Sequence record: NC_105788.1
Length of the DNA: 49,689 nucleotides
Direction: 5' to 3' (one strand)
Source of the DNA: a phage
Shown: piece by piece, positions 1 to 49,689 of the stretch
Numbering within the stretch: position 1 is the first letter of the stretch
How the letters are laid out: the number at the start of each line of letters is the position of its first letter
Made by a program: the position numbers and the translations under genes
The notes under the pieces: generated by a model
The model's input: the letters and a program-made list of their open reading frames with translations, nothing else
Databases searched by the model: none
What the model was told of the DNA's origin: nothing

Positions 1-44
1 TCAATCATCGACAAGCTGAATCACTACAAAAAGGAGATCGCAAA

Positions 45-749
45 ATGAAGTTGATTTGGTCCCTATTCGACGGTTCCGGTCTTGCAGGTCATGAACTGGC
101 TAAGCAAGGTCACAAGGTGATGTGCTTCAACTTTGACGGAGCCGATCACGGAGATTATGCAAAGTACAATGCCCGAGTGGAGCATCCGAACATTGAGTAT
201 GTGAACGTGTTCATTGACGCAGCGTTTGAGCGTGATGCTATCGCTGGCGTGTATGGCAAGCCGGATTTCATTATGGCCTTCCCGCCGTGCACTGACCTAG
301 CTGTTAGTGGTGCCGCTCACTTCGCAAGAAAGCGTGAACGCGATCCGTTATTCCAGGAGAAGGCTGTTGCCACCGCCCGGATTGCTGCGAACATTGGCGA
401 TAGCCTGGGCGGGACTTACATCATTGAGAATCCGGTAAGCGTCCTGTCGTCTGCGTGGAGAAAACCAAATCACTCCTTCAATCCCTGGGAGTATGGCGGC
501 TATCTTCCTGAGAATGACTCACACCCCTGGTTCCCGATGTATATTGCGCCGCGCGATGCTTACCCGAAGAAAACTTGTCTGTGGACCTCTGACGATTTTG
601 TCATGCCTGAAAGAAAACCTGTAAGCCTGCCTGACGGGTACTCTGCACAGCACAGCAAGCTAGGCGGCAAGTCTGCCAAAACTAAACTGATACGCTCTCT
701 GTCGCCCAGGGGATTTTTTAAAGCGATCGCAAATAGCACTTTTTGTTAA
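45..749 (+). CDS. DNA (cytosine-5)-methyltransferase-like protein (short orphan MTase)
   Basis: ATG with AAGGAG RBS 8 nt upstream; N-terminal LFDGSG (motif I, FxGxG), FPPC (motif IV Pro-Cys), IIENP (motif VI ENV-like); last codons ANSTFC-stop are encoded by the conserved box. Confidence 0.55.
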   Translation: MKLIWSLFDGSGLAGHELAKQGHKVMCFNFDGADHGDYAKYNARVEHPNIEYVNVFIDAAFERDAIAGVYGKPDFIMAFPPCTDLAVSGAAHFARKRERDPLFQEKAVATARIAANIGDSLGGTYIIENPVSVLSSAWRKPNHSFNPWEYGGYLPENDSHPWFPMYIAPRDAYPKKTCLWTSDDFVMPERKPVSLPDGYSAQHSKLGGKSAKTKLIRSLSPRGFFKAIANSTFC

Positions 750-752
750 AAC
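733..752 (+). promoter_or_regulatory. conserved box ATAGCACTTTTTGTTAAAAC, followed by hairpin-free spacer, CATAAT and conserved leader TACCTCATCGAAACGAGA
   Basis: one of about 25 copies of the box; overlaps stop codon of upstream gene. Confidence 0.6.
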
Positions 753-810
753 TCGATCGGTGTGATTTGGCATAATTACCTCATCGAAACGAGATTGAGG
801 AAAAACAAAA

Positions 811-996
811 ATGGCACGTCGCATCACTAAAGACCTTAAAGTTCTGAACAAAGAAAACGTAGTTAAGATCCTGGTTATTTGGGGATACAGCGAAGAGTCA
901 GCAAAGCAGAAGGTCGATGCTGGTTATGACCTGGCTATCAAAGCAATGCCTAACGACGACGCTAAAGGTATTGCAAACTACGTATCTTTCTTCTAA
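811..996 (+). CDS. hypothetical small protein (61 aa)
   Basis: ORF track; ATG 811 preceded by GAGG; sits between two box cassettes. Confidence 0.5.
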   Translation: MARRITKDLKVLNKENVVKILVIWGYSEESAKQKVDAGYDLAIKAMPNDDAKGIANYVSFF

Positions 997-1011
997 TTAA
1001 CGGGCCAGAAA

Positions 1012-1197
1012 ATGAAAACAAAATTAGTTCATAAATCAGAGATCAAGATCGGCGATACTGTGATTCACAACGGAGAGCTTAAAACTGTTGGTAAGGAGTC
1101 GATAACCAAAGATGAATTTATGGGTCTATTGTTGTTCGGCGACTCCTATCGACTTGGTTACAAAATGGTTGAGCTTGTTGAGGATGTAAAATTCTAA
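1012..1197 (+). CDS. hypothetical small protein (61 aa)
   Basis: ORF track; stop immediately followed by box. Confidence 0.5.
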   Translation: MKTKLVHKSEIKIGDTVIHNGELKTVGKESITKDEFMGLLLFGDSYRLGYKMVELVEDVKF

Positions 1198-1217
1198 ATA
1201 GCACTTTTTGTTAAAAC
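1198..1217 (+). promoter_or_regulatory. conserved box ATAGCACTTTTTGTTAAAAC (start of a 65-bp cassette nearly identical to the one upstream of the Dam gene)
   Basis: sequence identity to other copies; followed by CATTAT and TACCTCATCGAAACGAGA leader. Confidence 0.6.
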
Positions 1218-1279
1218 TGCCGGAATGGAATCTGGCATTATTACCTCATCGAAACGAGATACACATCAGGAGCAAGAAA

Positions 1280-1615
1280 ATGAAATACGAAAATCGCGGT
1301 AACGAAATCATCAAAATCGAAAACGGCGTTGAGTACATCATGGTTGCTTGCAAGGTTAACGGAATGGACTCATTCGTTTGGGAAGAAATCAAAACTGAAG
1401 ACAAAGCAGCTAAATTCCTGACCTGTGTTAATCAGCCTGATATGGAACGCGATACCTTCACTCGTTACGGTAAATATGAAATCGTTCGCGAGACTTCCTG
1501 CTTCTGGTGGGTCAAGCCTAACAGCCAGTACAAATTCCCGCGCAAAATCAGCAAGCGCACTATGCGCGAATCTGGCTTCAAGAAAGCATACGCCGCCGAG
1601 TTTGACATTGATTAA
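1280..1615 (+). CDS. hypothetical protein (111 aa)
   Basis: internal ATG of ORF 1208..1615 preceded by CAGGAG RBS; upstream part of ORF is the box cassette. Confidence 0.55.
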   Translation: MKYENRGNEIIKIENGVEYIMVACKVNGMDSFVWEEIKTEDKAAKFLTCVNQPDMERDTFTRYGKYEIVRETSCFWWVKPNSQYKFPRKISKRTMRESGFKKAYAAEFDID

Positions 1616-1634
1616 TAGCACGAATTGCTAAACG
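1615..1634 (+). promoter_or_regulatory. conserved box ATAGCACGAATTGCTAAAC followed by hairpin CCCCGA..TCGGGG and TATAGT
   Basis: box copy overlapping stop TAA of upstream gene. Confidence 0.6.
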
Positions 1635-1689
1635 CCCCGAGTGAGATCGGGGTATAGTTAACACATCAACCAATCAGGAGAATCAACAG

Positions 1690-1920
1690 ATGGCAATTAA
1701 ACACCCCGGGCTGAAGAAGGCAATTCAGCGCGCCAATGATGAGGGATTCATTGTCTACAGAACGCATTACGGTCACATGGGTGGCTTGAAAGAGCATCAT
1801 ACAAAGATTGAGCTTGTCGACTTGTGGGAGGATTACGATACATTCCAGTATATCGCCACGTCTGACGTAGAAGCGCAAGTGAAATACATCAACGACACAA
1901 TTGATAGTTTCAGAGGGTAA
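1690..1920 (+). CDS. hypothetical protein (76 aa)
   Basis: ATG preceded by AACCAATCAGGAG conserved RBS block. Confidence 0.55.
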   Translation: MAIKHPGLKKAIQRANDEGFIVYRTHYGHMGGLKEHHTKIELVDLWEDYDTFQYIATSDVEAQVKYINDTIDSFRG

Positions 1921-1924
1921 TTAT

Positions 1925-2296
1925 ATGTTTAAACAATTCGTAGACCTGGACTTCTCAGCCAGCACGGCAATCCAGACTGACGAGAAAGAAAGCGTAGCGA
2001 TCGAGAACATCGCGCGCAAGATTTACAACAAGCAAGAGAAGGCCGTGAGAGCCGCTCTAAGCGCTTATTATGGTGTAAGTGATGCAATGGAGTGCGTTAA
2101 CCGCGTAACGCGCGTGGTGGACCGTTTGGGTGTGTCTAGTTTCGTCGATAAAGACACTGGAGAGGTAATCATCCAGCTAAACAACCCATCTATGCGTACT
2201 GAGTTAGGCAATATTGCACTGTGGGGAGTTGCTAACTATTCAATCACCGTCAACTCATGTGTAGCGGATCGTGTTAAGGAGGCATTGTATGAATGA
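1925..2296 (+). CDS. hypothetical protein (123 aa)
   Basis: ATG at 1925 with AGAGGG RBS; ORF track 1901..2296 begins at a TTG. Confidence 0.5.
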   Translation: MFKQFVDLDFSASTAIQTDEKESVAIENIARKIYNKQEKAVRAALSAYYGVSDAMECVNRVTRVVDRLGVSSFVDKDTGEVIIQLNNPSMRTELGNIALWGVANYSITVNSCVADRVKEALYE

Positions 2297-2489
2297 TAAT
2301 ATTTACCGCGTAGTTGCGATCTCACGCAAAACGCAAAAGAGTGTGATCGCTTACATGGGTAGTAGCGCCATTGAAGCTACGGATGCCTTCGAATTATTGA
2401 AGAACAACGAGGGATTTATGAACACGTTCCGCGTTCGACTTGAGCGCCTCGAACCTGTTATCATTGATGAAGCGCGAAAGTTATCCTGA
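2289..2489 (+). CDS. hypothetical protein (66 aa)
   Basis: ATG at 2289 with AAGGAGG RBS; 8-nt overlap with upstream gene. Confidence 0.5.
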   Translation: MNDNIYRVVAISRKTQKSVIAYMGSSAIEATDAFELLKNNEGFMNTFRVRLERLEPVIIDEARKLS

Positions 2490-2505
2490 CTGGTTAGGGG
2501 GAATA

Positions 2506-2979
2506 ATGAACCATACTTACAAAATCACAACGAAGTCACCGAAGATTAACGGAAGCACGGTTGCGGCACTAAATAACGCGGCGGCAATTCACGAGAAAAA
2601 CATCATGGAGCGCGTTAAGGCGGCGGTAGGCCGATTCTACGGAATCAACGCAGACATTGCCGACAGCAAACGACTGTTCAAGTATGTGCCAGGCCATCCA
2701 TATAGCCGGATGATTGATATTAAGCACGACAAAGAGCTTGTTAGAATCGGATCGCTTGGCGTTGACGAGTTCGACCACAGCATTAACCTAGTTACGGCAT
2801 ATCAAACGTTGTTAGAATCGGATCGCTTGGCGTTGACGAAAAGCATGATTTGGATTCACACCTTCTACACCGGAAAATTTAACAGCGTTATTCATAAGAG
2901 AGTTTACGAAAGCTACTCTGAAGCTAATAAACAGCATGAAGTTTTAGGTGGAACGCTTAAAGCATATATTCCGGCATAA
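2506..2979 (+). CDS. hypothetical protein (157 aa)
   Basis: ATG 2506 after AGGGGG RBS; contains a 31-bp perfect direct repeat. Confidence 0.5.
   Translation: MNHTYKITTKSPKINGSTVAALNNAAAIHEKNIMERVKAAVGRFYGINADIADSKRLFKYVPGHPYSRMIDIKHDKELVRIGSLGVDEFDHSINLVTAYQTLLESDRLALTKSMIWIHTFYTGKFNSVIHKRVYESYSEANKQHEVLGGTLKAYIPA
2738..2839 (+). repeat. 31-bp perfect direct repeat (TTGTTAGAATCGGATCGCTTGGCGTTGACGA) at about 2738-2768 and 2809-2839
   Basis: read directly; copies 71 bp apart so they are translated in different frames. Confidence 0.7.
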
Positions 2980-2999
2980 ATAGCACGAATTGCTAAAGA
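2980..2999 (+). promoter_or_regulatory. conserved box ATAGCACGAATTGCTAAAGA
   Basis: box copy directly after stop of 2506..2979. Confidence 0.6.
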
Positions 3000-3057
3000 C
3001 ATGCTATCGGGGGTGATATATATTACTCCCACACCAAACGAAACAAAGGAATCAAAA

Positions 3058-3282
3058 ATGAGCATTAAAGTTGAGAATATCATCAAGCACCTGAACGCGA
3101 AAGGTCGTGTAGTTATCAAAATGGATAAGTCTTCCGGTTTTATTTCAATGACGGTAACTAAGTCCCGTAACGGTAATAACGTTATCGGCAGTACGCCAGG
3201 CTCGCGCTTAGTAAATGCAACAGATGCGGATGTGCGCGCTACGCTTGAGTCTAACTCAATTTACATTAATTCATGGAGTTGA
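3058..3282 (+). CDS. hypothetical protein (74 aa)
   Basis: ATG 3058 after AAAGGA RBS (internal start of ORF 3001..3282). Confidence 0.5.
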   Translation: MSIKVENIIKHLNAKGRVVIKMDKSSGFISMTVTKSRNGNNVIGSTPGSRLVNATDADVRATLESNSIYINSWS

Positions 3283-3495
3283 TTGATGGAGCGGGATAAT
3301 TTCTAGACTCGTTATTTTGCCGCTCTTGATGCTGGGCTTAGCGCGGAATGGTGTATCAAGGTTGCGTATAAAGAAATTACGCTTGACGACGCGCTAGGGA
3401 ATATGGATATGGACGCGGAGAGTGAATATAATCCCGGCTTCGAGATGCCTGGTGATGATATTGATGAGGACGACGACGATTATATTCCCTGGTAA

Positions 3496-3515
3496 ATAGC
3501 ACGATTTGTTAATAT
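3496..3515 (+). promoter_or_regulatory. conserved box variant ATAGCACGATTTGTTAATAT
   Basis: box copy after an unannotated acidic open frame. Confidence 0.5.
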
Positions 3516-3575
3516 TGCCGTAAGGTCATTTGATAAAGTGGCCTTATTCAAGATAACCAATCAGGAGCGAACGCA

Positions 3576-3992
3576 ATGAAAACCATTAAACTTAAATGCA
3601 CTTCAGCAGACAAAATCACAGGATTCGAAGTAAACAATCTGTATAAAGGTCGTGAGCGCTATGATGGCACTCGCGAAGTAAAGTTAAAATGCGGTAAGTA
3701 TTTAAAACTTGAAAAGCATGATGAATTACAGATTCACGGATCTGATGAAATCTTCTTCGCGAAGTTCACCGAGTTGAAAACAAAGACGCTCAAGTGCACC
3801 GGACTTGACCATCGCAACCCGATGAAAAAATCATTCAAAGTTGGCAAGCGTTATCAGGTAGAAAGCGGTCGCGCTCTTGGTGGCGTAGCTGGTTACATCT
3901 TTGATGAAGATGGATATCGCTGGACCCTGTTTCGCGAAGAGGTTGGTTTTAGTATCGCAGACGGCACAACCTTTGAGGCCAAATACTTATAA
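3576..3992 (+). CDS. hypothetical protein (138 aa)
   Basis: ATG preceded by AACCAATCAGGAG block. Confidence 0.55.
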   Translation: MKTIKLKCTSADKITGFEVNNLYKGRERYDGTREVKLKCGKYLKLEKHDELQIHGSDEIFFAKFTELKTKTLKCTGLDHRNPMKKSFKVGKRYQVESGRALGGVAGYIFDEDGYRWTLFREEVGFSIADGTTFEAKYL

Positions 3993-3995
3993 CCA

Positions 3996-4015
3996 ATAGC
4001 ACTTTTTGCTAAACG
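3996..4015 (+). promoter_or_regulatory. conserved box ATAGCACTTTTTGCTAAACG
   Basis: box copy after stop of 3576..3992. Confidence 0.6.
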
Positions 4016-4068
4016 CGTGTACCATTGGCGGTGTATCATTCACACCGTCAACAAAGGAGTTTATTGTG

Positions 4069-5637
4069 ATGTTTAATATTAAGCCAAAACTGAATTACCA
4101 ACAGATTATTGAGATCGCAAATAGCACTGGAGTTAATCCGGTGGCGATCGCAATTCGTGAAAACAGCTATGGGGATTCAGTTTCGTTTTGGCAAGATCCG
4201 ATCGATATCAACAGTGGAAACGATAAGTTCCCGCTGATTTCGTTAGGTGGCGATAACCTGGTATTCGAATATGCAAAGGCAAAGGCTGAGTCTGTACAGT
4301 TTCCTGTTTCGTCTGCGTACGCTCATTTCATTGGGTGCATCTCAGCCGCGATGCTAGGGAAGTTTTGGGTGCAATATCACGGAGAAGAGCAACCGACCGC
4401 TCTTTATATGGTGATTAGTCAGCCACCTTCAACAGGTAAATCAGCTATTAACTCAGCGGCGATTACACCTATGCGTGCGGAGATTCAGCGGCTGAATGAA
4501 GAGCGAAAAAAGGAGCGCATCCGTTTAACCAGTCAGCTACGTCAGGTCGAGAAGGAAATCAAAAACGATCCAAAGGGTAATACGACGGCGGCGCTGTACG
4601 AAGACAAGGAAAAACTGGAAGAAAAGATCAAGAAGATGGCTGATATTGTTTTTGCGGTATCAGATCCTACACCTGAAGGTCTTGCGAAAGTTGCGGCTGT
4701 TCAAGGTCATTTCTCAGTAATCTCTGATGAGGCAACGGCAATAAATACATTGCTTGGCCTGACTTATGGCGGCTCTGATAAGAAATCAAACAGCGAGCTT
4801 ATACTCAAGGCGTGGGATAAAAACCATATGGAGGTTGCGCGTTCAAATCAGGACAACAACTTATCTCTTTGCCCGGTCGGTTCGATCTGCGTCATTGCGC
4901 AGGATGAAACAATCAAGGGTATCATGGACGCAGGCCAGCGCGGCATCGGTGTATCTGAGCGTTTCCTCCTGGTTCGCGAGGAACCGCTTTTAGGTACTCG
5001 TATTCTTTGCGATGAAAATGGTGATGCGCTGTATAAGGAAGTCGATCGAGGGTTGGTGAGTAAATATTATCGACTCGTGCACAACATTATGAAGGAGGAC
5101 AACATTGTTCTCTCTGTAAGCCGCAATGCTATGCGTGAATTAAACCTTGCGCGTCAGGCGATGGAGCCGGATTTCGCAGCCGGGGGAAAATACTCTCACT
5201 CAATGCTACGCGGTCATCTCGGCAAGTTCGATAAGCATGCCTTGCGTATTGCTTCAGTTCTCCACACGATCAAGAATTGGGAGGGTGAATCACCGAACCG
5301 TTCCAACCGTGAGATTGACCTTGAAACAATGCAGGAAGCAATCATGATTTTCAATGAGCTTTCCAGGACTTATCTGTCGTCTGCCAGCGCTGCCGGGTAT
5401 GCTGGTGATGAGGCTGAATCTCGTAAGCTGATTGATGTTATCACTGAGATCGCAAAGAAGAACAAAGGGCGCGCTCCGATTCATAGCATTGTTGCAAAGT
5501 GCCGGAATGTTACGCCGTTCAACGGTCAACAGAAAGTATCTGAGCGAATCGACAGCCTGCTGATCACGCTCGAAGAGATGAACTACACTTGCCGGATTGA
5601 TGATATTGTTTTCATCAACCCTCGACTGATGGGTTAA
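4069..5637 (+). CDS. large early protein of unknown function (about 522 aa) with P-loop-like PPSTGKS motif
   Basis: ATG 4069 (GTG 4066 possible) after AAAGGAG; long uninterrupted ORF; motif resembles DUF3987-type NTPase signatures but not verified. Confidence 0.55.
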   Translation: MFNIKPKLNYQQIIEIANSTGVNPVAIAIRENSYGDSVSFWQDPIDINSGNDKFPLISLGGDNLVFEYAKAKAESVQFPVSSAYAHFIGCISAAMLGKFWVQYHGEEQPTALYMVISQPPSTGKSAINSAAITPMRAEIQRLNEERKKERIRLTSQLRQVEKEIKNDPKGNTTAALYEDKEKLEEKIKKMADIVFAVSDPTPEGLAKVAAVQGHFSVISDEATAINTLLGLTYGGSDKKSNSELILKAWDKNHMEVARSNQDNNLSLCPVGSICVIAQDETIKGIMDAGQRGIGVSERFLLVREEPLLGTRILCDENGDALYKEVDRGLVSKYYRLVHNIMKEDNIVLSVSRNAMRELNLARQAMEPDFAAGGKYSHSMLRGHLGKFDKHALRIASVLHTIKNWEGESPNRSNREIDLETMQEAIMIFNELSRTYLSSASAAGYAGDEAESRKLIDVITEIAKKNKGRAPIHSIVAKCRNVTPFNGQQKVSERIDSLLITLEEMNYTCRIDDIVFINPRLMG

Positions 5638-5641
5638 TAAT

Positions 5642-6049
5642 ATGCTTCTTCTTTTAGATCTGTTCAGGTTCTGCGAAGGTTACGACAAATACACCCGACA
5701 GCACATAGCGAAATTTATATACGCCCACAATGAAAGTGAGCGATTTGCTAAGGCCGCCGGGATGACTCGCCGTGAATTTACAAGCGCGCTATCTAAGGAG
5801 TTTTGCGCACGTTGCGTGACTGAGGGTTATCTTGATTGCAGGGGTGGGTTTTACTGGTGCAAGGGAAAGATCAAGCGCCCGGTAATGATGAAGCTGATGT
5901 GTATTGATGGCTACAACAATCGATATACGTGGGAAATGATGCACATTGGAGAAATGAGTGATGAAGAATTGTTTGGCGAACGTAGAAACGTTGATAGATC
6001 GGAACGTCGAATTGTGCGCAAGGCTCCAGCTTACGAAAGAAGAATTTGA
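5642..6049 (+). CDS. hypothetical protein (135 aa)
   Basis: ORF track; overlaps next call by about 90 nt in another frame, so the true 3' end is uncertain. Confidence 0.4.
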   Translation: MLLLLDLFRFCEGYDKYTRQHIAKFIYAHNESERFAKAAGMTRREFTSALSKEFCARCVTEGYLDCRGGFYWCKGKIKRPVMMKLMCIDGYNNRYTWEMMHIGEMSDEELFGERRNVDRSERRIVRKAPAYERRI

Positions 6050-6161
6050 GCAAGGATTACTTAGCCTACTGCTCACTTCGATGAGGGCCAATAACGACGG
6101 TGAGCACAATCTTTGCGATCAGGATGGGGAGTTGCTACTTCACGTCAAAAGGTACAAATAG
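5961..6161 (+). CDS. hypothetical protein (66 aa)
   Basis: ATG after GGAG RBS; stop TAG lies inside a box copy, as for many other genes. Confidence 0.45.
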   Translation: MKNCLANVETLIDRNVELCARLQLTKEEFEQGLLSLLLTSMRANNDGEHNLCDQDGELLLHVKRYK

Positions 6162-6177
6162 CACTTTTTGTTAAAAC
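6158..6177 (+). promoter_or_regulatory. conserved box ATAGCACTTTTTGTTAAAAC followed by hairpin CCCGAT..ATCGGG, TATATT and TTCATCGAAACGAAACG leader
   Basis: box copy. Confidence 0.6.
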
Positions 6178-6238
6178 ACCCGATCTCGCATCGGGTATAT
6201 TTGTTTCATCGAAACGAAACGACCTGAAGGAAAACATC

Positions 6239-6454
6239 ATGGCTAACAAATTTTTAGTAGTTCGCGTTTACAATCACTCAAACGGTACTAGTAGTGAGAT
6301 TCCTACTCTTTACAGCAAGACTGATGGGTGGACTGAAGAAGCGGCGGTGGCGAACGAGAAGAAGGTCGCTGAGATGTACGGCGACACCTGTGAAATTGAA
6401 GTTCGCGAATACGCAAAACTCACGAACGAAAGTTACATGTGGGCTGATGCATAA
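6239..6454 (+). CDS. hypothetical protein (71 aa)
   Basis: ATG 6239 after GAAGGA RBS (internal start of ORF 6113..6454). Confidence 0.5.
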   Translation: MANKFLVVRVYNHSNGTSSEIPTLYSKTDGWTEEAAVANEKKVAEMYGDTCEIEVREYAKLTNESYMWADA

Positions 6455-6458
6455 AAGA

Positions 6459-6487
6459 AAAGGAGGCTTACGCCTCCTTTTTTTCGT
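6459..6487. terminator. bidirectional intrinsic terminator (AGGAGGC-TTAC-GCCTCCT flanked by A-run and T-run)
   Basis: GC stem plus T8 on + strand and A-run upstream; lies between convergent + and - transcription units. Confidence 0.7.
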
Positions 6488-6872
6488 CCTTACGAATTGA
6501 AAAATAAACCAGCAACAGGCCAATGAAAACGAGAGTCCATCCTACAATTGCATCGTACCAGTTTTCCGGTTTTGTTACTGTGATGCTTTCAGCGTTAACC
6601 GTGTTAGCCTGAATGGTTGACACTTCAATTGACTTCTTCAAGGAAGAGTCAATCTTTCCTACATTGGACTTCTCAACTTTAACATCTCGCTTATCTTCGG
6701 ATTTTGCGGTTACTCCTGCTAATTGCTTTGTGTTCTCCTCTCCGATTTGTGCTGTAACTTCCGGTTTAGATCCGATTAAACCGCTCATGGCAGATGCCGT
6801 CGAGCAACCGGATAGAGAAATAACACCAACAGCAACAGCAATCGCAATGCACGTTTTCTTCATTCTCATCAT
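6468..6872 (-). CDS. unimolecular spanin (u-spanin, T1 gp11-like)
   Basis: N-terminal lipoprotein signal with lipobox LSGC plus C-terminal transmembrane helix ([20 protein letters not shown]); directly downstream of endolysin with ATGA start/stop overlap. Confidence 0.75.
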
Positions 6873-7357
6873 AGTTCCTTAACGCAATACGCGTATTCTT
6901 CAGCGCGTCGGTTCTTGAGTCCTCTAGACACTTCGCGCTTTTTGGTTTTTGGGTTGTAGTAGTATACCCATCGCCATAACTGATTGCACGCTTCCTTGTG
7001 CTTACTCTGATTTATTAGCTTAAGCATTGTAGACGATCCGAACGCGCCAGTCCCAACGTTGAAAGTGAAGCTATACAGTGATGCGCGCATAGTTACCGGG
7101 ATATCAACCTTCACCTTTTTGTCGACGTATCGCTGAGCGACGCCGATATGTTTTATCAACAAGGCATCGCATTCTCGCTTAGTGTATTTCTTACCAGGTA
7201 TGACGTCAGGCCCGGTTATTCCGCTGCATACGGTAGGGACTCCGGCGATATCGTAATAAACCTCGTATTCTATACCTTCGATCCGTTCCAGTAGGGTAGG
7301 TGTCAACGTCAAAGCGGCCCCGATTGATGCGCCTATAACGTTATTTTTTAAACTCAT
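6869..7357 (-). CDS. SAR endolysin (lysozyme, phage 21 R-like)
   Basis: Gly/Ala-rich weakly hydrophobic N-terminal SAR-like segment followed by E..D..T lysozyme-type catalytic region; strong GGGGGAG RBS; position between holin and spanin. Confidence 0.7.
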
Positions 7358-7572
7358 TATCTCCCCCTGATCTTAAGCGCCTTATTTAGATCGCCATCGT
7401 TTAACGCCTCCTGAATTGCCTTACTATCACGATACTTCCAGTACGCTCCCCAGGCGCCAAAAAGCAGAAAGCAAATGAATGTAGCGCCAGCAATATAAAG
7501 TTGCCCTGTCGCCGCCCCTACCAACGAAGCGCCGCCTGTGCTGGACGTCGCAGCGGTTAAAAATTCTTTCAT
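7357..7572 (-). CDS. holin (pinholin-like, about 71 aa)
   Basis: small membrane protein immediately upstream of SAR endolysin; start chosen at internal ATG with GGTGAG RBS; upstream TTG start of ORF track not supported. Confidence 0.6.
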
Positions 7573-7690
7573 AATCTCACCATATATTTTTTGAACAAGT
7601 GAGTCGATTTTAACCTTCAAATTTACTTGATACAACGCAAAAAGGCCAGCATGTAAACCATGCCAGCCTGTAAGGTGATGAATGATATTG

Positions 7691-7867
7691 TTAATCTATC
7701 GCAATAAATTCCAGATAGCTGCCGTTCAGAGGAGCCTGGATTGCTGAACCTCGCCCGTCGTAAATCTCAAATAATCCCCCACCGAAATCATAACCAACAC
7801 TATAGATCTGATTTACGCGGAATGGAAGTGTTTTGGAGTCATTTCGGATGCACTTAACTCGTTTCAT
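7691..7867 (-). CDS. hypothetical small protein (58 aa, below ORF-track cutoff)
   Basis: manual translation MKRVKCIRNDSKTLPFRVNQIY...; AAGAGGA RBS 6 nt upstream; coordinates approximate. Confidence 0.4.
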   Translation of the reverse strand: MKRVKCIRNDSKTLPFRVNQIYSVGYDFGGGLFEIYDGRGSAIQAPLNGSYLEFIAID

Positions 7868-7921
7868 GATATATCCTCTTTGTTTTCGTTGTGGTTACTA
7901 TACCCGAATCCCTTCGGGCGT

Positions 7922-7939
7922 CTTTATCAATTAGTGCGA
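7922..7939 (-). promoter_or_regulatory. degenerate box copy (GCACTAATTGATAAAG) followed by hairpin CCCGAA..TTCGGG and TATAGT
   Basis: resembles box cassettes; overlaps stop codon of 7931..9082. Confidence 0.4.
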
Positions 7940-9082
7940 TCCTGTCATTTCTGGACGATATATGAAACGACCGATTTCCCCAAACTGCTTATCGTAAACA
8001 ATTACCGCCGCCTGGCGATACGATCGCCACCCTCCGCGTGCTGCGTATGCATCTTTCGCGCCTAACTGGCCGTGTACTTCATCAATACCAAGCGAGTGCT
8101 CAGTGATTGTCTGGTGATGCCAGTGACCACTATGAGTATACACATACTTGCTCTCGCCGAAGTCTGATCGGAAATCTGCCGCCATTGCTGCAAGTCTCGT
8201 ATCTGCCTTCTTCATAGTGTGACCGTGAGTGTATCCCAACAAAGTATTTCCCCAACGAGTCTTATGCAGAATCATAGGACTAACATCAACGAATACTCGC
8301 GGCTCGTCTTCATAATATGCCGACATTGCAGCTCGCAGCCAAATCATCCCAGACTGATCGTGGTTCCCTTCGATAACCTGGACCTCGACTTCTTTGTGTT
8401 TCATAAGCATTTTGTCGATGGCGCGACGCACAGAACGAATCGCTACATGCACCAATTTCGCATATCGTGAATCCTGATCCAGAACGTGACCGCTTGCCGG
8501 GGTAACAGCGTCAAGGCCGTCAGAGTGAAGGAAGTCGCCACCGATTAACAGAACAGCCTTCTCTGCGTTCGGCGCAATATCGATCGCGTAATTAAAGAAG
8601 TCGCTAAGCACTTTTTCCGCTACGTCGGTGGAATAGTTCTCACCGCATTCATGCTTATGAGCAAGCGCGCCAATATGGAGATCGAATACCGGATAGAGTG
8701 CCAGCTTACCCATCGCTGTCGTAAGCCCTTGCGAGGTTAGTAGCTCGGTTGGCTTTGCTCGCGGCAGGTCTTCACAGAATGCAATACGCGCCGCTTCCAT
8801 CATTGCCGCAATCTTCTCACGGTCCTGATCGGTTTTAACCCAGCGCACTACCTCGGTCCCATCTCCGCGAATCATCGTTGATGTGCCTTTTACCATGAAT
8901 CCTTCCGGTACGTTCTTAGCAACATGCTCGTTACCGTGGAAGTGGCCTTCTTTTGCCAATTTTGCGTGGCGAGCTTCAACCGTGCGAATGTGCATACCGT
9001 ACTTTTCCGCGATCTCGCGAAGTGTAAGTCCGTTCATGCGTTCTTCGATAAGTTGCTCGGTAGTGATTTTAGATTGTGACAT
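7931..9082 (-). CDS. HTH domain fused to calcineurin-like metallophosphoesterase (Mre11/SbcD-like nuclease or PPP-type phosphatase)
   Basis: N-terminal helix-turn-helix-like segment (LTLREIAEKYGMHIRTVEARHAKL); metallophosphoesterase motifs DLHIG, GGDFLHSD, GNHD, GHTMKK, GHWHH; AAGGA RBS. Confidence 0.65.
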   Translation of the reverse strand: MSQSKITTEQLIEERMNGLTLREIAEKYGMHIRTVEARHAKLAKEGHFHGNEHVAKNVPEGFMVKGTSTMIRGDGTEVVRWVKTDQDREKIAAMMEAARIAFCEDLPRAKPTELLTSQGLTTAMGKLALYPVFDLHIGALAHKHECGENYSTDVAEKVLSDFFNYAIDIAPNAEKAVLLIGGDFLHSDGLDAVTPASGHVLDQDSRYAKLVHVAIRSVRRAIDKMLMKHKEVEVQVIEGNHDQSGMIWLRAAMSAYYEDEPRVFVDVSPMILHKTRWGNTLLGYTHGHTMKKADTRLAAMAADFRSDFGESKYVYTHSGHWHHQTITEHSLGIDEVHGQLGAKDAYAARGGWRSYRQAAVIVYDKQFGEIGRFIYRPEMTGSH

Positions 9083-9160
9083 ATTTTAATCCTTACATGA
9101 TAATGAAATACATTACTGAAAATGAAATTAGCGGTGTTAATACTACAGCAAAATAAAGTC

Positions 9161-9562
9161 TCATGCCACAGCCTTTAACCAGAATCCTAGATCTGAAGAT
9201 TTAAACTCAACCAGTTTTCCATTAACCTCAAGCATCATACTGTTTCTACCTGGTGAGTAATAACCTATATGCAACTCTTGCTCGATCCCAATAGTGCAAA
9301 GCACATTAACGAAGTCAGGAGGCAACCAATCAGAGAAAGGGATTTTCTTAACCTGCTTCTTTCCGATCCATATGGTCTGGTAGTCATCTAAGTTAATGTT
9401 TAAGCCTGGAAGACTTGTTGCTCTTTGCTGTTTTTCGTTCTCGCTCAATTCTCTTTCCTTCTTCACGATAAAATTCAAGTGATGGGGTAGCTGGCACTCT
9501 ATGCATTTTTCTCGGCATATCTTCCATAAATGAAATCTTTCCGTTTGAGATAATGCTAACAT
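9161..9562 (-). CDS. C-terminal frame of a frame-disrupted gene (hypothetical)
   Basis: protein-like ORF with no credible RBS at its own ATG; overlaps 9393..9665 by 170 nt in another frame. Confidence 0.3.
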   Translation of the reverse strand: MLALSQTERFHLWKICREKCIECQLPHHLNFIVKKERELSENEKQQRATSLPGLNINLDDYQTIWIGKKQVKKIPFSDWLPPDFVNVLCTIGIEQELHIGYYSPGRNSMMLEVNGKLVEFKSSDLGFWLKAVA

Positions 9563-9665
9563 CCTTTATATCGAAATATTTTGCTATTAGTGCTATATCG
9601 TCTGAGATTCCGCATTCCTTTGCGTGCTCCCACACTTCGCGCTTACCTTTCTTTTTTATCAGCAT
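9393..9665 (-). CDS. N-terminal frame of a frame-disrupted gene (hypothetical)
   Basis: good GGAGAAA RBS at 9665 start; 3' part looks like out-of-frame readthrough (KR-rich). Confidence 0.35.
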   Translation of the reverse strand: MLIKKKGKREVWEHAKECGISDDIALIAKYFDIKDVSIISNGKISFMEDMPRKMHRVPATPSLEFYREEGKRIERERKTAKSNKSSRLKH

Positions 9666-9852
9666 TAGTTAATTTCTCCACGTCAGAGATGAAGCCTTCG
9701 ACTTCTTCAACCGAGCAACGGTAATAAGACATTTTAAGGAAGTTCATAGCAATATCCCAATCGAAGTTGCCACCTTGCTTACTCGTAATATGAACGGCCA
9801 TTTTTGCAGACTGCTGGGCGATATTGAAAAAGTTTGCGTTAATGCGTGCCAT
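9643..9852 (-). CDS. hypothetical protein (69 aa)
   Basis: internal ATG of ORF 9643..9867 with GAGGAA RBS. Confidence 0.45.
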   Translation of the reverse strand: MARINANFFNIAQQSAKMAVHITSKQGGNFDWDIAMNFLKMSYYRCSVEEVEGFISDVEKLTNADKKER

Positions 9853-9908
9853 CTTCTGATTCCTCATTTCGTTTCTATGAAATAACTATACCCGACTTTC
9901 GCCGGGTA

Positions 9909-9928
9909 GTTTTAGCAATTAGTGCTGT
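9909..9928 (-). promoter_or_regulatory. box variant (AGCACTAATTGCTAAAAC) followed by hairpin TACCCG..CGGGTA and TATAGT
   Basis: box-like sequence overlapping stop of 9919..10170. Confidence 0.45.
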
Positions 9929-10170
9929 GTGATTATCTCAGAAGAAAGTTCTTCTACGTCTTTTTGGATGATTGAAGGCCAACGCTCGATATATTCATTT
10001 TTTATCTCATCGAAAGACATATCAAGAGAACTGGTGAACTCCCACAGATCGCAACCAATAACATCCTGAGTCAATCCGTTTTGCTCCATAATTTCGCAGC
10101 ACGTAGCGCGATAAAGAAGCCATAAACCTTGCTCAGTTAATTTAACAGGAACCATTTTTTCGCTCATCAT
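9919..10170 (-). CDS. hypothetical protein (83 aa)
   Basis: ATGA overlap with Dam stop; GGTGAGGAAAG RBS. Confidence 0.5.
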   Translation of the reverse strand: MMSEKMVPVKLTEQGLWLLYRATCCEIMEQNGLTQDVIGCDLWEFTSSLDMSFDEIKNEYIERWPSIIQKDVEELSSEIITQH

Positions 10171-10880
10171 ACTTTCCTCACCTTTGCTCGTTTGTTTTTA
10201 ACCGAAGGGCAAATGCTTGTGATTGGGATATAGTGAGTTTGCTGTGTCTCACCCTCTTTAAGTTCGCGCATGATAAAAATTACCGAACCTTTGTTATTAC
10301 CATCTACGGCCTTTCCAGTTTCACCGGATATGAAAGCCAGGCGACCGGATCGTGCGTATTCATTGCCGTCAATATCCTCAGTCAAGTCCGCTTCAATCCA
10401 GATTATTTCAGCTGCGTTCTGTCGCGCCTCAGTAAACCACGCCGTAGAGTTATCTGCAGGTAAAAGCATATCGATCTGATTGTTGTGCTCCATTTGCTCA
10501 ATGGCCTTCTTGACAAATATATCAGGTCGGCTATAAGGAGGATTTAACCAAACGTGCTTATTCTTTCCCCACCAACGTTTTAAGCAGTTTGTTTCCTGAG
10601 AGTAAAACTTCTCGCAAACTTTATTTTCTTCGCTTGCCGCAGCGTCGAGATCATATTTCCCATAACGACCCTCAAGGTATGCAATAACCTCGCGCGGAGT
10701 TGACCATAAATCACGAACAGCGTCAGGGGTATTTGTCCCCTTGTATCGACGCCCTGAAATCTCTTTGCAGGTTGGCGTTTTCAATGCCTGATAATAACCG
10801 CCTGATGCTATTGCTTCGCGAGTGAATGAGCAACCAGTCTCTGCAAAGTCGATGGTTTCAATATCATTAAAGTCTTTCAT
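10167..10880 (-). CDS. dam: DNA N6-adenine methyltransferase (phage Dam-like)
   Basis: WLNPPYS catalytic motif (NPPY); GAGAGGA RBS; preceded by a full box cassette. Confidence 0.75.
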   Translation of the reverse strand: MKDFNDIETIDFAETGCSFTREAIASGGYYQALKTPTCKEISGRRYKGTNTPDAVRDLWSTPREVIAYLEGRYGKYDLDAAASEENKVCEKFYSQETNCLKRWWGKNKHVWLNPPYSRPDIFVKKAIEQMEHNNQIDMLLPADNSTAWFTEARQNAAEIIWIEADLTEDIDGNEYARSGRLAFISGETGKAVDGNNKGSVIFIMRELKEGETQQTHYIPITSICPSVKNKRAKVRKV

Positions 10881-10931
10881 CTTTAGTCCTCTCGTTTCGG
10901 TGAGATAATAATGCCAGATTCCATTCCAGCA

Positions 10932-10951
10932 GTTTTAACAAAAAGTGCTAT
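10932..10951 (-). promoter_or_regulatory. conserved box (minus strand reads ATAGCACTTTTTGTTAAAAC); cassette nearly identical to 1198-1265
   Basis: box copy overlapping TAG stop of VRR-NUC gene, upstream of Dam. Confidence 0.6.
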
Positions 10952-11364
10952 TTCATTAATTCGTAAATTGCGACCTTGAATTGCTCAAATCCGTATGCGA
11001 CGGCAGGGAAGCCGCCACGCTCACGGACCTTTCGGAGAAATTCCCTTTGCTTGTCGCTGACTGGTGACGCCTTTCCTTTGCCTGACTTATTAACCCGCTT
11101 AAGTTCGATTGCTGCAAACGGGTATCGTGAGTTAACACCAATCAGGATAACAAAGTCTGACACGCCTTTAAGTAATCCGGCCTGCTCATCCCTGAGCGCC
11201 GATGTGATTGTTTTTTCACCTTCATTGACAGTGTGCCAAAATAGAAGGTGAGGAAAATTGTATTTCAGCCAGGATACACAATCCACCTGATGAGCGTCCT
11301 CCTTTCTAGTGTCGCTTGGATCTCTCTCGTAAAATTCTAAATAATCACCTTTGTCTGTAATCAT
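10948..11364 (-). CDS. VRR-NUC domain nuclease
   Basis: PD-(D/E)xK-like arrangement (GVSDFVILIG ... AAIELK); GGAGGA RBS inside helicase 3' end. Confidence 0.6.
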   Translation of the reverse strand: MITDKGDYLEFYERDPSDTRKEDAHQVDCVSWLKYNFPHLLFWHTVNEGEKTITSALRDEQAGLLKGVSDFVILIGVNSRYPFAAIELKRVNKSGKGKASPVSDKQREFLRKVRERGGFPAVAYGFEQFKVAIYELMK

Positions 11365-13379
11365 TCCGGGATATCCTCCATACCAAAGTCTTTTCGTGAG
11401 ATAATATCTTCTTTCTTCTGGTTGCGACGATGAGTTACGCGCACCGGGTGAGCAATATGATGTGAGTATTGCAAAATCTTGATGGCGTTCTTCATTCCGA
11501 TAAAGTATCGGCGCATTTTAGGATCTGATACGTGTGGCAATACACCTTTAGTTTTCCATAGCGTACCGCAAATCTTAGAGTCAGACTCGGGGAAGAATTT
11601 TTCATACGCCTTGAACTCATCACCATCATCGTTAATAAGAGTGTATTTGTATATTATGCCTTTCTGGTTTTTGGTTAGCGTAACCTCAAAATTCTTTACT
11701 TCATACCAGTCATTCTTGGTGTACGCCTTACCGGATAACTTCAGGTTGGGATCGACAAGCGAAACATCACAACAACGACAGACTCGAGCCACAACGTCAT
11801 TCTCTGCACCGCATCCTTTAACAAGGATTTTCCCGGTACGTTCATCAACCTGGTCCTCGCAAATCTGAGAAGTCCAGAAATAATCGCAACGTTCACCATC
11901 AATAACATTAACGCATCGTCGAGCATAGAAGCTATTTACGCAACCGCATTTCGGACATGTTTTCGGATCTTTTCCGTTTTCAAATCGCTTTTGGAATTGC
12001 GCCTGCTCAAGTATCGGATCGAAATAAAGCTGCCCCAGCTCATCCATGGTGCCTGCAAAATCCCACACCAAATGGTCTTGCTTAACCATTCCCTCAGCAA
12101 CCTGCCAGGATTTAAGCAGACGCATACCCCTACCCAAAAGCTGAATCAACAGAGTGAGCGACCCTATCTTGCGGAGTATGACACTGAAATCCCAATTTGG
12201 AACGTTAACGCCAGTCGTGAGCGCCATGACCTGAAAGGTGTATTTAATCTTCCCAGCCCTTACATCGTCCAGAATCTTCTTGCGCGTTTTGGTGTCTGTG
12301 TCGCCAGTGATTATTGCATAGGTGCTTCCTGGAGGCAGTGCCGCAGCCGCCTCTTTACAGTGACGCACCCCCGCGCATGTAATCAGAACCGCGTTACGTT
12401 CTTCAGCCTTTTTGGCGACCATTTGCATGATTCGCTGAGTAAGAGATTTATCATGAAGGATCTCATCTTCCATTGCCTTCATATCTTTCTCTGCAAAGTC
12501 CTGTACGCCGTCCTCGCTTGATGCCTTGAACTTATCCAGGTCGTAGTGTACGCCGTCAGTCGAACCGAATATCGTCGGCACAACAGAGCCAAACTCAATC
12601 AGATAGTTTGTGTCGATATCAGTTACGCGCTCACGCCAGAATCCTAACGCATTTGGATTCTCCACCAGAATCGGAACAACGCCCCTAAATTCAGATCCTG
12701 TCATGCCAAATATTCTGAGGTCATGCCCGTGAATCTCTTTACAGCGACGCATCATCTCCATGATTACGATCGTGTACTGGCTTCGCTTAGTTCCAAGTAA
12801 AGGTTTCCCATCATTACCAATCAGAGGAATCTCCCCGTCCATAATAATTTTCCCTTTCTCGCCCCTCATCTGCTCCATCGTTTCTTTTCCTTCGATGGCT
12901 TGAGCAAGGTCTTCCCAATCCACCTGGTGACATTCGTCGATCCCAATTACATGCGGGACAAAATCAGCCAACTCATTGTCGAGGCCATTTGCAACCGTAC
13001 CCTCAGAGCCAACCACGATCGGGAAGTAGCAGGACTTGATTCCAAGCGATGCTGAGAAGATGGAGTTCGTTACCCCGAAGTTGTCGATCTCCTCACTATC
13101 CTGATCGACAATCTCACCCTGTCGGGCAAGCACAAGCATTTTCAGGCCCATTTTTTGACACTGCTTTGCCACCATAGCGAATATGATTGTTTTACCCGCA
13201 GATACTGACGCTTTAACAAAGAATGGATGCTCGTAATTTGACAGGCGTTTTGCGATCTCGGCATAAGCAACAACCTGATACGGATAAGGAACGACCTCAC
13301 CGACAGTGAATCGTTCTTGAGTGCGTTTTATATAGTCCTCGCCAAGTAATGCGATTTGCTTCTTGATGTTAATTGTCAC
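11361..13379 (-). CDS. SF2 DNA helicase with C-terminal Cys-rich (zinc-binding-like) region
   Basis: Walker A SAGKT, DExH box IDECHQ, C-terminal CPKCGC..C..C cluster; start codon appears to be GTG. Confidence 0.75.
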   Translation of the reverse strand: MTINIKKQIALLGEDYIKRTQERFTVGEVVPYPYQVVAYAEIAKRLSNYEHPFFVKASVSAGKTIIFAMVAKQCQKMGLKMLVLARQGEIVDQDSEEIDNFGVTNSIFSASLGIKSCYFPIVVGSEGTVANGLDNELADFVPHVIGIDECHQVDWEDLAQAIEGKETMEQMRGEKGKIIMDGEIPLIGNDGKPLLGTKRSQYTIVIMEMMRRCKEIHGHDLRIFGMTGSEFRGVVPILVENPNALGFWRERVTDIDTNYLIEFGSVVPTIFGSTDGVHYDLDKFKASSEDGVQDFAEKDMKAMEDEILHDKSLTQRIMQMVAKKAEERNAVLITCAGVRHCKEAAAALPPGSTYAIITGDTDTKTRKKILDDVRAGKIKYTFQVMALTTGVNVPNWDFSVILRKIGSLTLLIQLLGRGMRLLKSWQVAEGMVKQDHLVWDFAGTMDELGQLYFDPILEQAQFQKRFENGKDPKTCPKCGCVNSFYARRCVNVIDGERCDYFWTSQICEDQVDERTGKILVKGCGAENDVVARVCRCCDVSLVDPNLKLSGKAYTKNDWYEVKNFEVTLTKNQKGIIYKYTLINDDGDEFKAYEKFFPESDSKICGTLWKTKGVLPHVSDPKMRRYFIGMKNAIKILQYSHHIAHPVRVTHRRNQKKEDIISRKDFGMEDIPE

Positions 13380-13393
13380 GGCTATTTAATCCT

Positions 13394-13422
13394 TTGAATC
13401 GTTGTATCGTTTACGCTATAAT
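13394..13422 (+). promoter_or_regulatory. sigma70-type promoter (TTGAAT-17 bp-TATAAT) for Cro-like gene
   Basis: perfect -10 hexamer and 17-bp spacer read directly; a box copy lies at about +12 to +31. Confidence 0.55.
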
Positions 13423-13440
13423 ACACGACATACAGTAAAC

Positions 13441-13460
13441 GTTTTTAGCAAAAAGTGCTA
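13441..13460. promoter_or_regulatory. conserved box in inverted orientation (GTTTTTAGCAAAAAGTGCTA) between promoter and RBS
   Basis: operator-like position immediately downstream of predicted start site. Confidence 0.55.
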
Positions 13461-13473
13461 CAGGAGAATTAAG

Positions 13474-13926
13474 ATGAATATGCAACGTATCGCAGAATCA
13501 ACTGGTGAAATCGATAAACGTCACATTAATGGTAACAACGGAACGCGACGCGGTAAAGATAAAAAGCCTCGCCAACGCTGCGGTTTCTATATCCACAAAG
13601 AAGAAACACGCGCCGGACTGAGAGCGCGACTTGACGCTCTTATTGAATATTACGGCGGCCCAGCGGCCTGCGCAAAGGCTCTGAAAGTTAGCAATCAGAC
13701 CGTGCAAGGCTGGAAAGAGCGCAATATGATTTCGTGGCAAGGTGCTGAAGCTGCACATCGTGCTTACCGTCGTCAGGGTTGTAAAGGATTCCGCGCCGCA
13801 TGGTTGCGATTCGACCTCAAGTTTGACGGTAACGGCAAGTGTCTAGAGAAACGATGCAAGAACAAGAAGTTTATGCGAGTGGTGAGGAAGGAAGATATCG
13901 GGACGACCAATAGCATTTTTAGTTAA
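13474..13926 (+). CDS. Cro/C1-type HTH DNA-binding protein
   Basis: HTH segment GGPAACAKALKVSNQTVQGWKE; CAGGAG RBS; last codons TNSIFS-stop encoded by a box copy. Confidence 0.55.
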   Translation: MNMQRIAESTGEIDKRHINGNNGTRRGKDKKPRQRCGFYIHKEETRAGLRARLDALIEYYGGPAACAKALKVSNQTVQGWKERNMISWQGAEAAHRAYRRQGCKGFRAAWLRFDLKFDGNGKCLEKRCKNKKFMRVVRKEDIGTTNSIFS

Positions 13927-13929
13927 AAC
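13910..13929 (+). promoter_or_regulatory. conserved box variant ATAGCATTTTTAGTTAAAAC
   Basis: box copy overlapping 3' end of Cro-like gene. Confidence 0.5.
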
Positions 13930-13934
13930 AAACG

Positions 13935-13970
13935 ACGCGTAGCGGGGTAACATCCTTCTACGCGTTTTTT
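13935..13970 (+). terminator. intrinsic terminator (ACGCGTAG ... CTACGCGT + T6)
   Basis: 8-bp stem followed by T-run. Confidence 0.55.
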
Positions 13971-13986
13971 ATTTGGAGATCTGGAA

Positions 13987-14922
13987 GTGAACGAAGAATT
14001 TATGATGTTTCAGAAAGAGGACGTATTACCGTATATGAAGGGGTTATGGCGCGAGGCGTTCCAGTCCATATGCGGATTGCCTAACGAGGTTTTCAACAAG
14101 AAGCACCAACCTTGCCCTAACTGCGGCGGCAAAGACCGTTTTCGCTGGACTGACAATCTGAATACTCCCGGCGACGGCGGCGCGATCTGCAACTCATGCG
14201 GTAACGACTCAGGAATCGGTTGGCTAATGAAGCTAACTGGAATGCCGTACAGCGAATGCATAAACATCCTGGGGAGATTTCTCGGAAAGGTTCCGCAGGA
14301 ATACATTGTCAAGGCCAACAAAAAAGCGCGCCGAACTCCTGTATCTGGTGTTAATGTTATGATGGCAGACCACGAGGCAGTGATGAAAGTTATGGTGCGT
14401 ACAGAGAAGCGCGTAAACACGCCTCTAAGCACGTTTGAGTCACTACCTACTGAATCATTCGACGTTGGCGTAAAACGTCGCGAGGATGGCTCAGAATCAG
14501 TATTTCACACCATACCGTGTCAACTTGTACACGAGGACGGGCTTGATGATGAGTTCTGCAATATTTTGATTATTGATGAGGAAGGAAGAGAGTCATTCTA
14601 CGCGAAGAAATACACAAGCGGATCAGTTGCCGTGACTGGTAAAACTGAAAAGGCGATCTACTTATGCCTGAATTGGATTGATGCTCAGCACATTGCATTT
14701 CACACAAAACAAGAGGTATGGGCCTGCTTCACTCCTGAAAACCTAGAAATGGTTGCGTACAGATACAAAGGGGATCGCGAGGTAAGGGTGGCGTGCGAAC
14801 CTTCAGACAAAGATACTTTGTACATGGCTGACGATCGACAATTGAAGATAATCATCCCGAATCACGGAGGATACCGCTCAGGAATGCAAGCAAAATTATT
14901 CTCAGCAAGCGACCTACTTTAA
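13987..14922 (+). CDS. DNA primase with N-terminal zinc-ribbon (T7 gp4 / P4 alpha-like)
   Basis: CPNCGG..DRFRW..CNSCG zinc-ribbon motif typical of primase-helicase Zn-binding domain; GTG start after GGAG. Confidence 0.65.
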   Translation: MNEEFMMFQKEDVLPYMKGLWREAFQSICGLPNEVFNKKHQPCPNCGGKDRFRWTDNLNTPGDGGAICNSCGNDSGIGWLMKLTGMPYSECINILGRFLGKVPQEYIVKANKKARRTPVSGVNVMMADHEAVMKVMVRTEKRVNTPLSTFESLPTESFDVGVKRREDGSESVFHTIPCQLVHEDGLDDEFCNILIIDEEGRESFYAKKYTSGSVAVTGKTEKAIYLCLNWIDAQHIAFHTKQEVWACFTPENLEMVAYRYKGDREVRVACEPSDKDTLYMADDRQLKIIIPNHGGYRSGMQAKLFSASDLL

Positions 14923-14944
14923 CCGCCTTCGGGCGGTTTTTTAT
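14923..14944 (+). terminator. intrinsic terminator (CCGCC-TTCG-GGCGG + T6)
   Basis: GC hairpin with T-run immediately after primase stop. Confidence 0.7.
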
Positions 14945-14950
14945 TGCCCG

Positions 14951-14979
14951 TTGCAAGACCAGTACCACAATGATAAAAT
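14951..14979 (+). promoter_or_regulatory. sigma70-type promoter with extended -10 (TTGCAA-17 bp-TGaTAAAAT) for tail fibre gene
   Basis: read directly; box copy overlaps predicted start site. Confidence 0.55.
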
Positions 14980-14983
14980 CAGT

Positions 14984-15003
14984 GCTTAGCAATTCGTGCT
15001 ATT
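14984..15003. promoter_or_regulatory. conserved box in inverted orientation (GCTTAGCAATTCGTGCTATT) at predicted +1 region
   Basis: box copy between -10 and RBS. Confidence 0.55.
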
Positions 15004-15022
15004 TACTTAAGGAGTTTATACT

Positions 15023-16885
15023 ATGGCTTTATATAGACGCGGTACGGCATCAATGGATGCAGACGGAACGGTTCACGGAACCGATACAAAATGGAAAGAC
15101 CAACTAGCTCTGATTCGCGTAGGTGCAACTATCGTATTCCTGGAGCAACCAATTAAGCTGGCAGTGATTAGCGATATCGTTAGCGACACTGAATTAAAGG
15201 CTATCTCTACCGACGGTCAAACGGCGGCTAACGGTAAGTATGTGATCCTACTTAACGATTCACTGACTGTAAACGGCTTAGCTCAAAACGTCGCTGAGAC
15301 GCTTCGATACTATCAAAGCAAAGAGACTGAGATTGCCGGGGCAATGGATATCATTGCGAGTCTTGATATGGATAACCTTAACCGCATCGTTGAAGAAATT
15401 AAGGCGAACAAATCAGCCGCTGAATCTGCACAGAATCAAGCGGAACTTGCTCGAGACTCAGCGAATGCAGCACGTGACGAAGCTAAAGCCACCAAAGGAC
15501 AAGTTCAGCAAATTGTTGACGGGGCAGTAGGTAGCATCAATGCAGCAAAAGAACAAGCGATCACAGATGTAGGCTCTAAAGAATCAGCGGCGATTACGCA
15601 CATCGACACGGAAGAGAAAGCAGCCATTAAGGCAATCAATGACGCCAAAGGAGATCTGTCAGGTTACGTTAACAACGCTCAGGCGGCGGCGCAAACTGCA
15701 ACCTCAGCAAAAAACGACGCTCAGGCGGCACGAGACGCAGCGGTAAGATCAAAGGACGCAGCGGCAGTCAGCGCGCAGGAAGCTAAAGACGCAGCAAATA
15801 GCGTTGATGCATCCAATCTTCTTAAGAAGAGTGCCAACCTAAGCGACTTATCAAGTATTGGTGCGGCAATGGAGAATTTAGGTGTAGATAGGTTTGCTCA
15901 ATCTGAGAACAACGGAGAGACGCAGGTAAAAACAAAATCTAAATCAAAATGGATTTTCATAAAAGATAATAGTGATTGGGGGGCTTGGGATAATGCCAGC
16001 AGAAAAGCTATTCCGCTTCCGATTGGTTTCGGTGGCACGGGGCGCGGCGATAACGTCGCCATTTTCAGACAATTTAAATCAAACGGCGATTCACCGGACG
16101 GTGTTATTTTAAAGCAAAATGGTGATGGGTTCGGCGGTATTGGATGGGCCGATAAGAACGATAAGGTACGCTGGCGCGCAGGGATTGACGCCTCGGCGGG
16201 GCACTTTAAATGGTATTCATATGATTCTGCTGGGAACTACCGAGACACCATGCTGGAAATTACAGGGTTAGGTTTAGGCGGTATGGTGTGGTTTCGTGAT
16301 ATGACTGTACGCCCAACGGCAGCAGTTCCAGCGCGGTCTTTCGTACTAAACAATGGCAATGCAAGCGTACCCGCAGACAAACTTCGAACGATGTGGGATA
16401 CGGTTAACATTAACACCAATATCATCTATAAATATTTCGAAAAAGGTAACGGACAGGGTTTTACGATCAACTGGCCTACTACTGGCGGAACGCTGGCGCT
16501 TCAAGGCACGTCAGGGAGAGACTTTAAAAAGAACATTGAAGATGCTGATGTTATTGAGGCTGTAGAACGCATTGAGAAAATGCGAATGGTGCATTACGTG
16601 TATAAGGATGATGAGCAGGAGCGAGTTCGCTTCGGTATCATAGCAGAAGAAGCGGAGGAAATTGCGCCTCAATACATTAAGCATAGGGAAGAGGCATTCG
16701 ATGTTGAGATTGATCCTGAAACAAATGCTGTGATTGGGGAAAAAATTCGAGATCGACCTACTGTAGATAACAACCCAATCGTAATGGACTTGATGGGCTG
16801 CGCGCAGTATGCGATTCGTGAATGTAAGAGAATGGCGGCAGAAATTGAAGAACTCAAGGGGATTATTGAAGAATTGAGGGGGTAG
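15023..16885 (+). CDS. side tail fibre protein with C-terminal intramolecular chaperone (peptidase S74-like) domain
   Basis: Ala/Gln-rich coiled-coil-like central region; C-terminal region typical of auto-cleaving chaperone domains of phage fibres (T5 pb1 / endosialidase-like). Confidence 0.6.
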   Translation: MALYRRGTASMDADGTVHGTDTKWKDQLALIRVGATIVFLEQPIKLAVISDIVSDTELKAISTDGQTAANGKYVILLNDSLTVNGLAQNVAETLRYYQSKETEIAGAMDIIASLDMDNLNRIVEEIKANKSAAESAQNQAELARDSANAARDEAKATKGQVQQIVDGAVGSINAAKEQAITDVGSKESAAITHIDTEEKAAIKAINDAKGDLSGYVNNAQAAAQTATSAKNDAQAARDAAVRSKDAAAVSAQEAKDAANSVDASNLLKKSANLSDLSSIGAAMENLGVDRFAQSENNGETQVKTKSKSKWIFIKDNSDWGAWDNASRKAIPLPIGFGGTGRGDNVAIFRQFKSNGDSPDGVILKQNGDGFGGIGWADKNDKVRWRAGIDASAGHFKWYSYDSAGNYRDTMLEITGLGLGGMVWFRDMTVRPTAAVPARSFVLNNGNASVPADKLRTMWDTVNINTNIIYKYFEKGNGQGFTINWPTTGGTLALQGTSGRDFKKNIEDADVIEAVERIEKMRMVHYVYKDDEQERVRFGIIAEEAEEIAPQYIKHREEAFDVEIDPETNAVIGEKIRDRPTVDNNPIVMDLMGCAQYAIRECKRMAAEIEELKGIIEELRG

Positions 16886-16889
16886 ATGA

Positions 16890-16916
16890 AAGGGGCCAGC
16901 TGGCCCCTTTTTTTTG
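16890..16916 (+). terminator. intrinsic terminator (GGGGCCAGCTGGCCCC + T8)
   Basis: perfect palindromic GC stem followed by T8. Confidence 0.8.
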
Positions 16917-17333
16917 TTAGAACGGAATATCATCATCAAATGTTGACTGAGGATTTGGCTGTGGCTGTGATTGAGTTCGCTGTTGTTGCTGAGGTGCTCG
17001 TTGTTGCTGGTTGCTTTGTCCTCTCTGACTGAATACCAGCTTAGGAAAATCAGCAGCCTGCAATGAATTGTAAATCATTCCGTTGTGCTCACGTGATGAG
17101 ATCCTCAACGTCTCGCACGATACTGAGATTACTCTACCAACCTGGAACGCATCACGATACCAGTCAGCGAGACCAGGCTTCCCACCGTCGCTAAAAAAGA
17201 ATGTGTAGTTGGTGTATTCGCGATCGCCATCACGCGGCTTATAGCTTTCTGACAGTTCGATTATGTAAGTATTGCCGCCGTTACGTTCCAGAATCTTCGG
17301 TTCTTTGCGGATCTCTCCAGTGATAATATGCAT
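16917..17333 (-). CDS. ssb: single-stranded DNA-binding protein
   Basis: Gln/Pro-rich linker and hallmark acidic C-terminal tail DDDIPF. Confidence 0.75.
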   Translation of the reverse strand: MHIITGEIRKEPKILERNGGNTYIIELSESYKPRDGDREYTNYTFFFSDGGKPGLADWYRDAFQVGRVISVSCETLRISSREHNGMIYNSLQAADFPKLVFSQRGQSNQQQRAPQQQQRTQSQPQPNPQSTFDDDIPF

Positions 17334-17380
17334 GATTTTCTCTCCTAAAATTTATGGGCGACCGAAGCCGCCCGAAATTA

Positions 17381-18028
17381 CTATTCGAAGTTGGTTATTG
17401 ATTGAGATTGTACAGGTTTCGCGCTCGTTGCTTCAACCTGTTTTTTCTGTTCCGGTTGCGCCGGGCGAATGCCGCGAGCTTTTCCGATCTCAAACTTAGC
17501 CTTCAGTGCGTTGTAGTGATCCTGAATGATTGACTTGCTCGCCGTGTCAGTCTGGCGATAAGCATTGGCCCAAACATCCTTCAGTGACTCGATATCTTCG
17601 CACGCATCAAGTTCTTTCTTCCAGTCCTTGACGGATTTCACCGCAAGCTGCGCGTCGTCGTCACTTTGGCTAATTCCCAGCGCGGCGGCTAGAGAGTAAC
17701 GTCGAGCATACGTCATTGCGGAACCTACGCCTTGAGGATCTCGTTTTGCAATCGGCATCATCATGAAGAATTTGGCCCATTGCCCGGATTTGTGAATCAG
17801 CATAGTTTCAAGGTGGAATGTTGTTTCCGTGCTGGTATCAAGCATTGATTGCAGGATCATGATATCGTTATCGGTTAACGCCGGACTAACTGCCGCCATC
17901 ATTGCGTCAAGAGTTGCGTATGAATTTTTCAGGTGATTGTTTTTAGCGTCCTTCTTTGCCTTCGCGAATTTATTGCGAGCGTTGAACAGTGCCGGAAGGA
18001 TTTCATTGGTTTCTGGTGATAATTGCAT
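17381..18028 (-). CDS. erf: ERF-family single-strand annealing protein
   Basis: GSAMTYARRYSLAAALGI motif typical of ERF proteins; start moved to internal ATG preceded by ACCAATCAGGAG. Confidence 0.65.
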   Translation of the reverse strand: MQLSPETNEILPALFNARNKFAKAKKDAKNNHLKNSYATLDAMMAAVSPALTDNDIMILQSMLDTSTETTFHLETMLIHKSGQWAKFFMMMPIAKRDPQGVGSAMTYARRYSLAAALGISQSDDDAQLAVKSVKDWKKELDACEDIESLKDVWANAYRQTDTASKSIIQDHYNALKAKFEIGKARGIRPAQPEQKKQVEATSAKPVQSQSITNFE

Positions 18029-18102
18029 CTTAACTTCTCCTGATTGGTGTATGAGGTGCATTATAACACCTCACTAATTATTTGTTTAGCTATTTGTGCC
18101 GT

Positions 18103-19167
18103 TTACTTGTTTTGGTAGCGTACCCATGACGGCGTTTCAAGTTCGATCTCGCTTGCGTCGCCAGCGTATCCTGGCCAAACATCCATCTCAGAACAAGCCT
18201 TGTAAGTGTGGACAACGCTAACATACTGACTACGACCGATCCTGATTTGCTCCATAGTCATACGGTAAGCAAGTGCGATGTAAGGCTCTTTTTTCTCCTG
18301 CGCAAGCAATCGAACTACGATCGGGATATCTTCCGGGAAGTTTCCTTCAAAAGCGCCAGCTTGGATTGCACGTCGTAGCAGGTCATGCTGCAAGGCCATT
18401 TTAAGATAATACCCGTGATTGTATGCCAGTCTCGGGAACTCTAACGGGTTGGCGCTCATCGTGGTTTTGAAGTCAGTGATAATTAGCGCTTCAGGGAAAA
18501 TAACGTCTTCAAATACCGGATCGCCGTTATCATCATAACCAGTCAGTACGCGACCTGGTACATTCTCTTTGTAGTCCAAGTGATCGAGTCGAACCTTAAC
18601 CTTGACTCCGGATATTTCACCGAAGATTGAGATTTCACGCTGAGCCGTTTCACTGTTGATGCACGCTTCATGATCGGGGTTCTGTTCAAGTATAGCTCTC
18701 ATCTTCATGCAGGCGTCGTATTTATCAGCGTCTACGAGTTTCTTTCCTTCAGCACGCGCCTCAGCTTCTGCGATCAGTTCAATCAGGTATTGAACATTAA
18801 GGTCTTCGCCACAATCAACCATCATTTTGATGAGGTCCGGGTACTGCTTACCGGATGTACCTTTCAGGCCGAATGATTTTAATTTTGCTGCCAGCGCCGC
18901 CTGCGAAGTAATCAGATCCTTAAACTCTGCCGGAGCCGGGCAACGGGCATACGATGCAGTAAACAGATCTCGGCTCTCAAAGTTGGTATGCGACTGAGTA
19001 CCGAACTCCAGCGCTTTCGTTGTCTCATTCTTCTTGAATCGCCAGTTAGCCGGGCAAGTTTGATAGATTTCTGCAAGACTCGATCCGCTTACATACTCTG
19101 CCGCCCAACCTTCGTTACTATGATACTCGTCATTAGAAAGCTGACTTGATGTGAATACTTGGAACAT
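18103..19167 (-). CDS. recombination exonuclease (PD-(D/E)xK, RecE/YqaJ-like)
   Basis: PEALIITDFK PD-(D/E)xK-like motif; first gene of exo-erf-ssb module; AGGAGA RBS. Confidence 0.55.
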   Translation of the reverse strand: MFQVFTSSQLSNDEYHSNEGWAAEYVSGSSLAEIYQTCPANWRFKKNETTKALEFGTQSHTNFESRDLFTASYARCPAPAEFKDLITSQAALAAKLKSFGLKGTSGKQYPDLIKMMVDCGEDLNVQYLIELIAEAEARAEGKKLVDADKYDACMKMRAILEQNPDHEACINSETAQREISIFGEISGVKVKVRLDHLDYKENVPGRVLTGYDDNGDPVFEDVIFPEALIITDFKTTMSANPLEFPRLAYNHGYYLKMALQHDLLRRAIQAGAFEGNFPEDIPIVVRLLAQEKKEPYIALAYRMTMEQIRIGRSQYVSVVHTYKACSEMDVWPGYAGDASEIELETPSWVRYQNK

Positions 19168-19198
19168 TGCGTTTATCTCCTTCGTTTACGATGAATCC

Positions 19199-19226
19199 AT
19201 TATAGCCATTAACAGCGTTTAGTCAA
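19199..19226 (-). promoter_or_regulatory. near-consensus sigma70 promoter (TTGACT-16 bp-TATAAT) for recombination module
   Basis: read on minus strand about 30 nt upstream of exonuclease ATG. Confidence 0.6.
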
Positions 19227-19329
19227 TCGAATACATGTAATTGATGTGTAATTGCGTGTCTATATCGCTCAAGTTACAACCAGCATCAACGTAATCAATA
19301 GCTTAATCCTGTTTTTATGTGATGTCTAT

Positions 19330-19615
19330 TGCGTAACACTTGTAACCGCTTTTTCTTAGAAATACACAGATATCCATGAATAGAATCCCGATCGATTAAA
19401 TTTTGAGCATATATGATAGAAATTTGACGAATCAATCAAATCACCTGTTACACGATAGACAACTGTTACACAACAATAATTATATATATAAAGCTAAAAT
19501 TAAATATTATCTATCTATATGTATTATATAGAGTTTTTATCATATCTCCCTGCGGTCGGATGGGGTCGATTTTGTAACACCACCTCCAGTTACAAAAATA
19601 GACACCTGTTACACG
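19330..19615. repeat. AT-rich region with at least 5 copies of TGTTACA(C) / TGTAACA in both orientations
   Basis: read directly; divergent intergenic region between exonuclease and cor-like gene. Confidence 0.5.
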
Positions 19616-19635
19616 AAAAAATTGTAATCGGGCTA

Positions 19636-19664
19636 TTGCAATAAAAGTAAATGCGACATACAAT
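19636..19664 (+). promoter_or_regulatory. sigma70-type promoter (TTGCAA-17 bp-TACAAT) for cor-like gene
   Basis: read directly. Confidence 0.5.
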
Positions 19665-19693
19665 GCAATCACACTAACGACGAGGACATGCAA

Positions 19694-19921
19694 ATGAAAA
19701 AGTTAATCACCATTATCGCTGCGGCATTCATTCTGACTGGTTGCTCATCGATGCCTGAGCGCACTTGCACGGCAATTTATGAATCAGGTGGAGCGGAGTA
19801 CTCGGTTTACGTTTTTGGCTCTAAGATGCGCGGAAAGGAGATGGTATTGCGTGCTGGATACCCATTCTCCTTCAACTATGTATCAGAGAAAAACTTCAAA
19901 TCTCACGATTGCTCGATATAA
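19694..19921 (+). CDS. cor: Cor-like small outer-membrane lipoprotein (superinfection exclusion candidate)
   Basis: about 75 aa, signal peptide with lipobox LTGC; own promoter and terminator; position next to fibre genes matches cor of T1/phi80-type phages. Confidence 0.6.
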   Translation: MKKLITIIAAAFILTGCSSMPERTCTAIYESGGAEYSVYVFGSKMRGKEMVLRAGYPFSFNYVSEKNFKSHDCSI

Positions 19922-19943
19922 AAGAAAAGCCCCGCAAGGGGCT
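19919..19943 (-). terminator. intrinsic terminator (AGCCCC-TTGC-GGGGCT + T-run on minus strand)
   Basis: hairpin at end of late operon, shared with convergent cor gene. Confidence 0.65.
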
Positions 19944-20632
19944 TAGTCGTATGCTGCCGTTTTGATTGCTGTTATAATATTTCCATTATTCGTTGTGTTC
20001 ATTATCTGACCCGCCGCAGTGGTTGCTGCTGCATTTATTCTCGTTGTGCTCCCGTTGTACCTGCATGAACTTCCTGCTGTTGAGTTTCCTATTATTGGTT
20101 GCCCAGTTGGCAACCTACCAATAACAACTTGATAGTTGCCAAGTATAGTTGGAACAACCGCGTAGCTTCCGCTGAGTGTTGTGTCTATGTTTAATCCACC
20201 GCCAGCGTATCCAGGAGTGCCGATTGTAACCAAATCACTAAGGACTTTTGTCTCATTTGTCAGCACTAGCTTTCCTGACGCATCCCATATCGCCATACCC
20301 CAGCTCGGTAGTGACTGCTCAAATATGGCAAATATGTAATATGTTAGTGTGTATGATTGGTTTGCTGGATTTGTCCCCCTTATATAAACAGTTCCAACAT
20401 TGGGTCCACTTCTGAAAGTAAAGGCTGAAAGCGCGGTCCCCTGCTGCGTACTTGTTGTTTTGCAAAAAGCTATAACCGGAACACCTGTAGGTATCCGAAC
20501 ATATCTCTCCGCAACCTGTGAACCACTAACATTTACTGATTTAATTTCCCCTCTCGCATATAAAGCGAATGGCGTGGATAGCGGGGTTATGAATGGATTT
20601 CCGTTTACATCTATAAAAGCACCGTATGACAT
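19943..20632 (-). CDS. putative distal tail fibre / receptor-recognition protein (229 aa)
   Basis: last gene of late operon downstream of J; Gly/Thr/Asn-rich; shares a (A/S)IWDA(S/N)G motif with the preceding 101-aa protein. Confidence 0.4.
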   Translation of the reverse strand: MSYGAFIDVNGNPFITPLSTPFALYARGEIKSVNVSGSQVAERYVRIPTGVPVIAFCKTTSTQQGTALSAFTFRSGPNVGTVYIRGTNPANQSYTLTYYIFAIFEQSLPSWGMAIWDASGKLVLTNETKVLSDLVTIGTPGYAGGGLNIDTTLSGSYAVVPTILGNYQVVIGRLPTGQPIIGNSTAGSSCRYNGSTTRINAAATTAAGQIMNTTNNGNIITAIKTAAYD

Positions 20633-20937
20633 TAATCATTCTCCAGATATGCTATTAAGTAACAGTTTGATGATGGGTGCACGTTTGGCCCAGGTGAGTT
20701 TGCTGGCGTTACTGTTATCGTATTACCGCTAGCAATAATTTTCCTGCCAGGCCCACTAATGGCGCCATCGTCAAGGCTTATAACGTAGTTCACATGCATA
20801 CCAGGAGGCACTTGATAGCTGAACGATGCTGAATTCTGGCCTGCTGACAAAAAGTTCCAACCAACAACCGTGACAGGCTTAATCCCATAGTTATTATAAA
20901 CGCCATTTGCGTCCCAAGTTGATATACCGTACGCCAT
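20632..20937 (-). CDS. putative tail fibre-associated protein (101 aa)
   Basis: start at internal ATG with GGAGGA RBS; paralogous N-terminal motif with next gene. Confidence 0.4.
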   Translation of the reverse strand: MAYGISTWDANGVYNNYGIKPVTVVGWNFLSAGQNSASFSYQVPPGMHVNYVISLDDGAISGPGRKIIASGNTITVTPANSPGPNVHPSSNCYLIAYLEND

Positions 20938-20950
20938 AATAAATCCTCCA

Positions 20951-20978
20951 AAAGAAAAGGGCATCTCTCGATGCCCTT
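20951..20978 (-). terminator. hairpin plus T-run immediately after J
   Basis: AAGGGCATC-TCTCG-GATGCCCTT followed by TTTCTTTT on minus strand. Confidence 0.45.
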
Positions 20979-20982
20979 GATA

Positions 20983-23900
20983 TTACCATGAGCCAGTCAA
21001 CCTGCCAATCTGAACCCTAAGGCGACCACTCGCATCCCTAACAGATATTGTGGTATTGGTTTGCTTCATTGCACCCTCACCGTCACTTCCGTAGTTTTCA
21101 AATGTACCTCCCTTGTCAAGTCTCCAGCCAGCCTTGTTAACGACATAGTTATTCGATTGAATAACGTTACCAATCATCGCATTCGTGATGAATCCGTTCT
21201 TAATGATGGCACTATTAAGAATCACCTGATTACCTTCAACAACGAAAGGATACTGAGTCTGGCCATTCATTCCAGTCATGATTGCAAATCGTGACGCTTC
21301 GAATAGAATTTGCGCTTTAACCGCCGCGCCGGAACCAATCAGAGACATGGCCATGCCTGCGCTGTATTCCTGACCGTTATATTTCAGACCTAGCTTGACG
21401 CCGTACATTGCCCCAGTCGAATTAGCGTTACTCCATGAGTCTAATTTTTGAGCAAGTGCTGCCTCGTTATCTCCAAGCCTTGCGCTCAGCGTCAAGTCGG
21501 CTTGCGTTCTCGCCTCAGTTTCATTTGCGATAGCCTCGCGGATATCGGTCAAACTTGCCTGAATATCGTCACCAATCTGAGCCTTAAGCTGGTCAATCTC
21601 ACGCGATAAAGCCTCAGTTTCAGTTGCGATAACTTCACGCAGTTCGCTATTGCTTGCGCTAATCTGATCACCAAAACTTGCCCTCAACTGCTCAACTGCT
21701 GTTACTCGCGCCTGAGTCTCATCAGCAATTAGTTGCAGTGATTTGGTGTACTCTGCTTTTCGTTTTCCGTTCTCCTTCTTCATGTAGATCGCGTCTTTGT
21801 CATTAGCTAGTGCGTTCTCAATTGCTGCCTCTGCGTTCGCTGCGTTCTGCGACGCGTTGTCGGTTGCGTTATCAACAAGCCATTCGTAACCCGGCGAGTT
21901 TTCGATATCGACAGAAATCTCTCCGATGATATCGTCAACGTTTGTTGATGCCATGCCCCTGACAAAATCAGTCCACTGAGACACGTTACCGATCCTGTCA
22001 ACTGTCCTTACCCGATACCACACAATATTCCCTCCCGGCATCGGTGAGTGATAATACTCATGCTGCGGGTACGGAATCAAAGAAAGCAAACTTGCGTTAT
22101 CCACTGTTCCATCCGGTGACTGTTGCAACTCTGTATAGGCCGTATCTCCAGAACCATCAGAGAACCCCCATTTTGTACGGATACCAAAAACAACATCATC
22201 CGTAGCTGTAAGGTTAATCGGTCGGCCCGGCTCACCTTGTTTACCCGTCAGCGTCGCAGCTACGATATTTGACCATCCTGAAGTCGTACCGGAACCAGCG
22301 ACAGAGCGAACGCGAACCTGATAGTTGCCAGCGTAAATACCTTCAACGTATACCTCTTTATTTGCCGTCTGCGGTACATTTTGCCAGTTGCCGTTATCCT
22401 TTCGCCACTGGACGTCATAGAAAACTGCGTACGGCACTTTATCCCAGCTAACAATCATCGTTTCTACGCTCATCCCCTGGACGATTCTCGACTCTGAGGA
22501 CACTTGCACGTTTTCCGGTCTAGGGATCTGATCTGGTTCAACGATGCTCGTCGGTCGGTCGTCGATGTTAACTCCGTAATCAATCTCGTCGTACTTGTTA
22601 GGATCGTACTCCACCGCCGTGATTTTGTAGGTAAATTCCTCGTCATCATCGCCCTTATCGATTTTTGTCACGACGTACTGTTGTAGCGCAATGTCTGTGC
22701 GGTCGATAGCGAATACCGTGTTAGGCTTCACAGGAAAGCCAAAGCCAATGTTAACCTCTATAGTCTTACCATCCGCACTAACACTTGAGATTGTGCGCTT
22801 CACGGGCTTTCCGTCGGGCTTATTTACGATAATAAAGTCACCTGCGCGCGCATCCACACGGAACGGCAAGAAAATCTGGCTTCCAGACACTTCAAGCAAG
22901 CGCCCTGATAGGTTCATAGTCAAGTTGCTTGACCAGAAGTTGTCGGCTATTGCCACAACATCACCTATTGTCGGGATCATGCCCTCAAGCCCGGTCGCGA
23001 AGTTTACCGTAGTGCTGCGAAGGTTGGTCTTCAGAATCCATCGCCCTCGTCGGTTAGCCTCGCTTCGACGCGTGCAACCTATCGCTGTAATGCTGGTTAC
23101 GTTATTACCGAACCGCAGAGTCGCCTCACGATCGAATACTGGCTCAACGTCCTGTTGATACATGTTTTGTTCGTCGTCAAACATCACGTTACACGTCGTG
23201 TACATACTCTTTTCGCTTGCGAACGTATAGGAGAAGTCACCATTAACAACGTTGTCGTTAGTGAAGATGTACGCAGGCTCACGCGGTCTGTCGATGATTA
23301 CCGAGATGCTTTCACCATTCCAGAAGCTCATACCACGGAATATTGAGCAAATATCTCGAATCACCTTGTACGCATCAGTCTGTGACTGAATTATCACGTC
23401 GCAAAGGTAGCGAGGCTCCGTACCACCTTTCCCGTCGGGAACCATCTGGTCGCAATATTGCGCCGCCTCATAGAGCGCCCATTTATCGACGGAGATTCCA
23501 AGCTCCTTCTGATCCAGCCCGTAGCGCTGATTAATCATCAGGTCGTATAGAACCCATGCCGGGTTGTTAGTCCACGCCTTCTTGAAAGTCCCATCCCAAT
23601 TGCCGTTGTAGGTTCGTGATTCCGGATCGTAGTTTGATGGAACGTTTACAATCTTCCAGCGCTTACGAATTGAGATCGTAGGTAACTGGTTTGGGAACAT
23701 CTTCGAGTCGAACTCGACGAAAAGAAGACCTGTCAGAGGGTAACGGAATTTGGCATCAATCACCTCGGCATAGCTCTTTACTTGGATCGCATCAACAACG
23801 TTAGAGTCGTTAGAGTCTGGAGTCTTTCGAACAACTCTGAATATTACCTGACTGTTGAAGTTCGGAAGGTTTACGCGACGACTTCGATCGTAACCTGACA

Positions 23901-24402
23901 TTGTTTTGCCTTCGATTACATCGGTGAGCACCGTCTCAAACGAGCCACCATCAACAGCTTGTTGCACCTCGTACTCAACGCGAACGCCGTTTTTATCACC
24001 GTTACTTTCAATTCGCACGCCGCGAGGCATAAACATTTTGATGCGTATTGCCGATAGTGTTTTATTGGTCACTGAGATCGTGTAAGGGTTATCGGTAGTA
24101 ACCTCACGACTTACAGTTACCTCACTGGAACTATCTTCCATGCCCTTGATGTATTCCTGCGTCTGAGTTCCTGGCCTGAACTCAGCCTTTACTCCCTCGA
24201 AGTTAAATGAGCCATCCTCGTTTTGCACCGGGACTGAGTTAAACATCAACTGCTTTAGGCTGAATGTTTCGTCAATTTCACCATCAGATACAGCTAACAG
24301 GATCTTGATTTTGTTGATTGAGATTAGATTGTCTTCCATCTCAACTGGGTTATGAGGCTTCTGTGATCCACCTTTAGATCCACTTATCACTTTTTGAATC
24401 AT
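20983..24402 (-). CDS. central tail fibre / host specificity protein (lambda gpJ-like)
   Basis: N-terminus and internal blocks align by eye with lambda J (SKGG..NL.S...I..L.AVS.G.I.; SNYDPESRTYNGNWDGTFK; WALYEAAQYCDQMVPDGKGGTEPRY); 1139 aa. Confidence 0.9.
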   Translation of the reverse strand: MIQKVISGSKGGSQKPHNPVEMEDNLISINKIKILLAVSDGEIDETFSLKQLMFNSVPVQNEDGSFNFEGVKAEFRPGTQTQEYIKGMEDSSSEVTVSREVTTDNPYTISVTNKTLSAIRIKMFMPRGVRIESNGDKNGVRVEYEVQQAVDGGSFETVLTDVIEGKTMSGYDRSRRVNLPNFNSQVIFRVVRKTPDSNDSNVVDAIQVKSYAEVIDAKFRYPLTGLLFVEFDSKMFPNQLPTISIRKRWKIVNVPSNYDPESRTYNGNWDGTFKKAWTNNPAWVLYDLMINQRYGLDQKELGISVDKWALYEAAQYCDQMVPDGKGGTEPRYLCDVIIQSQTDAYKVIRDICSIFRGMSFWNGESISVIIDRPREPAYIFTNDNVVNGDFSYTFASEKSMYTTCNVMFDDEQNMYQQDVEPVFDREATLRFGNNVTSITAIGCTRRSEANRRGRWILKTNLRSTTVNFATGLEGMIPTIGDVVAIADNFWSSNLTMNLSGRLLEVSGSQIFLPFRVDARAGDFIIVNKPDGKPVKRTISSVSADGKTIEVNIGFGFPVKPNTVFAIDRTDIALQQYVVTKIDKGDDDEEFTYKITAVEYDPNKYDEIDYGVNIDDRPTSIVEPDQIPRPENVQVSSESRIVQGMSVETMIVSWDKVPYAVFYDVQWRKDNGNWQNVPQTANKEVYVEGIYAGNYQVRVRSVAGSGTTSGWSNIVAATLTGKQGEPGRPINLTATDDVVFGIRTKWGFSDGSGDTAYTELQQSPDGTVDNASLLSLIPYPQHEYYHSPMPGGNIVWYRVRTVDRIGNVSQWTDFVRGMASTNVDDIIGEISVDIENSPGYEWLVDNATDNASQNAANAEAAIENALANDKDAIYMKKENGKRKAEYTKSLQLIADETQARVTAVEQLRASFGDQISASNSELREVIATETEALSREIDQLKAQIGDDIQASLTDIREAIANETEARTQADLTLSARLGDNEAALAQKLDSWSNANSTGAMYGVKLGLKYNGQEYSAGMAMSLIGSGAAVKAQILFEASRFAIMTGMNGQTQYPFVVEGNQVILNSAIIKNGFITNAMIGNVIQSNNYVVNKAGWRLDKGGTFENYGSDGEGAMKQTNTTISVRDASGRLRVQIGRLTGSW
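21510..21710 (-). repeat. diverged tandem repeat of about 100 bp (33-aa coiled-coil unit) inside J-like gene
   Basis: GCCTCAGTTTCA(T/G)TTGCGATA recurs at 100-bp period. Confidence 0.5.
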
Positions 24403-24450
24403 GATGTTTACCTTTTTGTGCTATTTATCGGTAGACTCATTATACAGGCG

Positions 24451-24475
24451 AAAAAAAACCCGCGCAAGGCGGGTT
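24451..24475 (-). terminator. intra-operon hairpin plus T8 between gpI-like and gpJ-like genes
   Basis: AACCCGC-CTTGC-GCGGGTT + T8 on minus strand. Confidence 0.5.
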
Positions 24476-24479
24476 AATT

Positions 24480-25079
24480 TTAACTCATATCCTCGGCATA
24501 AGAACCTGCTGAGAAAGTTGCTCCACCTCCGGCGCGATATCCATATGGGACCGGGAGAGGGTATCCCGCCGCCGTCGTATTGACAGCACCGCCGAACGCG
24601 TACGAAGGTTTATTCTTGCTTGATTGAACTTCAAAGTTTGCGCCACCCGGCTGCGGTGAAATCATCTGCATCACGCCGCCCAGCACCATAGCGCCGCCCA
24701 TCATAAACAGAGACGAGGACATTGTGCCCATTAAAGCCAGAGACGCGCCGCCAGTATAGAATGCTGCAACCATTATTGCCGCGCCCAATACAACCTGGAA
24801 TAGACCTCCTGTCTTAGAGCCAGTAGGGATCGGTACGATTCTTATCTCTTTCGCGCACTTGAATTTTTCCTCTTCATGGTGTCCAACGTTAACGCCATCC
24901 ACAAATATCGCAAACTTGCTACGAGATCCTATCTCGCTTTGCATGTATTCTTTAAATCCATCCACCTGACTGGATAGCGCCCGTATGGCTTCCGGGTAAG
25001 AGTCAACAGCGTAACGGTGAAAGACGCCGAAACGCCTCCCAAGTGAACCTGACAATTTAATTACTTTTACATCATTCAT
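24480..25079 (-). CDS. tail assembly protein (lambda gpI-like)
   Basis: shared blocks with lambda I (EAIRAL; IVP..G.K.GG.FQVVLGAA; MVLGGV.QM). Confidence 0.85.
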   Translation of the reverse strand: MNDVKVIKLSGSLGRRFGVFHRYAVDSYPEAIRALSSQVDGFKEYMQSEIGSRSKFAIFVDGVNVGHHEEEKFKCAKEIRIVPIPTGSKTGGLFQVVLGAAIMVAAFYTGGASLALMGTMSSSLFMMGGAMVLGGVMQMISPQPGGANFEVQSSKNKPSYAFGGAVNTTAAGYPLPVPYGYRAGGGATFSAGSYAEDMS

Positions 25080-25810
25080 AATTTAAGATCCTTATGGCGA
25101 ACGATTAAAGCAGTATGATCCTGATACCATCCGGAATAAATATCACGACGAGATAGCTTGCCGAAGGCATGATGCAGGATCTGATTATCTCCCAGGTAAA
25201 TCCCTGCATGGTTCCATACCGGAACGTTTTGCCCTATCTGCATGATTACCATATCACCGAATGACGGATTATTCTGATCTGGAATCTCAACGAAGCCATC
25301 CTGCTTGTAATAATCCTGATAGAGATTAAGTCCGTGCTCAGGCTTCCACCATTCAAAATTCAATCGGCGATCACGCAACTCTACGCCATGCTCTTTATGC
25401 CACGCCATTACAAGGCCGTAACAGTCGAATGAACCTAATGACCACGGGCGACCAATCAGAGGCAATTTCTCAGGCTTCACAAAACGCATATCTCCTTCCG
25501 GTACGCTAACAATAATCCAGGTAACTTCCATCTCATTACACATGCACGTATCGTGAGCGCTGGGAAGAGTTGTAGCTCCGTCCCCGGTGTGGCTGTGGAC
25601 AATTGCGATCGTGGTTGAGTCTGCGTCGTCCTCAATACATGCGTATTGCACTGCGTCCATCATGAAGTGATTCTCAGGATCGCGATGTACATTATCAACG
25701 CGATGGTATTTTTGCACTCGGCCCTTTTGGGTGACTACCCCGCAGCATTCGCGTGGGTATTCTTCTTGAGCGTGAGTCATAATTTCAAGTTTAATTTTTG
25801 CACTAATCAT
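25076..25810 (-). CDS. tail assembly protein (lambda gpK-like; MPN/JAMM plus NlpC/P60)
   Basis: ECCGVV and HSHTGDG (JAMM-like) followed by Cys/His peptidase-like region; start at internal ATG with AGAGGA RBS. Confidence 0.75.
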   Translation of the reverse strand: MISAKIKLEIMTHAQEEYPRECCGVVTQKGRVQKYHRVDNVHRDPENHFMMDAVQYACIEDDADSTTIAIVHSHTGDGATTLPSAHDTCMCNEMEVTWIIVSVPEGDMRFVKPEKLPLIGRPWSLGSFDCYGLVMAWHKEHGVELRDRRLNFEWWKPEHGLNLYQDYYKQDGFVEIPDQNNPSFGDMVIMQIGQNVPVWNHAGIYLGDNQILHHAFGKLSRRDIYSGWYQDHTALIVRHKDLKL

Positions 25811-26589
25811 TGATTTTTCCTCTGTAGTGAAGCGACAGCGCAACCACCAAAATCCAATTCATTGTTTGCACCGAACCGCAGGCGGCAGGCCGTTACCGTG
25901 CCCGGGCAAAAGTCCAGTGAAGGATCATCTACTGGATTATTGTCTTTATCAAAGTAACCGTTTTGCCCGTTATATCCGCAGCCCTTCCCGGTTTTATACC
26001 ATCCACGCTGCGCCCAATAGCATACGCTTTGCGTGAGTCGAGACGGAATCATGATGCCGTCCATATCGTAAGGTGATGTGAGATCGAACCGCGCAACGCT
26101 TTTATCAACATAGTTCGGACGCTCGATATAGTATACCAGTTTGCGGTAAGCTCCATCAGCGATTGAGCCATCGGAGTTAATAAGCTCACGCTGAGTTATC
26201 CAGATAGTCACCTTAGCTTGCATTAGTCCGTTATATGCACGGATCATCGCAGATACGCGACTATCAATGTTTGCCACCGTTAATTGTGGTTTTGTTGCCT
26301 TTCCTGAACTGTCAAACGAGATCCCGGATATGCCGAACGGTCGCGCCCCGTATTTCTCGCCACGGAATGTAATTTCCTTCGGCGGTAGCGTTCCAGTTTG
26401 CTGGGCCTGCATGATTTCTTCTGGAGTGTACTGGATATTCTCACCGTGGAATCTGTACACCTGAGCGCCGAACTTACTACCATCAACTTCGATGAGAGTG
26501 ATTATCTCTCCCGGATATAGTGATTGTAGGCAGTTGTGAAACAGGCTTCTTCCGCTTTCTTCATCATAAAGTTTTTTGTTTTCGCTCAT
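25807..26589 (-). CDS. minor tail protein (lambda gpL-like)
   Basis: position between M-like and K-like genes; start at internal ATG with AGAGGA RBS. Confidence 0.65.
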   Translation of the reverse strand: MSENKKLYDEESGRSLFHNCLQSLYPGEIITLIEVDGSKFGAQVYRFHGENIQYTPEEIMQAQQTGTLPPKEITFRGEKYGARPFGISGISFDSSGKATKPQLTVANIDSRVSAMIRAYNGLMQAKVTIWITQRELINSDGSIADGAYRKLVYYIERPNYVDKSVARFDLTSPYDMDGIMIPSRLTQSVCYWAQRGWYKTGKGCGYNGQNGYFDKDNNPVDDPSLDFCPGTVTACRLRFGANNELDFGGCAVASLQRKNQ

Positions 26590-26630
26590 TGATTTTTCCT
26601 CTTGTTTACCTGCAACCATTCTACAGCTAC

Positions 26631-26652
26631 AAAAAAACCCGCGCAAGGCGGG
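26631..26652 (-). terminator. intra-operon hairpin plus T7 between gpM-like and gpL-like genes
   Basis: CCCGC-CTTGC-GCGGG + T7; near-identical to the hairpin at 24451-24475. Confidence 0.5.
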
Positions 26653-26668
26653 CTTTTGTTATGTGGCG

Positions 26669-27022
26669 TTAATCCATAGATGTAAACTGCTCCATAAACG
26701 TGACGTTAATCTCCATCACGTCGCGTGATACTGGCTTCGCTCCCAAACTGTTAGGCTTTACTACCCATATCCCGACCTTACCGTCCGGCGGCGTCCATGC
26801 GAACGGCTTAATGCGGTGAGAGTCACAGAAGTCGTAAACAGACATAAAATCTTCCCCAGCATAGACAACTGAATACTCGCGTCGAGTAGTGTTAAATCCA
26901 GACGACGCAAGCTGCATGTATCCGTTACCAAACTGGATGGAGCGGTCATTATTGGTAGTGGTAAGGGAGCCACCGCCCCCTTGAACCTGCGTACACCAAC
27001 CGAAAGTGTCAAGTGTCGCCAT
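26669..27022 (-). CDS. minor tail protein (lambda gpM-like)
   Basis: 117 aa; size, position and W..PP motif resemble lambda M. Confidence 0.65.
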   Translation of the reverse strand: MATLDTFGWCTQVQGGGGSLTTTNNDRSIQFGNGYMQLASSGFNTTRREYSVVYAGEDFMSVYDFCDSHRIKPFAWTPPDGKVGIWVVKPNSLGAKPVSRDVMEINVTFMEQFTSMD

Positions 27023-27024
27023 TA

Positions 27025-29898
27025 TTAGCCTCCTGTTTTTTCCTGAATGTAATTATAAACCTCACCGCCCTGCGAACAAGACTCGCGAATCATTTTTTTG
27101 AACATCATTTCTACCCCCTGAGAAATCCCCCTCGGATCTGATCCGTTGTCAACTCTCACCTCCATGCCGCTTACATCAACGACCGTTCCACCTCCTGAAT
27201 GGTTTACCACCTTTGGCGCCGAGTTTGATGCGTTGAATCCAGAGGTTGCCACACTACCCGCTGCGGCAGCAAGTGATACAGCGGCCCCACCGGAAGATAA
27301 AGATCTAAAAACAGAAGTGGCAGGCGCAGGGGTTGCCTGTGATGCCGCAGAAGCACCAGACGACGCCCCTCCAGCAAAGCTCCACGTCTTACCGCCCATC
27401 ATGCCTGAGATCGTATTGAAGATTACCATCTGAGCAATCATCTTTATAATCATGCCGATGATATTTTTCGCAAAGTCCTCAAAGTTCGCTTTTCCTGTGG
27501 TCAGAAATTGAACCATCATATCTGACATTCCGTTAAGGGCACTTGACGCGATCTCGTTAACATTGCCGTACATATCCATTGCTGCATCACCGTAATCAGC
27601 AAAAGCACTTTCAGCACCTGCCAACCAGTCAGCTCGCTTGGAATCTTCCGCAGCGTAGTAATCATTTTGCGCCTTAATCATGTTCTGAAGTTTCTCGTCT
27701 CCTTCGCTGCCACCGGAGTTGATGTAATCAGTGGTGATTTTAGCTAGTTCAGCTTGTCGTTCCATGTCGCGAGTACTAAGACCTCGTGAAGCGTTAAGCT
27801 GTTCCGTCGCCGCCGTCATCTCATTGACAAACTTCAGTGATTTGTCGGTAAGTGCGTTCAACTGCTGTTGCTTAACGATCTGATCGCCAATCTCGGCCTT
27901 CTGTTTCGCAAGCTCGACAACTTTCTCCTGACTTGCCAGTAACGCTTTTTCTTCCGCAGACAACTGACGCTTAGAGCTGGCTTCACGAAGAACAGCAATC
28001 GTAGCCTCGGTCGTAAACAGCGCCTTTCTCTGCGCGGAAAGTTTTTGACCGATCTCCTTATGCTCCTGCAATACCTTAAGTTGAGCCTTGAGTGAAATTA
28101 ACTCCTTGTCGAATTGCTCTGTCGGTGAGCGCACAATTTTCGACTGCTTATTTCGTTCTCGGTTTCGCTTCTCGATCTCTTCTGCTTCTTTCCTTATTGC
28201 TTCCTTAGTTTCCTCGCTGTACTGCTTTTCAAGAGTGCGACGCTGCTTCATCGCTTCAACGTATCCCATCTCGCCTTTTTCTACTCGAGCGTTAATAGCA
28301 TCAAGCTCTGAAGCCAACTGGTCGTAGTTGTCGCGAGAACTTTTTACGATGTTCTCCTGCTCCTTCAGAACATCAGCGCCGAAATCACTCATACCAGGAA
28401 GAGACTGTGTAGCCTTAATCGCAGAGGCAATAAAGTTTGAGATGTATTCGTCACCTTTCGCAAGAATCATTTTTACCTGAATCACTGTACCCTGAACCAC
28501 ATCAATAATCAGGTTTAGCGCCCCAAGTGTATGATCACCCACCCATCCCCACGCGTCCGAAGCCCATTGTTTAATATCGTTCCACATTTTTTCCAGATGG
28601 GTAGCATTATCCGCTATTGACTTCATTCGCTTTTCCATTACGTCGGCGAATAATTTCGTTGCTTCAGATACTGCCTCAGTTTCTCCTTTCGTCCGGCTTA
28701 ATGTATCGATATAGGTAAGCTGCCCTTTTTCAAGGAAATTATATTGCTCATTTAACTTCTTCAGACCTTTTACCGGATCGCTTGCGATTTTGTCGAACTC
28801 AGAAATAATTTGACTTGCTGATTTTCCTGTTGACGCTGACCACTCTGCGGTAGCCTTAGTGATGTTCTGGATCTGCTCGCGGGTGTACTTACCAGAACTT
28901 GCCAACTCCGTTACAATCTCGCGAATACTCCCAATGGTTGAGTTACTTGTCTGCGCGATCTTTTTAGACACTGAATCAAGATCTTCAGCCGTAACACCTG
29001 CATAACCGCCAGTCTCAATAAGCGCATTCTGAATATCAGTTATTGACTTGTAAGAGTCATAACCAGCTTTCGCCAGAAGACCTAACGAACCAACAAGAAC
29101 GCCAACACCTGCCGTGACCGGATTAATATAGCTAAGCAGTACTTTAAACGTATTACCGACACCGCCGAACGAGTCCTTGATCTGACCACCTTGCTGGATG
29201 GCAACCAGCCATACAGGCATACCGGAGGCGAGAGATGTTACGACGTCAGTGATCTGTGCCGGAAGCATTCTCATAGCCTGCTTATATTCCCCAGCGCTGA
29301 TACCTGCCGCATTCATTGCTCGCCCCTGCTCTTTCAGCTTTGCGATTAGTGGTGCTGCCTCATTCGAAAGTCCAAGCTCAGCCGCTTTCAGCTCCATCAA
29401 TTCAGCATGAGTCTTGCCGATCGCGTTAACTTGACCATTCAGGGCATCCATGAACGCCTTGCTTCGTGCTGCCGCCTGCTCTTTTGCTTTCGCTTCCTGC
29501 AATGCCGCCTGACCTTCTTCCGTAAGCATAGCCCGGCTGCGAGCAAGTTTTGCGTTTTGCAGATCCAGCATTTCACCCAAACGGAAAAAAGTCTCATCTG
29601 GAACGACTCCCTGCTGCCAGAGTTTATCAAGCTGCTGAGATGCAATCTTCAACCTTTCCATTTTTGATACTGTAGGATCGATTGCCTTCTCCACGGCCTC
29701 ATACTCTTTTCTCTGGCGCCTGAGTTGTTCAGCGTGTTCTTTGGCCTTCTGTTTTGCAACCTCTGACTCATTGATTAAAGAACCCATAGAATCAGCGGCC
29801 TGGTCGTTGGCCTTTGAAAACTCTTTCAGTGACTTGACGGCGCGCTGCACTGTTGACACATCAACGTCAAGCGACAGACCTGCTACCTTATCAACCAT
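27025..29898 (-). CDS. tail tape measure protein
   Basis: 957 aa, extensive coiled-coil and Ala/Gly/Ser-rich C-terminus; downstream of G/G-T; start at internal ATG with GGGGG RBS. Confidence 0.85.
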
Positions 29899-29914
29899 AT
29901 AACCCCCTATATAC

Positions 29915-29936
29915 GAAAAAACCGCCAAACGGCGGC
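29915..29936 (-). terminator. intra-operon hairpin plus T6 between G-T and tape measure genes
   Basis: CCGCC-GTTT-GGCGG + T6. Confidence 0.45.
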
Positions 29937-30571
29937 TTAGTTGTTTTGCTTAGCAATCATTTCAAGCGCTTTCGCTTCCATGATCCTAACGTCCTGCAAT
30001 GCCAGTTCTTCATCTTCTATTTTATAGATTTTGAACAACATAGGCAAAACATTATAGTCAAGGCCATAAGCTCCAGCGCCTGAACTTCTCCACTGAGTGA
30101 GCATTGACGTAAAAACATTCCACGCCTTCACCATTTCAGCATCGCCGATTATCGTTTCCGGTTCCTCATCTTCATAGTCAGAAAGGCTGAGGCCAACCGA
30201 TCTTAATTGCTCTTCTGTCGGCGGTTTCTGATATAACAGATAAACCGCCCTTTTTAGTTTTTTGCGCGGTGTCCGGCGAGCGCCTTGATGTAAGTTGCCG
30301 TCAGATTGTACGCTGCGGAAGGATAATACTGTACCAGTTTACGCGTATTCTCTTCGTTAAATTCTTCTTCCAGATTCCAGCCTGACGCGATCTTAGTAAT
30401 GAAATCGCTATCATTCATTTCGCCCTGCTTCGCATACATATCTTGCACTTCTTTACTGGAAAGGTGGCGCACTGTAAAAATAATAGTCGCATCCTCACCG
30501 TTTGGCATGGTGAACGTAACCGGAAGTTTGAAGTCTGGAAGCTGGCCCAACACGAAATTGAATTTAGCCAT
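29937..30571 (-). CDS. tail assembly chaperone G-T fusion produced by -1 programmed ribosomal frameshift
   Basis: -1 frame is open from the slippery site to stop at 29937; arrangement identical to lambda G/GT. Confidence 0.65.
30254..30571 (-). CDS. tail assembly chaperone (lambda gpG-like)
   Basis: 105 aa between major tail and tape measure genes; ends ...RAKN-stop with slippery heptamer in last codons; ACCAATCAGGAG RBS. Confidence 0.75.
   Translation of the reverse strand: MAKFNFVLGQLPDFKLPVTFTMPNGEDATIIFTVRHLSSKEVQDMYAKQGEMNDSDFITKIASGWNLEEEFNEENTRKLVQYYPSAAYNLTATYIKALAGHRAKN
30257..30263 (-). other. -1 frameshift slippery heptamer A_AAA_AAC
   Basis: zero-frame codons GCA AAA AAC TAA; canonical X_XXY_YYZ site 1 codon before G stop. 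Confidence 0.7.
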
Positions 30572-30592
30572 AATGTTTCTCCTGATTGGTTG

Positions 30593-30612
30593 ATAGCACT
30601 TTTTGTTAAAAT
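30593..30612. promoter_or_regulatory. conserved box (ATAGCACTTTTTGTTAAAAT, inverted relative to gene) directly abutting the gpG RBS
   Basis: box copy inside late operon. Confidence 0.5.
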
Positions 30613-30684
30613 TTAATCGAATAAAGTTGATAAGATGATTTTACAGAAATGAATAAGGGGGCGCAAGCCCCCTATGGATGGTAT

Positions 30685-31353
30685 TTAAGCACCAGGCGAT
30701 GCCAGAGTGGAGGAAATGAAAGTAAAGTCACCTTTCAGGGATACGGCGAGTTCCACCGTTTCCATTTCGTTAACCTGCGTGGATGGGATATCGTTAAACG
30801 ACAAGATGCCAGCCCACATACGCATTTCGCTCGCTTTCGGCACGTACATTCGAACCGCTGTTACCTGGCCAGACGAATCCAGCTTGCGCAGAATCGGGTA
30901 GATCGGGTTATCAAATTCGTGCGCGAAAGTGTACGTTAGCGATACCGCAGATTTAAACGTTGGAATCTGCTGCTCTTTATCGTCGGACAAACACTGATAA
31001 GTGTAATACTGCTGCTCGCCGCCGTCCTGACCAATCTCCTGCACGCAAGGGATCTCAGTCCATCCAGTAATTTTTGCGAAGCTCATCGTACCGCCAGCCG
31101 GGAAAACAAGTGTATCAGAGGTGTCAATTCCAGCAAGAGTGATGCTTGTTTCCTGAGCGTCAGTAACAATTAGCACTCGACTAACCATCTTTGCCCAAGT
31201 TGACTGAGTTACAATAACGTAATCACCTTTTGCCAAGTCACCCTTAGATGCAACTGTAGCAACAGGATTTTCTGCGTTAGTGACAGCGGTTGCCTCAACC
31301 TCTACCCCTCGAGAGGTTTCCACGAAAATTTGTGCGCCATTTGGTAAGTGCAT
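30685..31353 (-). CDS. major tail protein (lambda gpV-like)
   Basis: 223 aa immediately upstream of G; start at internal ATG with AAGGAG RBS. Confidence 0.7.
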   Translation of the reverse strand: MHLPNGAQIFVETSRGVEVEATAVTNAENPVATVASKGDLAKGDYVIVTQSTWAKMVSRVLIVTDAQETSITLAGIDTSDTLVFPAGGTMSFAKITGWTEIPCVQEIGQDGGEQQYYTYQCLSDDKEQQIPTFKSAVSLTYTFAHEFDNPIYPILRKLDSSGQVTAVRMYVPKASEMRMWAGILSFNDIPSTQVNEMETVELAVSLKGDFTFISSTLASPGA

Positions 31354-31355
31354 AA

Positions 31356-31754
31356 TTAAGTCTCCTTTGTGTCTACTCGTACTGTAAAGCGAACCGGAAT
31401 CATCCACCCGCTTTCATGTTTAACAATTTGATGCACGATTGCACCCTCGAAAATATAACCAACGTTAAGCATTTTACCATCTTTGAAAAAATCAGCAATC
31501 TCTTTTGCTTTCAATCTTGCTTCGTCAACGCCGGAGCCTGGAGGGAACACTACGCCGATCTGAACGATTGCGATGTAAGATTTACACTTTCTGTCAATGG
31601 ATAGATAAAGCGTATCCCCTTCAATGTAGTTGAACCTCAGCCACATACCGCCATCCTTCGGAGGTGTGAAATTTCTGTTTTCCATGTAGTGAGGAAAGTC
31701 TCTGTACTTTGATAGAAAAGCGGCTCGCGCCGCCGCTGATAACTCATAGTGCAT
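31356..31754 (-). CDS. tail terminator protein (lambda gpU-like)
   Basis: 132 aa, position immediately upstream of major tail gene. Confidence 0.5.
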   Translation of the reverse strand: MHYELSAAARAAFLSKYRDFPHYMENRNFTPPKDGGMWLRFNYIEGDTLYLSIDRKCKSYIAIVQIGVVFPPGSGVDEARLKAKEIADFFKDGKMLNVGYIFEGAIVHQIVKHESGWMIPVRFTVRVDTKET

Positions 31755-32187
31755 TTTGCTGTCTCCTTGCCTGCTTGATTGCGTCAGCCATATATGATCT
31801 CAGCCTTAATGCCACAAGGCCGACAACGCCGCTCGGCGCTTGCTGTGAATGACCGTACTCAAGAGCGTTTGCATAAATCAACATGTTTGAAAAGTGAACT
31901 GATGTTATCGCGCCGCCACGGCTGAACATGCCATAAGTTTTAGCCTGCTCCTCACCTCTGACGACACCGCCAGTTTTATCGTATCGGTTTAATGCGTGGT
32001 TAGGGATTTCGTTAAAAGTTATCTGCCAGTTACCCTTGAATCGACCTGTATCAACAGGGGAGCGGCTAACAAGAGCGTCGTGAACATCCCTTACGAATAT
32101 CTCAATGGCATGTTCTAACGTGCTTTCAGCTGCCTTAATCCACGCATCAATCTCGCCTTGAAATCTACGAATCTGATAATTAGCCAC
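31744..32187 (-). CDS. tail completion protein (lambda gpZ-like), start uncertain
   Basis: position; start placed at GTG overlapping upstream stop after GGAGGG; ORF-track start would overlap upstream gene by about 100 nt. Confidence 0.4.
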   Translation of the reverse strand: MANYQIRRFQGEIDAWIKAAESTLEHAIEIFVRDVHDALVSRSPVDTGRFKGNWQITFNEIPNHALNRYDKTGGVVRGEEQAKTYGMFSRGGAITSVHFSNMLIYANALEYGHSQQAPSGVVGLVALRLRSYMADAIKQARRQQNAL

Positions 32188-32551
32188 CGACTGATACCCT
32201 CCGTAATACTGGACGATAGGCGACTGGTTCCAGTGACGCCTGAACCGGGCGAGCATCAACAACAACATGACGAATGCCATCAATCTCTATATAGTCACCT
32301 TCGTTTATTTCATGATCATTATTGAAGATCCCCAAAATATCTGAGGCGCGGATAGTTTCCCCATCAATCTCACGCGCGTTCGGTCTTCTCGTCGCGCCGG
32401 ATATTGGAATGACCTGTTCCATCGGTGGGATCTCGAATCCGTTTTCATCATATCCGTATTCACCTTGTTTTATCAGGTTCATAGGTCTTGACGGATCGGT
32501 GAAGAAAGCAACGCCTTTGCGAGCCATCCTTTCAATTTGTGAGTAGTTCAT
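32180..32551 (-). CDS. head-tail joining protein (lambda gpFII-like)
   Basis: position; internal ATG with GGAGGA RBS. Confidence 0.45.
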   Translation of the reverse strand: MNYSQIERMARKGVAFFTDPSRPMNLIKQGEYGYDENGFEIPPMEQVIPISGATRRPNAREIDGETIRASDILGIFNNDHEINEGDYIEIDGIRHVVVDARPVQASLEPVAYRPVLRRVSVGG

Positions 32552-32961
32552 TAGTGGCATCCTCCACGGAGTCCTGTCATTAATGCGAATCTACCACGGC
32601 GTCGCGCTTTAAGCTGTTCGAACATCTTACCCCACGGCGTCGAAAGCATCATGTTCCCTGACTGGTTCTTCGTAACCTCTCCGAAAGTCTGACTAAATTC
32701 ACCGCTCAGGGAGAATGACGTAACGCGTCGTGAGTACGATTCCAGATCCTCATCTTCACCTTTTAGCGCCCCGTCAAGGAAAGCAAGGTGCAATGCATAA
32801 AGAGCGAGCGCTTTGACGTATGCGTCTTTAAAGGTCTTCTGGCAGACGAATAGCTCAGCCATTTCTACCCACGCATAAAGCGTTTCGTCTGGAACCTTAC
32901 GAAGTGCCGGAACCAGCTTTCGCATTTGCTCAACAACTGCAATTAAAGTTTCTTGATTCAT
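32551..32961 (-). CDS. head completion / head-tail connector protein
   Basis: 136 aa, position between capsid and tail-joining genes. Confidence 0.45.
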   Translation of the reverse strand: MNQETLIAVVEQMRKLVPALRKVPDETLYAWVEMAELFVCQKTFKDAYVKALALYALHLAFLDGALKGEDEDLESYSRRVTSFSLSGEFSQTFGEVTKNQSGNMMLSTPWGKMFEQLKARRRGRFALMTGLRGGCH

Positions 32962-33005
32962 AACTTACCCCCATAAAAAAAGGCGCTACATGAGCGCCTT
33001 GATGA

Positions 33006-33293
33006 TTAATATTCGCCGCCGTCCTCAAGCTCTTTAACGCTTTTGCTATCCCACGGATCTGGCTTCGTGATCTTTGCCATTTCAGCACGGATTTTGCGGT
33101 TGGTTGCACTGTCGTCTTTAACTTCGATTTCTTCGCGAGCAATTAAGCAACGCAGGCCAGGCAAATCAAGAACGGACGCCGGAAGCGTGACCTCTTCATC
33201 TGGAAGAACTTTAGCAAAGGAGCCATCTTCAAGACGGAACATCTGAAGAGCTACACCAACGTTTACGATAACAACAGTTTTTTCTTTAGCCAT
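33006..33293 (-). CDS. hypothetical structural-module protein (95 aa)
   Basis: ORF track; GGAG RBS; directly after terminator following capsid gene. Confidence 0.5.
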   Translation of the reverse strand: MAKEKTVVIVNVGVALQMFRLEDGSFAKVLPDEEVTLPASVLDLPGLRCLIAREEIEVKDDSATNRKIRAEMAKITKPDPWDSKSVKELEDGGEY

Positions 33294-33306
33294 TTTGATT
33301 TCTCCA

Positions 33307-33335
33307 ATAAAAAAGGGACTAACTAAGTTAGCCCC
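33307..33335 (-). terminator. hairpin plus T6 immediately after major capsid gene
   Basis: AGGGGCTAAC-TTA-GTTAGTCCCT + T6 on minus strand. Confidence 0.55.
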
Positions 33336-33342
33336 TATAATA

Positions 33343-34302
33343 TTACACGCCAGTAATTAAGACAATAGTCATCGGGCGATAAATTGTAAGACCAGTACAC
33401 TTAGAGGTGCAAGGCACTTTGAAGTGCAAGTCTTTCGGCTGCGCTGGCAGCATGTTAAATGCTTCCGGGATCTCGATGGACATGTTCATCGGATTCTTTT
33501 CGTACACCAGCACACCTTTAGTGCCTGCGCCGTCGATATCCTCAAGCTCTGCGATAGAGTCGATTTCGATACCGGAGTTCTGAGACTTGAAATAGTCCAG
33601 ATAAGACATAGTAGTCTCAGGCATACGAATCGCCAAAACCTTACGCATGGAAGGCGGAATCAGGATGTTGGTTGCTCGGTGTTGGCCCCGAGTAATCGTC
33701 TCGATGGTTTCGATCGCTTGAGTTAGCTCAGCTTCCGCAGTTTCCGGCTTCATAGTAGATGCATCAATCCACTTACCGGAGGTAATTTTAGTGATGTTCG
33801 GATGGTTAAACACGGACACAATCTTGTGCGGTGCGGAACCTTTGAACACCAGGCGGTTAACAAGCTGATCATGCGCCAACTGGCACGCGCTCGCCTTACG
33901 GGTTGACAGTGGGCGACCAGTTGCCTGACCTGCTTTGATTTCGTCGATTGAGATCAGATACGCATTACCCAAACGGAACACCTTACCAAATTCAGAAGTA
34001 CCAAGCGCATCAACCAGAGGCAGGTCATCGGTATAGTCAGCGATAATCTGAGCAGTACCAACCTTATCAAAAGTCATGTACTCAAACGTCTTGTCGGTCG
34101 GAGAGAGTTCGGTTGTAACCGGGAATACTCGTAGTGCTGAGCCTACCGGATAGTCTTCTTCGTAAGACTGGCTTTTGATGCGGTGTAGTTCCTGAGCGGT
34201 CCAGATACCCATCGTTGCGGCTGCATCCTGTTTTACGCCAGCCTGGATCAGATACATTTCAACATTACTTTTATCTGCTTCATCAAATTTTTTAGTAGTC
34301 AT
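33343..34302 (-). CDS. major capsid protein
   Basis: 319 aa; lambda-like gene order (protease - decoration - capsid); GGAGAAG RBS; flanked by terminator hairpins. Confidence 0.7.
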   Translation of the reverse strand: MTTKKFDEADKSNVEMYLIQAGVKQDAAATMGIWTAQELHRIKSQSYEEDYPVGSALRVFPVTTELSPTDKTFEYMTFDKVGTAQIIADYTDDLPLVDALGTSEFGKVFRLGNAYLISIDEIKAGQATGRPLSTRKASACQLAHDQLVNRLVFKGSAPHKIVSVFNHPNITKITSGKWIDASTMKPETAEAELTQAIETIETITRGQHRATNILIPPSMRKVLAIRMPETTMSYLDYFKSQNSGIEIDSIAELEDIDGAGTKGVLVYEKNPMNMSIEIPEAFNMLPAQPKDLHFKVPCTSKCTGLTIYRPMTIVLITGV

Positions 34303-34323
34303 GATTACTTCTCCGTAGTTAAT

Positions 34324-34350
34324 AAAAAAGCCGTGATTATGTTCACGGCT
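34324..34350 (-). terminator. hairpin plus T6 upstream of major capsid gene
   Basis: AGCCGTGA-ACATAA-TCACGGCT + T6. Confidence 0.5.
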
Positions 34351-34356
34351 TCAATA

Positions 34357-34376
34357 ATAGCACTTTTTGTTAAAGC
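34357..34376. promoter_or_regulatory. conserved box (ATAGCACTTTTTGTTAAAGC, inverted relative to local genes)
   Basis: box copy between decoration-like gene and capsid gene. Confidence 0.5.
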
Positions 34377-34393
34377 GTCAAAGTGTTTTTATG

Positions 34394-35161
34394 TTATGCA
34401 TCAACCTCTGGAGTTGGCACTGCCTCTACGCGATAAGCAATGTTTGCCGTCGTCTTGCTGGCATCGTTAGCCGTCCAGGTAATATTGAAATCACCGACCA
34501 CCTCTCCACCAACAGGAGTTACAAGACCTGAGTCCGGATCGACAGTGGCGATATTGGTAGCGTCGATTGACCATCTACCAGTCTTATCGGTTGCATTAGC
34601 CGGAAGAGCATTAGCTACACACTGGATCGTAACATTGTTTGGTTGAGGACTTTCCTTGTCAGTGGTGATTGTAGCGGACTCAACAAGAACAACAGGTGGC
34701 GGCGGCGGTGGAACGATGAAAGCATTTTGTTTCACCTGAACCTCAATAATGTGCCCGTCTTCGTGCTTAACAAAGCCACCCGCAAAGGTCCAACCAACAT
34801 AATCATCAACTCCAGTTACTGAGCCTCCAGCGCCAAATTTAAGTTTTGAGAATAGTTCCGGAGCGTCACCAATAGAAGTAAGCGCCCACACGCGACCGTG
34901 AGAAACGACGTTGCACACTTCACCGTCAAGGATTTTACCGCTCAGGTGTTCATATTGGGAACGGAAAGCGATACCGTAAGGAGTTCCACCATCAGAAAGC
35001 GCCGTCACAACTTTTACACCGTCAACGATGCCGACAACCTGAACCGCTGAGCCGAACTCAATGTCACCTTGAGCCACACAAGCACCATCAATATTGTAGT
35101 CTGAAGTATCAGAAAGATTTCCCGGGCACGCCGGGCGCAACATTAAATTTTCGTAAGCCAT
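34394..35161 (-). CDS. capsid decoration-like protein with C-terminal Ig-like (Big_2-like) domain
   Basis: N-terminal 150 aa paralogous to 35221..35700 product; poly-Pro linker PPPPPP then Ig-like domain. Confidence 0.5.
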   Translation of the reverse strand: MAYENLMLRPACPGNLSDTSDYNIDGACVAQGDIEFGSAVQVVGIVDGVKVVTALSDGGTPYGIAFRSQYEHLSGKILDGEVCNVVSHGRVWALTSIGDAPELFSKLKFGAGGSVTGVDDYVGWTFAGGFVKHEDGHIIEVQVKQNAFIVPPPPPPVVLVESATITTDKESPQPNNVTIQCVANALPANATDKTGRWSIDATNIATVDPDSGLVTPVGGEVVGDFNITWTANDASKTTANIAYRVEAVPTPEVDA

Positions 35162-35175
35162 AATGATTTCTCCAT

Positions 35176-35205
35176 AAAAAAAGGACTATCCAAAAGGATA
35201 GTCCT
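35176..35205 (-). terminator. hairpin plus T7 between the two decoration-like genes
   Basis: AGGACTATCC-TTTT-GGATAGTCCT + T7. Confidence 0.55.
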
Positions 35206-35220
35206 TATATTAAATGCTAA

Positions 35221-35700
35221 TTACAGTTGATGCAACTGAACTTCTACAAGCTGAATATCTTTATATTTGGCAAAGCCGCCAGCATAAGTCCAGTTAGTAG
35301 TGATTGTTCCGTCAGATTTCTCCTTGCCGTCAACATCCAACTTAACCGCTGTTCCGAAAGTTGGCGCCGCGACAGATTTGGAAAGCATCCAAACTCGACC
35401 GGATGTAATTACGTTGATAGCACCGCCCTCTTCATAAACCATCTGACCTTGAGAGTTAACAGTTTGCCAGTGAGATCGAATTGCCACGCCGTAAGGATAT
35501 TTTTCCGCTTCCATAACCTTAACAAGTTTATGACCGTCAACCGCTTGCGCTGCGACAACCTGCACGGCAGCTCCAACCAAAACATCACCCCCTACACTAA
35601 CGACGCAAGCGCCGTCAACGTTGTATTTAGAGGTATCCGAAATCATGCCCGGGAGGGCGATCGCCATGTCGCGCTGATAAGATGCGTTAATCTGTGCCAT
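35221..35700 (-). CDS. capsid decoration-like protein (paralog 1)
   Basis: shares motifs with 34394..35161 product (DTS.YN.DGACV; GRVW.L; AGGF.K); AAGGAG RBS. Confidence 0.5.
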   Translation of the reverse strand: MAQINASYQRDMAIALPGMISDTSKYNVDGACVVSVGGDVLVGAAVQVVAAQAVDGHKLVKVMEAEKYPYGVAIRSHWQTVNSQGQMVYEEGGAINVITSGRVWMLSKSVAAPTFGTAVKLDVDGKEKSDGTITTNWTYAGGFAKYKDIQLVEVQLHQL

Positions 35701-35711
35701 GATATTTCTCC

Positions 35712-36824
35712 TTACATTACTTTGCTTAAACGTGAATTTGGCGTAACAGGAGCGGCGTCGTTTTTCTCTTCCGGCTTACCGCCTTCGATAGAGTCGCCTT
35801 TTACTGCTTTACGCTGAATAGCCATGATATCAGAATCTTTAGCAACATCAAACATAGCGTCGATATATGCGTCTGATTTTTCACTAACATCTTTATCAAG
35901 CATGGCTTTAACTACGGCAATCTTGACGTCTTTGATATCAAGACCATCATGTTTGACGCCTGCGGTTTCTGCTACTGCGGTAACTTCTGCGCGTGCGGCG
36001 GCATCGGCTTTTTGCTTCTCTACCTCTGCCTTCACAAGTTCCGGCAGAGAGTCAACCTTAACCTTCAGCGCATCGCGCTCAGCTTCGAAGCCATCAGCTT
36101 TCCCCTGAATGGTGGCAATCTGCGCGGTTAATTTTTCGATATGGTTCGCAACGTCTTCGGTTACTTCCACATCAACTGAGTCGATCTTAATTTTTTTCAT
36201 TTGCTTGTCCTCGTTAGTTAATTGAACGTTATTATCATACGGGAACTCCTGTTCGGCATCAAGATTTAATTTAGCAATTCCCGCACGACCTTTAAAAACT
36301 AGGGCAATATGGTTGACCTTGATATTAGTTTGTACCGCGTCGAATTTCACCCAACCTTCAGGCGGCGCTTCGTCCTGTTTCATATCCTCTTCGAAGATAT
36401 ATTCTCCAGTCTCATTTGAACCCCAGCCGGGCTTATCAATATCTACCGACGTATACCCTACAGATAATTCCCCGGCCTCCTTCGCTTTAGCTTTGCTGAT
36501 CGCGTAGTCGCTGTAAATACTCAAAGGAACTTCAACGCCAACCCCTGAAGCAATACCAGCGCCAGCACACGATCCGACAACAACGTCCTTAGCATTTTGG
36601 GGTGTCACCGTTACGTGACCGACTGTTATCGGCTTGCCTGCAAAACTTTGCAAGGAATCTTGCTTGAAAACTTCGGACGCCGGACGGAACTCAACTCGAT
36701 CGCCGTGAGGCGTTTTGTAAACCTGAGCGCCGATTCGCGCCACGATTGGGCGGTCAACTAAAAAACCGTTATCATCAAAGTGAGCCTTGATTTTTACTGA
36801 ATCGAATCTTTGCTTTGCCTTCAT
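35712..36824 (-). CDS. prohead protease / scaffolding protein
   Basis: position between head morphogenesis and decoration/capsid genes; coiled-coil Lys/Glu/Ala-rich C-terminal half; start at internal ATG with AGGAGA RBS. Confidence 0.55.
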   Translation of the reverse strand: MKAKQRFDSVKIKAHFDDNGFLVDRPIVARIGAQVYKTPHGDRVEFRPASEVFKQDSLQSFAGKPITVGHVTVTPQNAKDVVVGSCAGAGIASGVGVEVPLSIYSDYAISKAKAKEAGELSVGYTSVDIDKPGWGSNETGEYIFEEDMKQDEAPPEGWVKFDAVQTNIKVNHIALVFKGRAGIAKLNLDAEQEFPYDNNVQLTNEDKQMKKIKIDSVDVEVTEDVANHIEKLTAQIATIQGKADGFEAERDALKVKVDSLPELVKAEVEKQKADAAARAEVTAVAETAGVKHDGLDIKDVKIAVVKAMLDKDVSEKSDAYIDAMFDVAKDSDIMAIQRKAVKGDSIEGGKPEEKNDAAPVTPNSRLSKVM

Positions 36825-36826
36825 TT

Positions 36827-37588
36827 TTAATCTCCTGTAGAAAAGTCTGGAACAGCCCAACAGCGGCAGTTGTATTCTTCACCCGGGAATACGTGATCGG
36901 AATCTACCGCTATGCGCTTACCTTCCCATCTTACATGTTTTTCACGTTCGCGTAAATCCATCACCCCGCGCCAGAAATAGTAAGATACACCAGCGTCTTT
37001 TATGCGCTGCCGCATCAGTCTACTGTTCCAGGTTCCGACAATTCCCGACGCTCTATTTTTGGCCCAGCTACGGTAAATACCAAATCGCTCCTTAGCAAGT
37101 TCAACAACAAAATCCTTGCTTTTACCCTGACCGGATGCCGCACGAAGTTTATCAGTGAAATCAGTAACCATGTTGGCGGCAAATTTCCTGATAGAAGTAG
37201 TCACCTGCGATCGCCACAGATTATATTGTCCTGAGTACCAGCTTTCGGCAGCGGTAGGACCAATCAGGGCAAGTAGCATCACAGCTTGATTCTTCTTACC
37301 TCCAGAATTGCGAGCGATGCGCAGCCACTGCTTAGAGTTGAATTTATAGATCGCGAGCGCAACGGATGATAGAGAACCAATAATCGGAGCGATGAGTGAT
37401 TCGACGTAATCAAGCAATGACCTTTCTGCCTGATCTATCTCTTCGTCGGTAGCGTCAAATTTCATCGGCTTTAATTCGTCACGCATTTTTTCAGTTAGTT
37501 TGGCTGCAACATCCTGTAGGGAGCGCGACATTGCGCGCTCGCTCATTTCAGGATAGCGCCACTGTGTTGCAACGCCATTAATTTTCAT
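36827..37588 (-). CDS. head morphogenesis protein (Mu gpF / SPP1 gp7-like minor capsid protein)
   Basis: position directly after portal; GGGGGGAAG RBS. Confidence 0.55.
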   Translation of the reverse strand: MKINGVATQWRYPEMSERAMSRSLQDVAAKLTEKMRDELKPMKFDATDEEIDQAERSLLDYVESLIAPIIGSLSSVALAIYKFNSKQWLRIARNSGGKKNQAVMLLALIGPTAAESWYSGQYNLWRSQVTTSIRKFAANMVTDFTDKLRAASGQGKSKDFVVELAKERFGIYRSWAKNRASGIVGTWNSRLMRQRIKDAGVSYYFWRGVMDLREREKHVRWEGKRIAVDSDHVFPGEEYNCRCWAVPDFSTGD

Positions 37589-38861
37589 TTTCTAACTTCC
37601 CCCCTAATCCCGGCTCCGGCTCGGTTGTTTCTTCAGGTTCGCGAATGTTGATGTTATTTCCATCCTTGAGTTTAAACTCAGGGGCAATAGATCGCAACGT
37701 GTCGCGAGCTTCTTCCAGATCGATGATTTGCTCAGTGATAGCCTTTGTGACTGACTCAACGTTATTCTTCGTGATCTCTGATTCCTCTTTCTTACTCGGA
37801 ACAGACAAAGGCTCAAACTCGATCGACCACTCTTCCTCATCAACAATGAACGGCAACAAGAACTCAAGAAGCGGCCTGTAATCTTCCTCGCGTTTGCGAT
37901 CGACTAGCTTATAGAAAGTCTCAAGTGCTGTGTTTTGGCTCGCTGATACGCCGCCTACGTTCTTGTTCTTAATGATAATCTCATGAATCCCGGATAGGGA
38001 GACGATGCGATCCATCTTGCTTGACAAGAACTCAGGAACTCCGCTGATATCAGAGTTGAGAACGTCATATTCCTCAGTCTCAGCATCAATACCGATCGCA
38101 CGGCCTACGCCGGAGTTATCATCAACCTGAGCAAGTCGCAGTCGCGCGGCATACTGAGCGTCATCATCATCACACATTTCAGCAAGACCTTTGACCTTCC
38201 ATACAGCCTGTTGCTTACGTCGCAAGATCTGAGTAGCCAGAGATTCACAGTAATCATAGTCACAGATTGCATCAATCAGTGACTTGTTCAATACCGAAGC
38301 TCCCCATCCTTGATTCTGCTTTCTTGCCTGTTGCGTTACTCGTTCACCATCAGCAATAAAGACTCTTGAGTGATGAATCAGATACGGCTGCATATTGTCG
38401 CCAGGGGATACCTTGTAAATTTCAGGCTCACCATAGCGAGGGGATCTTGCATTGGTGACTCGCTTTTCAACAGTGATAGCAAATCGATCGTAAACTCGGA
38501 CGCCTTCAAGTTTAGCTCCAGGCTTTGCCTGACTGGTTAACATCCGGTTGTCTTTGATGATTGCAACCATCGCCGCGCCACCGTAAAGTCGCGCCCAACA
38601 AAGAAGATCCACCAGACTTGAATCAAGTTTGTAGCTATCCCATAAAGACTTGAACTCTTTTTCATCCTTAACGCCTGACATTTTAAAACCAGCCGTCACC
38701 ATCTCTTCCGGGATAACATCCACAATTCGCTTCGCGGTTGCGTTGTCGTTGTAGAAAGAACCGACGTGATATGATGCATCAGACATAAAGAATGGCTTAG
38801 GCGATCCATCTGCACCGCCGTTAAAAATATCGTTATATCCATCATGTTTAACAATTTTCAT
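37578..38861 (-). CDS. portal protein
   Basis: position directly after TerL; about 427 aa; acidic C-terminus; start at internal ATG with GGAGGAAAC RBS. Confidence 0.65.
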   Translation of the reverse strand: MKIVKHDGYNDIFNGGADGSPKPFFMSDASYHVGSFYNDNATAKRIVDVIPEEMVTAGFKMSGVKDEKEFKSLWDSYKLDSSLVDLLCWARLYGGAAMVAIIKDNRMLTSQAKPGAKLEGVRVYDRFAITVEKRVTNARSPRYGEPEIYKVSPGDNMQPYLIHHSRVFIADGERVTQQARKQNQGWGASVLNKSLIDAICDYDYCESLATQILRRKQQAVWKVKGLAEMCDDDDAQYAARLRLAQVDDNSGVGRAIGIDAETEEYDVLNSDISGVPEFLSSKMDRIVSLSGIHEIIIKNKNVGGVSASQNTALETFYKLVDRKREEDYRPLLEFLLPFIVDEEEWSIEFEPLSVPSKKEESEITKNNVESVTKAITEQIIDLEEARDTLRSIAPEFKLKDGNNINIREPEETTEPEPGLGGKLENEN

Positions 38862-38872
38862 GTTTCCTCCAA

Positions 38873-38899
38873 TAAAAAGGGCCGTCAATTGACAGCCCT
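38873..38899 (-). terminator. hairpin plus T5 between TerL and portal genes
   Basis: near-palindrome GGGC(T/C)GTCAATTGAC(G/A)GCCC + T5. Confidence 0.4.
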
Positions 38900-38915
38900 G
38901 ATTATATCTCATTTA

Positions 38916-40484
38916 TTACCGCTTAACCATCCCGGCGAGTCGCTTCATTCGCTCGATAGGATCGTCAATTGTCAGTAATTCGATATTCGCCGCATCCATG
39001 AAGTTATCGACGATATCATCATGCGGGTGAGTGTCATCGTAAGTGAATGCGCTGTGTTCCGCGATAATTTCCGCAAGCATGGGGTGCTCTTCTGGCAGAA
39101 CCACGCGCCCGGCTTTAATAACTGGCTGGGCGTCCATAGCTCGGGTAACTTTGTCTTTGTTACGCTGCAATGGAGTGATGGATATCGGAGTCTTTTTCCT
39201 TAGATTCTGGATTAAGCCCGTACCGCTCGCCTTATCTTCCACATAGATTTTACGAAGCACCCCCATTGATTTATTGTGCCTCCATGCCTGGTTGACGAAA
39301 GCGGTAAATTGCTTCTCCATATCCGGCGCTTCCCACTTTCCGCGAATGCCGTCGATAAAGTAAACCTTATCATTCTTCTTGCCCCACAAACAAAATACCG
39401 TGTAGTCGTTTAGCTCGCCTGTCTTCTGAGCGGTATCGGCAGTGATGAATCGGTAATCATATTTACCCGGATCTGGCTCGTCAGCGTCAAGGCTACTGCC
39501 GTAATAAGTCCACCACTCTGAGTTAAACACGGAGCCACCCAGCGCGATCGGCTTCTGCTGATACTGAGAATCAAAGGTATACTGATCTGCTTCTCGTAAA
39601 GCTAGCAGGTCGTGCACACTTTCCTTGCTGGGCCAAAAAGAGTAATGCTTAACGCCATCCAATTCTACATACTCAGACGATAAAACATCACGAGCAAAGT
39701 AAGGCTGTAACCAATCAGGAAGTGTCTTTCCGTATTCTTCCGTCACCAGCGCCGGGATTGAGATTTGGTCAAACTCAATACCCATCCCGCCATTCATCAT
39801 GAACCAGGTTGAATCCTGAGCATGTAGTCGTTGCTGAATTGCAATAATAGGCGTCTCGTTATGCATACGACGGGATCGAATGGTGTTTTTCAATAGCATG
39901 TGCGTACGCTCACGCTTAACCTTTGAGAACATATCATCAGGCTTGTCGATATCGTCTAGCATTACCATCCCCGAGAATCCCGGCGTCATGTAGCCACCAC
40001 GCGAACCAGTAATACGACCGCCAGCCGCTGCGGATATCAACTCAAACCAAACCTTTCCATCTTCGTTAAGAACCTGCATCTCCTCATCTTTCGATGTACC
40101 GAACTTGCAAGGCCATAGCTCTTGAAATTCGTTGCTGCTGATAATCTCACGGACGCGCTTACTGTTACGCTTAACCAGGCTGTCAGCAAACGACACGTTA
40201 AGGTTTCGCACCTTCTTACACTTAAGCATTGCGTATACCGGAAGGTGAATTGAGAACACTTCAGTTTTACCGGAACCCGGCGTGACGTTAAAGATAGTGT
40301 TGCCGCGTCGGCCTGCAATTATTTCCTCCACTTCGTGACATAGGTAAAGGTGATGCCAGTTAGGCTGGAACTGCTGCGCCTGCATAAGCTGGAACCAGAT
40401 CCGAATCATTTTTTCGAAATTGGCCTCGCTCATTTTCTTGATCGCTAACTTCTGCGTTGCGTTAAGGTCTTCCCATTGAATCAT
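38916..40484 (-). CDS. terminase large subunit
   Basis: Walker A-like TPGSGKTE and Walker B-like VMLDDIDK followed by nuclease-like C-terminal half; start at internal ATG with GGGAGA RBS. Confidence 0.85.
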   Translation of the reverse strand: MIQWEDLNATQKLAIKKMSEANFEKMIRIWFQLMQAQQFQPNWHHLYLCHEVEEIIAGRRGNTIFNVTPGSGKTEVFSIHLPVYAMLKCKKVRNLNVSFADSLVKRNSKRVREIISSNEFQELWPCKFGTSKDEEMQVLNEDGKVWFELISAAAGGRITGSRGGYMTPGFSGMVMLDDIDKPDDMFSKVKRERTHMLLKNTIRSRRMHNETPIIAIQQRLHAQDSTWFMMNGGMGIEFDQISIPALVTEEYGKTLPDWLQPYFARDVLSSEYVELDGVKHYSFWPSKESVHDLLALREADQYTFDSQYQQKPIALGGSVFNSEWWTYYGSSLDADEPDPGKYDYRFITADTAQKTGELNDYTVFCLWGKKNDKVYFIDGIRGKWEAPDMEKQFTAFVNQAWRHNKSMGVLRKIYVEDKASGTGLIQNLRKKTPISITPLQRNKDKVTRAMDAQPVIKAGRVVLPEEHPMLAEIIAEHSAFTYDDTHPHDDIVDNFMDAANIELLTIDDPIERMKRLAGMVKR

Positions 40485-40523
40485 GATTAAGTCTCCCATG
40501 TGGGCGCTCGCGCGCCCGTAACG

Positions 40524-41048
40524 TTAAAGCATGTCAAGAATGCTATTTACTGCCTCTTTCATTGCATCCTCAGTAGTGGCGACTACTGTCGATGCGGAAG
40601 CTGACGAGTTTTCGATATTGATTGAGGCTGGCTTATCGATTCCGAGATCCTTACCGATAAAGGAGGCATTAATAACACCGTTGGCGGCAAGCTGGAATTT
40701 TTGCTCGTTGATTACCGATTCCACAAACTCCATAACCTCACTGTATTCTTCCTCTCGCTTCCACTTAATGATTGCGGCCTCGCTTGCACCGATGAATAGT
40801 CGGTATCCGGTCCAGGTGAAGACTCGCGGCTTATGAACTAGCGATTCATAAACGCCACCCTGAAAGCTGGCTGATTCTGACGCCTTGATTGCGTTGTCCT
40901 CAGCCCATTCGAAATACTTAACTGACAGATCGAATAGTTGCTCAGGCGTCATTGCCCGGTTTTTAGCAAGAACAGTGCCGAACTTTTTCTTGTATAGCTC
41001 TTTGAAATTACCTCCATGGACTACTGGGGCGTTCTTAGGTTCACTCAT
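40524..41048 (-). CDS. terminase small subunit
   Basis: position immediately upstream of TerL; start at internal ATG with AAGAGGA RBS. Confidence 0.55.
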   Translation of the reverse strand: MSEPKNAPVVHGGNFKELYKKKFGTVLAKNRAMTPEQLFDLSVKYFEWAEDNAIKASESASFQGGVYESLVHKPRVFTWTGYRLFIGASEAAIIKWKREEEYSEVMEFVESVINEQKFQLAANGVINASFIGKDLGIDKPASINIENSSASASTVVATTEDAMKEAVNSILDML

Positions 41049-41063
41049 AAATCCATCCTCTTT

Positions 41064-41089
41064 GTTTAACATTTAGTGCTATTTTACCA
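41064..41089 (-). promoter_or_regulatory. box copy (ATAGCACTAAATGTTAAAC) overlapping an extended -10 (TGGTAAAAT) upstream of TerS
   Basis: read directly on minus strand. Confidence 0.45.
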
Positions 41090-41101
41090 TATTGCAGGCA
41101 T

Positions 41102-41123
41102 AAAAAAACCCGCCGAAGCGGGT
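41102..41123 (-). terminator. intrinsic terminator (CCCGC-TTCG-GCGGG + T7) at end of minus-strand early arm
   Basis: GC hairpin plus T7. Confidence 0.65.
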
Positions 41124-41132
41124 TAGTATTTA

Positions 41133-41360
41133 TCACGATAATCGTCGTTTAATGCCTTTAGGGTGGGTCTGAGCTTTAGAGTAGCAGTGAGCAAGGTCGC
41201 CAGTCATTTCCCATTGATCCTTCTTAGGCGAGTAGGTCAGCCATACACCAGTTTTATCCTTCGCGTCCATCGCAATTGCTGCCGCCACAAGTGCGAAGCC
41301 AGCAAACAAACCAGCACCAAAAATAATGACACCAGCGATAATCAATAAAAAAATTGTCAT
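41133..41360 (-). CDS. small membrane protein (75 aa)
   Basis: N-terminal hydrophobic helix IFLLIIAGVIIFGAGLFAGFALVAAAIA; AAGGAG RBS. Confidence 0.5.
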   Translation of the reverse strand: MTIFLLIIAGVIIFGAGLFAGFALVAAAIAMDAKDKTGVWLTYSPKKDQWEMTGDLAHCYSKAQTHPKGIKRRLS

Positions 41361-41361
41361 G

Positions 41362-41547
41362 TTAAATCTCCTTGATTAATTCAATATTTATTTTGTGAGT
41401 GTCAAGGTTAGCGCCGGAAAGTTTTTTTGCTTTCGTGATGGCTTCATCCTGACTGGTTGCTGATAATTCAGTTTCGAAAGATTGCTTGCACGACTGGCAA
41501 AACATTCCCATCTTTCGAATAATTAATTTAACCTTGAATCGCTTCAT
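41362..41547 (-). CDS. hypothetical protein (61 aa)
   Basis: ORF track. Confidence 0.4.
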   Translation of the reverse strand: MKRFKVKLIIRKMGMFCQSCKQSFETELSATSQDEAITKAKKLSGANLDTHKINIELIKEI

Positions 41548-41689
41548 CTTCCTGGGCCTTAATCATAACGCCAGCAATGCGACCAATTACAGCCTCGCCG
41601 GGATTTAATCGCTTTTTATAACGAGTTGTTTTACCGTTGCGAGTTACTTTAATTTCAATTTTGACTGTTTCATCTTTAGTGTTTTGCAT
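41528..41689 (-). CDS. hypothetical small protein (53 aa, below ORF-track cutoff)
   Basis: manual translation MQNTKDETVKIEIKVTRNGK...; AAGAGGA RBS; coordinates approximate. Confidence 0.35.
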   Translation of the reverse strand: MQNTKDETVKIEIKVTRNGKTTRYKKRLNPGEAVIGRIAGVMIKAQEDEAIQG

Positions 41690-41853
41690 TATGCAATCCT
41701 CTTGAATTTTTGCCGCTTACGGGTCTGCGGAGTTGCTTAACCACTATGCAACCGAGCTTTTTAGCTGGAAGTGTGAGAATCGTCTCACGCGTTGCGCTTA
41801 GTTGCGCCTCGTCTGTCTACGGGATTAATACTATCACCGCTCAGGGATGTAGG

Positions 41854-42057
41854 TCAATCATTAATTTCGAATTGACCATTAGTCACATCCTGCGGGTAAT
41901 CAATCTCATGCATGTTCCCATCGTCGCCGTAAACATACACAAGCCTCTTTGCTTTACTGACTTTTTCAACGTCATACATGCACCCCGCTGAGAAGGCATC
42001 ACCATTTCGTGAAGTGACGCATAGCACCTGATCGCCTTTCTTCGGTAAGTTAGCCAT
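41854..42057 (-). CDS. hypothetical protein (67 aa)
   Basis: ORF track; AAGGGGA RBS. Confidence 0.45.
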   Translation of the reverse strand: MANLPKKGDQVLCVTSRNGDAFSAGCMYDVEKVSKAKRLVYVYGDDGNMHEIDYPQDVTNGQFEIND

Positions 42058-42287
42058 TATTCGTAATCCCCTTCTTTGTTCCCTACGCGCCCAGCAATGT
42101 ACCCAGCAGTCCAGACAAATTTGTATCGGTCGATGAGTAGCTCGACCTTTTTGTGGTGAGTCGAGATTACGTCAATCATAATCTTGTCGTTTTTCCGATC
42201 TTCTTTCTTCATTCCGCTGACGAATTTATTTAATTCTTTCGCGGCACGCTTTACTACGTTCCATTCTGCTTCACTTAAACCGAACAT
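42057..42287 (-). CDS. hypothetical protein (76 aa)
   Basis: ORF track; GGGAGAGG RBS. Confidence 0.45.
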   Translation of the reverse strand: MFGLSEAEWNVVKRAAKELNKFVSGMKKEDRKNDKIMIDVISTHHKKVELLIDRYKFVWTAGYIAGRVGNKEGDYE

Positions 42288-42631
42288 TATTTACCTCTCC
42301 CAAATGAAAAATTAACACCTAAAACCTGATTGCAAACCGACTCCATGTATCGCAACTGATATTGAGCAACCTTTGAAGGACTTAATTCATCGGAAAATAA
42401 ATCCTCAACATTGATTTCTTTTTTATGCTTGCGCTTCCATGCCTTGATGATATTTGGCAGGATTCGCTCACTTTTCCAGGCTGCAAACTCCGCTTGGTTG
42501 GTTGATGTTGGGGTAAGTTGTCTTTCGATCTGGTTAAGAATCTCAGCAGTAGCGCCTTTTACGTGAAGCTGTTCGCCGATAGTGTCGAGGATTTCACGCG
42601 CTTGTTTATCTGACAGGTTAATCGTGATCAT
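42287..42631 (-). CDS. hypothetical protein (114 aa)
   Basis: ORF track; AAGGAG RBS. Confidence 0.5.
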   Translation of the reverse strand: MITINLSDKQAREILDTIGEQLHVKGATAEILNQIERQLTPTSTNQAEFAAWKSERILPNIIKAWKRKHKKEINVEDLFSDELSPSKVAQYQLRYMESVCNQVLGVNFSFGRGK

Positions 42632-42837
42632 GCTTCTTCTCCTTCATCTTCGATCGGGGTAAAAAACTGAGTATTCACTGCCGGGTTATAATAAACCCCA
42701 TCGTCATAGTCGCTTTCTTTCACTTCAATGAAAACGTCGCAACCGTCATGCATGAAGTCACCATTATCAGTATGAACCAGTTCGAATACTTCAGAAGTTT
42801 TAGTGCAAGTGAAAAACTTATCAGTTGATACCATCAT
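42628..42837 (-). CDS. hypothetical protein (69 aa)
   Basis: ORF track; preceded by box cassette. Confidence 0.45.
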   Translation of the reverse strand: MMVSTDKFFTCTKTSEVFELVHTDNGDFMHDGCDVFIEVKESDYDDGVYYNPAVNTQFFTPIEDEGEEA

Positions 42838-42893
42838 TTCGATTTTCTCTCTTCGTTGTCGATGAGGTAACTATATCAAGTCACCCCACCGAC

Positions 42894-42913
42894 GTTTTAG
42901 CAATTCGTGCTAT
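42894..42913 (-). promoter_or_regulatory. conserved box (minus strand ATAGCACGAATTGCTAAAAC)
   Basis: box copy overlapping TAG stop of kinase gene. Confidence 0.6.
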
Positions 42914-43482
42914 TTGTTGATGAACGTGGCGGCTATGTGCTGAGCGGTAATTTCTGGATGACCTTCGACAGAAAAGAAGTCACATTCCTGATAACCGTTA
43001 ACCCCGATCATGTCGTCAAGATAGATATAGTCTCGGCTGTCGTTATCAAAGCTGCAACCGTTGCGATGGATTCGACATAGCTTAACCTGGATATCACCTT
43101 CAATCATCTGCAAGATCTCATCTTTGAATCCACCGTCAGTAAATACCGAAAGGGAGTGCGACTCTTTCACCTTGCTTTCCGCTCGCATACCGAAGAAGCG
43201 ATTTCCGAACTGCGGCTTGATGACCTCCTCGCTAATCCAGATCATAAACTGGCGCGGGCTTTTACCGTTCAGGATTGATGCTGGCTCTTCTTTATAGCGA
43301 CGGTCCTCATACAAGAACATGAAATACTCAAAATTAGTCTCACCCAGGATTGCTCGGGCAATCTCAAACATTGGAGCTTTAAAGCTGCGTAGAGCTACAT
43401 GATCGTAAGTGTCAGCCAGGATGCACCCTATAGTGTCTTTTCCCGCGCCAGGCGCACCGTTTAAAATGATAGCTGTTTTCAT
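42910..43482 (-). CDS. deoxynucleoside monophosphate kinase (T4 Dnk-like)
   Basis: Walker A LNGAPGAGKDT and LNGKSP block that also occur in T4 Dnk (recalled, not searched). Confidence 0.6.
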   Translation of the reverse strand: MKTAIILNGAPGAGKDTIGCILADTYDHVALRSFKAPMFEIARAILGETNFEYFMFLYEDRRYKEEPASILNGKSPRQFMIWISEEVIKPQFGNRFFGMRAESKVKESHSLSVFTDGGFKDEILQMIEGDIQVKLCRIHRNGCSFDNDSRDYIYLDDMIGVNGYQECDFFSVEGHPEITAQHIAATFINK

Positions 43483-43483
43483 G

Positions 43484-43594
43484 TCAGTATCTCCCTAAAA
43501 ATAATTTCGCCACATTGATGATGGTGGAGTTTATGATTAACAGAATGATAACTGTTAGTACCGGATGTGCTGCAATAAATTCGTATAGGTTCAC
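43484..43594 (-). CDS. tiny hydrophobic peptide (36 aa, GTG start, below ORF-track cutoff)
   Basis: GTGA overlap with phosphatase stop, AAGGAG RBS; predicted single TM helix; coordinates approximate. Confidence 0.3.
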   Translation of the reverse strand: MNLYEFIAAHPVLTVIILLIINSTIINVAKLFLGRY

Positions 43595-44202
43595 TTCAAT
43601 AACTCCTTGCACTTAATGCAAATTTTCTCACCAAATGGCGGTAGCGGCTCAGATGGTTCATGATTGCAAACCTCATCTACCCCGTGAGATTTTAAATGAT
43701 CGTGGACTTTATCGCCATAGTCAACTACAGCATAAGTGGTTATTCCAAGCGACCGGAATAATGGAATAATTTGCGGTGAGTCATCCCATGCCGCCAGAAT
43801 GTTCTCAATGCCGATCGCGCGCACCGCCTCTTCTTTCATTACTGTGTCTTTCCGGTTATCGGTGTGTGGTCGCATAATCAGGTAATCATATCGAGCGCCG
43901 TGATGCTTGAGCCATAACTCAGATGCGTAACGCACCTCATCACTTCGCCCGGTTAAAATGATCACATGATACCCAGCGGCAAACATAGAGTTCATCACTT
44001 CAATCGTACTCTTGATTGGGTTATCAAATATTGCCGCTCGGTTAAACTCTGACCAGCTTTCAGTTAGGTGCAAATCCTTTGTCGGTAGCAGGTGAAGTCT
44101 ACCTGATCCGTCACTAAGTGTCCCGTCAAAGTCAAAGATTGCTACGCGGCGAGTACCGAGAAACAGGTTGATTGTCTGGCCCCAAATGGTAATTTTATCC
44201 AT
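43591..44202 (-). CDS. HAD-superfamily phosphatase
   Basis: N-terminal DFDGTLS (DxDxT) motif; C-terminal Cys cluster; CAATCAGAGGA RBS. Confidence 0.6.
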   Translation of the reverse strand: MDKITIWGQTINLFLGTRRVAIFDFDGTLSDGSGRLHLLPTKDLHLTESWSEFNRAAIFDNPIKSTIEVMNSMFAAGYHVIILTGRSDEVRYASELWLKHHGARYDYLIMRPHTDNRKDTVMKEEAVRAIGIENILAAWDDSPQIIPLFRSLGITTYAVVDYGDKVHDHLKSHGVDEVCNHEPSEPLPPFGEKICIKCKELLK

Positions 44203-44266
44203 GATTTATTCCTCTGATTGGTTGCTTAACTCAACGAAGGGCATTCTAACAAATGCCCTTGAGCAA

Positions 44267-44286
44267 GTTTTAGCAATTCGTGCTAT
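44267..44286 (-). promoter_or_regulatory. conserved box (minus strand ATAGCACGAATTGCTAAAAC) followed by hairpin AAGGGCA..TGCCCTT
   Basis: box copy after TAA stop of upstream gene. Confidence 0.6.
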
Positions 44287-44732
44287 TACCAACAAGTGAT
44301 CTCATAGTTGGCCCAGTCATCAAAGATACCCTGGCTGAAGTCGCCACCGTAGTTTTCCATAAGTTCATCGATCAGGAAGTAGCAGGATTCGCCGTTACGA
44401 TAGAAGTATGAATCTGCAACGTTACGCGCCCAGCGTCCGGCATCTTTCTTGCTCATCTTCCAGTATTTCATTGCAATTTTCTTGAATGCTCGCACGACAC
44501 GCTTGCGGATCTTGATATTCTTGTACACCGAATTGCAGCCGTAGGCCATATATTCGTTATTTCCAAGATTCTGCATGATGTACGGATTAACCTCTTTTGA
44601 GGTAATCATCAGATCGCCATCGCCGCGACGCGCATCATAAATACTTGCTGTCATGTAGTGACCTTTGAACATTCCGATGCCGTGCAGGGTGTATTCATCG
44701 TTAGGCGTTTCAATGCAAATCAAATGTTTCAT
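44286..44732 (-). CDS. hypothetical protein (about 148 aa)
   Basis: internal ATG with GAGGGA RBS. Confidence 0.45.
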   Translation of the reverse strand: MKHLICIETPNDEYTLHGIGMFKGHYMTASIYDARRGDGDLMITSKEVNPYIMQNLGNNEYMAYGCNSVYKNIKIRKRVVRAFKKIAMKYWKMSKKDAGRWARNVADSYFYRNGESCYFLIDELMENYGGDFSQGIFDDWANYEITCW

Positions 44733-44786
44733 GAGTGTTCCCTCGTTTTTTGGTGTAGGGGAATCATAGCGCATTCCCCTTGATAG

Positions 44787-44806
44787 GTTTTAGCAATTCG
44801 TGCTAT
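44787..44806 (-). promoter_or_regulatory. conserved box (minus strand ATAGCACGAATTGCTAAAAC) followed by hairpin AGGGGAATG..CATTCCCCT
   Basis: box encodes C-terminal TNSTNC-stop of upstream gene. Confidence 0.6.
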
Positions 44807-45008
44807 TCGTTTTAATAGTGATGCAAAAATAATTTTTTAAGCACGTCACCACGCGCGCTGAATCGACTTGTGGGAGCCTTAAAATTTCGTGGACCAATTG
44901 CACTGCCGACACCTCAGATTTGTAGTAGTGTGCGATTCTTGAGGTATTTGGGCGCATTCCTTCCACTGCGTCACGCGCTGCATCTTCTGTTGTCATGATA
45001 GTAGCCAT
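44790..45008 (-). CDS. hypothetical protein (72 aa)
   Basis: ORF track. Confidence 0.45.
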   Translation of the reverse strand: MATIMTTEDAARDAVEGMRPNTSRIAHYYKSEVSAVQLVHEILRLPQVDSARVVTCLKNYFCITIKTNSTNC

Positions 45009-45112
45009 AAAACACCCTTAAGAGATAATGTCAGGACCAGGAGGCAGAATAGCAACTCCTGAAATGATGGCGGCTCGTTATTCCAGTTGGAAAAGTCTGG
45101 CATAGTGTTTTC

Positions 45113-45148
45113 TCCAAAAGAAAGGGGAACCGTTCAGAGCCGATTCCC
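45113..45148 (-). terminator. hairpin plus T-run after 45157..45795 gene
   Basis: GGGGAATCGG..CCGTTCCCC followed by TTTCTTTT on minus strand. Confidence 0.45.
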
Positions 45149-45156
45149 CATTAAAA

Positions 45157-45795
45157 TTACATAATGAAAAACAGCGAAATCGCAGCCACCAGGAGAACAA
45201 TCGCAACAGCCAGGCCGGATAAATCCGCTTTCTCTTCAAACTTCATTGCTGGCTTGCGGTCAACATCAATAGGCTTGACGTTGCTAATCTTGCTGGTGTT
45301 GATCTTGCCGTTGACGCGGAAAGTTCGCTTACGCTTCTTGCCGAACGTTGCAAACTTAGTACCGCCGCTATTCCAGCGAAGACCCTCGCCGTTGTGCGTT
45401 ACGGTTGCAATGCGGTTGCGGCCCGTGTCGTCGGTAATTACAGCTGTGTGCTTTGCGTGCTCGGTCGGTACATCGTAGATATTGCCAACGGTAAATTTTT
45501 TGGTGTTATCGCTGATACATTCGAATTTCATAGTTTTTACCTCTTTATTATGCAGTTGGTTGATTGCTTCGATTACGTCGTTAAATTTAACACCATCCAC
45601 GATTCGATGGAAGATATATTTTGAGCTACCGCCATAAGGCAGGAAAATTTCCTGATATTCGTGACGCCGTACAACGTTCACGTTGCAACCGTTCTCATCA
45701 GTAATGATGAAGCTGTCATCATTTACGCGAACACCTTTGTAAGTTTTTCCCCACTTAAAACCAGATCCGCTACTTGATACGCACTCAAATTTCAT
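45157..45795 (-). CDS. tail-anchored membrane protein with two tandem homologous domains
   Basis: two repeats both starting MKFEC(V/I)S with shared I(I/V)TD(E/D).G.N core; C-terminal TM helix LSGLAVAIVLLVAAISLFFIM. Confidence 0.55.
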   Translation of the reverse strand: MKFECVSSSGSGFKWGKTYKGVRVNDDSFIITDENGCNVNVVRRHEYQEIFLPYGGSSKYIFHRIVDGVKFNDVIEAINQLHNKEVKTMKFECISDNTKKFTVGNIYDVPTEHAKHTAVITDDTGRNRIATVTHNGEGLRWNSGGTKFATFGKKRKRTFRVNGKINTSKISNVKPIDVDRKPAMKFEEKADLSGLAVAIVLLVAAISLFFIM

Positions 45796-46079
45796 GGTCT
45801 AACCTTCCTGTAAGGCTTGATTGATAACATCACGTATTGCGTGAAGTCGCATTCTTGCTCGTCATAACCGCGATTGATGTATGGCGTCACGTCTGTAACA
45901 TCGGACACCCTTGCGTGAACTTCCCACCCGGTAAATTCGTCACGATCGAACTCGCGTAGCTCAAGGATATCACCAACCTGGAAGTTGCGGTCATTGACGC
46001 GGAACTCTGCCGTTTTGGTTCCGTTCATTACACCAATGAAATGTACCGGGGAGATTTTTAACTTATGAGTTTTGCTCAT
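45792..46079 (-). CDS. ASCH/PUA-like small protein (DUF3850-like)
   Basis: pattern KISPVHF..V..G.KTAEFR.NDR.FQVGD.L.L.E typical of ASCH-fold proteins (recalled, not searched). Confidence 0.5.
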   Translation of the reverse strand: MSKTHKLKISPVHFIGVMNGTKTAEFRVNDRNFQVGDILELREFDRDEFTGWEVHARVSDVTDVTPYINRGYDEQECDFTQYVMLSIKPYRKVRP

Positions 46080-46269
46080 CTTTCTTTACCTCGAATGTCA
46101 CGTTCCAGAATTTATTGCCGCATGAGTGATAGATTACGTCCTGAGACGTGAGTTCGTGCAATGCGTGCCCGATAATCTCCATGCGGTCGTTCGGTGCCAG
46201 TCCGCGAAGCGATTCACGAAGGCGTGAGGCCTTGTCGTAAATCTGCCACTGAGTTAGTCGTGTAGCCAT
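46063..46269 (-). CDS. hypothetical protein (68 aa)
   Basis: internal ATG preceded by AACCAATCAGAGGA. Confidence 0.45.
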   Translation of the reverse strand: MATRLTQWQIYDKASRLRESLRGLAPNDRMEIIGHALHELTSQDVIYHSCGNKFWNVTFEVKKDEQNS

Positions 46270-46334
46270 AGCTGATTCCTCTGATTGGTTGCCTTGCTTC
46301 AATAAGGCCACTATATCAAATGGACTTGCGGAAG

Positions 46335-46353
46335 GTTTAGCAATTCGTGCTAT
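46335..46353 (-). promoter_or_regulatory. conserved box (minus strand ATAGCACGAATTGCTAAAC)
   Basis: box copy overlapping stop of a small unannotated ORF. Confidence 0.6.
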
Positions 46354-46499
46354 CGTTTAACGCACATCGTTTTTACTTCGTATCCGAACGGCTTGTTCTC
46401 TGAAATCACCTCCCGAGCCTTGTTGCATGATTGTTGGCTTTCCATGTATACGTGTTCTGGCCCGGTACTCATCAAGATAATCAAAATCCACGCCGCCAT
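46350..46499 (-). CDS. small protein with hydrophobic N-terminus (49 aa, below ORF-track cutoff)
   Basis: manual translation MAAWILIILMSTGPEHVYMESQQSCNK...; GAGGTGA RBS; TAATG overlap with upstream gene; stop TAG inside box; coordinates approximate. Confidence 0.4.
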   Translation of the reverse strand: MAAWILIILMSTGPEHVYMESQQSCNKAREVISENKPFGYEVKTMCVKR

Positions 46500-47005
46500 T
46501 ATTTCACCTCATAGCGTACAAGTGTTCCGCGCTTAACGCTTATTTCACCTGATACCGTTTTGTGCTTAAAGCTGCCGTAATGCAATAGGAGAATCACTAC
46601 ATCATCATGCACCTCAATAGTTTTAGGTGTGGCGGTAATCTCGATCCAGGATTCGCTATCAAGTTGAACGCCCTTTAGCGTAGCGCTCAATGGCATGTTC
46701 TCGATCTGAGTGCATTGTAACATCGGTTTAATTTCTGGCTTTGCGGGGTGGAAGATGGATCGATCAGTTTTCCAACCATCATACTTTCCGTACGAATCCT
46801 GACTACCACTAATAATGTAATGGTAATCCTTCTTGTCTGAGTTTTCAGGATTTACTTCATTGTGCCGATTGATAAACCAATCCAACTTAAGCTGAGACAC
46901 CTCATCAGTGGCCCACTTGCCTTTATCTTCACTGGTGAATGTAATTTCACCGCAACCCAGGCTGATAAATTTAATCGGGAATTTTACGTCTTCTAATTTT
47001 AACAT
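46499..47005 (-). CDS. hypothetical protein (168 aa)
   Basis: ORF track; AGAGGAA RBS. Confidence 0.5.
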   Translation of the reverse strand: MLKLEDVKFPIKFISLGCGEITFTSEDKGKWATDEVSQLKLDWFINRHNEVNPENSDKKDYHYIISGSQDSYGKYDGWKTDRSIFHPAKPEIKPMLQCTQIENMPLSATLKGVQLDSESWIEITATPKTIEVHDDVVILLLHYGSFKHKTVSGEISVKRGTLVRYEVK

Positions 47006-47060
47006 GATACTTTCCTCTTAGTGGTTTATGTGGGGATTATACCAGTCAGGCCAAATCCCC

Positions 47061-47080
47061 CTTTAACAATTCGTGCTTAG
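47061..47080 (-). promoter_or_regulatory. box variant (minus strand CTAAGCACGAATTGTTAAAG)
   Basis: box-like copy overlapping stop of upstream gene. Confidence 0.5.
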
Positions 47081-47565
47081 TAAACTAACTCGCACTCAAT
47101 ATCGAACGGTTCTGGATCTCGATGGAAGAAGCAGAGCGCCTCTTTATTCATACCGCCGACAAATCCAACTGCTCGCAACTGCTCATCGTTAACGTATGCC
47201 AGGTTGCTAGTGATTTCTTCAAAATCAACGATAACCGGGAACGTGCGGTTCTCATACCCCGAGCGCATCGGGTATCCGCCACTATTGAGAAGTCGAACCT
47301 TGCGCGGCTTAGGATTTGACTGGACTTCCCACTCGAAGAAGAACATCGTTCCGTCTTTCTCATTGAAGTCTGCCGGACCGACTACCTGGCTAACCGAAAG
47401 TCCATAATCCAGATCGTACGCGCCAGCTTTTACCAGATCGTCAACCTTAACACGGTAGCCTCCAGTACTGGAATCACACTTCACCGCATCAACCACGATA
47501 GGGTCCGCTTCCAGATCTCGGGTAAATCCCTTGTAACCGCCAGTGCAAATTAATTTGATTTTCAT
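47077..47565 (-). CDS. hypothetical protein (162 aa)
   Basis: ORF track; GAGGA RBS. Confidence 0.5.
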   Translation of the reverse strand: MKIKLICTGGYKGFTRDLEADPIVVDAVKCDSSTGGYRVKVDDLVKAGAYDLDYGLSVSQVVGPADFNEKDGTMFFFEWEVQSNPKPRKVRLLNSGGYPMRSGYENRTFPVIVDFEEITSNLAYVNDEQLRAVGFVGGMNKEALCFFHRDPEPFDIECELVY

Positions 47566-47620
47566 GCTATCGTCCTCGCTCGTTGTCGATGGGGTTACTA
47601 TATCGCAACCCCGGAATTTA

Positions 47621-47640
47621 TTTTTAACAAAAAGTGCTAT
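47621..47640 (-). promoter_or_regulatory. conserved box (minus strand ATAGCACTTTTTGTTAAAAA)
   Basis: box copy overlapping TAG stop of upstream gene. Confidence 0.6.
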
Positions 47641-48107
47641 TTGGTGAGATACTTTACCTCACTGCCTGACATCATATTCCAACCATCATCAAAGAATACG
47701 CTATAGCATGTTGCCGAACGCTGGCGAATCTTAGATACAGTGCGCCACACCTTACGACCCGAGTAACCAGTCAGCACACGCATCCCTGGCAATAGCTCAC
47801 ACGACTTTCTCACCTTGATAGTCACATCAGCATCAAGTTCGAACGACTCAAGGCGAACCGGATTGACCATCTCAAACATTCGCATAACTTCGTGATCTTC
47901 CTTCCACTCGCAGCCGCCGCTAGCTTTAACGGCTTCAATGAAATTACTCAGTTTGTCAGTGAGCAGTTCGTCATCGTACGCCTCAATTGATATGACCGTG
48001 TAGTGAGTGTACGTATGCCAGTGCGAGCCGGTTTTATGCTCAAACGCAAAGAATGACATTTCGCCATCAAGCTCATCTTTAGCAAGAAATACGGTAATTG
48101 TCGCCAT
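47637..48107 (-). CDS. hypothetical protein (156 aa)
   Basis: ORF track; GGAGG RBS. Confidence 0.5.
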   Translation of the reverse strand: MATITVFLAKDELDGEMSFFAFEHKTGSHWHTYTHYTVISIEAYDDELLTDKLSNFIEAVKASGGCEWKEDHEVMRMFEMVNPVRLESFELDADVTIKVRKSCELLPGMRVLTGYSGRKVWRTVSKIRQRSATCYSVFFDDGWNMMSGSEVKYLTK

Positions 48108-48109
48108 GA

Positions 48110-48304
48110 TTAAGCCTCCGCAAAGTAAGTGTTAAAGCCTTTGAGTTTATAGTCGCTGCCTACGCGCACCACGTTCCAGGTGAGGCCCGAGTGATATGCA
48201 ACCATATCCTCAAGGTCGATCGTGATTTCCGTTCCTTTCTTGAACAAACCCTTTTCATGAGTTGAGTCTCGCTGAACAACCACTACGTCAAGTTGCGTTT
48301 CCAT
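48110..48304 (-). CDS. hypothetical protein (64 aa)
   Basis: ORF track; AAGGAA RBS. Confidence 0.45.
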   Translation of the reverse strand: METQLDVVVVQRDSTHEKGLFKKGTEITIDLEDMVAYHSGLTWNVVRVGSDYKLKGFNTYFAEA

Positions 48305-48359
48305 CTTCGTTTCCTTATTCGTTGTCGATGGGATAACTATACCAGGTTATCCCGATCCG

Positions 48360-48379
48360 GTTTTAACAAAAAGTGCTAT
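48360..48379 (-). promoter_or_regulatory. conserved box (minus strand ATAGCACTTTTTGTTAAAAC)
   Basis: box copy after first gene of minus early arm. Confidence 0.6.
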
Positions 48380-48393
48380 TTACCTCTCAGCGC

Positions 48394-48909
48394 TTACAGT
48401 CCACACTTTTCGATATGCGCTTTCATCTGGCGCACGATCTCATTTACATCACGAACCATTAACTCGCTGTCGCTCAGCTTGCTAACATCAACATCAAACG
48501 AGTCCAGGCAATCAGCCAAGCTAACTTTTTTCCGGCTGCGGCGCTTCTTCACCGGAACCTCTTCGTCGGTAACGATAACGGTTATCATCGTGATTGCCGC
48601 GTCATTCCGGCCTACCTTCACCTTTGCCACCTTGCCATACTTGCAAAAGTGTCGGGTAATGATCGGAGTGATGAAAGCGGACTTGAATCTCTTCTCTACC
48701 TCCCCCTGGTTCTGGTCAACCCATCCGGCAGCGGCAGATTCAAGATCGGCATCGCTTACCTCCTGGCCCCGAAAGTAGAATCGCGCTGCTTCTAGGGCCA
48801 TATCATCAGCCACGAAAGAGAACTCATTCATGCCTTTGTCGCGGTACATTGCATCGCAGGTTAGTCGAATCATGTCGGTGATTTTTAATTCCTGATTGGT
48901 ATTGCTCAT
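48394..48909 (-). CDS. hypothetical protein (171 aa), first gene of minus-strand early arm
   Basis: ORF track; directly downstream of AT-rich regulatory hub. Confidence 0.5.
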   Translation of the reverse strand: MSNTNQELKITDMIRLTCDAMYRDKGMNEFSFVADDMALEAARFYFRGQEVSDADLESAAAGWVDQNQGEVEKRFKSAFITPIITRHFCKYGKVAKVKVGRNDAAITMITVIVTDEEVPVKKRRSRKKVSLADCLDSFDVDVSKLSDSELMVRDVNEIVRQMKAHIEKCGL

Positions 48910-48929
48910 AATATGCTCTCTTTGTCTAT

Positions 48930-49300
48930 TGGTGTGTAAATGGTGTCATAACATGTCAACAATTGCCATTGTGACAGAGCGACGTAGAGCTGTCAACGAC
49001 TGCAAGCCAATTTTAAGCCGTGTAATATTTGTCTAGCCGTCTAGAGTCACTATAGAAATATATAGCCCTCAAAAAAGTACTGTATATATAAACATGCAGA
49101 TAGAAATATGCCAGCAGTACGCTAGACAATGTAAGACGGCTATACACAACTATTACAATATAATTATCTATATATATAAATAAAAAAAACACTATATATA
49201 TTATATATATACATATATCTATATGTCTATTGTGATGCGTCACAGTGCGTAATTTTGTCACAAGTGCGATTCTAGACAAATATTACAGTCGTGACAAGTT
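48930..49300. promoter_or_regulatory. AT-rich divergent control region with inverted repeats (TAATATTTGTCTAG ... CTAGACAAATATTA) and repeated TGTCAC/GTGACA motifs
   Basis: read directly; separates divergent early transcription units. Confidence 0.5.
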
Positions 49301-49312
49301 AAAGTGTAATCG

Positions 49313-49332
49313 ATAGCACGTTTTGCTAAAAA
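49313..49332 (+). promoter_or_regulatory. conserved box ATAGCACGTTTTGCTAAAAA
   Basis: box copy. Confidence 0.55.
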
Positions 49333-49517
49333 TGGAGATGACTACCAGGCGAACCGGGTAACACTAAATCCTCCCTCTCACAATCATTGCATTCTAAGCA
49401 ACAATCACATCAACAGTTGCACACCATGCAACAATCGCATTTCATCATTCGAGATCAATCGGGATCGCAATTATTCCAGATATTCCATTGCTGGTGGAAT
49501 AATGAGCAACTATTGGA

Positions 49518-49537
49518 ATAGCATTTTTTGCTAACGA
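49518..49537 (+). promoter_or_regulatory. conserved box ATAGCATTTTTTGCTAACGA followed 23 nt later by TATGAT and AACCAATCAGAGGA RBS block
   Basis: box copy. Confidence 0.55.
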
Positions 49538-49592
49538 TTTGGTCAGGCTGGCAGGGTATGATTCATATCATCAACCAATCAGAGGAATCGAC

Positions 49593-49689
49593 ATGAATAT
49601 TGCAAACATCAACGCAGCCATTAATCGTTACGAACACATCTATCGCGTAGCTCTGTTCTCTGACATGGCGCTAGCCAACAAGTCGAAGT
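49593..49689 (+). CDS. 5' fragment of an early gene truncated by window end
   Basis: ATG preceded by AACCAATCAGAGGA; open to end of window (MNIANINAAINRYEHIYRVALFSDMALANKSK...). Confidence 0.4.
   Translation, partial: MNIANINAAINRYEHIYRVALFSDMALANKSK

Follow-up and report, generated by a model that had tools for sequence, protein, structure and literature searches.

The closest described counterpart of the late genes studied here is found in coliphage T1, whose late 'transcriptons' are flanked by terminators and have RpoD promoters within them (Roberts et al. 2004, PMID 14972552, as far as recounted in PMC11447400). For T1-like phages, 18–21 predicted terminators have been reported (PMC4070988), and it is documented that phages can use leaky terminators to balance gene expression (PMC9163698). 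Terminators have also been mapped just downstream of promoters, within 5'UTRs, in Pseudomonas phages (PMC10914365), and bacterial promoter-coupled terminators have been characterized experimentally (Fletcher, Grainger et al., bioRxiv 2026, 10.64898/2026.08.19.745784).

The window analyzed here, the complete 49,689 nucleotides of record NC_105788.1, comes from Escherichia phage CLB_P3, a Tunavirus of the same genus as T1, ~95% identical to it. An earlier note had listed 11 hairpins with T-tracts among the late genes, and proposed that graded attenuation within one operon, or RNA processing, sets structural-protein stoichiometry. In the present analysis, the late genes resemble a series of individual transcription units rather than a single operon with stepwise attenuation.

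Results

Terminator-like elements in the late cluster

All 11 listed hairpins are present on the minus strand where they had been placed (Table 1), with T5–T8 and predicted ΔG values from −10.4 to −17.1 kcal/mol across the sites; V/G is, as had been noted, a weak element, with the poor T-tract TATTCATTTC. A twelfth element, orf46/connector, was absent from that list. A strict scan of the window returned 11 sites on the minus strand, compared with 0.24 ± 0.51 expected from dinucleotide shuffles (n = 100), and two on the plus strand, each of them the mirror image of a symmetric hairpin. M/L is missing from the scanner output only because its stem runs into its own T-tract. The strict-scan sites are all co-oriented with the late genes, and the T-tracts always lie 3' of the stem in the direction of transcription. 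The hairpin observation is real but already known: the curated T1 record (GenBank AY216660) labels 10 of the 12 homologous sites 'terminator, rho-independent', including those of 45157/orf67, orf55/TerS, deco/IgDeco, orf46/connector, G-T/tape measure and J/orf32, and leaves TerL/portal and V/G unannotated. Before the capsid gene it annotates, besides one of these terminators, a promoter, the sole one that it lists in the late region.

Table 1. Hairpin elements of the CLB_P3 late cluster, with promoter-like hexamers and proposed class (nt, spacer length or distance to the stem; SD, as listed for each site).
Junction	Extent	Strand	Stem-loop	Hairpin and following sequence	Promoter-like hexamers	Proposed class
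45157/orf67 (after 45157 gene)	45124..45149	-	45149-45124	GGGGAATCG-loop-CGGTTCCCC, TTTCTTTT, SD GGAG; ΔG −15.5	TTTAAT (45155-45150), adjoining stem	A, probable
orf55/TerS (before TerS)	41089..41124	-	41124-41107	AACCCGC-TTCG-GCGGGTT + T7	TTCGGC (41117-41112), 17 nt, CAATAT (41094-41089)	B, weak
TerL/portal	38878..38906	-	38899-38878	TTTTTATT, SD GGAGG	TATAAT (38906-38901), 1 nt	A
deco/IgDeco	35181..35212	-	35206-35181	11-bp hairpin, T7, SD GGAG	TAATAT (35212-35207), adjoining stem	A
IgDeco/MCP	34327..34381	-	34352-34327	T6	TTGACG-16-(TGc)TATTAT (34381-34354)	A
MCP/orf46	33314..33365	-	33336-33314	T6, SD GGAG	TTGTCT-17-TATTAT (33365-33337)	A
orf46/connector	32980..33000	-	33000-32980	AAGGCGCT-loop-AGCGCCTT + T7, then SD		C
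V/G	30638..30673	-	30673-30656	AGGGGGC-TTGC-GCCCCCT, degraded T-tract	TTGCGC (30666-30661), 17 nt, TAAAAT (30643-30638)	B
G-T/tape measure	29919..29938	-	29938-29919	AAGCCGCC-GTTT-GGCGGTTT over stop codon, TTTCG, SD		C
M/L	26618..26654	-	26654-26632	GCCCGC-CTTGC-GCGGGT + T7	TTGCGC (26646-26641), 17 nt, TAGAAT (26623-26618)	B
I/J	24439..24475	-	24475-24457	AACCCGC-CTTGC-GCGGGTT + T8	TTGCGC (24467-24462), 17 nt, TATAAT (24444-24439)	B
J/orf32 (after J)	20957..20985	-	20978-20957	TTTTCTTTT, SD GGAGG	TAATAT (20985-20980), 1 nt	A, probable

To say that the elements stand between almost every gene was an overstatement. The stretch from orf55 to orf31 has 24 junctions, 12 of them gaps of at least 35 nt and 12 overlaps or gaps of at most 11 nt; elements fill 11 of the 12 larger gaps. 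The remaining large gap, TerS/TerL, holds a GC hairpin (40517-40502) without a T-tract, as do gaps in the early region of the same genome. No hairpin was found at overlapping or abutting junctions (≤11 nt), either in the window or across all related loci. Similarly, the next ribosome-binding site follows directly at seven of the 12 elements, but not, as had been claimed, at all of them: at orf55/TerS, IgDeco/MCP, V/G, M/L and I/J the stem-to-ATG distance is 24–84 nt, and promoter-like hexamers lie beside or overlap the hairpin. The two elements described as nearly identical (24451-24475 and 26631-26652) have an exact 21-mer in common, CCCGCCTTGCGCGGGTTTTTT; the paralogous orf55/TerS element is a third, related copy upstream of TerS.

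Conservation of the hairpins

The elements were compared across 63 + 54 loci (~120) with capsid identities of 50–100%, relatives that are phylogenetically non-independent, such that the counts below exaggerate how many observations are independent. The hairpins stay at their junctions down to 50% capsid identity while the stem sequences turn over, and a T-tract right after the stem is kept at nearly all junctions despite these changes. Compensatory pairs number 4 of 6 (MCP/orf46) and 3 of 9, and the counts of interior G·T versus A·C are 94:22 for the sense strand and 47:97 for the antisense strand. The compensatory changes and the sense-strand G·U bias point to selection on RNA structure, supporting the assignment of the elements as intrinsic-terminator-like RNA structures under selection. 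Judged by these features, the sites are probably genuine terminators of transcription that have been conserved. What was observed directly is that the elements are present, enriched, co-oriented, conserved in position and structurally covarying, and that the promoter-like hexamers described below are conserved in occurrence and spacing.

Promoter-like hexamers at the hairpins

Promoter-like hexamers overlap nine or ten of the 12 elements, with family-wide conservation for seven, and fall into two geometries. In class B (V/G, M/L, I/J and, weakly, orf55/TerS), the loop and 3' arm would supply the −35 (TTGCGC), and the T-tract would lie in a spacer of exactly 17 nt before the −10, placing the new transcript start ~17–18 bp past the termination point. 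A −35 within the hairpin, as part of the pattern TTGnnn-N16-18-TAnnnT, is found in 36/42 (V/G), 26/39 (M/L) and 35/44 (I/J) distinct sequences, and the same geometry recurs with different sequences in Webervirus-like and Rtp-like clades. The I/J promoter signal is present in 42 of 52 loci, its −10 being kept even in the 57% clade, and an ATAGCAC box lies over the SD in its 5'UTR (24406-24424). At V/G the relatives have a clean T6–T7 tract, and an inverted ATAGCAC box is found further downstream (30593-30611). In one relative (L040), an extra ORF is inserted directly after the M/L element. The orf55/TerS site is a degenerate member with a poor −35 and −10; a strict TTG −35 occurs in 0/14 relatives, and its promoter part is a weak candidate.

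In class A (TerL/portal, deco/IgDeco, IgDeco/MCP and MCP/orf46, with J/orf32 and 45157/orf67 as probable members), the stem follows a −10 hexamer at a distance of 0–2 nt, and transcription would begin within the 5' arm. TAnnnT adjoins the stem in 35/36, 21/21, 26/37 and 36/36 distinct relatives at the first four sites, respectively, against a background rate of 0.146. The last two are assigned by their geometry in the window only; J/orf32 lies outside the 10-kb flanks covered for the relatives. The 45157/orf67 hexamer has no A at position 2. The capsid-gene promoter (IgDeco/MCP) is near-consensus and family-wide (60/61 loci), has TGn in 24/27, and holds an inverted ATAGCAC box in its spacer (34357-34375). 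Many relatives of the 75% clade have a weak T-tract after the capsid-promoter hairpin, which may mainly be an RNA-end structure there; in the 55–58% clades the terminator comes first and then the promoter. The MCP/orf46 signal is found at all 49 of 49 loci, with constant spacing across two different capsid C-terminal contexts, and most relatives have a TTG 17 nt upstream of the deco/IgDeco hexamer. The TerL/portal hexamer has neither a canonical −35 nor TGn. Its hairpin and T-tract are present in 14/14 and 35/35 loci with at least 70% capsid identity and absent from the 55–58% capsid-identity clades; the CLB_P3 annotation of the portal ORF (ATG 38912, no SD) includes the hairpin, and a T1-type portal start (ATG 38861, GGAGG upstream) leaves it intergenic. 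RNAs that begin 7–8 nt past the class A hexamers would retain structures of only 0 to −5 kcal/mol, the complete hairpin having −13 to −17; a start only 6 nt past would leave a hairpin of −4 to −8 kcal/mol at three sites.

Only orf46/connector and G-T/tape measure appear to be plain terminators (class C), past which read-through would be needed. The former is conserved as hairpin plus T-tract in 15/15 and 30/34 loci, with either promoter pattern in 0/37 relatives; the latter hairpin occurs in 28/28 Webervirus-like and 4/4 Rtp-like loci, with a promoter pattern in 0/34 relatives.

Discussion

We consider it rather probable that the 12 elements are intrinsic terminators, most of them fused to sigma70-type promoters, and that the output of each block is the sum of its own promoter and leakage. 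The elements would be Rho-independent terminators, read by the host RNA polymerase and kept because their RNA hairpin and U-tract are under selection. They would partition the late cluster into about eleven blocks, the genes of each being translationally coupled. Because of the fused promoters, in two conserved geometries, most of them would not be simple attenuators. RNA arriving from upstream at a class A site would contain the full hairpin and be terminated; RNA from the site's own promoter, starting inside the 5' arm, would not form the complete hairpin and would escape. Expression of each block would then reflect the strength of its promoter plus leakage past the preceding terminator, and the hairpins would also provide a protective 3' end for each upstream mRNA. 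The literature searched yielded neither maps of transcript 5' or 3' ends nor RNA-seq or reporter measurements for T1-like phages or Drexlerviridae, so every functional step, including termination and initiation at the sites in vivo and their efficiencies, is predicted.

The earlier proposal of one long transcript, in which partial termination at each hairpin alone sets stoichiometry and internal promoters have no function, retains its terminator-like elements under selection, and a precedent in the sequential weak-terminator read-through of phage LUZ7, also cited for T7 (PMC9163698). Seven hairpins lead straight into the next SD, where a separate downstream promoter would not fit, and terminators stand after high-copy genes (decoration, capsid, major tail protein V) and before low-copy ones (connectors, tape measure, J). 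The single operon and the monotonic order are not borne out, however: low-copy TerS/TerL come first, one to three terminators precede the scaffold, decoration and capsid genes, whose products are high-copy, and after passage through 12 successive terminators of moderate strength hardly any transcript would reach J and the genes past it. The conserved sigma70-type hexamers at exact spacing at most hairpins (at least eight junctions), together with the retention of the capsid promoter, make a single operon with cumulative attenuation improbable, and we regard this model as unlikely. In a gated alternative, the terminators would block unmodified host polymerase early, and a later phage factor, for which the conserved ATAGCAC box may be the loading site, would confer lambda Q-like resistance. 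Many strong terminators do stand between essential genes, one of them immediately after the capsid promoter, whose spacer is filled by this conserved 19-nt box. Lambda Q binds pR' at the position that matches the box in this spacer. Many early proteins lack an assigned function, and time-dependent read-through is known in other phages (PMC9163698). Nevertheless, neither Q, N nor other antiterminator families were found among ~20 early proteins, none is present in the HHpred-curated T1 record, and an Rfam search found no nut- or put-like RNAs. The box has ~30 copies, mostly at early promoters in a fixed upstream position, as expected of a general promoter element more than of a loading site specific to late genes. 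We judge antitermination gating quite unlikely.

AU-rich single-stranded stretches beside stem-loops are typical RNase E contexts, and the hairpins could instead be mainly stability or processing elements that shield the mRNA pieces left by endonucleolytic cleavage, with termination incidental and the AU-rich hexamers before the stems acting as RNase E sites. The GC hairpins without T-tracts at TerS/TerL and in early-region gaps, and the weak T-tract of many capsid-promoter hairpins, agree with this; but a pure stabilizer does not need the T-tract that persists while stems change, and the hexamers retain promoter-specific features (A at position 2, T at position 6, TTG at exactly 16–17 nt). 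Overall we judge this explanation distinctly improbable. RNase III-type processing is also unlikely, since the stems are perfect and, at 7–11 bp, too short. It is hardly credible that the elements are inverted repeats that arose by chance in AT-rich spacers, or features acting at the level of DNA such as cruciforms and recombination or module boundaries, even though they lie at gene-block boundaries and one relative carries an extra ORF after M/L. The shuffle enrichment and the sense-strand-specific G·T asymmetry effectively refute that reading, and the uniformly 3' T-tracts and compensatory stem changes also speak against it.

The favored reading, terminators fused to promoters, has a parallel for class B in the bacterial promoter-coupled terminators (10.64898/2026.08.19.745784). 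There, as in class B, stem-loop DNA forms the −35, the −10 comes after the T-tract, and termination and start fall within 35 bp, between tandem, functionally related genes; the separation has a mode of ~10 bp, compared with the 17–18 bp predicted here, and was characterized experimentally, whereas phage class B is known here from sequence. That work mentions no phages and does not describe class A, with its start inside the stem, and neither the overlap geometries nor their family-wide conservation were found in the T1 record or the searched literature. The T7 RNase III sites are likewise stem-loops between the late genes of a virulent coliphage, but RNase III substrates are ~20 bp or longer, often with internal loops, unlike the short, perfect stems and U-tracts of CLB_P3. 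Lambda pR'-qut-tR' also places a strong promoter and then a terminator upstream of structural genes, with a conserved DNA element between −35 and −10; in CLB_P3, by contrast, no Q-like protein was found among the early proteins, the box is mainly an early-promoter element, and the terminators recur through the cluster with promoters of their own. T7 (Tφ, after gene 10) and LUZ7 (PMC9163698) share terminators inside or between structural blocks, one of them directly after the major capsid gene, such that downstream genes need read-through. However, T7 relies on a phage-encoded polymerase and has a single main terminator for its late genes, whereas CLB_P3 has 12 host-type terminators in series, most of them overlapped by promoter-like sequences.

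Hairpins occupy the intergenic gaps of the late region

The window matches Escherichia phage CLB_P3 (OL770108; Tunavirus, Drexlerviridae) at 100% identity over the queried 24.3 kb and is ~95% identical to coliphage T1. Its structural and late genes occupy the minus strand from ~41.1 kb (TerS) to ~20.0 kb, with small early or middle genes grouped upstream (49.3–41.1 kb), and CLB_P3's own record lists no regulatory features. One small early protein matches the Pfam family PF25180, 'Phage antiviral trigger protein Gp54' (E 1.8e-35), and HTH proteins are encoded at 3576-3992, 5642-6049 and 13402-13926. Folding of every minus-strand intergenic gap, combined with two independent scanners, confirmed each of the 11 hairpin sites that an earlier note on this DNA had listed; a twelfth element lies between orf46 and the connector gene. 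All twelve are on the coding strand, in intergenic gaps of 38–113 nt, with stems of 7–11 bp (5–6 GC pairs), loops of 3–8 nt and hairpin ΔG values of −10.4 to −17.1 kcal/mol. A T5–T8 tract directly follows the stem on its 3' side at 11 of the 12; the exception is the V/G junction, previously called weak, where the tract is indeed degraded in the T1 clade (TATTCATTTC) yet reads T6–T7 in relatives. A strict scan returned 11 sites on the minus strand and 2 on the plus strand (dinucleotide shuffles, 0.24 ± 0.51), both plus-strand matches being mirror images of symmetric minus-strand hairpins. The two elements described as nearly identical, I/J and M/L, have an exact 21-mer in common, and a third paralogous copy stands before TerS.

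Between orf55 and orf31 there are 24 junctions, 12 of which have gaps of at least 35 nt. Eleven of these 12 carry a hairpin and T-tract, and the remaining one, TerS/TerL, carries a GC hairpin that lacks a T-tract, has a GNRA-type loop (GCGA) and is specific to the T1 clade, while none of the 12 overlapping or abutting junctions has a hairpin. As the elements are confined to gaps, the claim that they lie between almost every gene should read every real intergenic gap; they mark off about eleven blocks whose genes are coupled in translation. That each is followed directly by the next ribosome-binding site holds at 7 of the 12 elements but not at the other 5.

Two start codons bear on these assignments. 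In the CLB_P3 record the portal gene begins at 38912, without an SD, and TerS at 41072, versus T1-type starts at ATG 38861 (SD GGAGG) and 41048 (with a good SD), respectively; both recorded starts appear to be too far upstream. With the T1-type starts the hairpin (portal) or the ATAGCAC box (TerS) falls outside the open reading frame, and the TerL/portal hairpin is intergenic only if the portal gene begins at its T1-type start. Elsewhere, a terminator-like hairpin (AGCGGC-loop-GCCGCT, then TTTCTAT) inside the U-like gene, just past its start, is probably due to chance, and strong symmetric (bidirectional) terminators stand at boundaries between convergent genes and where the late cluster ends.

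Coordinates of the features described in the text
Feature	Position	Strand	Remark
Twelfth element, orf46/connector	33000-32980	-	
Hairpin in U-like gene	31737-31719	-	
Symmetric terminators	6459-6480, 16889-16910, 19928-19943		
Early protein matching PF25180	48110-48304	-	
ATAGCAC box copies (examples)	733, 1198, 1615, 2980, 3496, 3996, 6158	+	
ATAGCAC box copies (examples)	7940, 9928, 10951, 13461, 42913, 44286, 44806, 46353, 47640, 48379	-	
Late box, capsid promoter	34357-34375	+	inverted, within 16-nt spacer
Late box, V/G	30593-30611	+	inverted, ~27 nt past -10, ~22 nt before G start codon
Late box, J	24406-24424	-	forward, 5'UTR over SD
Late box, TerS	41064-41082	-	forward, 5'UTR over SD
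GC hairpin without T-tract, TerS/TerL	40517-40502	-	
GC hairpin without T-tract, dNK/orf61	42894-42860	-	
GC hairpin without T-tract, orf65/PNK	44262-44239	-	
GC hairpin without T-tract, orf66/orf65	44780-44758	-	
CATCGA(A/C)AACGA (examples)	769-781, 1234-1246, 6196-6210, 42868-42856, 47595-47583		
Class B -10 hexamer, V/G			TAAAAT
Class B -10 hexamer, M/L			TAGAAT
Class B -10 hexamer, I/J			TATAAT

The elements are conserved and under selection as RNA

Orthologous junctions were located by tblastn in 63 loci around the capsid gene (capsid identity 57–100%) and in 54 further loci from a distant-clade seed (Webervirus-like, ~55%; Rtp-like, ~50%), using only the best HSP for deco/IgDeco orthologs since the two decoration genes are paralogous. 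At TerL/portal the hairpin and T-tract are present in 14/14 and 35/35 loci at ≥70% identity. The corresponding counts are 15/15, 27/36 and 10/10 upstream of the capsid gene (MCP), 15/15 and 32/34 at MCP/orf46, 15/15 and 30/34 at orf46/connector, 15/15, 28/33 and 10/10 at V/G, 14/15, 33/33 and 9/10 at G-T/TMP (before the tape measure gene), 14/15, 31/31 and 9/9 at M/L, and 15/15, 28/29 and 8/8 at I/J. In the Webervirus-like clade the elements precede the capsid gene in 27/29 and are present at V/G (28/28), G-T/TMP (28/28), M/L (28/28) and I/J (25/25). In the mapped loci, overlapping junctions of relatives never carry a hairpin with a T-tract.

Between clades the stem sequences are wholly exchanged and the hairpin and T-tract retained. 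Compensatory double changes were found by RNAalifold at 4/6 and 3/9 pairs, and among interior pairs the ratio of G.T to A.C is 94:22 on the sense and 47:97 on the antisense strand. This G.T excess on the sense strand is a signature of structure in the late RNA, and because the strand asymmetry speaks against a DNA-level cruciform that reading was rejected. A search of the whole window against Rfam at the gathering threshold gave no matching family. The GC stem-loop, the U-rich tract, the co-oriented intergenic position and selection on RNA structure are those of an intrinsic terminator; the elements are real, highly non-random and conserved, and are predicted to be Rho-independent terminators. 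In one relative (L040) an insertion of ~600 nt with an extra ORF sits immediately behind the M/L terminator, which suggests that mobile genes use such junctions as points of insertion.

Most late hairpins are fused to putative promoter hexamers

Conserved hexamers of predicted promoters are fused to most of the late hairpins, in two layouts. In class A a −10-like hexamer abuts the stem: TAnnnT stands 0–2 nt before it at TerL/portal (35/36 distinct sequences), deco/IgDeco (21/21), IgDeco/MCP (26/37) and MCP/orf46 (36/36), versus a background of 0.146. The TerL/portal hexamer is TATAAT in 25/35, and neither a canonical −35 nor a TGn was found with it. At the capsid promoter, TTGACG or TTGCAC stands at 16 nt, with a TGn in 24/27; at MCP/orf46 a TTG spaced by exactly 17 nt persists in two clades that differ in capsid C-terminal coding sequence, and deco/IgDeco has one at 17 nt in most sequences. 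The same geometry is seen, for the window only, at J/orf32 (TAATAT) and 45157/orf67 (TTTAAT), both of which are outside the relatives' 10-kb flanks. A start 7–8 nt past the class A hexamer, as predicted, would lie inside the 5' arm, and the resulting RNAs would retain a hairpin of 0 to −5 kcal/mol, compared with −13 to −17 kcal/mol for the full hairpin.

In class B, which comprises V/G, M/L, I/J and, weakly, orf55/TerS, the −35 lies within the hairpin: TTGCGC occupies the loop and 3' arm and is followed by a spacer of exactly 17 nt, containing the T-tract and a CTG, and then by the −10 hexamer. The pattern recurs in distinct relatives at V/G (36/42), M/L (26/39) and I/J (35/44), and distant clades realize it in new sequences (TTGTGC-16-CATAAT, TTTACG-17-TATGAT and TAGTGC-17-TAGAAT). 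Neither promoter pattern occurs at orf46/connector (0/37) or G-T/TMP (0/34), the plain terminators of class C.

A repeated box at early and late promoters

A 19-nt box, ATAGCACnnnTTGnTAAAA, occurs in 30 copies in the window versus ~2 expected; the same repeat has been reported, with function unknown, in phage TLS (PMC11447400). In the early region, 17 copies precede a −10-like hexamer (such as TATAGT or CATAAT, in about half the cases with a TGn) by exactly 19 nt, a fixed spacing that we have not seen described in the literature. The box would thus reach from about −50 to −32, with its centre near −41, and with no canonical −35 it resembles a class II activator site. As a −35 element it was rejected: 19 nt from box to −10, or 22 nt from the inner TTGnTA, is too long for sigma70, so we read it as an upstream factor site. 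The box recurs at four late positions, and six loci of the 75–77% clade (L018, L019, L037, L038, L039 and L048) carry it in forward orientation where the −35 of the TerL/portal TATAAT would be, a hint of a single box-binding factor whose effects vary with position.

Three GC hairpins without a T-tract also occur in the early region, standing either between box and −10 or beside the −10, so that only RNA reading through from further upstream would contain the complete hairpin. A further motif, CATCGA(A/C)AACGA, is conserved at ~9 early promoters, starting ~7 nt past the −10, the predicted mRNA 5' end, often in a small hairpin.

A proposed chain of transcription units

The earlier note read the hairpins as graded attenuation or RNA processing within one late operon. 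This reading is partly right: the structures it relied on are real and conserved, but gene order and the promoter hexamers favour separate units, and RNase III intercistronic sites of the T7 type, which need a duplex of ~20 bp or more, were rejected because the stems are only 7–11 bp. We favour a predicted chain of transcription units that are insulated and in part overlap. Such a chain suits the gene order better than cumulative attenuation does, because the order opens with the low-copy terminase genes and the best promoter belongs to the capsid gene, with the highest copy need. Each hairpin would end the upstream RNA and supply it with a stable 3' end, and at most junctions transcription would start anew at once; at orf46/connector and G-T/TMP, downstream expression would rely on read-through. 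Alternatively, a phage factor could make the polymerase terminator-resistant. Early proteins of unknown function leave room for a novel antitermination factor, but this model lacks both a protein and an RNA signal: Pfam and PHROG searches of ~20 early proteins gave no antiterminator family (Q, N or similar), none is annotated in the curated T1 record, and we consider it quite unlikely.

Within the chain of units, we raise tentatively the possibility that T1-family phages systematically use 'self-transparent' terminator–promoter fusions, with a −10 abutting the stem at 4–6 junctions and the terminator serving as −35 and spacer at 3–4 more. Where the −10 abuts the stem, polymerases arriving from upstream would be stopped, whereas RNAs initiated there would start inside the stem and escape termination. 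One ATAGCAC-box factor might tune the late units according to box position.

Comparison with known systems

Terminator-like hairpins throughout the T1-type late region are already known from the T1 GenBank record and the literature: in the curated record (AY216660), 10 homologous sites carry the label 'terminator, rho-independent' and the capsid gene is preceded by an annotated promoter, and other T1-like genome papers predict 18–21 terminators (PMC4070988). By itself, the hairpin finding adds little beyond extending the T1 annotation to CLB_P3. The added value is comparative, namely family-wide structural selection on hairpins of which most are fused to promoter hexamers, and the predicted promoter coupling is the sole part with some novelty. 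Our literature searches for transcriptomics, Term-seq or antitermination in T1, Tunavirus, Drexlerviridae and Webervirus gave no relevant result, and no transcript mapping for any family member was found. If the units were mapped experimentally, Drexlerviridae, which are common both as therapeutic phages and as contaminants, would have their first map of transcription units; the work would also supply a naturally occurring case of promoter-coupled terminators in a phage and compact terminator/promoter parts for use in engineering.

Polymerase recycling to nearby promoters after termination (PMC6978380), leaky terminators that balance phage expression (PMC9163698) and phage terminators just downstream of promoters, within 5'UTRs (PMC10914365), have all been documented. 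Promoter-coupled terminators have been mapped in A. baumannii, E. coli (540 pairs) and B. subtilis; in these the stem-loop DNA serves as the −35 and the T-tract precedes the −10, termination lies at most 35 bp upstream of a same-strand start (mode ~10 bp), and an active coupled promoter raises termination of upstream transcription (10.64898/2026.08.19.745784). Phages go unmentioned in that work, and in the limited literature accessible to us the class A geometry was not found described anywhere. Class B (V/G, M/L and I/J) shares the layout of the bacterial elements, with orf55/TerS matching weakly, and like them lies between tandem related genes (tail genes on one strand); its predicted termination-to-start distance of 17–18 bp, taken from sequence geometry and not from mapped ends, is within the 35-bp window and off the bacterial mode of ~10 bp. 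If true, self-transparent fusions would mean that bacterial promoter–terminator coupling reaches phages and is joined there by a second geometry, in which transcription starts within the hairpin.

Follow-up and report, generated by a model that had tools for sequence, protein, structure and literature searches.

We analyzed a 49,689-nt stretch of phage DNA (record NC_105788.1; hereafter the window, meaning the whole stretch) and found that a low-efficiency −1 ribosomal frameshift on the heptamer A_AAA_AAC, at the end of a minus-strand tail gene, very probably yields two proteins, a 105-aa tail assembly chaperone (G) and a 211-aa fusion of G with the product of the −1 frame (GT). The region is 100% identical to that of Escherichia phage CLB_P3 (OL770108.1; Tunavirus, Drexlerviridae), and the DNA of the locus is 97% identical to that of phage T1. 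The feature is already known, since the same fusion has been deposited residue for residue for T1. An earlier note on this DNA had proposed the frameshift, and the position of the site, the protein families, the fused protein profile, the lack of a start codon for T and the conservation in relatives all agree with that interpretation at the level of sequence.

As listed in Table 1, the genes for the major tail protein, G, T and the tape measure protein follow one another in this order on the minus strand. The 3' end of the G gene reads ...CAC CGC GCA AAA AAC TAA, and the ending GCA AAA AAC TAA that the earlier note had reported was confirmed in the minus-strand ORF 30571..30254. The register of A_AAA_AAC in the G frame (30263..30257) is that of an X_XXY_YYZ slippery site, also as claimed, and the heptamer directly adjoins the G stop codon TAA (30256..30254). 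Translated from 30263, the −1 frame holds 108 sense codons, in agreement with the approximately 110 codons previously noted; it ends in ...IAKQNN and is closed at the expected place by TAA 29939..29937, which is separated by 38 nt from the ATG (29898) of the tape measure gene. The span first assigned to the whole feature, 30254-30571, takes in the G gene and leaves the T extension (29937..30253) outside. The T1 record annotates a ribosome-binding site at the same place as the Shine-Dalgarno (SD) sequence of the window, and there it is common to the G and GT coding sequences (CDSs).

Table 1. Features of the G-T region, in window coordinates.
Feature	Position	Strand	Basis or remark
Major tail (tube) protein gene	30685..31353	minus	ORF; T1 homologue annotated 'major tail protein'; immediately upstream of G
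Terminator-like GC-rich hairpin and T-run	30656..30673	minus	Between major tail gene and G
Shine-Dalgarno sequence AGGAG	30579..30583	minus	Strong; 7 nt 5' of G start codon
G gene, 105-aa tail assembly (tape measure) chaperone	30254..30571, including stop	minus	ORF, Pfam and identity with T1
Slippery heptamer A_AAA_AAC	30257..30263	minus	X_XXY_YYZ register of the G frame
T segment	29937..30256	minus	−1 frame extension; 106 post-shift codons and TAA stop
Predicted hairpin, candidate frameshift stimulator	30220..30249	minus	Begins 7 nt 3' of the heptamer
Terminator-like hairpin	29919..29938	minus	Overlaps T stop; upstream of tape measure gene
Tape measure protein gene	27025..29898	minus	ORF, ATG 29898; annotated so in T1 and CLB_P3

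In-frame X_XXY_YYZ heptamers are common, and 58 of them were found in the window ORFs of at least 80 aa. The −1 frame stayed open for more than 100 codons past the 0-frame stop at only two of the 58; the G site is one of these, and it is the only one of the two with a stop codon abutting the heptamer. This rarity, together with the conserved position of the site across related loci (below), indicates that the G site exceeds chance. The heptamer T_TTC_CCG at 11829 (ORF 11479..11868, plus strand), with a −1 frame of 230 codons, was rejected as a frameshift candidate, since the ORF that carries it is an antisense shadow ORF lying inside a 672-aa minus-strand ORF (11361..13379).

Pfam matches were judged by the curated gathering thresholds, and both halves of the fusion scored above them. 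G is a full-length match to PF08748 (Phage_TAC_4; E 2e-37, 128.6 bits with a cut-off of 21.1, profile positions 1-124 of 124), and T matches PF08809 (DUF1799; E 2.9e-12, 47.1 bits with a cut-off of 26, profile positions 4-80 of 80). On the PHROG family phrog_17368 (213 positions), G aligned with positions 1-107 and T with positions 107-212, head to tail, so a family built from fused products exists. Phage lambda gpG matches PF06894 (Phage_TAC_2) and gpT matches PF06223 (Phage_tail_T), and the G and T of the window match neither. A comparison by hhalign of an alignment of 12 G sequences with lambda gpG showed no similarity (probability 0.05%), and a search by sequence for relatives of solved structure gave only chance-level proteasome matches (E ~0.08). 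The pair is arranged like lambda G/GT and, judged by these profile comparisons, is outside lambda's sequence families. The earlier claim that the locus reproduces the G/GT arrangement of long-tailed phages held for the gene order, the slip site and the missing start of T; the sequence families differ from those of lambda gpG and gpT. Since G and T have no detectable similarity to the lambda proteins, their functional roles are assigned by positional analogy.

A comparison with annotated G/GT pairs of T1-like phages had been suggested as a check, and its outcome favored the frameshift. The T1 record (AY216660.1) carries at the homologous place CPTT1_038, a 'tape measure chaperone' (AAP49960.1), and CPTT1_039 (AAP50000.2), a two-piece joined CDS named 'tape measure chaperone, frameshift product', which is identical to the fusion read from the window. 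The separate G and T translations of the window are likewise 100% identical to T1 G and T. An exact-sequence look-up of the 211-aa fusion with the junction ...AKK-LKRAV... returned AAP50000.2, 'tape measure chaperone [Escherichia phage T1]'; the fusion with the tandem-slip junction AKN-L was absent from the protein collection, in which only the AKK-L version is deposited. T1 shares with the window the heptamer, the stop codon and the flanking terminator, and nothing of substance differs between them, the few differences being synonymous, such as CCG/CCA at the 3' edge of the hairpin. The joined CDS of T1 is itself a bioinformatic annotation, and the searchable literature yielded neither protein nor ribosome-profiling nor reporter data that would show the fusion directly for T1-type phages.

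When the fusion was searched by tblastn, 1154 phage records were matched, and at least 80% of the query was covered at one place in 1101 of them; among the matches listed, this coverage came in two pieces (two frames) except for two partial matches. For closer comparison we assembled 93 loci with 73 distinct junction contexts, consisting of 12 annotated records, 80 IMG/VR loci and the window. T lies in the −1 frame in 92 of the 93 loci, and the position of the slip site is conserved in the same number; with the coding substitution pattern described below, this speaks to the conservation of the −1 frame in relatives, on which the earlier note had let its proposal depend. The junction reads NNA AAA AAC followed by a stop codon in 68 loci (Tunavirus, Tlsvirus, Warwickvirus, Hanrivervirus, Nouzillyvirus, Guelphvirus, Dhillonvirus and one unclassified Klebsiella Drexlerviridae phage), GCA AAA (GTY or GCC) TAA in 17 loci (Webervirus), GCA AAG GTC TAA in 5 loci, CAA AAG CCT TAA in Klebsiella phage HJK1 and CGG GGA AAC TGA in Ralstonia phage Dina (25-35% protein identity). 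The slip sites of the loci lacking A_AAA_AAC are at the same position and have the form A_AAA_G, A_AAG_G or, in Dina, G_GGA_AAC, and the −1 frame and the slip site are retained down to approximately 25-35% protein identity. No codon separates heptamer and stop in any of the 68 A_AAA_AAC loci or in Dina, and the reduced slip sites lie one codon before the stop (L023, L024 and L091-L110, Webervirus; L072-L076; L027, HJK1).

The sole exception among the 93 loci was L059:1005-1290 (IMGVR_UViG_2974632794_000001). This locus has AAAAAC for AAAAAAC at the slip site and TTTT for TTTTT later in T, and a deletion joins T to the tape measure gene; most likely these changes arose from sequencing or assembly errors at homopolymers and do not represent a true variant. 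Outside the 93-locus count, the reading frame of G appears broken in a relative of 82% identity (L018:1700-1830; IMGVR_UViG_2974611450_000001), and 6 nt (TCGAGA) are inserted immediately 5' of the conserved ...CACCGCGCAAAAAACTAA junction; this is either an indel error or a real variant.

In the mechanism that we propose, most ribosomes would stop at TAA 30256..30254 and release the 105-aa G, and a small fraction would slip back by 1 nt on A_AAA_AAC (30263..30257), with tRNA-Lys re-pairing from AAA to AAA and tRNA-Asn from AAC to AAA. The slipped ribosomes would then read CUA AAA AGG GCG... in the −1 frame and add 106 more codons, giving the 211-aa GT; a candidate peptide spanning the fusion junction is …AGHRAKNLKRAVY. 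The downstream hairpin, possibly together with the abutting stop, would probably stall the ribosome and so determine how much G is made relative to GT. On the model of lambda gpG/gpGT, the tape measure protein would be coated by numerous G and a few GT molecules, the T domain (DUF1799) would recruit the major tail protein and thereby let the tail tube polymerize to the correct length, and neither G nor GT would be expected in the virion. That the shift occurs, how efficient it is, what the hairpin and the stop codon do, and which partners the proteins bind are all inferred in this way. A_AAA_AAC is reported to shift far less readily in E. coli than A_AAA_AAG does (PMC5009743), so the efficiency may be low, which is consistent with a low GT:G ratio; in lambda this ratio is 1:30 (PMC5009743).

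The alternative that fares best is also a −1 ribosomal frameshift and differs in its sub-mechanism, and we consider it unlikely as compared with the tandem slip. According to this alternative, either the P-site tRNA-Lys slips alone on A_AAA, or tRNA-Asn slips with the stop codon, whose decoding is slow, in the A site (a 'shifty stop'). A slip of tRNA-Lys alone, before accommodation of Asn-tRNA, would produce the junction ...AKK-LKR and not ...AKN-LKR, while the junction HRAKNLKRAVY is expected from the tandem slip or from the shifty-stop variant. The comparative data lend the alternative some weight: the second slippery triplet is missing in Webervirus (GCA AAA GTY TAA), in the GCA AAG GTC group and in HJK1 (CAA AAG CCT), and a Lys codon preceded by A (A_AAA or A_AAG) is the invariant element in the enterobacterial relatives, which shows this codon to be the conserved core. 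The constant abutment of heptamer and stop noted above points the same way, as does the re-pairing of tRNA-Asn, because of which A_AAA_AAC performs comparatively poorly as a tandem site in E. coli (PMC5009743). However, where the full X_XXY_YYZ heptamer is present it is strictly conserved, which suggests that its AAC half matters, and Dina has a different yet complete tandem heptamer, G_GGA_AAC. The AKK junction of the deposited T1 product, which would fit a slip of tRNA-Lys alone, is an annotation convention and not a measurement.

The frameshift reading holds that T has no initiation of its own, and the substitutions in the T frame bear on this point. Compared with the window, the T frame showed 2576, 1705 and 4051 differences at the first, second and third positions of codons, respectively, a third-position excess, and the close relative L038 showed 24 synonymous and 2 non-synonymous codon changes in T. 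The coding pattern is already present in the first 20 post-shift codons (446/330/751), and the conserved peptide LKRAVYL.YQKPPTD starts at the very first post-shift codon. No ATG, GTG or TTG occurs in the −1 frame within the first 41 post-shift codons; the first is ATG 30134, the 42nd residue of T, which has no SD sequence 5' of it. This Met is kept in 63 of 82 unique relatives, the other 19 having Thr, Asn or Ile instead, and the relatives have their first start-like codon of the T frame at scattered places. Taken together, the coding signature upstream of ATG 30134, the lack of a start codon and of an SD sequence, and the unconserved Met argue that T is made by frameshift and not by its own initiation. 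The contrary view, that T is a separate small protein independently initiated, for example at ATG 30134 (65 aa), and that the heptamer is incidental, is in our judgment very unlikely. What favors it is that a separate downstream ORF is annotated in CLB_P3 and in many related records. In the CLB_P3 record, which was annotated with RASTtk, G and a truncated 65-aa T ORF (29937..30134, start ATG 30134) are each a 'hypothetical protein', and, unlike the T1 record, it contains no joined CDS. However, the annotated starts of T differ between records, as gene-caller artefacts would, and RASTtk does not annotate frameshifted chaperones, according to the CPT paper.

Slightly less probable still is slippage of RNA polymerase on the A6 run, which would add one A in some transcripts and bring G and T into one frame. 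A one-base insertion in the A-run would indeed fuse the two in frame, and productive transcriptional slippage is known in some bacterial genes (PMC5009743), but efficient slippage of the bacterial polymerase is reported for runs of 9 A or T (PMC5009743), and here there are 6. Moreover, the same G/T arrangement is found with only 3-4 A (Webervirus CAAAAG, GCAAAGG) or with GGGAAAC, which cannot support polymerase slippage, and the A-run is held in the codon register X_XXY_YYZ, which matters to ribosomes and not to the polymerase. Finally, that the heptamer and the open frame are a functionless coincidence, or that a sequencing error has split one gene, is hardly credible despite the abundance of such heptamers in the window: only the G site has a long −1 extension in a real gene, the −1 frame matches a Pfam family, the arrangement recurs in approximately 1100 independent phage records, and its only exceptions are L059 (several homopolymer indels) and L018, so that the breadth of the tblastn matches, the junction contexts and the coding pattern, all at the sequence level, effectively refute it.

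The hairpin predicted at 30220..30249 consists of an outer stem GGCGGUU/AACCGCC, an inner stem UCUG/CAGA and a 6-nt loop; its energy of −16.1 kcal/mol corresponds to z −3.2 against dinucleotide shuffles (1 of 200 as stable) and to z −2.2 against synonymous recodings of the T peptide (1.3% as stable). In many Tempevirinae-type relatives the hairpins reached z −3.5 to −4.8, with none of 300 synonymous recodings as stable. The hairpin is present in Tunavirus and Tempevirinae-type loci; in Braunvirinae/Guelphvirus-type loci and several others the fold is absent (z >= 0), and Webervirus has a different, weaker downstream fold. In a gap-free alignment of 40 sequences, 70% of the cells were paired, compared to 36-48% in slid controls, a weak covariation signal in that few changes are truly compensatory and the −1 slid control scores higher. 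The hairpin is plausible as a lineage-restricted candidate stimulator, which may stimulate the shift. A dnaX-like upstream SD was not found, the best anti-SD duplex in the window having −3.2 kcal/mol, and of 72 distinct contexts only 7 carried an SD-like core of 4 nt at a distance of 6-14 nt 5' of the heptamer. A termination pause at the stop codon, which constantly adjoins the heptamer, could contribute as well. This 'shifty stop' idea reportedly goes back to Weiss et al. in 1987, a paper listed in PMC5009743. It is a speculative suggestion, to which we give a small chance, that through the stop abutment and the lineage-specific hairpin termination and slippage compete in T1-type phages and thereby fix the G:GT ratio, as a 'shifty stop' coupled to release-factor kinetics; such a competition would be distinct from the slip of lambda, which is an internal tandem one.

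The G-T pair is flanked by two terminator-like hairpins. The one between the major tail gene and G has 7 pairs, of which 6 are G-C, followed by a T-rich tail, and the homologue of the one that overlaps the T stop is an annotated rho-independent terminator in the T1 and Shelby records. Lying within the tail block, both may attenuate transcription and in this way set the ratios of tail tube protein, chaperone and tape measure protein. In a more distant relative, Escherichia phage SECphi18 (Dhillonvirus; L026:1059-1380), the tape measure gene is separated from the T stop by two short annotated ORFs of 78 and 252 nt, a layout unlike the direct T-terminator-tape measure order of T1-like phages.

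The G/GT tail assembly chaperone frameshift of long-tailed phages is said to have been defined by Xu, Hendrix and Duda in 2004. In lambda, gpG and gpGT are made by a −1 frameshift at G_GGA_AAG (Levin 1993, Xu 2004, 2013 and 2014, as summarized in PMC5009743); G binds the tape measure protein and T the major tail protein, and the two are needed for assembly and absent from virions (PMC5009743). Across long-tailed phages, frameshifting between G and T is broadly conserved 'despite low sequence similarity' (PMC5009743). Lambda, like the window, has a pair of overlapping ORFs flanked by the major tail gene (V) and the tape measure gene (H), an X_XXY_YYZ heptamer for a −1 shift close to the 3' end of G, and a downstream ORF without a start of its own; the low GT:G ratio and the chaperone role are also alike, in the window as an expectation. 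However, the lambda heptamer lies 5 codons before the G stop, whereas A_AAA_AAC abuts it, the families are PF06894/PF06223 in lambda and PF08748/PF08809 in the window, and the shift of lambda has been demonstrated experimentally, whereas that of the window is predicted from the sequence. E. coli dnaX (A_AAA_AAG) resembles the window in that its heptamer is rich in A, is built on a Lys codon and is decoded by the only tRNA-Lys of E. coli. Sites of the dnaX type are stimulated by a stem-loop or pseudoknot 5-9 nt 3' of the heptamer and by an SD-like sequence about 10 nt 5' of it; the window has a predicted stem-loop with a 7-nt spacer. The window and dnaX differ at the Z position, which is C (an Asn codon) in the window and gives AAG in dnaX, in the upstream SD-like stimulator, which dnaX has and the window lacks, and in the outcome, since the frameshift would extend the protein in the window and truncates it in dnaX. 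Also close to the window is Webervirus, in which a joined CDS is annotated in Klebsiella phage Shelby; its G and T are homologous (~47-50% and ~45-47% identity, respectively), and it shares the gene order, the −1 frame and the terminator after T with the window, but its slip site is reduced to A_AAA_G (GCA AAA GTY TAA), one codon before the stop.

This locus adds little by way of discovery, since the G/GT frameshift of long-tailed phages is textbook knowledge and its identical product is deposited for T1; its practical use lies in annotation. In the RefSeq records of the group, G and T go under the name 'tail length tape measure protein', and the CLB_P3 record misnames the major tail protein 'tail fiber'. 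Mis-annotation is widespread in the T1-related phages, and most of the approximately 1100 related records mislabel the halves or call them 'hypothetical', and omit the joined CDS. The comparative set also provides a natural slip-site series (A_AAA_AAC, A_AAA_G, A_AAG_G and G_GGA_AAC) at one homologous position, with the hairpin in some lineages only, which could be used to measure the determinants of frameshift efficiency in E. coli phages. If the ratio of G to GT is indeed set by competition between termination and slippage, the stoichiometry of the tail chaperones in these phages would be sensitive to the release factor or tRNA status of the host.

Follow-up and report, generated by a model that had tools for sequence, protein, structure and literature searches.

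A tandem pair of capsid cement genes in the T1-type Escherichia phage CLB_P3, one with an Ig-like domain

Two adjacent genes just upstream of a major capsid gene, encoding related proteins of which one is extended by a second domain, raise the question of what such a pair does in the virion and what the extra domain is good for. The genes lie in a window of 49,689 nucleotides (the whole stretch of DNA that was analysed), and the phage is Escherichia phage CLB_P3 (OL770108.1; Drexlerviridae, Tunavirinae, Tunavirus), with 100% identity over 3.6 kb (33300-36900); phage T1 matches the same part of the window at ~93%. According to its record, the source of CLB_P3 was sewage and its isolation host E. 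coli 55989. An initial annotation had taken the pair for decoration-like proteins with homologous N-terminal domains, encoded directly before the capsid gene, and the gene map agrees with the position: 34394-35700 spans exactly two ORFs, both on the minus strand like all genes of the head module, in the order portal, Mu F-like protein, DUF2213 protease, cement 1, cement 2, major capsid protein.

38916-40499, minus strand: large terminase, by operon position
37578-38912, minus strand: portal, 'portal (connector) protein' in OL770108.1
36827-37588, minus strand: Mu F-like morphogenesis protein (PF04233)
35712-36824, minus strand: prohead maturation protease/scaffold (DUF2213; PF09979, E=9e-26; phrog_530, E=9e-110), with the ATG start annotated in OL770108.1
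35221-35700, minus strand: predicted cement/decoration protein 1, 159 aa (PF22758, phrog_1989, PDB matches)
34394-35161, minus strand: predicted cement/decoration protein 2 with Ig-like domain, 255 aa (PF22758 and PF02368, PDB matches)
33343-34302, minus strand: major capsid protein, ortholog of T1 gp47 (PF09950, E=4e-63; phrog_264, E=7e-105; 99.7% identity to T1)

Both cement proteins bind to the major capsid protein. On the opposite (plus) strand there are ORFs at 35227-35817 (196 aa), 34440-34646 and 34643-34822, for which no credible family was found; they were dismissed as shadows of the minus-strand genes.

Two paralogous cement proteins of the T1 type

The two proteins are paralogs with 40% identity over 149 residues (BLASTP, E=5e-30), which bears out the proposed homology of their N-terminal parts. 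Both score above the gathering score (27 bits) of the Pfam family PF22758, Phage_cement, described as 'Structural cement protein (E217 gp24/Pam3 gp6)': the 159-aa protein reaches 99.5 bits (E=2.5e-28, profile positions 1-145 of 146) and the 255-aa protein 65.4 bits (E=7.9e-18). As expected for this family, the head module has their genes beside that of the major capsid protein. Also phrog_1989 includes both of them (E=1e-60 for the 159-aa protein). Their closest characterised relatives are found in T1, where gp49 (CPTT1_029, 158 aa) is 83.5% identical to the 159-aa protein and gp48 (CPTT1_030, 255 aa) 92.9% identical to the 255-aa protein. In phmmer searches of the PDB, the short protein matches 9kmg_a and 9kzj, 'Decoration protein | cement protein II' (E=9e-85), and the long protein matches 9kzj_H (E=2e-159) and 9kmh_ak (E=2e-154), these entries being the 'Cryo-EM structure of bacteriophage T1 capsid' (9kzj), the 'Bacteriophage FCWL1 capsid' (9kmg) and the 'portal vertex of FCWL1' (9kmh). 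Near-identical proteins are thus part of the capsid models of two phages, and those of T1 are described as trimeric cement (PMC11945409), in line with the decoration-like nature that had been proposed.

As judged from these matches, 35221-35700 and 34394-35161 encode the capsid cement (or decoration) proteins of a siphophage of the T1 type, and no observation speaks against this structural role; their role in CLB_P3 is taken over from orthologs at the identities given, and the particles that have been seen are those of T1 and FCWL1. The pair as such is already known, as T1 has its counterpart in gp49/gp48, for which atomic models were published in 2025, and the current T1 GenBank record names the two 'capsid decoration protein' and 'IgG-domain-containing decoration protein'. 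The T1 proteins (9kzj) and the decoration proteins of FCWL1 (9kmg, 9kmh) are direct orthologs with the same gene order and lengths (158/159 and 255 aa). The T1 pair shares with the CLB_P3 pair the Phage_cement N-domain, the poly-Pro linker, the Big_2 domain and the intergenic terminators, and the differences between them are only allelic, mainly in cement 1.

What the pair would do in CLB_P3 can be described from the T1 head, which has T=7 geometry with 415 gp47 capsid subunits; its threefold and quasi-threefold axes are occupied by 80 homotrimers of gp49 and 60 heterotrimers made of one gp48 and two gp49 (PMC11945409). Built in the same way, a CLB_P3 virion would contain ~360 copies of the short protein, in 80 homotrimers and as two of the three subunits in 60 heterotrimers, and 60 copies of the long paralog as the third subunit in 60 of the 140 trimers, next to 415 capsid proteins. 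In T1, gp49 has an extended N-terminus, which gets as far as the inner capsid surface and touches the A-domains of two capsid subunits, and gp48 stays on the outside only (PMC11945409). All cement-2 proteins aligned have an N-terminus that is four residues shorter than that of cement 1, and this fits the reported difference between the arms of gp49 and gp48; in CLB_P3, too, the short protein may thread its longer arm to the inner surface, with the paralog sitting outside only. In the trimers closest to a vertex, the subunit that faces the penton or portal is probably the paralog, because 60 copies correspond to five per vertex and the portal-vertex structure of FCWL1 (9kmh) contains five chains of the long protein.

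In some relatives (Hafnia phage Pocis76, JLBYU10, vojen, herni), the genes are annotated as 'scaffolding protein' or 'putative zonula occludens toxin', and these annotations are all that speaks for reading the second gene as a scaffolding protein or the first as a toxin-like protein. In Pfam (E<=0.1), neither protein has a match to a scaffold or Zot family, the scaffold function resides in the adjoining gene of the DUF2213 protease, whose C-terminal half is a coiled coil, and both proteins sit on the outside of mature capsids in the cryo-EM models of T1 and FCWL1. The annotations of the relatives are ruled out by these structures, and a scaffold or toxin role at this locus is extremely improbable.

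The assignment as cement proteins also agrees with the fold. The 255-aa protein was modelled with AlphaFold2 from an alignment of 24 homologs (mean pLDDT 88.5), and when the model is compared with the PDB by Foldseek, the capsid chains of T1 and FCWL1 rank first, with TM scores (normalised to the target) of 0.86-0.91 between its N-domain and 9kzj_H and 9kmh_ak (0.91 for 9kmh_ak); the Pam3 cement protein 8hdt_G is matched as well (E=7.5e-4). A beta-tulip fold is thus found for the modelled long protein, and for the short one in its solved ortholog chain 9kmg_a. The N-domains of T1 gp48 and gp49 have been described as beta-tulips like those of TW1 gp56, lambda gpD and the herpesvirus triplex (PMC11945409). 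E217 gp24 and Pam3 gp6 are of the same sequence family (PF22758) and are likewise trimeric beta-tulip cement with an N-terminal arm, located at threefold and quasi-threefold axes (PMC10329688; Foldseek 8hdt_G). E217, a myophage, differs in having a T=9 capsid, a single cement gene, 180 homotrimers only and no Ig domain (PMC10329688), whereas the T1-type phages combine a T=7 capsid with two paralogs, heterotrimers and an Ig domain on one of the paralogs.

The initial annotation had also compared the position of the pair with that of lambda gpD, and this comparison holds in part. Like in the case of gpD (also TW1 gp56 and P74-26 gp87), the genes lie between the protease/scaffold gene and the major capsid gene, and gpD, too, is a trimeric, capsid-stabilising beta-tulip decoration at threefold sites (PMC11945409). 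The gene order protease, decoration, capsid and the fold therefore agree, but the sequence family does not: neither protein has a gpD-family match in Pfam at E<=0.1, and no gpD chain appeared in the phmmer searches of the PDB (E<=1) or among the 50 Foldseek matches listed. As the sequence family is Phage_cement, the relation to gpD is one of position and fold only. By analogy, the cement pair would work like lambda gpD, but it is not a member of the gpD family, which has a single gene, homotrimers only and no Ig domain; the arm of T1 gp49 that reaches the inner capsid surface is a further difference from gpD (PMC11945409).

[quoted passage not shown]

The 255-aa protein can be divided into three parts, in agreement with the poly-Pro linker and the Big_2-like domain that had already been read from the second gene:

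34733..35140, minus strand: N-terminal cement (beta-tulip) domain, residues 8-143 (Pfam range, Foldseek)
34694..34711, minus strand: PPPPPP linker of six prolines, residues 151-156 (translation)
34424..34678, minus strand: Ig-like (Big_2) C-terminal domain, residues ~162-246, seven beta strands (Pfam, AlphaFold2, Foldseek)

An HMM search finds Big_2 (PF02368) at residues 176-238 with 32.5 bits against a gathering score of 22.8 (E=8.1e-8, profile positions 17-76 of 79), and AlphaFold2 and Foldseek agree on an Ig-like beta-sandwich; PF02368 is also present in most of the homologs listed with precomputed Pfam domains. The model consists of two all-beta domains with pLDDT 86-95 and 92-96, the latter being the Ig-like domain, and the linker is its stretch of lowest confidence, with pLDDT 71-72 for residues 141-160 and below 50 for residues 149-151. 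In the homolog alignment, the Pro-rich stretch is conserved in the Tunavirus clade only. By Foldseek, the Ig-like domain matches the Big_2-CBM56 structures 7quz/7r3t with 28-29% identity and an rmsd of 2.6-3.0 over ~95 columns, and also the tail tube proteins T5 pb6 and that of DT57C, a Rib domain and JAM. A phmmer match in a tail tube protein likewise falls in its Ig-like part (8hqz_p, residues 375-454). In T1, the tail tube protein has an Ig-like domain, but a copying of the domain from the phage's own tail tube protein is rejected, as there is no significant similarity between the two (E=0.16). Programmed frameshifts are common in phage structural genes; such an origin of the Ig domain is unneeded here, as the domain is encoded in frame in a single ORF.

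In the T1 capsid, residues 154-255 of gp48 appear as a weak protrusion in the density that was built with AlphaFold3, and the authors suggested that this protrusion may assist adsorption (PMC11945409). The chains of the long protein in the PDB comprise only 150-152 modelled residues in T1 and FCWL1, and the Ig domain therefore lies outside the experimentally resolved part in both phages. On this basis, the Big_2 domain may be pictured as a mobile surface knob on a flexible Pro-rich linker, and it would probably bind carbohydrates of the host or the surroundings weakly and reversibly, which would speed up adsorption. T5 and crAss001 have been cited by the T1 authors for a capsid display of Ig-like domains (PMC11945409). 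T4 Hoc and T5 pb10 also have flexible Ig-like domains on the capsid surface, for which weak adhesion to host or mucus has been proposed, but these are monomers at hexamer centres that are held by unrelated anchoring domains and are not cement; in the T1-type phages, the carrier of the Ig domain is a cement-family subunit inside a heterotrimer.

With the structural role unchanged, the Ig-like domain could also be aimed at something other than the bacterial host. This is suggested by analogy, as mucus binding has been reported for Ig-like domains that decorate the capsids of other coliphages (e.g. PMC11853027 and PMC9271167), and it is compatible with the sewage origin of CLB_P3, the isolation on E. 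coli 55989 and the 60 flexible copies in which the domain is displayed in T1 (PMC11945409). Host adsorption is, however, what the authors of the T1 structure favoured (PMC11945409), the paralogs of vojen and LL5 that are devoid of an Ig domain indicate that the domain is dispensable for the lineage, and in the literature no experiment was found on any Drexlerviridae decoration protein, including adsorption, glycan-binding or deletion tests of the Ig domain in T1-like phages. A paper on gut-phage adhesins does not cover T1-like phages, and a preprint on Avs and pattern recognition mentions the Drexlerviridae capsid protein, not the decoration proteins. A non-host target has some chance of being right, but on balance it is not expected.

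Whether the domain binds anything has to be considered together with its distribution, as the gene pair occurs in several forms:

Tunavirus, Warwickvirus, K50-like Klebsiella phages: cement gene plus cement-Ig gene
Some Warwickvirus-type proteins (337 aa): cement-Ig form with two Ig domains
Hanrivervirus vojen, Tlsvirus LL5: two paralogs, the second of 144-146 aa and lacking the Ig domain (E=1e-14 to 6e-18)
Rtp (Braunvirinae), Webervirus GH-K3: single cement gene

The range from zero to two Ig domains, the tandem paralogs of vojen and LL5 that have none, and the fact that Rtp and Webervirus get by with one cement gene would all agree with a domain that has no binding role and is a neutral or mildly useful passenger (e.g. 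for solubility or against aggregation), the paralog itself then being of geometric importance as a dedicated subunit of penton-adjacent trimers. On the other hand, W229, N232, D233 and the P187/A190/G195 motif of the Ig domain are kept even in distant homologs and thus speak for selection on fold and surface, and the domain has been gained and doubled in several genera, which suggests a benefit. It is thus unlikely that the domain is just a passenger, and adhesion by the Ig knob remains the preferred explanation.

Intergenic elements and the ratio of the head proteins

Two intergenic regions flank the second cement gene, and both contain elements that may regulate transcription:

35174..35206, minus strand: intrinsic-terminator-like hairpin with T-run between the paralogs (IG1; terminator scan, folding, conservation)
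34327..34381, minus strand: promoter-like box and hairpin 5' of the capsid gene (IG2; consensus scan, conservation)

The terminator-like hairpin that had been noticed between the two genes is well defined, as it reads AAGGACTATCC-TTTT-GGATAGTCCTT followed by TTTTT (minus strand, 35206..35181), has an 11-bp stem and a 4-nt loop, and gives a centroid fold energy of -17.6 kcal/mol with a z-score of -3.0. Its T-run stops just 5' of the second gene's ribosome-binding site (GGAG). In all eight two-paralog phages compared, from five genera plus one unclassified Klebsiella phage, a hairpin with T-run is found at this position, and the stem sequences are unrelated (AAGGACTATCC, GGGACCATCC, AAAGGCTCC, GGCGCTC and AAGGCCGG). 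The records of T1 and vB_Eco_Sip annotate a terminator there. In IG2, a sigma-70-like box is found at 34381..34354 (TTGACG, 16 nt, TATTAT, with the TG of an extended -10; 10 of 12 positions match), and this box is nearly invariant in eight phages of five genera, while the flanking proteins are only 30-77% identical. It is directly followed by a hairpin with T-run (34352..34327), the pairing of which is kept across the phages with changed sequences, and the T1 record annotates a promoter and a terminator in this region. A search of 34200-35800 against Rfam gave no match at E<=1, and both hairpins are therefore regarded as plain terminator-type stems and not as a known RNA family.

The arrangement suggests that a partial terminator in IG1 would reduce transcription of the second gene so that it comes closer to the 6:1 ratio of the two proteins, and that the conserved promoter in IG2 would bring expression of the capsid gene back to a high level. 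This transcript-level account of the stoichiometry draws on consensus scans and conservation. The ribosome-binding sites of cement 1, cement 2 and the capsid gene, as read from the sequence, look alike, all being of the GGAG type, and selection during assembly could set the ratio as well without any control of expression. The explanation of the two genes as a cement pair is considered very likely; the vertex-proximal paralog, the Ig-like adhesion knob and the expression control by terminator and promoter are its inferred parts.

Divergence and exchange of the cement pair

In a collection of phage genomes, the cement gene was found by tblastn in 840 records, with hosts that are nearly all enterobacterial, and the number of places exceeds that of the records by ~240, which points to second copies. 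How often the second copy arose can be judged to some extent from the cement domains. In a neighbour-joining tree of 18 of these domains, the cement-2 copies all come together in only 85 of 200 bootstraps, and a single duplication event is favoured because of the four-residue N-terminal deletion that all cement-2 proteins have in common.

A comparison of CLB_P3 with T1 gives 99.7% identity for the protease and capsid proteins. At the nucleotide level, identity is 77-80% over the whole cement-1 gene and 97-100% in its flanks, and in cement 2 there is a patch of 81% identity at residues ~71-120; no other gene of the head module differs as much between these two phages as cement 1. The Warwickvirus phages Sip and JLBYU10 have identical proteases (100%) and nearly identical morphogenesis (98.8%) and capsid proteins (97.9%), and only 55.5% and 34.6% identity in the cement proteins. 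The cement pair of Sip is Tunavirus-like, with 81% and 87% identity to that of CLB_P3. Near-identical neighbours around a divergent cement pair in Sip and JLBYU10 indicate that the pair seems to move as a cassette, and from the sequences the pair appears to be the divergent part of the head module that is swapped as a unit. It would go further to assume that the pair diverges fast, can be exchanged horizontally as a cassette and is not tied to the capsid protein it binds, and that in addition the conserved layout of terminator, promoter and 5' hairpin around the second paralog sets the ratio of ~360:60:415 at the transcript level. This combined proposal is tentative, being a realistic option for which the balance is not quite in favour, and what is new here, the exchange of the cassette and the layout of promoter and terminator, is modest and a matter of detail.

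In practical terms, the CLB_P3 record, where the pair is labelled 'hypothetical protein', can be re-annotated, and the labels 'scaffolding protein' or 'zonula occludens toxin' of many relatives can be corrected as well. The 255-aa protein is also a natural display scaffold, with 60 copies, a tolerated C-terminal fusion and zero to two Ig domains in nature. If the combined proposal is right, the identity of the capsid surface in Drexlerviridae would be swappable and under diversifying selection by host surface, environment or immunity, and such a swappable surface would matter for phage engineering and display.

Promoter-like box and hairpins around the capsid gene

Between the gene of the 255-aa cement-2 protein and the major capsid gene, the spacer holds a promoter-like box together with a hairpin, and further terminator-like sites lie downstream in the head operon.

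34327-34381, minus strand, promoter-like box and hairpin with T-run
33314-33336, minus strand, terminator-like hairpin and T-run after the capsid gene
33006-33293, small DUF7444 gene
32980-33000, minus strand, terminator-like hairpin and T-run after the DUF7444 gene

The box, TTGACG-16 nt-TG-TATTAT, is sigma-70-like and nearly invariant among the eight two-paralog phages compared (five genera), and it is directly followed by the hairpin and T-run, the stem pairing of which is kept in the same eight phages while the sequence changes. A transcript begun about 7 nt past the -10 box would have its first nucleotide within the hairpin's 5' arm, and therefore one stem could serve two roles, depending on the transcript. 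It could terminate transcripts arriving from upstream. In a capsid mRNA begun at the promoter, either part of the stem could be missing or the stem could stabilise the 5' end. Terminator-like stems follow the capsid and DUF7444 genes too, so that such stems bracket nearly every gene in this section of the head operon. They sit just ahead of the ribosome-binding site of the next gene.

Annotation of relatives and the protease start

Many relatives are poorly or wrongly annotated in GenBank. The CLB_P3 record itself lists the genes of cement-1 (the 159-aa paralog), cement-2 and the capsid protein all as "hypothetical protein", and in several records cement-1 is a "putative zonula occludens toxin" and cement-2 a "scaffolding protein". 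A homolog of 255 aa with 94% identity appears under Ralstonia pseudosolanacearum; we suspect that this entry reflects contamination or that its contig was mis-assigned. In the protease gene (35712-36860, minus strand), the longest ORF begins with a TTG at 36860 and shares 34 nt with the gene upstream. The start in the deposited record, an ATG at 36824, gives 370 aa, the same length as the T1 protein.

Variation and proposed exchange of the cement genes

Drexlerviridae differ in the number and architecture of their cement genes.

vojen (Hanrivervirus), 3060-3494, second paralog without Ig domain
LL5 (Tlsvirus), 3024-3464, second paralog without Ig domain
Rtp (Braunvirinae), 2489-2968, one cement gene
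GH-K3 (Webervirus), 2501-3004, one cement gene

All cement-2 proteins aligned share an N-terminus that is four residues shorter.

The head modules of CLB_P3 and T1 are otherwise near-identical, but the cement-1 gene is the divergent spot. Nucleotide identity to T1 is 77-80% over this entire gene (35221-35700) and 81% in a cement-2 patch (34801-34950, residues ~71-120), as compared to 97-100% in the flanking protease gene; at the protein level, it is 83.5% for cement-1, 92.9% for cement-2, and 99.7% for protease and capsid.

Within Warwickvirus, vB_Eco_Sip (2501-4053) was compared with JLBYU10 (2501-3843). Their protease, morphogenesis and capsid proteins are 98-100% identical, but their cement proteins just 55.5% and 34.6%, and the Sip pair is of the Tunavirus type (81% and 87% identity to CLB_P3, two Ig domains). 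This mismatch amid near-identical neighbours, together with the type of the Sip pair, implies that the decoration pair was exchanged between genera as a cassette.

Follow-up and report, generated by a model that had tools for sequence, protein, structure and literature searches.

A phosphatase of the Pnkp 3'-phosphatase family coupled to a Dnk-family kinase in the T1-like phage CLB_P3

A P-loop kinase and a HAD phosphatase are encoded next to each other in a phage genome, with a short hydrophobic peptide between them. Do the two enzymes heal broken nucleic acid ends, as a polynucleotide kinase-phosphatase does, or do they belong to nucleotide metabolism? The window analyzed here is the whole stretch of 49,689 nucleotides (NC_105788.1) and is 100% identical to Escherichia phage CLB_P3, a Tunavirus of the T1-like type. 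Phages of this type are common, find use in therapy studies, and have a bad name as contaminants of laboratories. Those who work on them still count the route from host chromosome to phage DNA among the open questions (PMC11447400), and the phosphatase-kinase pair, together with a nuclease that is frequently its neighbor, is a compact candidate for that pathway.

The two enzyme genes already carry annotations in published work, and the locus is not a new kind of system. A literature search on T1 gp62 and gp64 returned annotations and one remark on synteny; biochemical or genetic data were not found, including in CRISPRi and Tn-seq screens and in work on stand-alone Pnkp phosphatases. A first-pass annotation of the DNA had offered both readings, a split polynucleotide kinase-phosphatase and ordinary nucleotide metabolism. 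The analysis below finds a conserved, occasionally fused functional pair. For this pair, nucleotide metabolism is better supported than RNA end healing against anticodon nucleases, and it is unproven.

The three-gene unit

The genes for the kinase, the peptide, and the phosphatase share the minus strand and are packed tightly into a single unit. A check of the open reading frames in the window confirmed the coordinates given earlier for the three genes, including the hydrophobic peptide of 36 amino acids between the two enzymes. Two perfect 20-nt copies of the T1-type intergenic repeat, which is about 20-21 nt long, flank the unit. The upstream copy (44268..44287, minus strand) reads aATAGCACgaaTTGcTAAAA in the direction of transcription. 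The next copy (42895..42914, minus strand) overlaps the kinase stop codon and marks the end of the unit, and the gene beyond it starts at 42837. This repeat family has been described in phage TLS (PMC11447400).

The hexamer TAGAAT, which resembles a -10 element and has a TG extension, begins 19 nt past the upstream repeat, and a Shine-Dalgarno sequence lies 5' of the phosphatase start. Judged by this arrangement, the repeat at 44268..44287 is a probable promoter-associated element of the unit. The TTGCTA within the repeat was considered as a -35 hexamer, but it stands 22 nt from the -10-like hexamer and was rejected on account of this distance. Scans for sigma-70 promoters and terminators within the unit gave no excess over shuffled sequences. 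The unit would be read as one early transcript that begins at the repeat/-10 cassette (44287) and runs through the kinase stop codon (42910).

The three reading frames appear packed for coupled translation, as the first-pass annotation had recognized for the peptide. The peptide start overlaps the phosphatase stop as GTGA in CLB_P3 and as ATGA in relatives. A single base separates the peptide stop from the kinase ATG (TGAcATG), and the Shine-Dalgarno sequence of the kinase, GGGAG, sits within the last codons of the peptide gene.

The peptide gene (43484..43594, minus strand) has a GTG start and is found in only some Tunavirus. A version of 42 amino acids that starts at the GTG at 43612 was rejected; the ATG of relatives is equivalent to position 43594 and overlaps the phosphatase stop. 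Among nine Tunavirus versions, 13 of 20 variable sites are at the third codon position, and pS is 0.235 against a pN of 0.024 (pN/pS 0.10). The reading frame is a selected coding gene and not a chance open reading frame. Its Kyte-Doolittle mean reaches 2.25 in a 19-residue window, and the product is a predicted single-pass membrane peptide. In T1, an HNH endonuclease gene occupies the same position, and this site between the enzyme genes varies greatly. The peptide is probably a lineage-specific passenger at an insertion hot spot and not a conserved part of the mechanism.

The phosphatase and the kinase

The phosphatase (43591..44202, minus strand) is a stand-alone DxDxT protein of 203 amino acids and a homolog of T1 gp64. 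It matches the Pfam family HAD_PNKP (PF25109) with 61.1 bits (E 1.7e-16) over 136 of 143 profile positions, where the curated cut-off is 27.6 bits, and is placed in phrog_415 (E 6e-67). Sequence matches in the PDB are Pnkp1 (the best, E 9e-8) and T4 Pnkp. The AF2 model has a core pLDDT >90. T4 Pnkp (5uj0, 1rpz, 2ia5, 1ltq) and Pnkp1 fill Foldseek ranks 1-18, and the best matches are the T4 Pnkp phosphatase 5uj0 and Pnkp1. By Pfam, PDB sequence, and fold search, the protein is a true homolog of the T4 Pnkp 3'-phosphatase domain.

The roles of the T4 Pnkp phosphatase residues are established (PMC3592404). In the PDB sequence alignment, D165, D167, R176, R213, D254, and D277-278 of T4 Pnkp face identical residues in the phage protein, and these are invariant in 31 family members. 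The motif 24-DFDGT-28, which bears out the earlier call of a DxDxT phosphatase, pairs with 165-DVDGT-169 of T4 and is likewise invariant in the 31 homologs. Thr84, Lys123, and Asp141 occupy the columns of T4 Ser211, Lys258, and Asp278. All catalytic residues (D24, D26, T84, K123, D140/D141) are kept, and R35, R86, and D119 are conserved as well. No part of the family is more conserved than the cap (residues 34-57), yet the AF2 model predicts it with low confidence. T4 Pnkp hydrolyzes both 3'-dTMP and polynucleotide 3'-phosphates (PMC3592404). We infer the substrate of the phage protein from its homology to T4 Pnkp, at ~20% identity.

An optional C-terminal tail, residues 178-203 (CNHEPSEPLPPFGEKICIKCKELLK; 43594..43671, minus strand), carries a C-x-H...C-x-x-C pattern. 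Some Tunavirus have this tail and others do not, the difference being an exact indel of 78 nt, and it reappears in distant members of the family. The AF2 confidence of this region is 66-72. The Cys/His spacing suggests a zinc-binding module, and the presence of such a tail on a phosphatase hints at a macromolecular ligand.

Public records call this protein "polynucleotide kinase" or "3'-phosphatase, 5'-polynucleotide kinase". This naming is an annotation error: a kinase domain is lacking in this protein, and the true kinase, encoded by the neighboring gene, belongs to another family. Among the matches listed, the Pfam annotation of 120 homologs (162-264 aa) also contains no kinase domain.

The phosphatase also scores 28.6 bits with the class B acid phosphatase profile of Pfam, where the threshold is 27, and AphA and plant VSP are among its lower-ranking fold matches. 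These matches would fit a pool-balancing cycle, in which the phosphatase is a 5'(3')-deoxyribonucleotidase for some dNMPs, the kinase acts on others, and dNTP pools are shaped between them. Kinase/phosphatase pairs that act on one substrate class form regulatory cycles. A T4-like phage encodes a stand-alone HAD_PNKP protein after nrdA-nrdB, distinct from its true Pnk, and this setting also favors such a cycle. However, Pnkp 3'-phosphatases are closest by every measure, and the family-specific Arg and Asp residues are conserved. A futile cycle in one polypeptide, as in the fused proteins described below, would moreover waste ATP unless the two specificities were disjoint. A pool-balancing cycle is therefore decidedly improbable.

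The kinase (42910..43482, minus strand) is made up of 190 amino acids and is 99% identical to T1 gp62. Its motifs are 9-GAPGAGKD-16 (Walker A), FK35xP, R61, LNGKSPR77, D116GGF, and D148SR. The first-pass annotation had called it Dnk-like from the Walker A and LNGKSP motifs, and that call holds. The protein matches phrog_139 (E 2.1e-46, profile positions 82-260) over the same region as T4 gp1 Dnk (E 1.8e-65, positions 83-261). The P-loop is GAPGAGKD in the kinase and GVKRSGKD in T4 Dnk; the LNGKSP block reads ILNGKSP and YLNGKSP, respectively. The AF2 model has a pLDDT of 95.5, and the top TM-score among the 50 fold matches listed is to T4 Dnk (1dek_A, TMq 0.69). By E-value, archaeal adenylate kinases rank first, and the remaining listed matches are mostly small-molecule kinases of the NMP-kinase fold.

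With T4 Dnk, hhalign aligned only the 74 N-terminal columns, LNGKSP included, at a probability of 78% (E 1.8e-5); with T5 Dnk, it aligned 46 columns at 95.8% (E 8e-9). A MAFFT alignment with T4 Dnk has 20% identity over 176 columns, and T4 Dnk is identical at 12 of the 33 columns that are conserved in at least 90% of the kinase family. Searches of PDB sequences with phmmer and hmmsearch, using the single sequence and a 47-sequence profile, returned P-loop noise and did not recover 1DEK. The link to Dnk is thus based on the PHROG profile, hhalign, and the fold comparison. Nothing was above threshold in Pfam or NCBIfam.

Members of the 5'-OH kinase class differ at the acceptor site, where Asp35 and Arg38 of T4 Pnk are essential (PMC2831316). 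A gapless alignment from the P-loop, which is positional and not a structural superposition, puts Lys35 and Met38 at these places. The kinase keeps the P-loop Lys15, and T4 Pnk Ser16 is replaced by Asp16. Lys35 is a cation where OH-kinases have the catalytic carboxylate, which argues for an anionic acceptor, i.e., a phosphate. No AAA_33 match was found in Pfam, and T4 Pnk is not among the 50 fold matches listed. Together, these comparisons support membership in the Dnk family and not among Pnk-type 5'-OH kinases. The substrate would be a dNMP, judging by homology to T4 Dnk at ~20% identity.

The idea of a split polynucleotide kinase-phosphatase therefore stands for one half only. The phosphatase is of the Pnkp type in Pfam, the PDB, and the structure comparison, where T4 Pnkp and Pnkp1 are best and AphA ranks lower. 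For the kinase, whose best TM-score is to 1DEK, the idea is wrong as a statement of homology because there is no AAA_33 match, T4 Pnk is absent from the 50 fold matches listed, and Lys35/Met38 replace Asp35/Arg38.

Gene coupling, fusions, and possible roles

A phosphatase gene lies upstream of the kinase relative, on the same strand, in 60 of 80 IMG/VR loci. The two are directly adjacent in 38 of those loci, often with a stop/start overlap, and in 27 a gene for a gp16-type metallophosphoesterase is also found just upstream. Three metagenomic proteins (37-74% mutual identity) fuse the phosphatase and kinase domains. The fused proteins keep both motif sets and have a conserved linker in common. 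One fusion gene is located on a 60.8-kb phage contig and is directly followed by a gp16-like gene. No close relatives of the fusion protein P0221 were found in IMG/VR.

Each gene also occurs alone in some phages; many kinase relatives in the IMG/VR loci have no phosphatase gene nearby, and Drulisvirus has the phosphatase gene without the kinase. Such cases would be expected of independent enzymes that are neighbors only through the dense packing of early genes. However, all 60 of 60 co-occurrences, drawn from at least three phage families, show the same order and strand, stop and start codons frequently overlap, and a diverged clade of fusion proteins exists. The fusions make a chance neighborhood unlikely, and it is the least credible of the explanations weighed here. 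The coupling is stronger than the sequence of one genome could show.

In CLB_P3, the gp16-type protein (383 aa; 7931..9082, minus strand) is encoded far from the pair. It is 72% identical to T1 gp16, a "DNA repair exonuclease". It has an N-terminal HTH and the calcineurin-like metallophosphoesterase motifs DxH, GDxxH, GNHD, HGH, and GHxH. It is called a metallophosphoesterase because of these five motifs, read from the alignment, and its PHROG name; there was no Pfam match at E <=0.01 and no PDB sequence match with the single sequence or a 10-sequence profile. The triad is also present in Era103 (Autographiviridae) and K1H (Kagunavirus), and the same synteny of pair and gp16 has been remarked on (PMC13164509). 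The gp16-type protein is a probable functional partner because its gene directly adjoins the pair in many other phages.

Could the Dnk-family kinase have taken the place of a Pnk-type kinase in an end-healing enzyme? The kinase would then phosphorylate 5'-OH ends of DNA or RNA, and the phosphatase would remove 3'-phosphates, at breaks left with 3'-phosphate and 5'-OH by host or defense nucleases. The gp16-type nuclease would trim the ends, and sealing would be carried out by host LigA, by RtcB-independent routes, or by a phage ligase where present. The Pnkp-type phosphatase, the strict gene order, and the natural fusions, which mimic the bifunctional architecture of Pnkp, speak for this explanation, as does the optional Cys/His tail. 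The fusion search also recovered HAD_PNKP fused to Pnk-type (AAA_33) kinases, which makes for a domain-displacement scenario. In Era103, the kinase gene is directly followed by a ligase gene, and locus L078 has an Rnl2-like ligase near its kinase relative. For gp16, NCBIfam gives a below-threshold hint to the ligase-associated phosphoesterase PdeM.

Against displacement, the kinase groups with the T4 and T5 dNMP kinases and not with Pnk, Clp1, or AAA_33, and has Lys35/Met38 in place of the essential Asp35/Arg38. The separate occurrence of kinase and phosphatase genes also counts against it. Moreover, as the first-pass annotation had noted, no ligase is evident: tblastn of the window with ATP-dependent DNA ligase, Rnl-type RNA ligase, and NAD ligase subunits gave nothing below E 0.09, and none is annotated in T1. 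The earlier suggestion of RNA end healing against anticodon nucleases loses ground here, as there is no ligase to complete it. Displacement of this kind is unlikely on balance. Somewhat more doubtful still is its strongest form, in which the pair and its fusions are an unrecognized class of end-healing enzyme, a Pnkp analog whose Dnk-family kinase has displaced the Pnk-type kinase and which acts with gp16 on the 3'-phosphate/5'-OH breaks of defense nucleases before the host ligase seals them.

The phosphatase might instead act in counter-defense by removing the 3'-phosphoryl group from a defense-related molecule. Candidates are tRNA 3' ends altered by toxic kinases or pyrophosphokinases, or a 3'-phosphorylated signaling nucleotide. 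The kinase would restore depleted nucleotide pools, and the peptide would be a separate anti-host factor. The unit is part of the early region, surrounded by numerous small genes without an assigned function, as is typical of host-takeover loci, and it has the highly variable spot between its enzyme genes. T4 Pnkp is itself a counter-defense enzyme (PMC3592404). However, no match to known anti-defense families was seen in a comparison that did not cover the PADLOC library, and no support was found in the literature. The nuclease, exonuclease, and ligase neighbors, with nrdA-nrdB or ThyX in single loci, point to DNA metabolism. A counter-defense role is thus very unlikely. Around kinase relatives that have no phosphatase, the neighborhoods are a mix of exonucleases, ligases, ThyX, and methylase, and one relative adjoins ThyX and a 5'-3' exonuclease. 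This mixture does not discriminate between salvage and repair.

The remaining proposal, a coupled 3'-phosphatase/dNMP-kinase pair that serves host-DNA salvage or DNA-end clean-up, has about an even chance of being correct. T1 and TLS break down host DNA and recycle its nucleotides (PMC11447400), and the authors of the KanT1 study proposed that the pair extends the replication module and enhances nucleotide supply (PMC13164509). The stand-alone HAD_PNKP protein encoded after nrdA-nrdB, and the kinase relative that adjoins ThyX and a 5'-3' exonuclease, also speak for this proposal. By homology, the phosphatase would be a Mg2+-dependent acyl-phosphatase of the T4 Pnkp 3'-phosphatase type. Asp24 would attack the 3'-phosphomonoester to form an aspartyl-phosphate, Asp26 would serve as general acid/base, and Thr84, Lys123, and Asp140/141 would hold the phosphate and metal, leaving a 3'-OH. 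In this way, 3'-phosphates would be stripped from deoxynucleotides, pdNp, and oligonucleotide or DNA ends. Left uncleared, these phosphorylated species would go no further through exonucleases, polymerases, or the kinase. The kinase would transfer the ATP gamma-phosphate to the resulting 5'-dNMPs, producing dNDPs that host Ndk would convert to dNTPs. The enzyme families, conserved active sites, coupling, and fusions are observed; it is the substrates and the salvage role that we infer.

Several points speak against salvage. An Mre11-type metallophosphoesterase nuclease and the usual E. coli nucleases give 5'-phosphate/3'-OH products, and the source of the 3'-phosphates is therefore unexplained. 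The fusion of a 3'-phosphatase to a kinase is typical of end-healing Pnkp and is no known design for dNMP salvage. The ligases of Era103 and L078 and the Cys/His tail also count against it. If the end-healing reading is true, the fused proteins are a new architecture for end-healing enzymes and possible reagents. If it is false, the pair is ordinary phage nucleotide metabolism.

Comparison with known systems

T4 Pnkp (pseT; PDB 1LTQ, 2IA5, 5UJ0) shares its fold and Pfam family (PF25109) with the phage phosphatase. The nucleophile Asp, the acid/base Asp, the motif II Ser/Thr, the motif III Lys, and the motif IV Asp-Asp are common to both, and the counterparts of Arg176, Arg213, and Asp254 are conserved. 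T4 Pnkp has a Pnk-type kinase domain, whereas the phage phosphatase stands alone, its partner kinase comes from a different family, and no RNA ligase is encoded in the genome. Its cap, located between motifs I and II, exceeds that of T4 Pnkp in length and shows very strong conservation (RLHLLPTKDLHLTESWSEFN). The phage protein also has a beta-hairpin extension at the N terminus and the optional Cys/His tail, and the column of T4 Arg279 holds an invariant Ser.

Pnkp1 of Capnocytophaga gingivalis (4XRP/4XRU), the best PDB sequence match, has 26-30% identity to the phosphatase in fold alignments. It carries a Pnk-type kinase domain of its own and acts with an RNA ligase and Hen1 in the Pnkp1-Rnl-Hen1 RNA repair complex; the phage has no counterpart to any of these.

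T4 gp1 and T5 Dnk (1DEK, phrog_139) share a PHROG with the kinase and the P-loop G-x-x-x-x-G-K-D, in which Asp replaces Ser/Thr. Also shared are D-R-E, LNGKSP, Arg77, Asp116, and the Arg-x-Gly lid motifs. The kinase lacks the insertion of ~36 residues that follows LNGKSP in T4 Dnk, and FK35xP, ISE85, DGGF119, and DSR150 are invariant motifs specific to its subfamily. Coupling or fusion to a 3'-phosphatase is systematic for this kinase and does not apply to T4 and T5 Dnk.

The T7 gp1.7 nucleotide kinase acts in host-DNA salvage, where dNMPs from degraded host DNA become precursors for a phage that depends on this breakdown; the role proposed for the Dnk-like kinase is the same. It is unrelated to the Dnk-like kinase and has no coupled phosphatase. 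In T7-like phages, its genomic neighbors are genes for exonuclease, endonuclease, and ligase, much as around the Era103 copy of the kinase. AphA and the HAD 5'(3')-deoxyribonucleotidases, which act on mononucleotides, have the HAD fold in common with the phosphatase, which has a borderline Acid_phosphat_B match. The similarity is weaker than that to Pnkp, and AphA is periplasmic and has a different cap.

Gene layout and the phosphatase-kinase junction

The unit is composed of three genes on the minus strand: a HAD phosphatase (203 aa; 43591-44202), a 36-aa hydrophobic peptide (43484-43594), and a kinase (190 aa; 42910-43482). The three open reading frames have exactly the limits proposed in the first-pass annotation, and the gene packing fits the translational coupling proposed there for the peptide. 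The peptide start overlaps the phosphatase stop (GTGA), and the kinase ATG lies one base past the peptide stop. The kinase ribosome-binding site, GGGAG, is within the final codons of the peptide gene. No canonical promoter or terminator signals above chance are present inside the unit. The surrounding 1.7 kb matches Escherichia phage CLB_P3 (Drexlerviridae, Tunavirus) at 100% identity and many other T1-like phages at 92-96%. The T1 counterparts, which belong to the early arm and lie upstream of the terminase genes, are ST64 ("polynucleotide kinase", 176 aa), ST63 (HNH endonuclease), and ST62 (hypothetical, 190 aa).

Judging by its codon variation, the peptide frame is a real gene. Among nine Tunavirus versions, third codon positions make up 13 of the 20 variable sites (pN/pS 0.10), and several relatives start with ATG instead of the GTG of the window. 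The hydropathy profile is that of one membrane span. The gene is found in 55 phage records, all close Tunavirus relatives. In T1 (L005, 5465-5959), an HNH homing-endonuclease gene occupies precisely the interval from phosphatase gene to kinase gene, and some other phages also have one at the peptide site. In place of the T1 HNH gene, CLB_P3 (43484-43671) has the peptide gene and a Cys/His tail on the HAD protein. Distant Drexlerviridae have nothing at the junction or other inserts up to 1.5 kb. By these comparisons the junction is a hot spot for insertions, where the distance separating the two enzyme genes ranges from 0 to 1.5 kb in relatives. Since the peptide is restricted to Tunavirus and other inserts or none occur elsewhere, it is probably a lineage-specific passenger and not part of a conserved mechanism.

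The CLB_P3 tail has 26 residues with the pattern C-x-H...C-x-x-C (43594-43671, minus strand). Tunavirus that are otherwise 92-98% identical differ here by exactly 78 nt, with the tail present in some and absent from others. The same kind of tail is observed in distant HAD relatives and is duplicated in P0126, a 245-aa protein annotated from Gammaproteobacteria. It is possibly a zinc module.

The unit is flanked by a 20-nt repeat, with one perfect copy on each side. The repeat belongs to the aaATAGCACnnnTTGnTAAAA family described in phage TLS (PMC11447400) and has the consensus aATAGCACnnnTTGyTAAAA. At up to 4 mismatches, the window contains 17 copies, located at 732, 1197, 1614, 2979, 3495, 3995, and 6157 on the plus strand and at 9929, 10952, 15003, 41083, 42914, 44287, 44807, 46354, 47641, and 48380 on the minus strand. 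Almost all are just upstream of genes and oriented with transcription. A -10-like hexamer, often inside an inverted repeat, starts exactly 19 nt past the repeat in 13 of the 17 copies and has a TG extension in 7 of these 13. The 45 nt past the repeat have a minimum free energy of -12.7 kcal/mol, a much more stable fold than that of random windows (-6.7 +/- 3.4 kcal/mol), and several copies are followed by a CATCGAAACGA-like box. The TTGnTA within the repeat was considered as a canonical -35 and rejected, as 22 nt from the -10 is too far. This spacing suggests that the repeat is an upstream element of the promoter or a factor-binding site.

The two enzymes and gp16

Both enzymes are members of known families, and annotation of their genes in T1-like genomes goes back to the T1 genome record. 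The HAD protein matches Pfam HAD_PNKP above threshold (61 bits) as well as phrog_415. Pnkp1 and T4 Pnkp, the T4 polynucleotide kinase-phosphatase, are its top matches in a PDB sequence search. The fold comparison with T4 Pnk domains suggested by the first-pass annotation, using an AF2 model with a confident core but not a confident cap or tail, ranks the T4 Pnkp phosphatase domain highest, together with Pnkp1. In the PDB sequence alignment, T4 Asp165, Asp167, and Arg176 align with window Asp24, Asp26, and Arg35; Ser211/Arg213, Arg246, and Asp254 with Thr84/Arg86, Arg111, and Asp119; and Lys258 and Asp277/278 with Lys123 and Asp140/141. Across 31 homologues, all of these residues show little or no variation. 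From T4 mutagenesis, we take Arg176, Arg213, and Asp254 to be essential in T4 Pnkp. Catalytic roles have been stated for Asp165, Asp167, Ser211, Lys258, and Asp278, and the T4 enzyme acts on polynucleotide 3'-phosphates and also hydrolyses 3'-dTMP, at 24 per second (PMC3592404).

Public names for the HAD gene include "polynucleotide kinase", "3'-phosphatase, 5'-polynucleotide kinase", "kinase", and "putative morphogenetic protein". These are misleading because the protein is a phosphatase domain only; by Pfam annotation, none of the 120 homologues listed (162-264 aa) has a kinase domain.

The kinase was originally described as Dnk-like, and this assignment is supported; Dnk is the dNMP kinase of T4 (gp1) and T5. 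Its very confident AF2 model (pLDDT 95.5) has small-molecule kinases of the NMP-kinase fold as neighbours, with T4 Dnk at the top TM-score of 0.69. No Pnk or Clp1 entries are among the 50 fold matches listed. Both the kinase (E 2e-46) and T4 gp1 (E 2e-65) match phrog_139 over the same profile positions. By profile-sequence comparison, T4 Dnk can be aligned over the N-terminal 74 columns, which include the LNGKSP block already pointed out in the first-pass annotation, and T5 Dnk over 46 columns. When T4 Dnk is added to the family alignment, it is identical at 12 of 33 conserved columns. Direct HMM searches of PDB did not recover the T4 Dnk structure 1DEK, which argues for a distant subfamily. 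The family contains 4482 representative clusters at an E of 0.001 or better. That the two enzymes form a dNMP substrate cycle is regarded as improbable.

The T1 gp16 homologue ("DNA repair exonuclease", phrog_704; 7931-9082, minus strand) was assigned from motifs and PHROG. It has an N-terminal LuxR/sigma-like HTH and five calcineurin-like metallophosphoesterase motifs (DxH, GDxxH, GNHD, HGH, GHxH); sequence searches of Pfam and PDB gave no match. In many phages this gene directly adjoins the phosphatase-kinase pair.

Pairing and fusion

What the analysis chiefly adds to the first-pass annotation is the pairing of the two enzymes, and their occasional fusion. In 80 IMG/VR loci with a kinase relative, the HAD gene is present in 60, always upstream and on the same strand. 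The two genes are directly adjacent in 38 loci, often so tightly that stop and start codons overlap, and in 27 a T1 gp16-type gene is also immediately upstream. The gp16-HAD-kinase triad is also present in K1H (Kagunavirus) and in Era103 (Autographiviridae), with a DNA ligase gene next in the latter. The same synteny was noted in Drexlerviridae in the KanT1 paper (2026), with "nucleotide supply" as a guess (PMC13164509). As far as our searches reach, no literature was found on systematic pairing or fusion of a Pnkp-type phosphatase and a Dnk-type kinase.

Among the best 150 matches of an exhaustive search, two long proteins have an N-terminal HAD_PNKP and a C-terminal kinase of the window subfamily. 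A third was recovered with a fusion as the query. These proteins (P0221, P0351, and P0243; 403-461 aa), from uncultured phage contigs, are mutually 37-74% identical, retain both catalytic motif sets, and share a conserved linker, which argues for an evolving lineage and not an assembly error. One fusion gene (L092, 6001-7212) is directly followed by a gp16-like gene (7340-8500) on a 60.8-kb phage contig. This contig also bears RdgC, NinH, PAPS-reductase-like, and Dam-like genes.

The two genes can also occur apart. Most distant kinase relatives have no HAD neighbour, and in a Drulisvirus a 62%-identical HAD gene is surrounded by exonuclease and endonuclease VII genes, with no kinase. Mere adjacency of the two enzymes would allow such separation; set beside the fusions, it is very improbable. 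Some HAD-less kinase relatives have ligase or nucleotide-metabolism genes nearby: an Rnl2-like RNA ligase in L078 (3576-4526 and 4959-5561), and ThyX with a weak DNA-ligase-OB-like protein in L086 (4246-5010 and 6252-6968).

Probable role and comparison with T4 enzymes

T1 and TLS break down host chromosomal DNA and recycle the nucleotides (PMC11447400). Most likely, the module would return DNA breakdown products to dNTP synthesis. This salvage reading is drawn from a Dnk-family kinase, a phosphatase whose closest relatives accept both 3'-dNMPs and 3'-phosphorylated ends, and a nuclease-like metallophosphoesterase. The phosphatase would strip 3'-phosphates that otherwise block exonucleases, polymerases, or the kinase. 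The T4-like phage ELT4 (L090) has a second, stand-alone HAD_PNKP-type phosphatase (3998-4474), 33% identical to the window protein, in addition to a normal Pnk beside an RNA ligase. The stand-alone gene directly follows nrdA-nrdB, overlapping the nrdB end at its start. This placement and the ThyX beside one kinase relative agree with salvage.

Salvage has real weak points: the usual nucleases leave no 3'-phosphates, and joining a 3'-phosphatase to a kinase is how end-healing enzymes are built. For this reason an end-healing pair with a displaced, Dnk-type kinase is kept as an alternative, though an unlikely one. The significance would be greater if the kinase acts on 5'-OH ends. Repair of RNA damaged by anticodon nucleases, raised in the first-pass annotation, is unlikely because, as had been observed there, no ligase is encoded in the window, nor is one in T1. 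A counter-defence role is quite improbable.

Compared with T4 Pnkp, the window HAD protein is stand-alone, has a longer and extremely conserved cap (RLHLLPTKDLHLTESWSEFN), and has Ser at the position of T4 Arg279. T4 Pnk requires Lys15, Ser16, Asp35, Arg38, Asp85, and Arg126 (PMC2831316). At equal P-loop spacing, compared by position and not by superposition, the window kinase has Asp16, Lys35, and Met38. A cationic Lys35 at the position of the hydroxyl-kinase catalytic carboxylate would fit a phosphate acceptor.

Follow-up and report, generated by a model that had tools for sequence, protein, structure and literature searches.

A conserved gene of T1-like phages encodes a protein that we consider best explained, with a probability of about 40%, as a tail-anchored adaptor that is made in two forms and presents small barrels to the cytoplasm. 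T1-like phages are common laboratory contaminants and candidates for phage therapy; for about half of their genes, no function is known. The family studied here was already known in the sense of being catalogued as hypothetical protein; searches of the literature for its accession and its family name yielded no study on the protein, and the family was left unannotated when a T1-like phage was re-annotated with the help of structures in 2026. New in our analysis are its link to the DUF6501/DUF7244 domains, the conservation of its tail-anchor architecture, an apparent leader-to-linker fusion between its two barrels, and a likely internal start. These observations have no bearing on any long-standing open question. 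They provide one functionally uncharacterised T1-like gene with a concrete, testable description, place its predicted barrel fold alongside that of a proposed lysis accessory protein, and offer a clear case of a 5' leader that became coding and yet probably kept its start signal.

A conserved accessory gene and its surroundings

The gene lies in the 49,689-nucleotide stretch of phage DNA (record NC_105788.1) that was analysed as a whole, hereafter the window, where its 212-codon reading frame runs exactly as a preliminary description, made from the sequence letters, had placed it. It belongs to a presumed three-gene unit with the following features:

45157..45795, minus strand: the target gene, 212 aa with an ATG start (ORF listing; PHROG 10580; UNI73364 in CLB_P3)
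45792..46079, minus strand: DUF3850/ASCH-type 'RNA-binding protein' gene, 95 aa (PF12961, E 3e-16; phrog_986)
46063..46269, minus strand: 68-aa gene, first of the presumed unit (phrog_18601 in PHROGs)
46310-46315, minus strand: -10-like TATAGT, at a fixed 22-nt spacing to the direct-repeat box
46336-46353, minus strand: direct-repeat box ATAGCACGAATTGCTAAA, heading the presumed unit
45124..45149, minus strand: intrinsic-terminator-like hairpin and T-run, 8 nt past the target stop (terminator scan)

The stop codon of the ASCH gene overlaps the target start (ATGA), and T1 and Chapo have a hairpin homologous to the one past the target stop that is annotated as a rho-independent terminator. The gene is one of a group of small genes that precede the terminase genes on the same strand. 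Gene order is the same in CLB_P3, IME18, T1, SRT8, IME347 and Chapo, with a conserved position for the gene after the ASCH gene or a direct-repeat element, before a terminator and upstream of a pnk-like gene. The direct-repeat box occurs 15 times in the window against an expectation of 0.09 copies; the element lies directly upstream of the shorter, single-barrel form of the gene in T1, SRT8 and IME347, and two copies flank the ASCH block of IME347.

Over its 639 nt, the region is 100% identical to Escherichia phage CLB_P3 (OL770108; Drexlerviridae, Tunavirinae, Tunavirus), in which the product UNI73364 is annotated as a hypothetical protein, and 80-95% identical to 64 further T1-like phage records. 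The phrog_10580 profile, which represents a family without known function in PHROGs, covers the protein completely (residues 1-212 on positions 1-212, E 3.1e-132). About 70 phage records carry the family, all of them T1-like phages of Escherichia, Shigella or Citrobacter, and its 44-58 protein clusters come nearly all from contigs of about 50 kb. The overall pN/pS of 0.21 among 12 distinct full-length genes indicates purifying selection and therefore a real gene. It is a real, conserved accessory gene of T1-like phages, and it is missing from most Drexlerviridae (about 70 records against 522 genomes, the latter total taken from PMC13164509).

Two homologous barrels, a basic linker and a terminal anchor

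The protein is laid out as follows:

45598..45795, minus strand: first barrel (D1), residues 1-66, six predicted beta strands (AlphaFold2, hhalign)
45532..45597, minus strand: C-terminal helix of D1 and junction, residues 67-88 (AlphaFold2 helix 71-83, DNA alignment)
45337..45531, minus strand: second barrel (D2), residues 89-153, the conserved core of the family (AlphaFold2, pN/pS, hhalign)
45220..45336, minus strand: Lys/Arg-rich disordered linker, residues 154-192 (composition, pLDDT, pN/pS)
45160..45219, minus strand: C-terminal transmembrane anchor, residues 193-212, the end of the protein (hydropathy, AlphaFold2)

Both halves open with MKFEC(V/I)S and share the motif (I/V)ITD(E/D)xGxN, as had been noticed at the outset, and the homology that this implied proved significant. 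Residues 1-88 align with residues 89-212 at E 5e-5 and 29% identity over 63 residues (BLASTP); the Smith-Waterman score of the halves is 56, against 25.4 +/- 4.6 in shuffled sequences, none of which reached 56 in 2000 attempts; and the D1 and D2 profiles, built from homologues, match each other over columns 1-48 with a probability of 97% and E 8.8e-11 (hhalign). In each half, this homology ends after the first 48-60 residues, past which D1 adds a sixth strand and a helix and D2 stops near residue 153. Two domains of about 85 residues had been proposed; the repeat period is 88 residues, but the second barrel itself measures only about 65. Searches of the window ORFs by phmmer with each half found no other paralogues, the standalone DUF7244 gene discussed below reaching only E 3.7.

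The preliminary description had also ascribed the two halves to an internal tandem duplication. Their homology stands, but recent copying within the gene does not agree with the existence of single-barrel relatives, with the leader-like junction between the halves or with the scores of D1. We take D1 to be a paralogue that diverged long ago instead of a recent duplicate of D2, because it scores 56 against its own D2 and 69-77 against barrels of the SRT8/P0051 type. The simplest reading of these sequences is that D1, an old paralogous barrel, was fused onto a pre-existing single-barrel gene. In this regard, the family comes in three architectures: two barrels in 212-220 aa, the form that most Tunavirus genomes have; a long-linker form with one barrel in 124-145 aa (T1 ST68, IME347, P0046, P0048 and P0051); and one barrel with a short linker in 101-104 aa (the SRT8 type). 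A single barrel with an anchor makes up T1 ST68 (124 aa), SRT8 gp48 (104 aa), the IME347 protein (126 aa) and metagenomic relatives. D1 alone was never found among the homologues, in which it occurs only ahead of D2, and it has been lost repeatedly among T1-like phages. Of the features that homologues were expected to keep, the anchor is present in all those found, whereas the two-domain form is missing from T1, SRT8 and IME347. Selection differs along the protein as well: among the 12 distinct full-length genes, pN/pS is 0.07 in D2, 0.21 in the D1 barrel, 0.37 in the linker and about 0.36 in the anchor, so that D2 is the most constrained part and the selected core of the protein.

AlphaFold2, given a 31-sequence alignment, predicts two six-stranded barrels with pLDDT near 90. 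The strands of D1 span residues 2-8, 18-25, 28-32, 38-43, 50-53 and 60-66 (pLDDT about 80-92), and the six strands of D2 belong to a domain modelled at about 87-93 over most of its length; a model from the single sequence was discarded at a pLDDT of 39. The Pfam family DUF7244 (PF23896) matches the target at 17.5 bits and E 0.0043, below its gathering threshold of 27. A profile of residues 1-164 matched only 10 of 1.84 billion representative proteins, among them family members, three single-barrel anchored relatives and the multi-repeat proteins P0049 (270 aa, 4 repeats) and P0050 (704 aa, 6 repeats), both of which pass the Pfam thresholds for DUF6501/DUF7244. Two archaeal proteins from the deep search, P0052 and P0053, were judged spurious, the match consisting of low-complexity 'xxDxxGR' repeats. 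Against an alignment of the ten P0049/P0050 repeats, D2 reaches a probability of 97.9% (E 5e-13) and D1 one of 95.2% (E 2.4e-8) by hhalign. By these profile comparisons, both barrels are remotely related to the small barrels of DUF6501/DUF7244. P0049 and P0050 resemble the target in carrying tandem copies of the same barrel; unlike it, they have no membrane anchor, and their similarity is limited to the first 40 residues or so.

DUF7244 is assigned to the SH3 clan in InterPro, and a standalone DUF7244 protein that adjoins the lysis cassette of T1-like phages has been proposed to be a lysis accessory (PMC13164509). The window contains this gene too, which brings the number of such barrels in CLB_P3 to three:

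7691-7867: standalone DUF7244 barrel in the lysis cassette, 58 aa (Pfam E 2e-28, 98.5 bits)

It is like the target in being a small barrel with an MK-x-x-KC(I/V) start and a D-x-G hairpin, and both proteins link to the DUF6501/DUF7244 repeats. Unlike the target, it is soluble, has neither linker nor anchor and lies in the lysis cassette, and the direct match between the two is marginal (hhalign probability 6.7%). Foldseek against the PDB, run with the whole flexible two-domain chain, which lowers scores, gave a best E of 7e-3 at a TM-score of about 0.13, and tandem SH3, KOW and Pif1-SH3 structures appeared at E 0.16-0.4 only; the top matches, to ribosomal protein uL6, were rejected on that TM-score. 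Against BFVD, the same program found family members and uncharacterised phage proteins only, and a D2 profile searched against the sequences of solved structures returned nothing below E 0.8. Because Foldseek gave no match to a solved structure with E below 1e-3, and hence none that is significant, an SH3-type fold for D1 and D2 rests on the remote sequence links and the clan assignment, which make it plausible.

Composition, hydropathy and AlphaFold2 agree with the earlier account of a Lys/Arg-rich linker followed by a single C-terminal transmembrane helix. By direct count, the linker holds 12 Lys/Arg against 5 Asp/Glu, a net charge of about +7; its residues 157-192 have a pLDDT below 50 in AlphaFold2, and its length and sequence differ across the family. 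Mean Kyte-Doolittle hydropathy is 2.9-3.1 for residues 193/195-212, with zero residues after them, and both AlphaFold2 runs end in a helix at 186-211. Every homologue found has a hydrophobic C-terminal stretch with 0-4 residues beyond it, across three divergent subfamilies, so the anchor is kept while its sequence is not conserved; Ala, Gly and Ser are abundant in these helices. At the other end, the N-terminus MKFECVSSSGSG is polar and the protein has no N-terminal signal sequence, and most members carry 4-7 Lys/Arg in the 20 residues ahead of the helix. The lack of a signal peptide, the basic residues before the helix and the absence of anything after it argue, by positive-inside reasoning, for tail-anchored insertion with the N-terminus inside. 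The prediction is thus that the barrels lie on the cytoplasmic side of the inner membrane, held there by a flexible tether about 40 residues long.

To our knowledge, no tail anchor has been described among phage proteins. ElaB and YqjD are C-tail-anchored inner-membrane proteins of E. coli, and the predicted topology of the target, a cytoplasmic N-terminal part and one C-terminal helix, is like that of ElaB, YqjD, YgaM and TssL. This shared C-tail topology suggests that the target would be inserted post-translationally. YidC inserts TssL, a protein of type VI secretion (PMC3426401). Neither in sequence nor in fold was a relationship to these proteins found, and the likeness is one of mode of working only.

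The junction between the barrels and a probable internal start

The stretch that joins D1 to D2 is marked by three features:

45514..45624, minus strand: block conserved at the nucleotide level, codons 58-94, about 110 nt (third-position diversity, pS)
45539..45546, minus strand: internal Shine-Dalgarno AAAGAGGT, 7 nt upstream of the Met89 ATG (direct reading)
45529-45531, minus strand: Met89 ATG, the candidate internal start (direct reading)

The 12 distinct full-length genes share 80-88% identity overall. Their third-position diversity is 0.271 outside codons 58-94 and only 0.080 within them (permutation p < 5e-5), and no second contiguous block is as low. Synonymous diversity drops about threefold, from a pS of about 0.36 elsewhere to 0.114 in the block. 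The Shine-Dalgarno AAAGAGGT is near-invariant in the 12 genes; a single gene departs from it, by a synonymous GTA>GTC at the last base. RNA structure was rejected as the cause of this conservation, since the RNA of the block is less folded than shuffled sequences (z +1.2); low structure fits the expectation around a start site.

Comparison with T1 offers an explanation. In T1, the D2-anchor ORF is a separate gene, ST68 (YP_003876, 'CPTT1_010', 124 aa, hypothetical), which shares 81% identity with the target over residues 89-212. It is like the target in having a barrel, a basic linker and a terminal anchor, and its downstream terminator, ribosome-binding site and ATG are the same as those of D2, the start being the GAGGTAAAA-N3-ATG of the Met89 site. 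Unlike the target, ST68 comes without D1 and without the upstream 68-aa and ASCH genes, all three of which are absent from T1, and has the direct-repeat element immediately ahead of it; T1 either never had the three or lost them all. The 3' end of the D1 codons, GAAGCA-ATCAACCAACTG-CATAATAAA-GAGGTAAAAACT-ATG, aligns with the non-coding leader of ST68, GAAGCACGACAACCAACTG-GAGGTAAAATTT-ATG, and GAAGCA..CAACCAACTG..GAGGTAAAA is common to the D1-D2 junction and the T1 region upstream of ST68 in the DNA alignment. Read in this way, D1 is fused to D2 through a former 5' leader, whose Shine-Dalgarno and ATG survive inside the ORF. The simplest account is that the single-barrel gene is ancestral and that, in Tunavirus, an upstream barrel ORF reads through the old leader into D2.

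As an observation in its own right, the ST68 leader belongs to the class of leaders that follow the repeated intergenic element in CLB_P3. We do not claim that the conserved block is a degenerate copy of the direct repeat, as only the 3' leader part aligns convincingly.

Two phages in which D1 is deleted or broken retain D2. In Chapo, D1 codons 1-58 are deleted and the equivalent of codons 59-88 is kept between the ASCH stop and the D2 ATG; KanT1 has a 174-nt D1 remnant followed by an intact 375-nt D2 ORF. Two other variants with one or more frameshifts, L019 and L021, were left out of the evidence because they may be sequencing errors, as some of the 'split' variants may be. From the leader-like junction, the kept Shine-Dalgarno and ATG, the low synonymous diversity and the retention of D2 in these phages, we infer that the gene probably has two products, one of 212 aa (D1-D2-anchor) and one of 124 aa that starts at Met89 (D2-anchor) and equals the T1 protein.

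The conservation of the block could also come from an internal promoter, a D1/D2 recombination boundary or gene conversion instead of translation initiation. A promoter for D2 or a recombination boundary, with the full-length protein as the only product that matters, would account for a conservation that reaches about 95 nt upstream of the ATG, beyond what a ribosome-binding site needs, for the invariant extended -10-like TGTTAAATT inside the block and for the different combinations of D1 and D2 allele types among homologues. Nevertheless, a promoter scan found no canonical sigma-70 promoter on the target strand within the block, the Shine-Dalgarno, spacer and ATG at Met89 are those that T1 uses for the same ORF, and an internal D2 promoter would still yield the short form. 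We regard this alternative as unlikely and favour two products from one gene. Lambda S105/S107 resemble the proposed arrangement in that two membrane proteins arise from in-frame starts with separate ribosome-binding sites, and a dual start has been proposed for the TLS holin (PMC11447400). The forms of these proteins differ by a few residues, whereas those of the target would differ by a whole domain of 88 residues; also unlike them, the second start of the target appears to descend from the start of a formerly separate gene.

Possible functions of the protein

SH3-type barrels are usually binding modules. Given the repeated loss of D1 and the lack of the family in most Drexlerviridae, the gene is probably dispensable, and this dispensability, the predicted cytoplasmic location of the barrels and the binding role of SH3-type domains together favour an adaptor. 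In the mechanism that we propose, the long form of 212 aa would be made from the first ATG by translational coupling to the upstream ASCH gene, and the short form of 124 aa would be made from Met89 alongside it. Both would be inserted by the tail anchor, with the N-terminus and the barrels inside on their tether of about 40 residues, where the barrels could capture a host, or possibly a phage, protein or peptide at the inner membrane face. The captured factor might then be held or blocked at the membrane, as part of an accessory activity in host takeover or counter-defence, and D1 would either provide a second site for binding or modulate the short form. The identification of the protein as a membrane-tethered binding adaptor is a weak one, guessed from its architecture, and it is doubtful that the ratio of long to short forms, or mixed oligomers of them, tunes a membrane-proximal activity in host takeover or counter-defence. 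If such an isoform-tuned adaptor were real, the ST68 family would represent a new functional class, a membrane effector that works from the cytoplasmic side. Confirmation of two isoforms and of a host target would define a new type of membrane-proximal factor for host takeover or counter-defence; should they not be confirmed, this would be an ordinary accessory gene.

Superinfection exclusion or targeting of the host envelope had been suggested from the sequence, in part from an early expression that is presumed from gene position. T4 Imm and P22 SieA are small membrane proteins that act in superinfection exclusion by blocking DNA entry, and the anchored target could likewise block a channel or host factor through which T1-like DNA crosses the cytoplasmic membrane; it is, after all, a membrane-anchored product of a dispensable gene of a lytic phage, located upstream of the packaging genes. 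Like Cor, T4 Imm and P22 SieA, it is small, dispensable and envelope-associated, but no homology to them was found. Exclusion families gave no match to the target in Pfam, PHROGs, NCBIfam or PADLOC, with searches of the last two returning no match of any kind. Both folded domains are predicted to be cytoplasmic, with nothing in the periplasm, whereas the known domains for exclusion or envelope targeting act elsewhere. Furthermore, CLB_P3 already has its own copy of Cor, which differs from the target in being an outer-membrane lipoprotein:

19688-19921: Cor (phrog_1119, E 4e-30)

For these reasons of topology, homology and redundancy with Cor, we disfavour exclusion and consider it improbable. 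We give less credence still to the idea that the long and short forms might modulate the timing of lysis by acting on the pinholin or the SAR endolysin from the cytoplasmic side. Dual-start holin/antiholin pairs provide an analogy, the Ala/Gly/Ser-rich anchor helices would suit such a role, and the lysis cassette of CLB_P3 contains the standalone DUF7244 barrel proposed as a lysis accessory (PMC13164509). However, no holin profile in Pfam or PHROGs matched the target, whose resemblance to that barrel amounts to the hhalign probability of 6.7% given above, and the lysis genes, which adjoin positions 7691-7867 (560-1664 of the record), are about 37 kb away from the target, which belongs to another transcription unit with its own terminator.

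A tether for nucleic acid or ribosomes, in which the barrels and the polybasic linker would fix phage DNA, RNA or ribosomes to the membrane, is modelled on phi29 p16.7 and on ElaB and YqjD, the tail-anchored ribosome binders of E. coli. RNA or ribosomes are frequent ligands of small SH3/KOW-like barrels, and both the linker charge of about +7 and the likely translational coupling of the target to an ASCH-type 'RNA-binding' gene would fit this function. On the other hand, the SRT8-type linker is short and far less basic, T1 keeps the single-barrel gene without an ASCH gene, and the Foldseek matches to ribosomal proteins fall short of significance (E at least 7e-3, TM-score 0.13). Such a tether therefore seems to us a poor prospect next to the adaptor, even if the very basic linker of the target would also suit the binding of nucleic acid or of anionic lipids.

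The 18-nt direct repeat as a candidate promoter element

The direct repeat at the head of the presumed three-gene unit (a 68-aa gene, the DUF3850/ASCH gene and the target gene) is an 18-nt element, ATAGCACGAATTGCTAAA, present in seven perfect copies in the window and, when up to three mismatches are allowed, in 15 copies against 0.09 expected. The same repeat has been reported from phage TLS, where it was not assigned a function (PMC11447400).

Copies of the 18-nt direct repeat with at most three mismatches
1615, 2980, 3496, 3996, 49313; plus strand
7940, 9596, 9928, 15002, 41082, 42913, 44286, 44806, 46353, 47079; minus strand

Within the repeat, TAGCA-N5-TGCTA forms an inverted repeat. Ten of the 15 copies are followed, exactly 22 nt past TTGNTA, by a -10-like hexamer with at least five of six matches (TATAGT, TATAAT, TATGAT, TAGAAT, TATCAT), which places the centre of the palindrome near -42, and the spacer of several copies contains a GC-rich hairpin. 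Since the spacing between repeat and -10-like hexamer is fixed, this arrangement suggests an activator-type promoter.

The T1 junction and the IME347 block

When the phage T1 locus (L003, 2421-2500) is compared with window positions 45532-46353, exactly three elements of CLB_P3 are missing from T1: the 68-aa gene, the ASCH gene and the first barrel domain of the target, D1. The T1 junction looks hybrid, combining the leader that follows the direct repeat (ttattgaagca...) with the sequence between D1 and the second barrel, D2 (...caaccaactg gaggtaaaa). Because this leader and the D1-D2 junction share GAAGCA-N2-3-CAACCAA, it is possible that the T1 gap arose by deletion through this microhomology. 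In IME347, the ASCH block lies between two copies of the direct repeat, 1010 bp apart.

Barrel relatives of the target

The BFVD matches to the target model include several small proteins (63-81 aa) encoded by other Drexlerviridae (Sfin-2, EK99P-1, SU57, vB_EcoS-95 and isim) that fit well onto one barrel, with TM-scores of 0.6-0.86 normalised to the target. The Sfin-2 and isim proteins are labelled 'DNA methylase' and 'minor capsid protein', respectively, labels that are probably wrong given how well both models superpose on the target barrel. In phage SH2 (KY985004, 4695-5498), the target gene is annotated as encoding 267 aa, with a longer C-terminus. Together with D1 and D2, a standalone gene directly upstream of the holin-endolysin-spanin genes, proposed to be a lysis accessory (PMC13164509), brings such barrels in this phage to three.

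7691-7867, minus strand: standalone DUF7244 (SH3-clan) protein, 58 aa (Pfam E 2e-28)

Downstream genes and Cor

44993-45103, minus strand: 36-aa ORF (MPDFSNWNNEPPSFQELLFCLLVLTLSLKGVLWLLS), annotated as a gene in CLB_P3
43591-44202, minus strand: 203-aa protein, named 'polynucleotide kinase' in related records
19688-19921, plus strand: superinfection-exclusion lipoprotein Cor, with lipobox LTGC (phrog_1119, E 4e-30)

Directly 3' of the terminator-like hairpin that follows the target gene, the 36-aa ORF adds another very small protein whose C-terminal stretch is hydrophobic; it had no match in the PHROG comparison, and T1 ST67 (111 nt) has equal size and an equivalent post-terminator position. 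The sole match of the 203-aa product is to the HAD phosphatase domain of PNKP (PF25109, residues 20-159), and the domain search found no kinase domain; the protein may be a phosphatase only. The Cor gene lies on the strand opposite to that of the adjoining tail genes.
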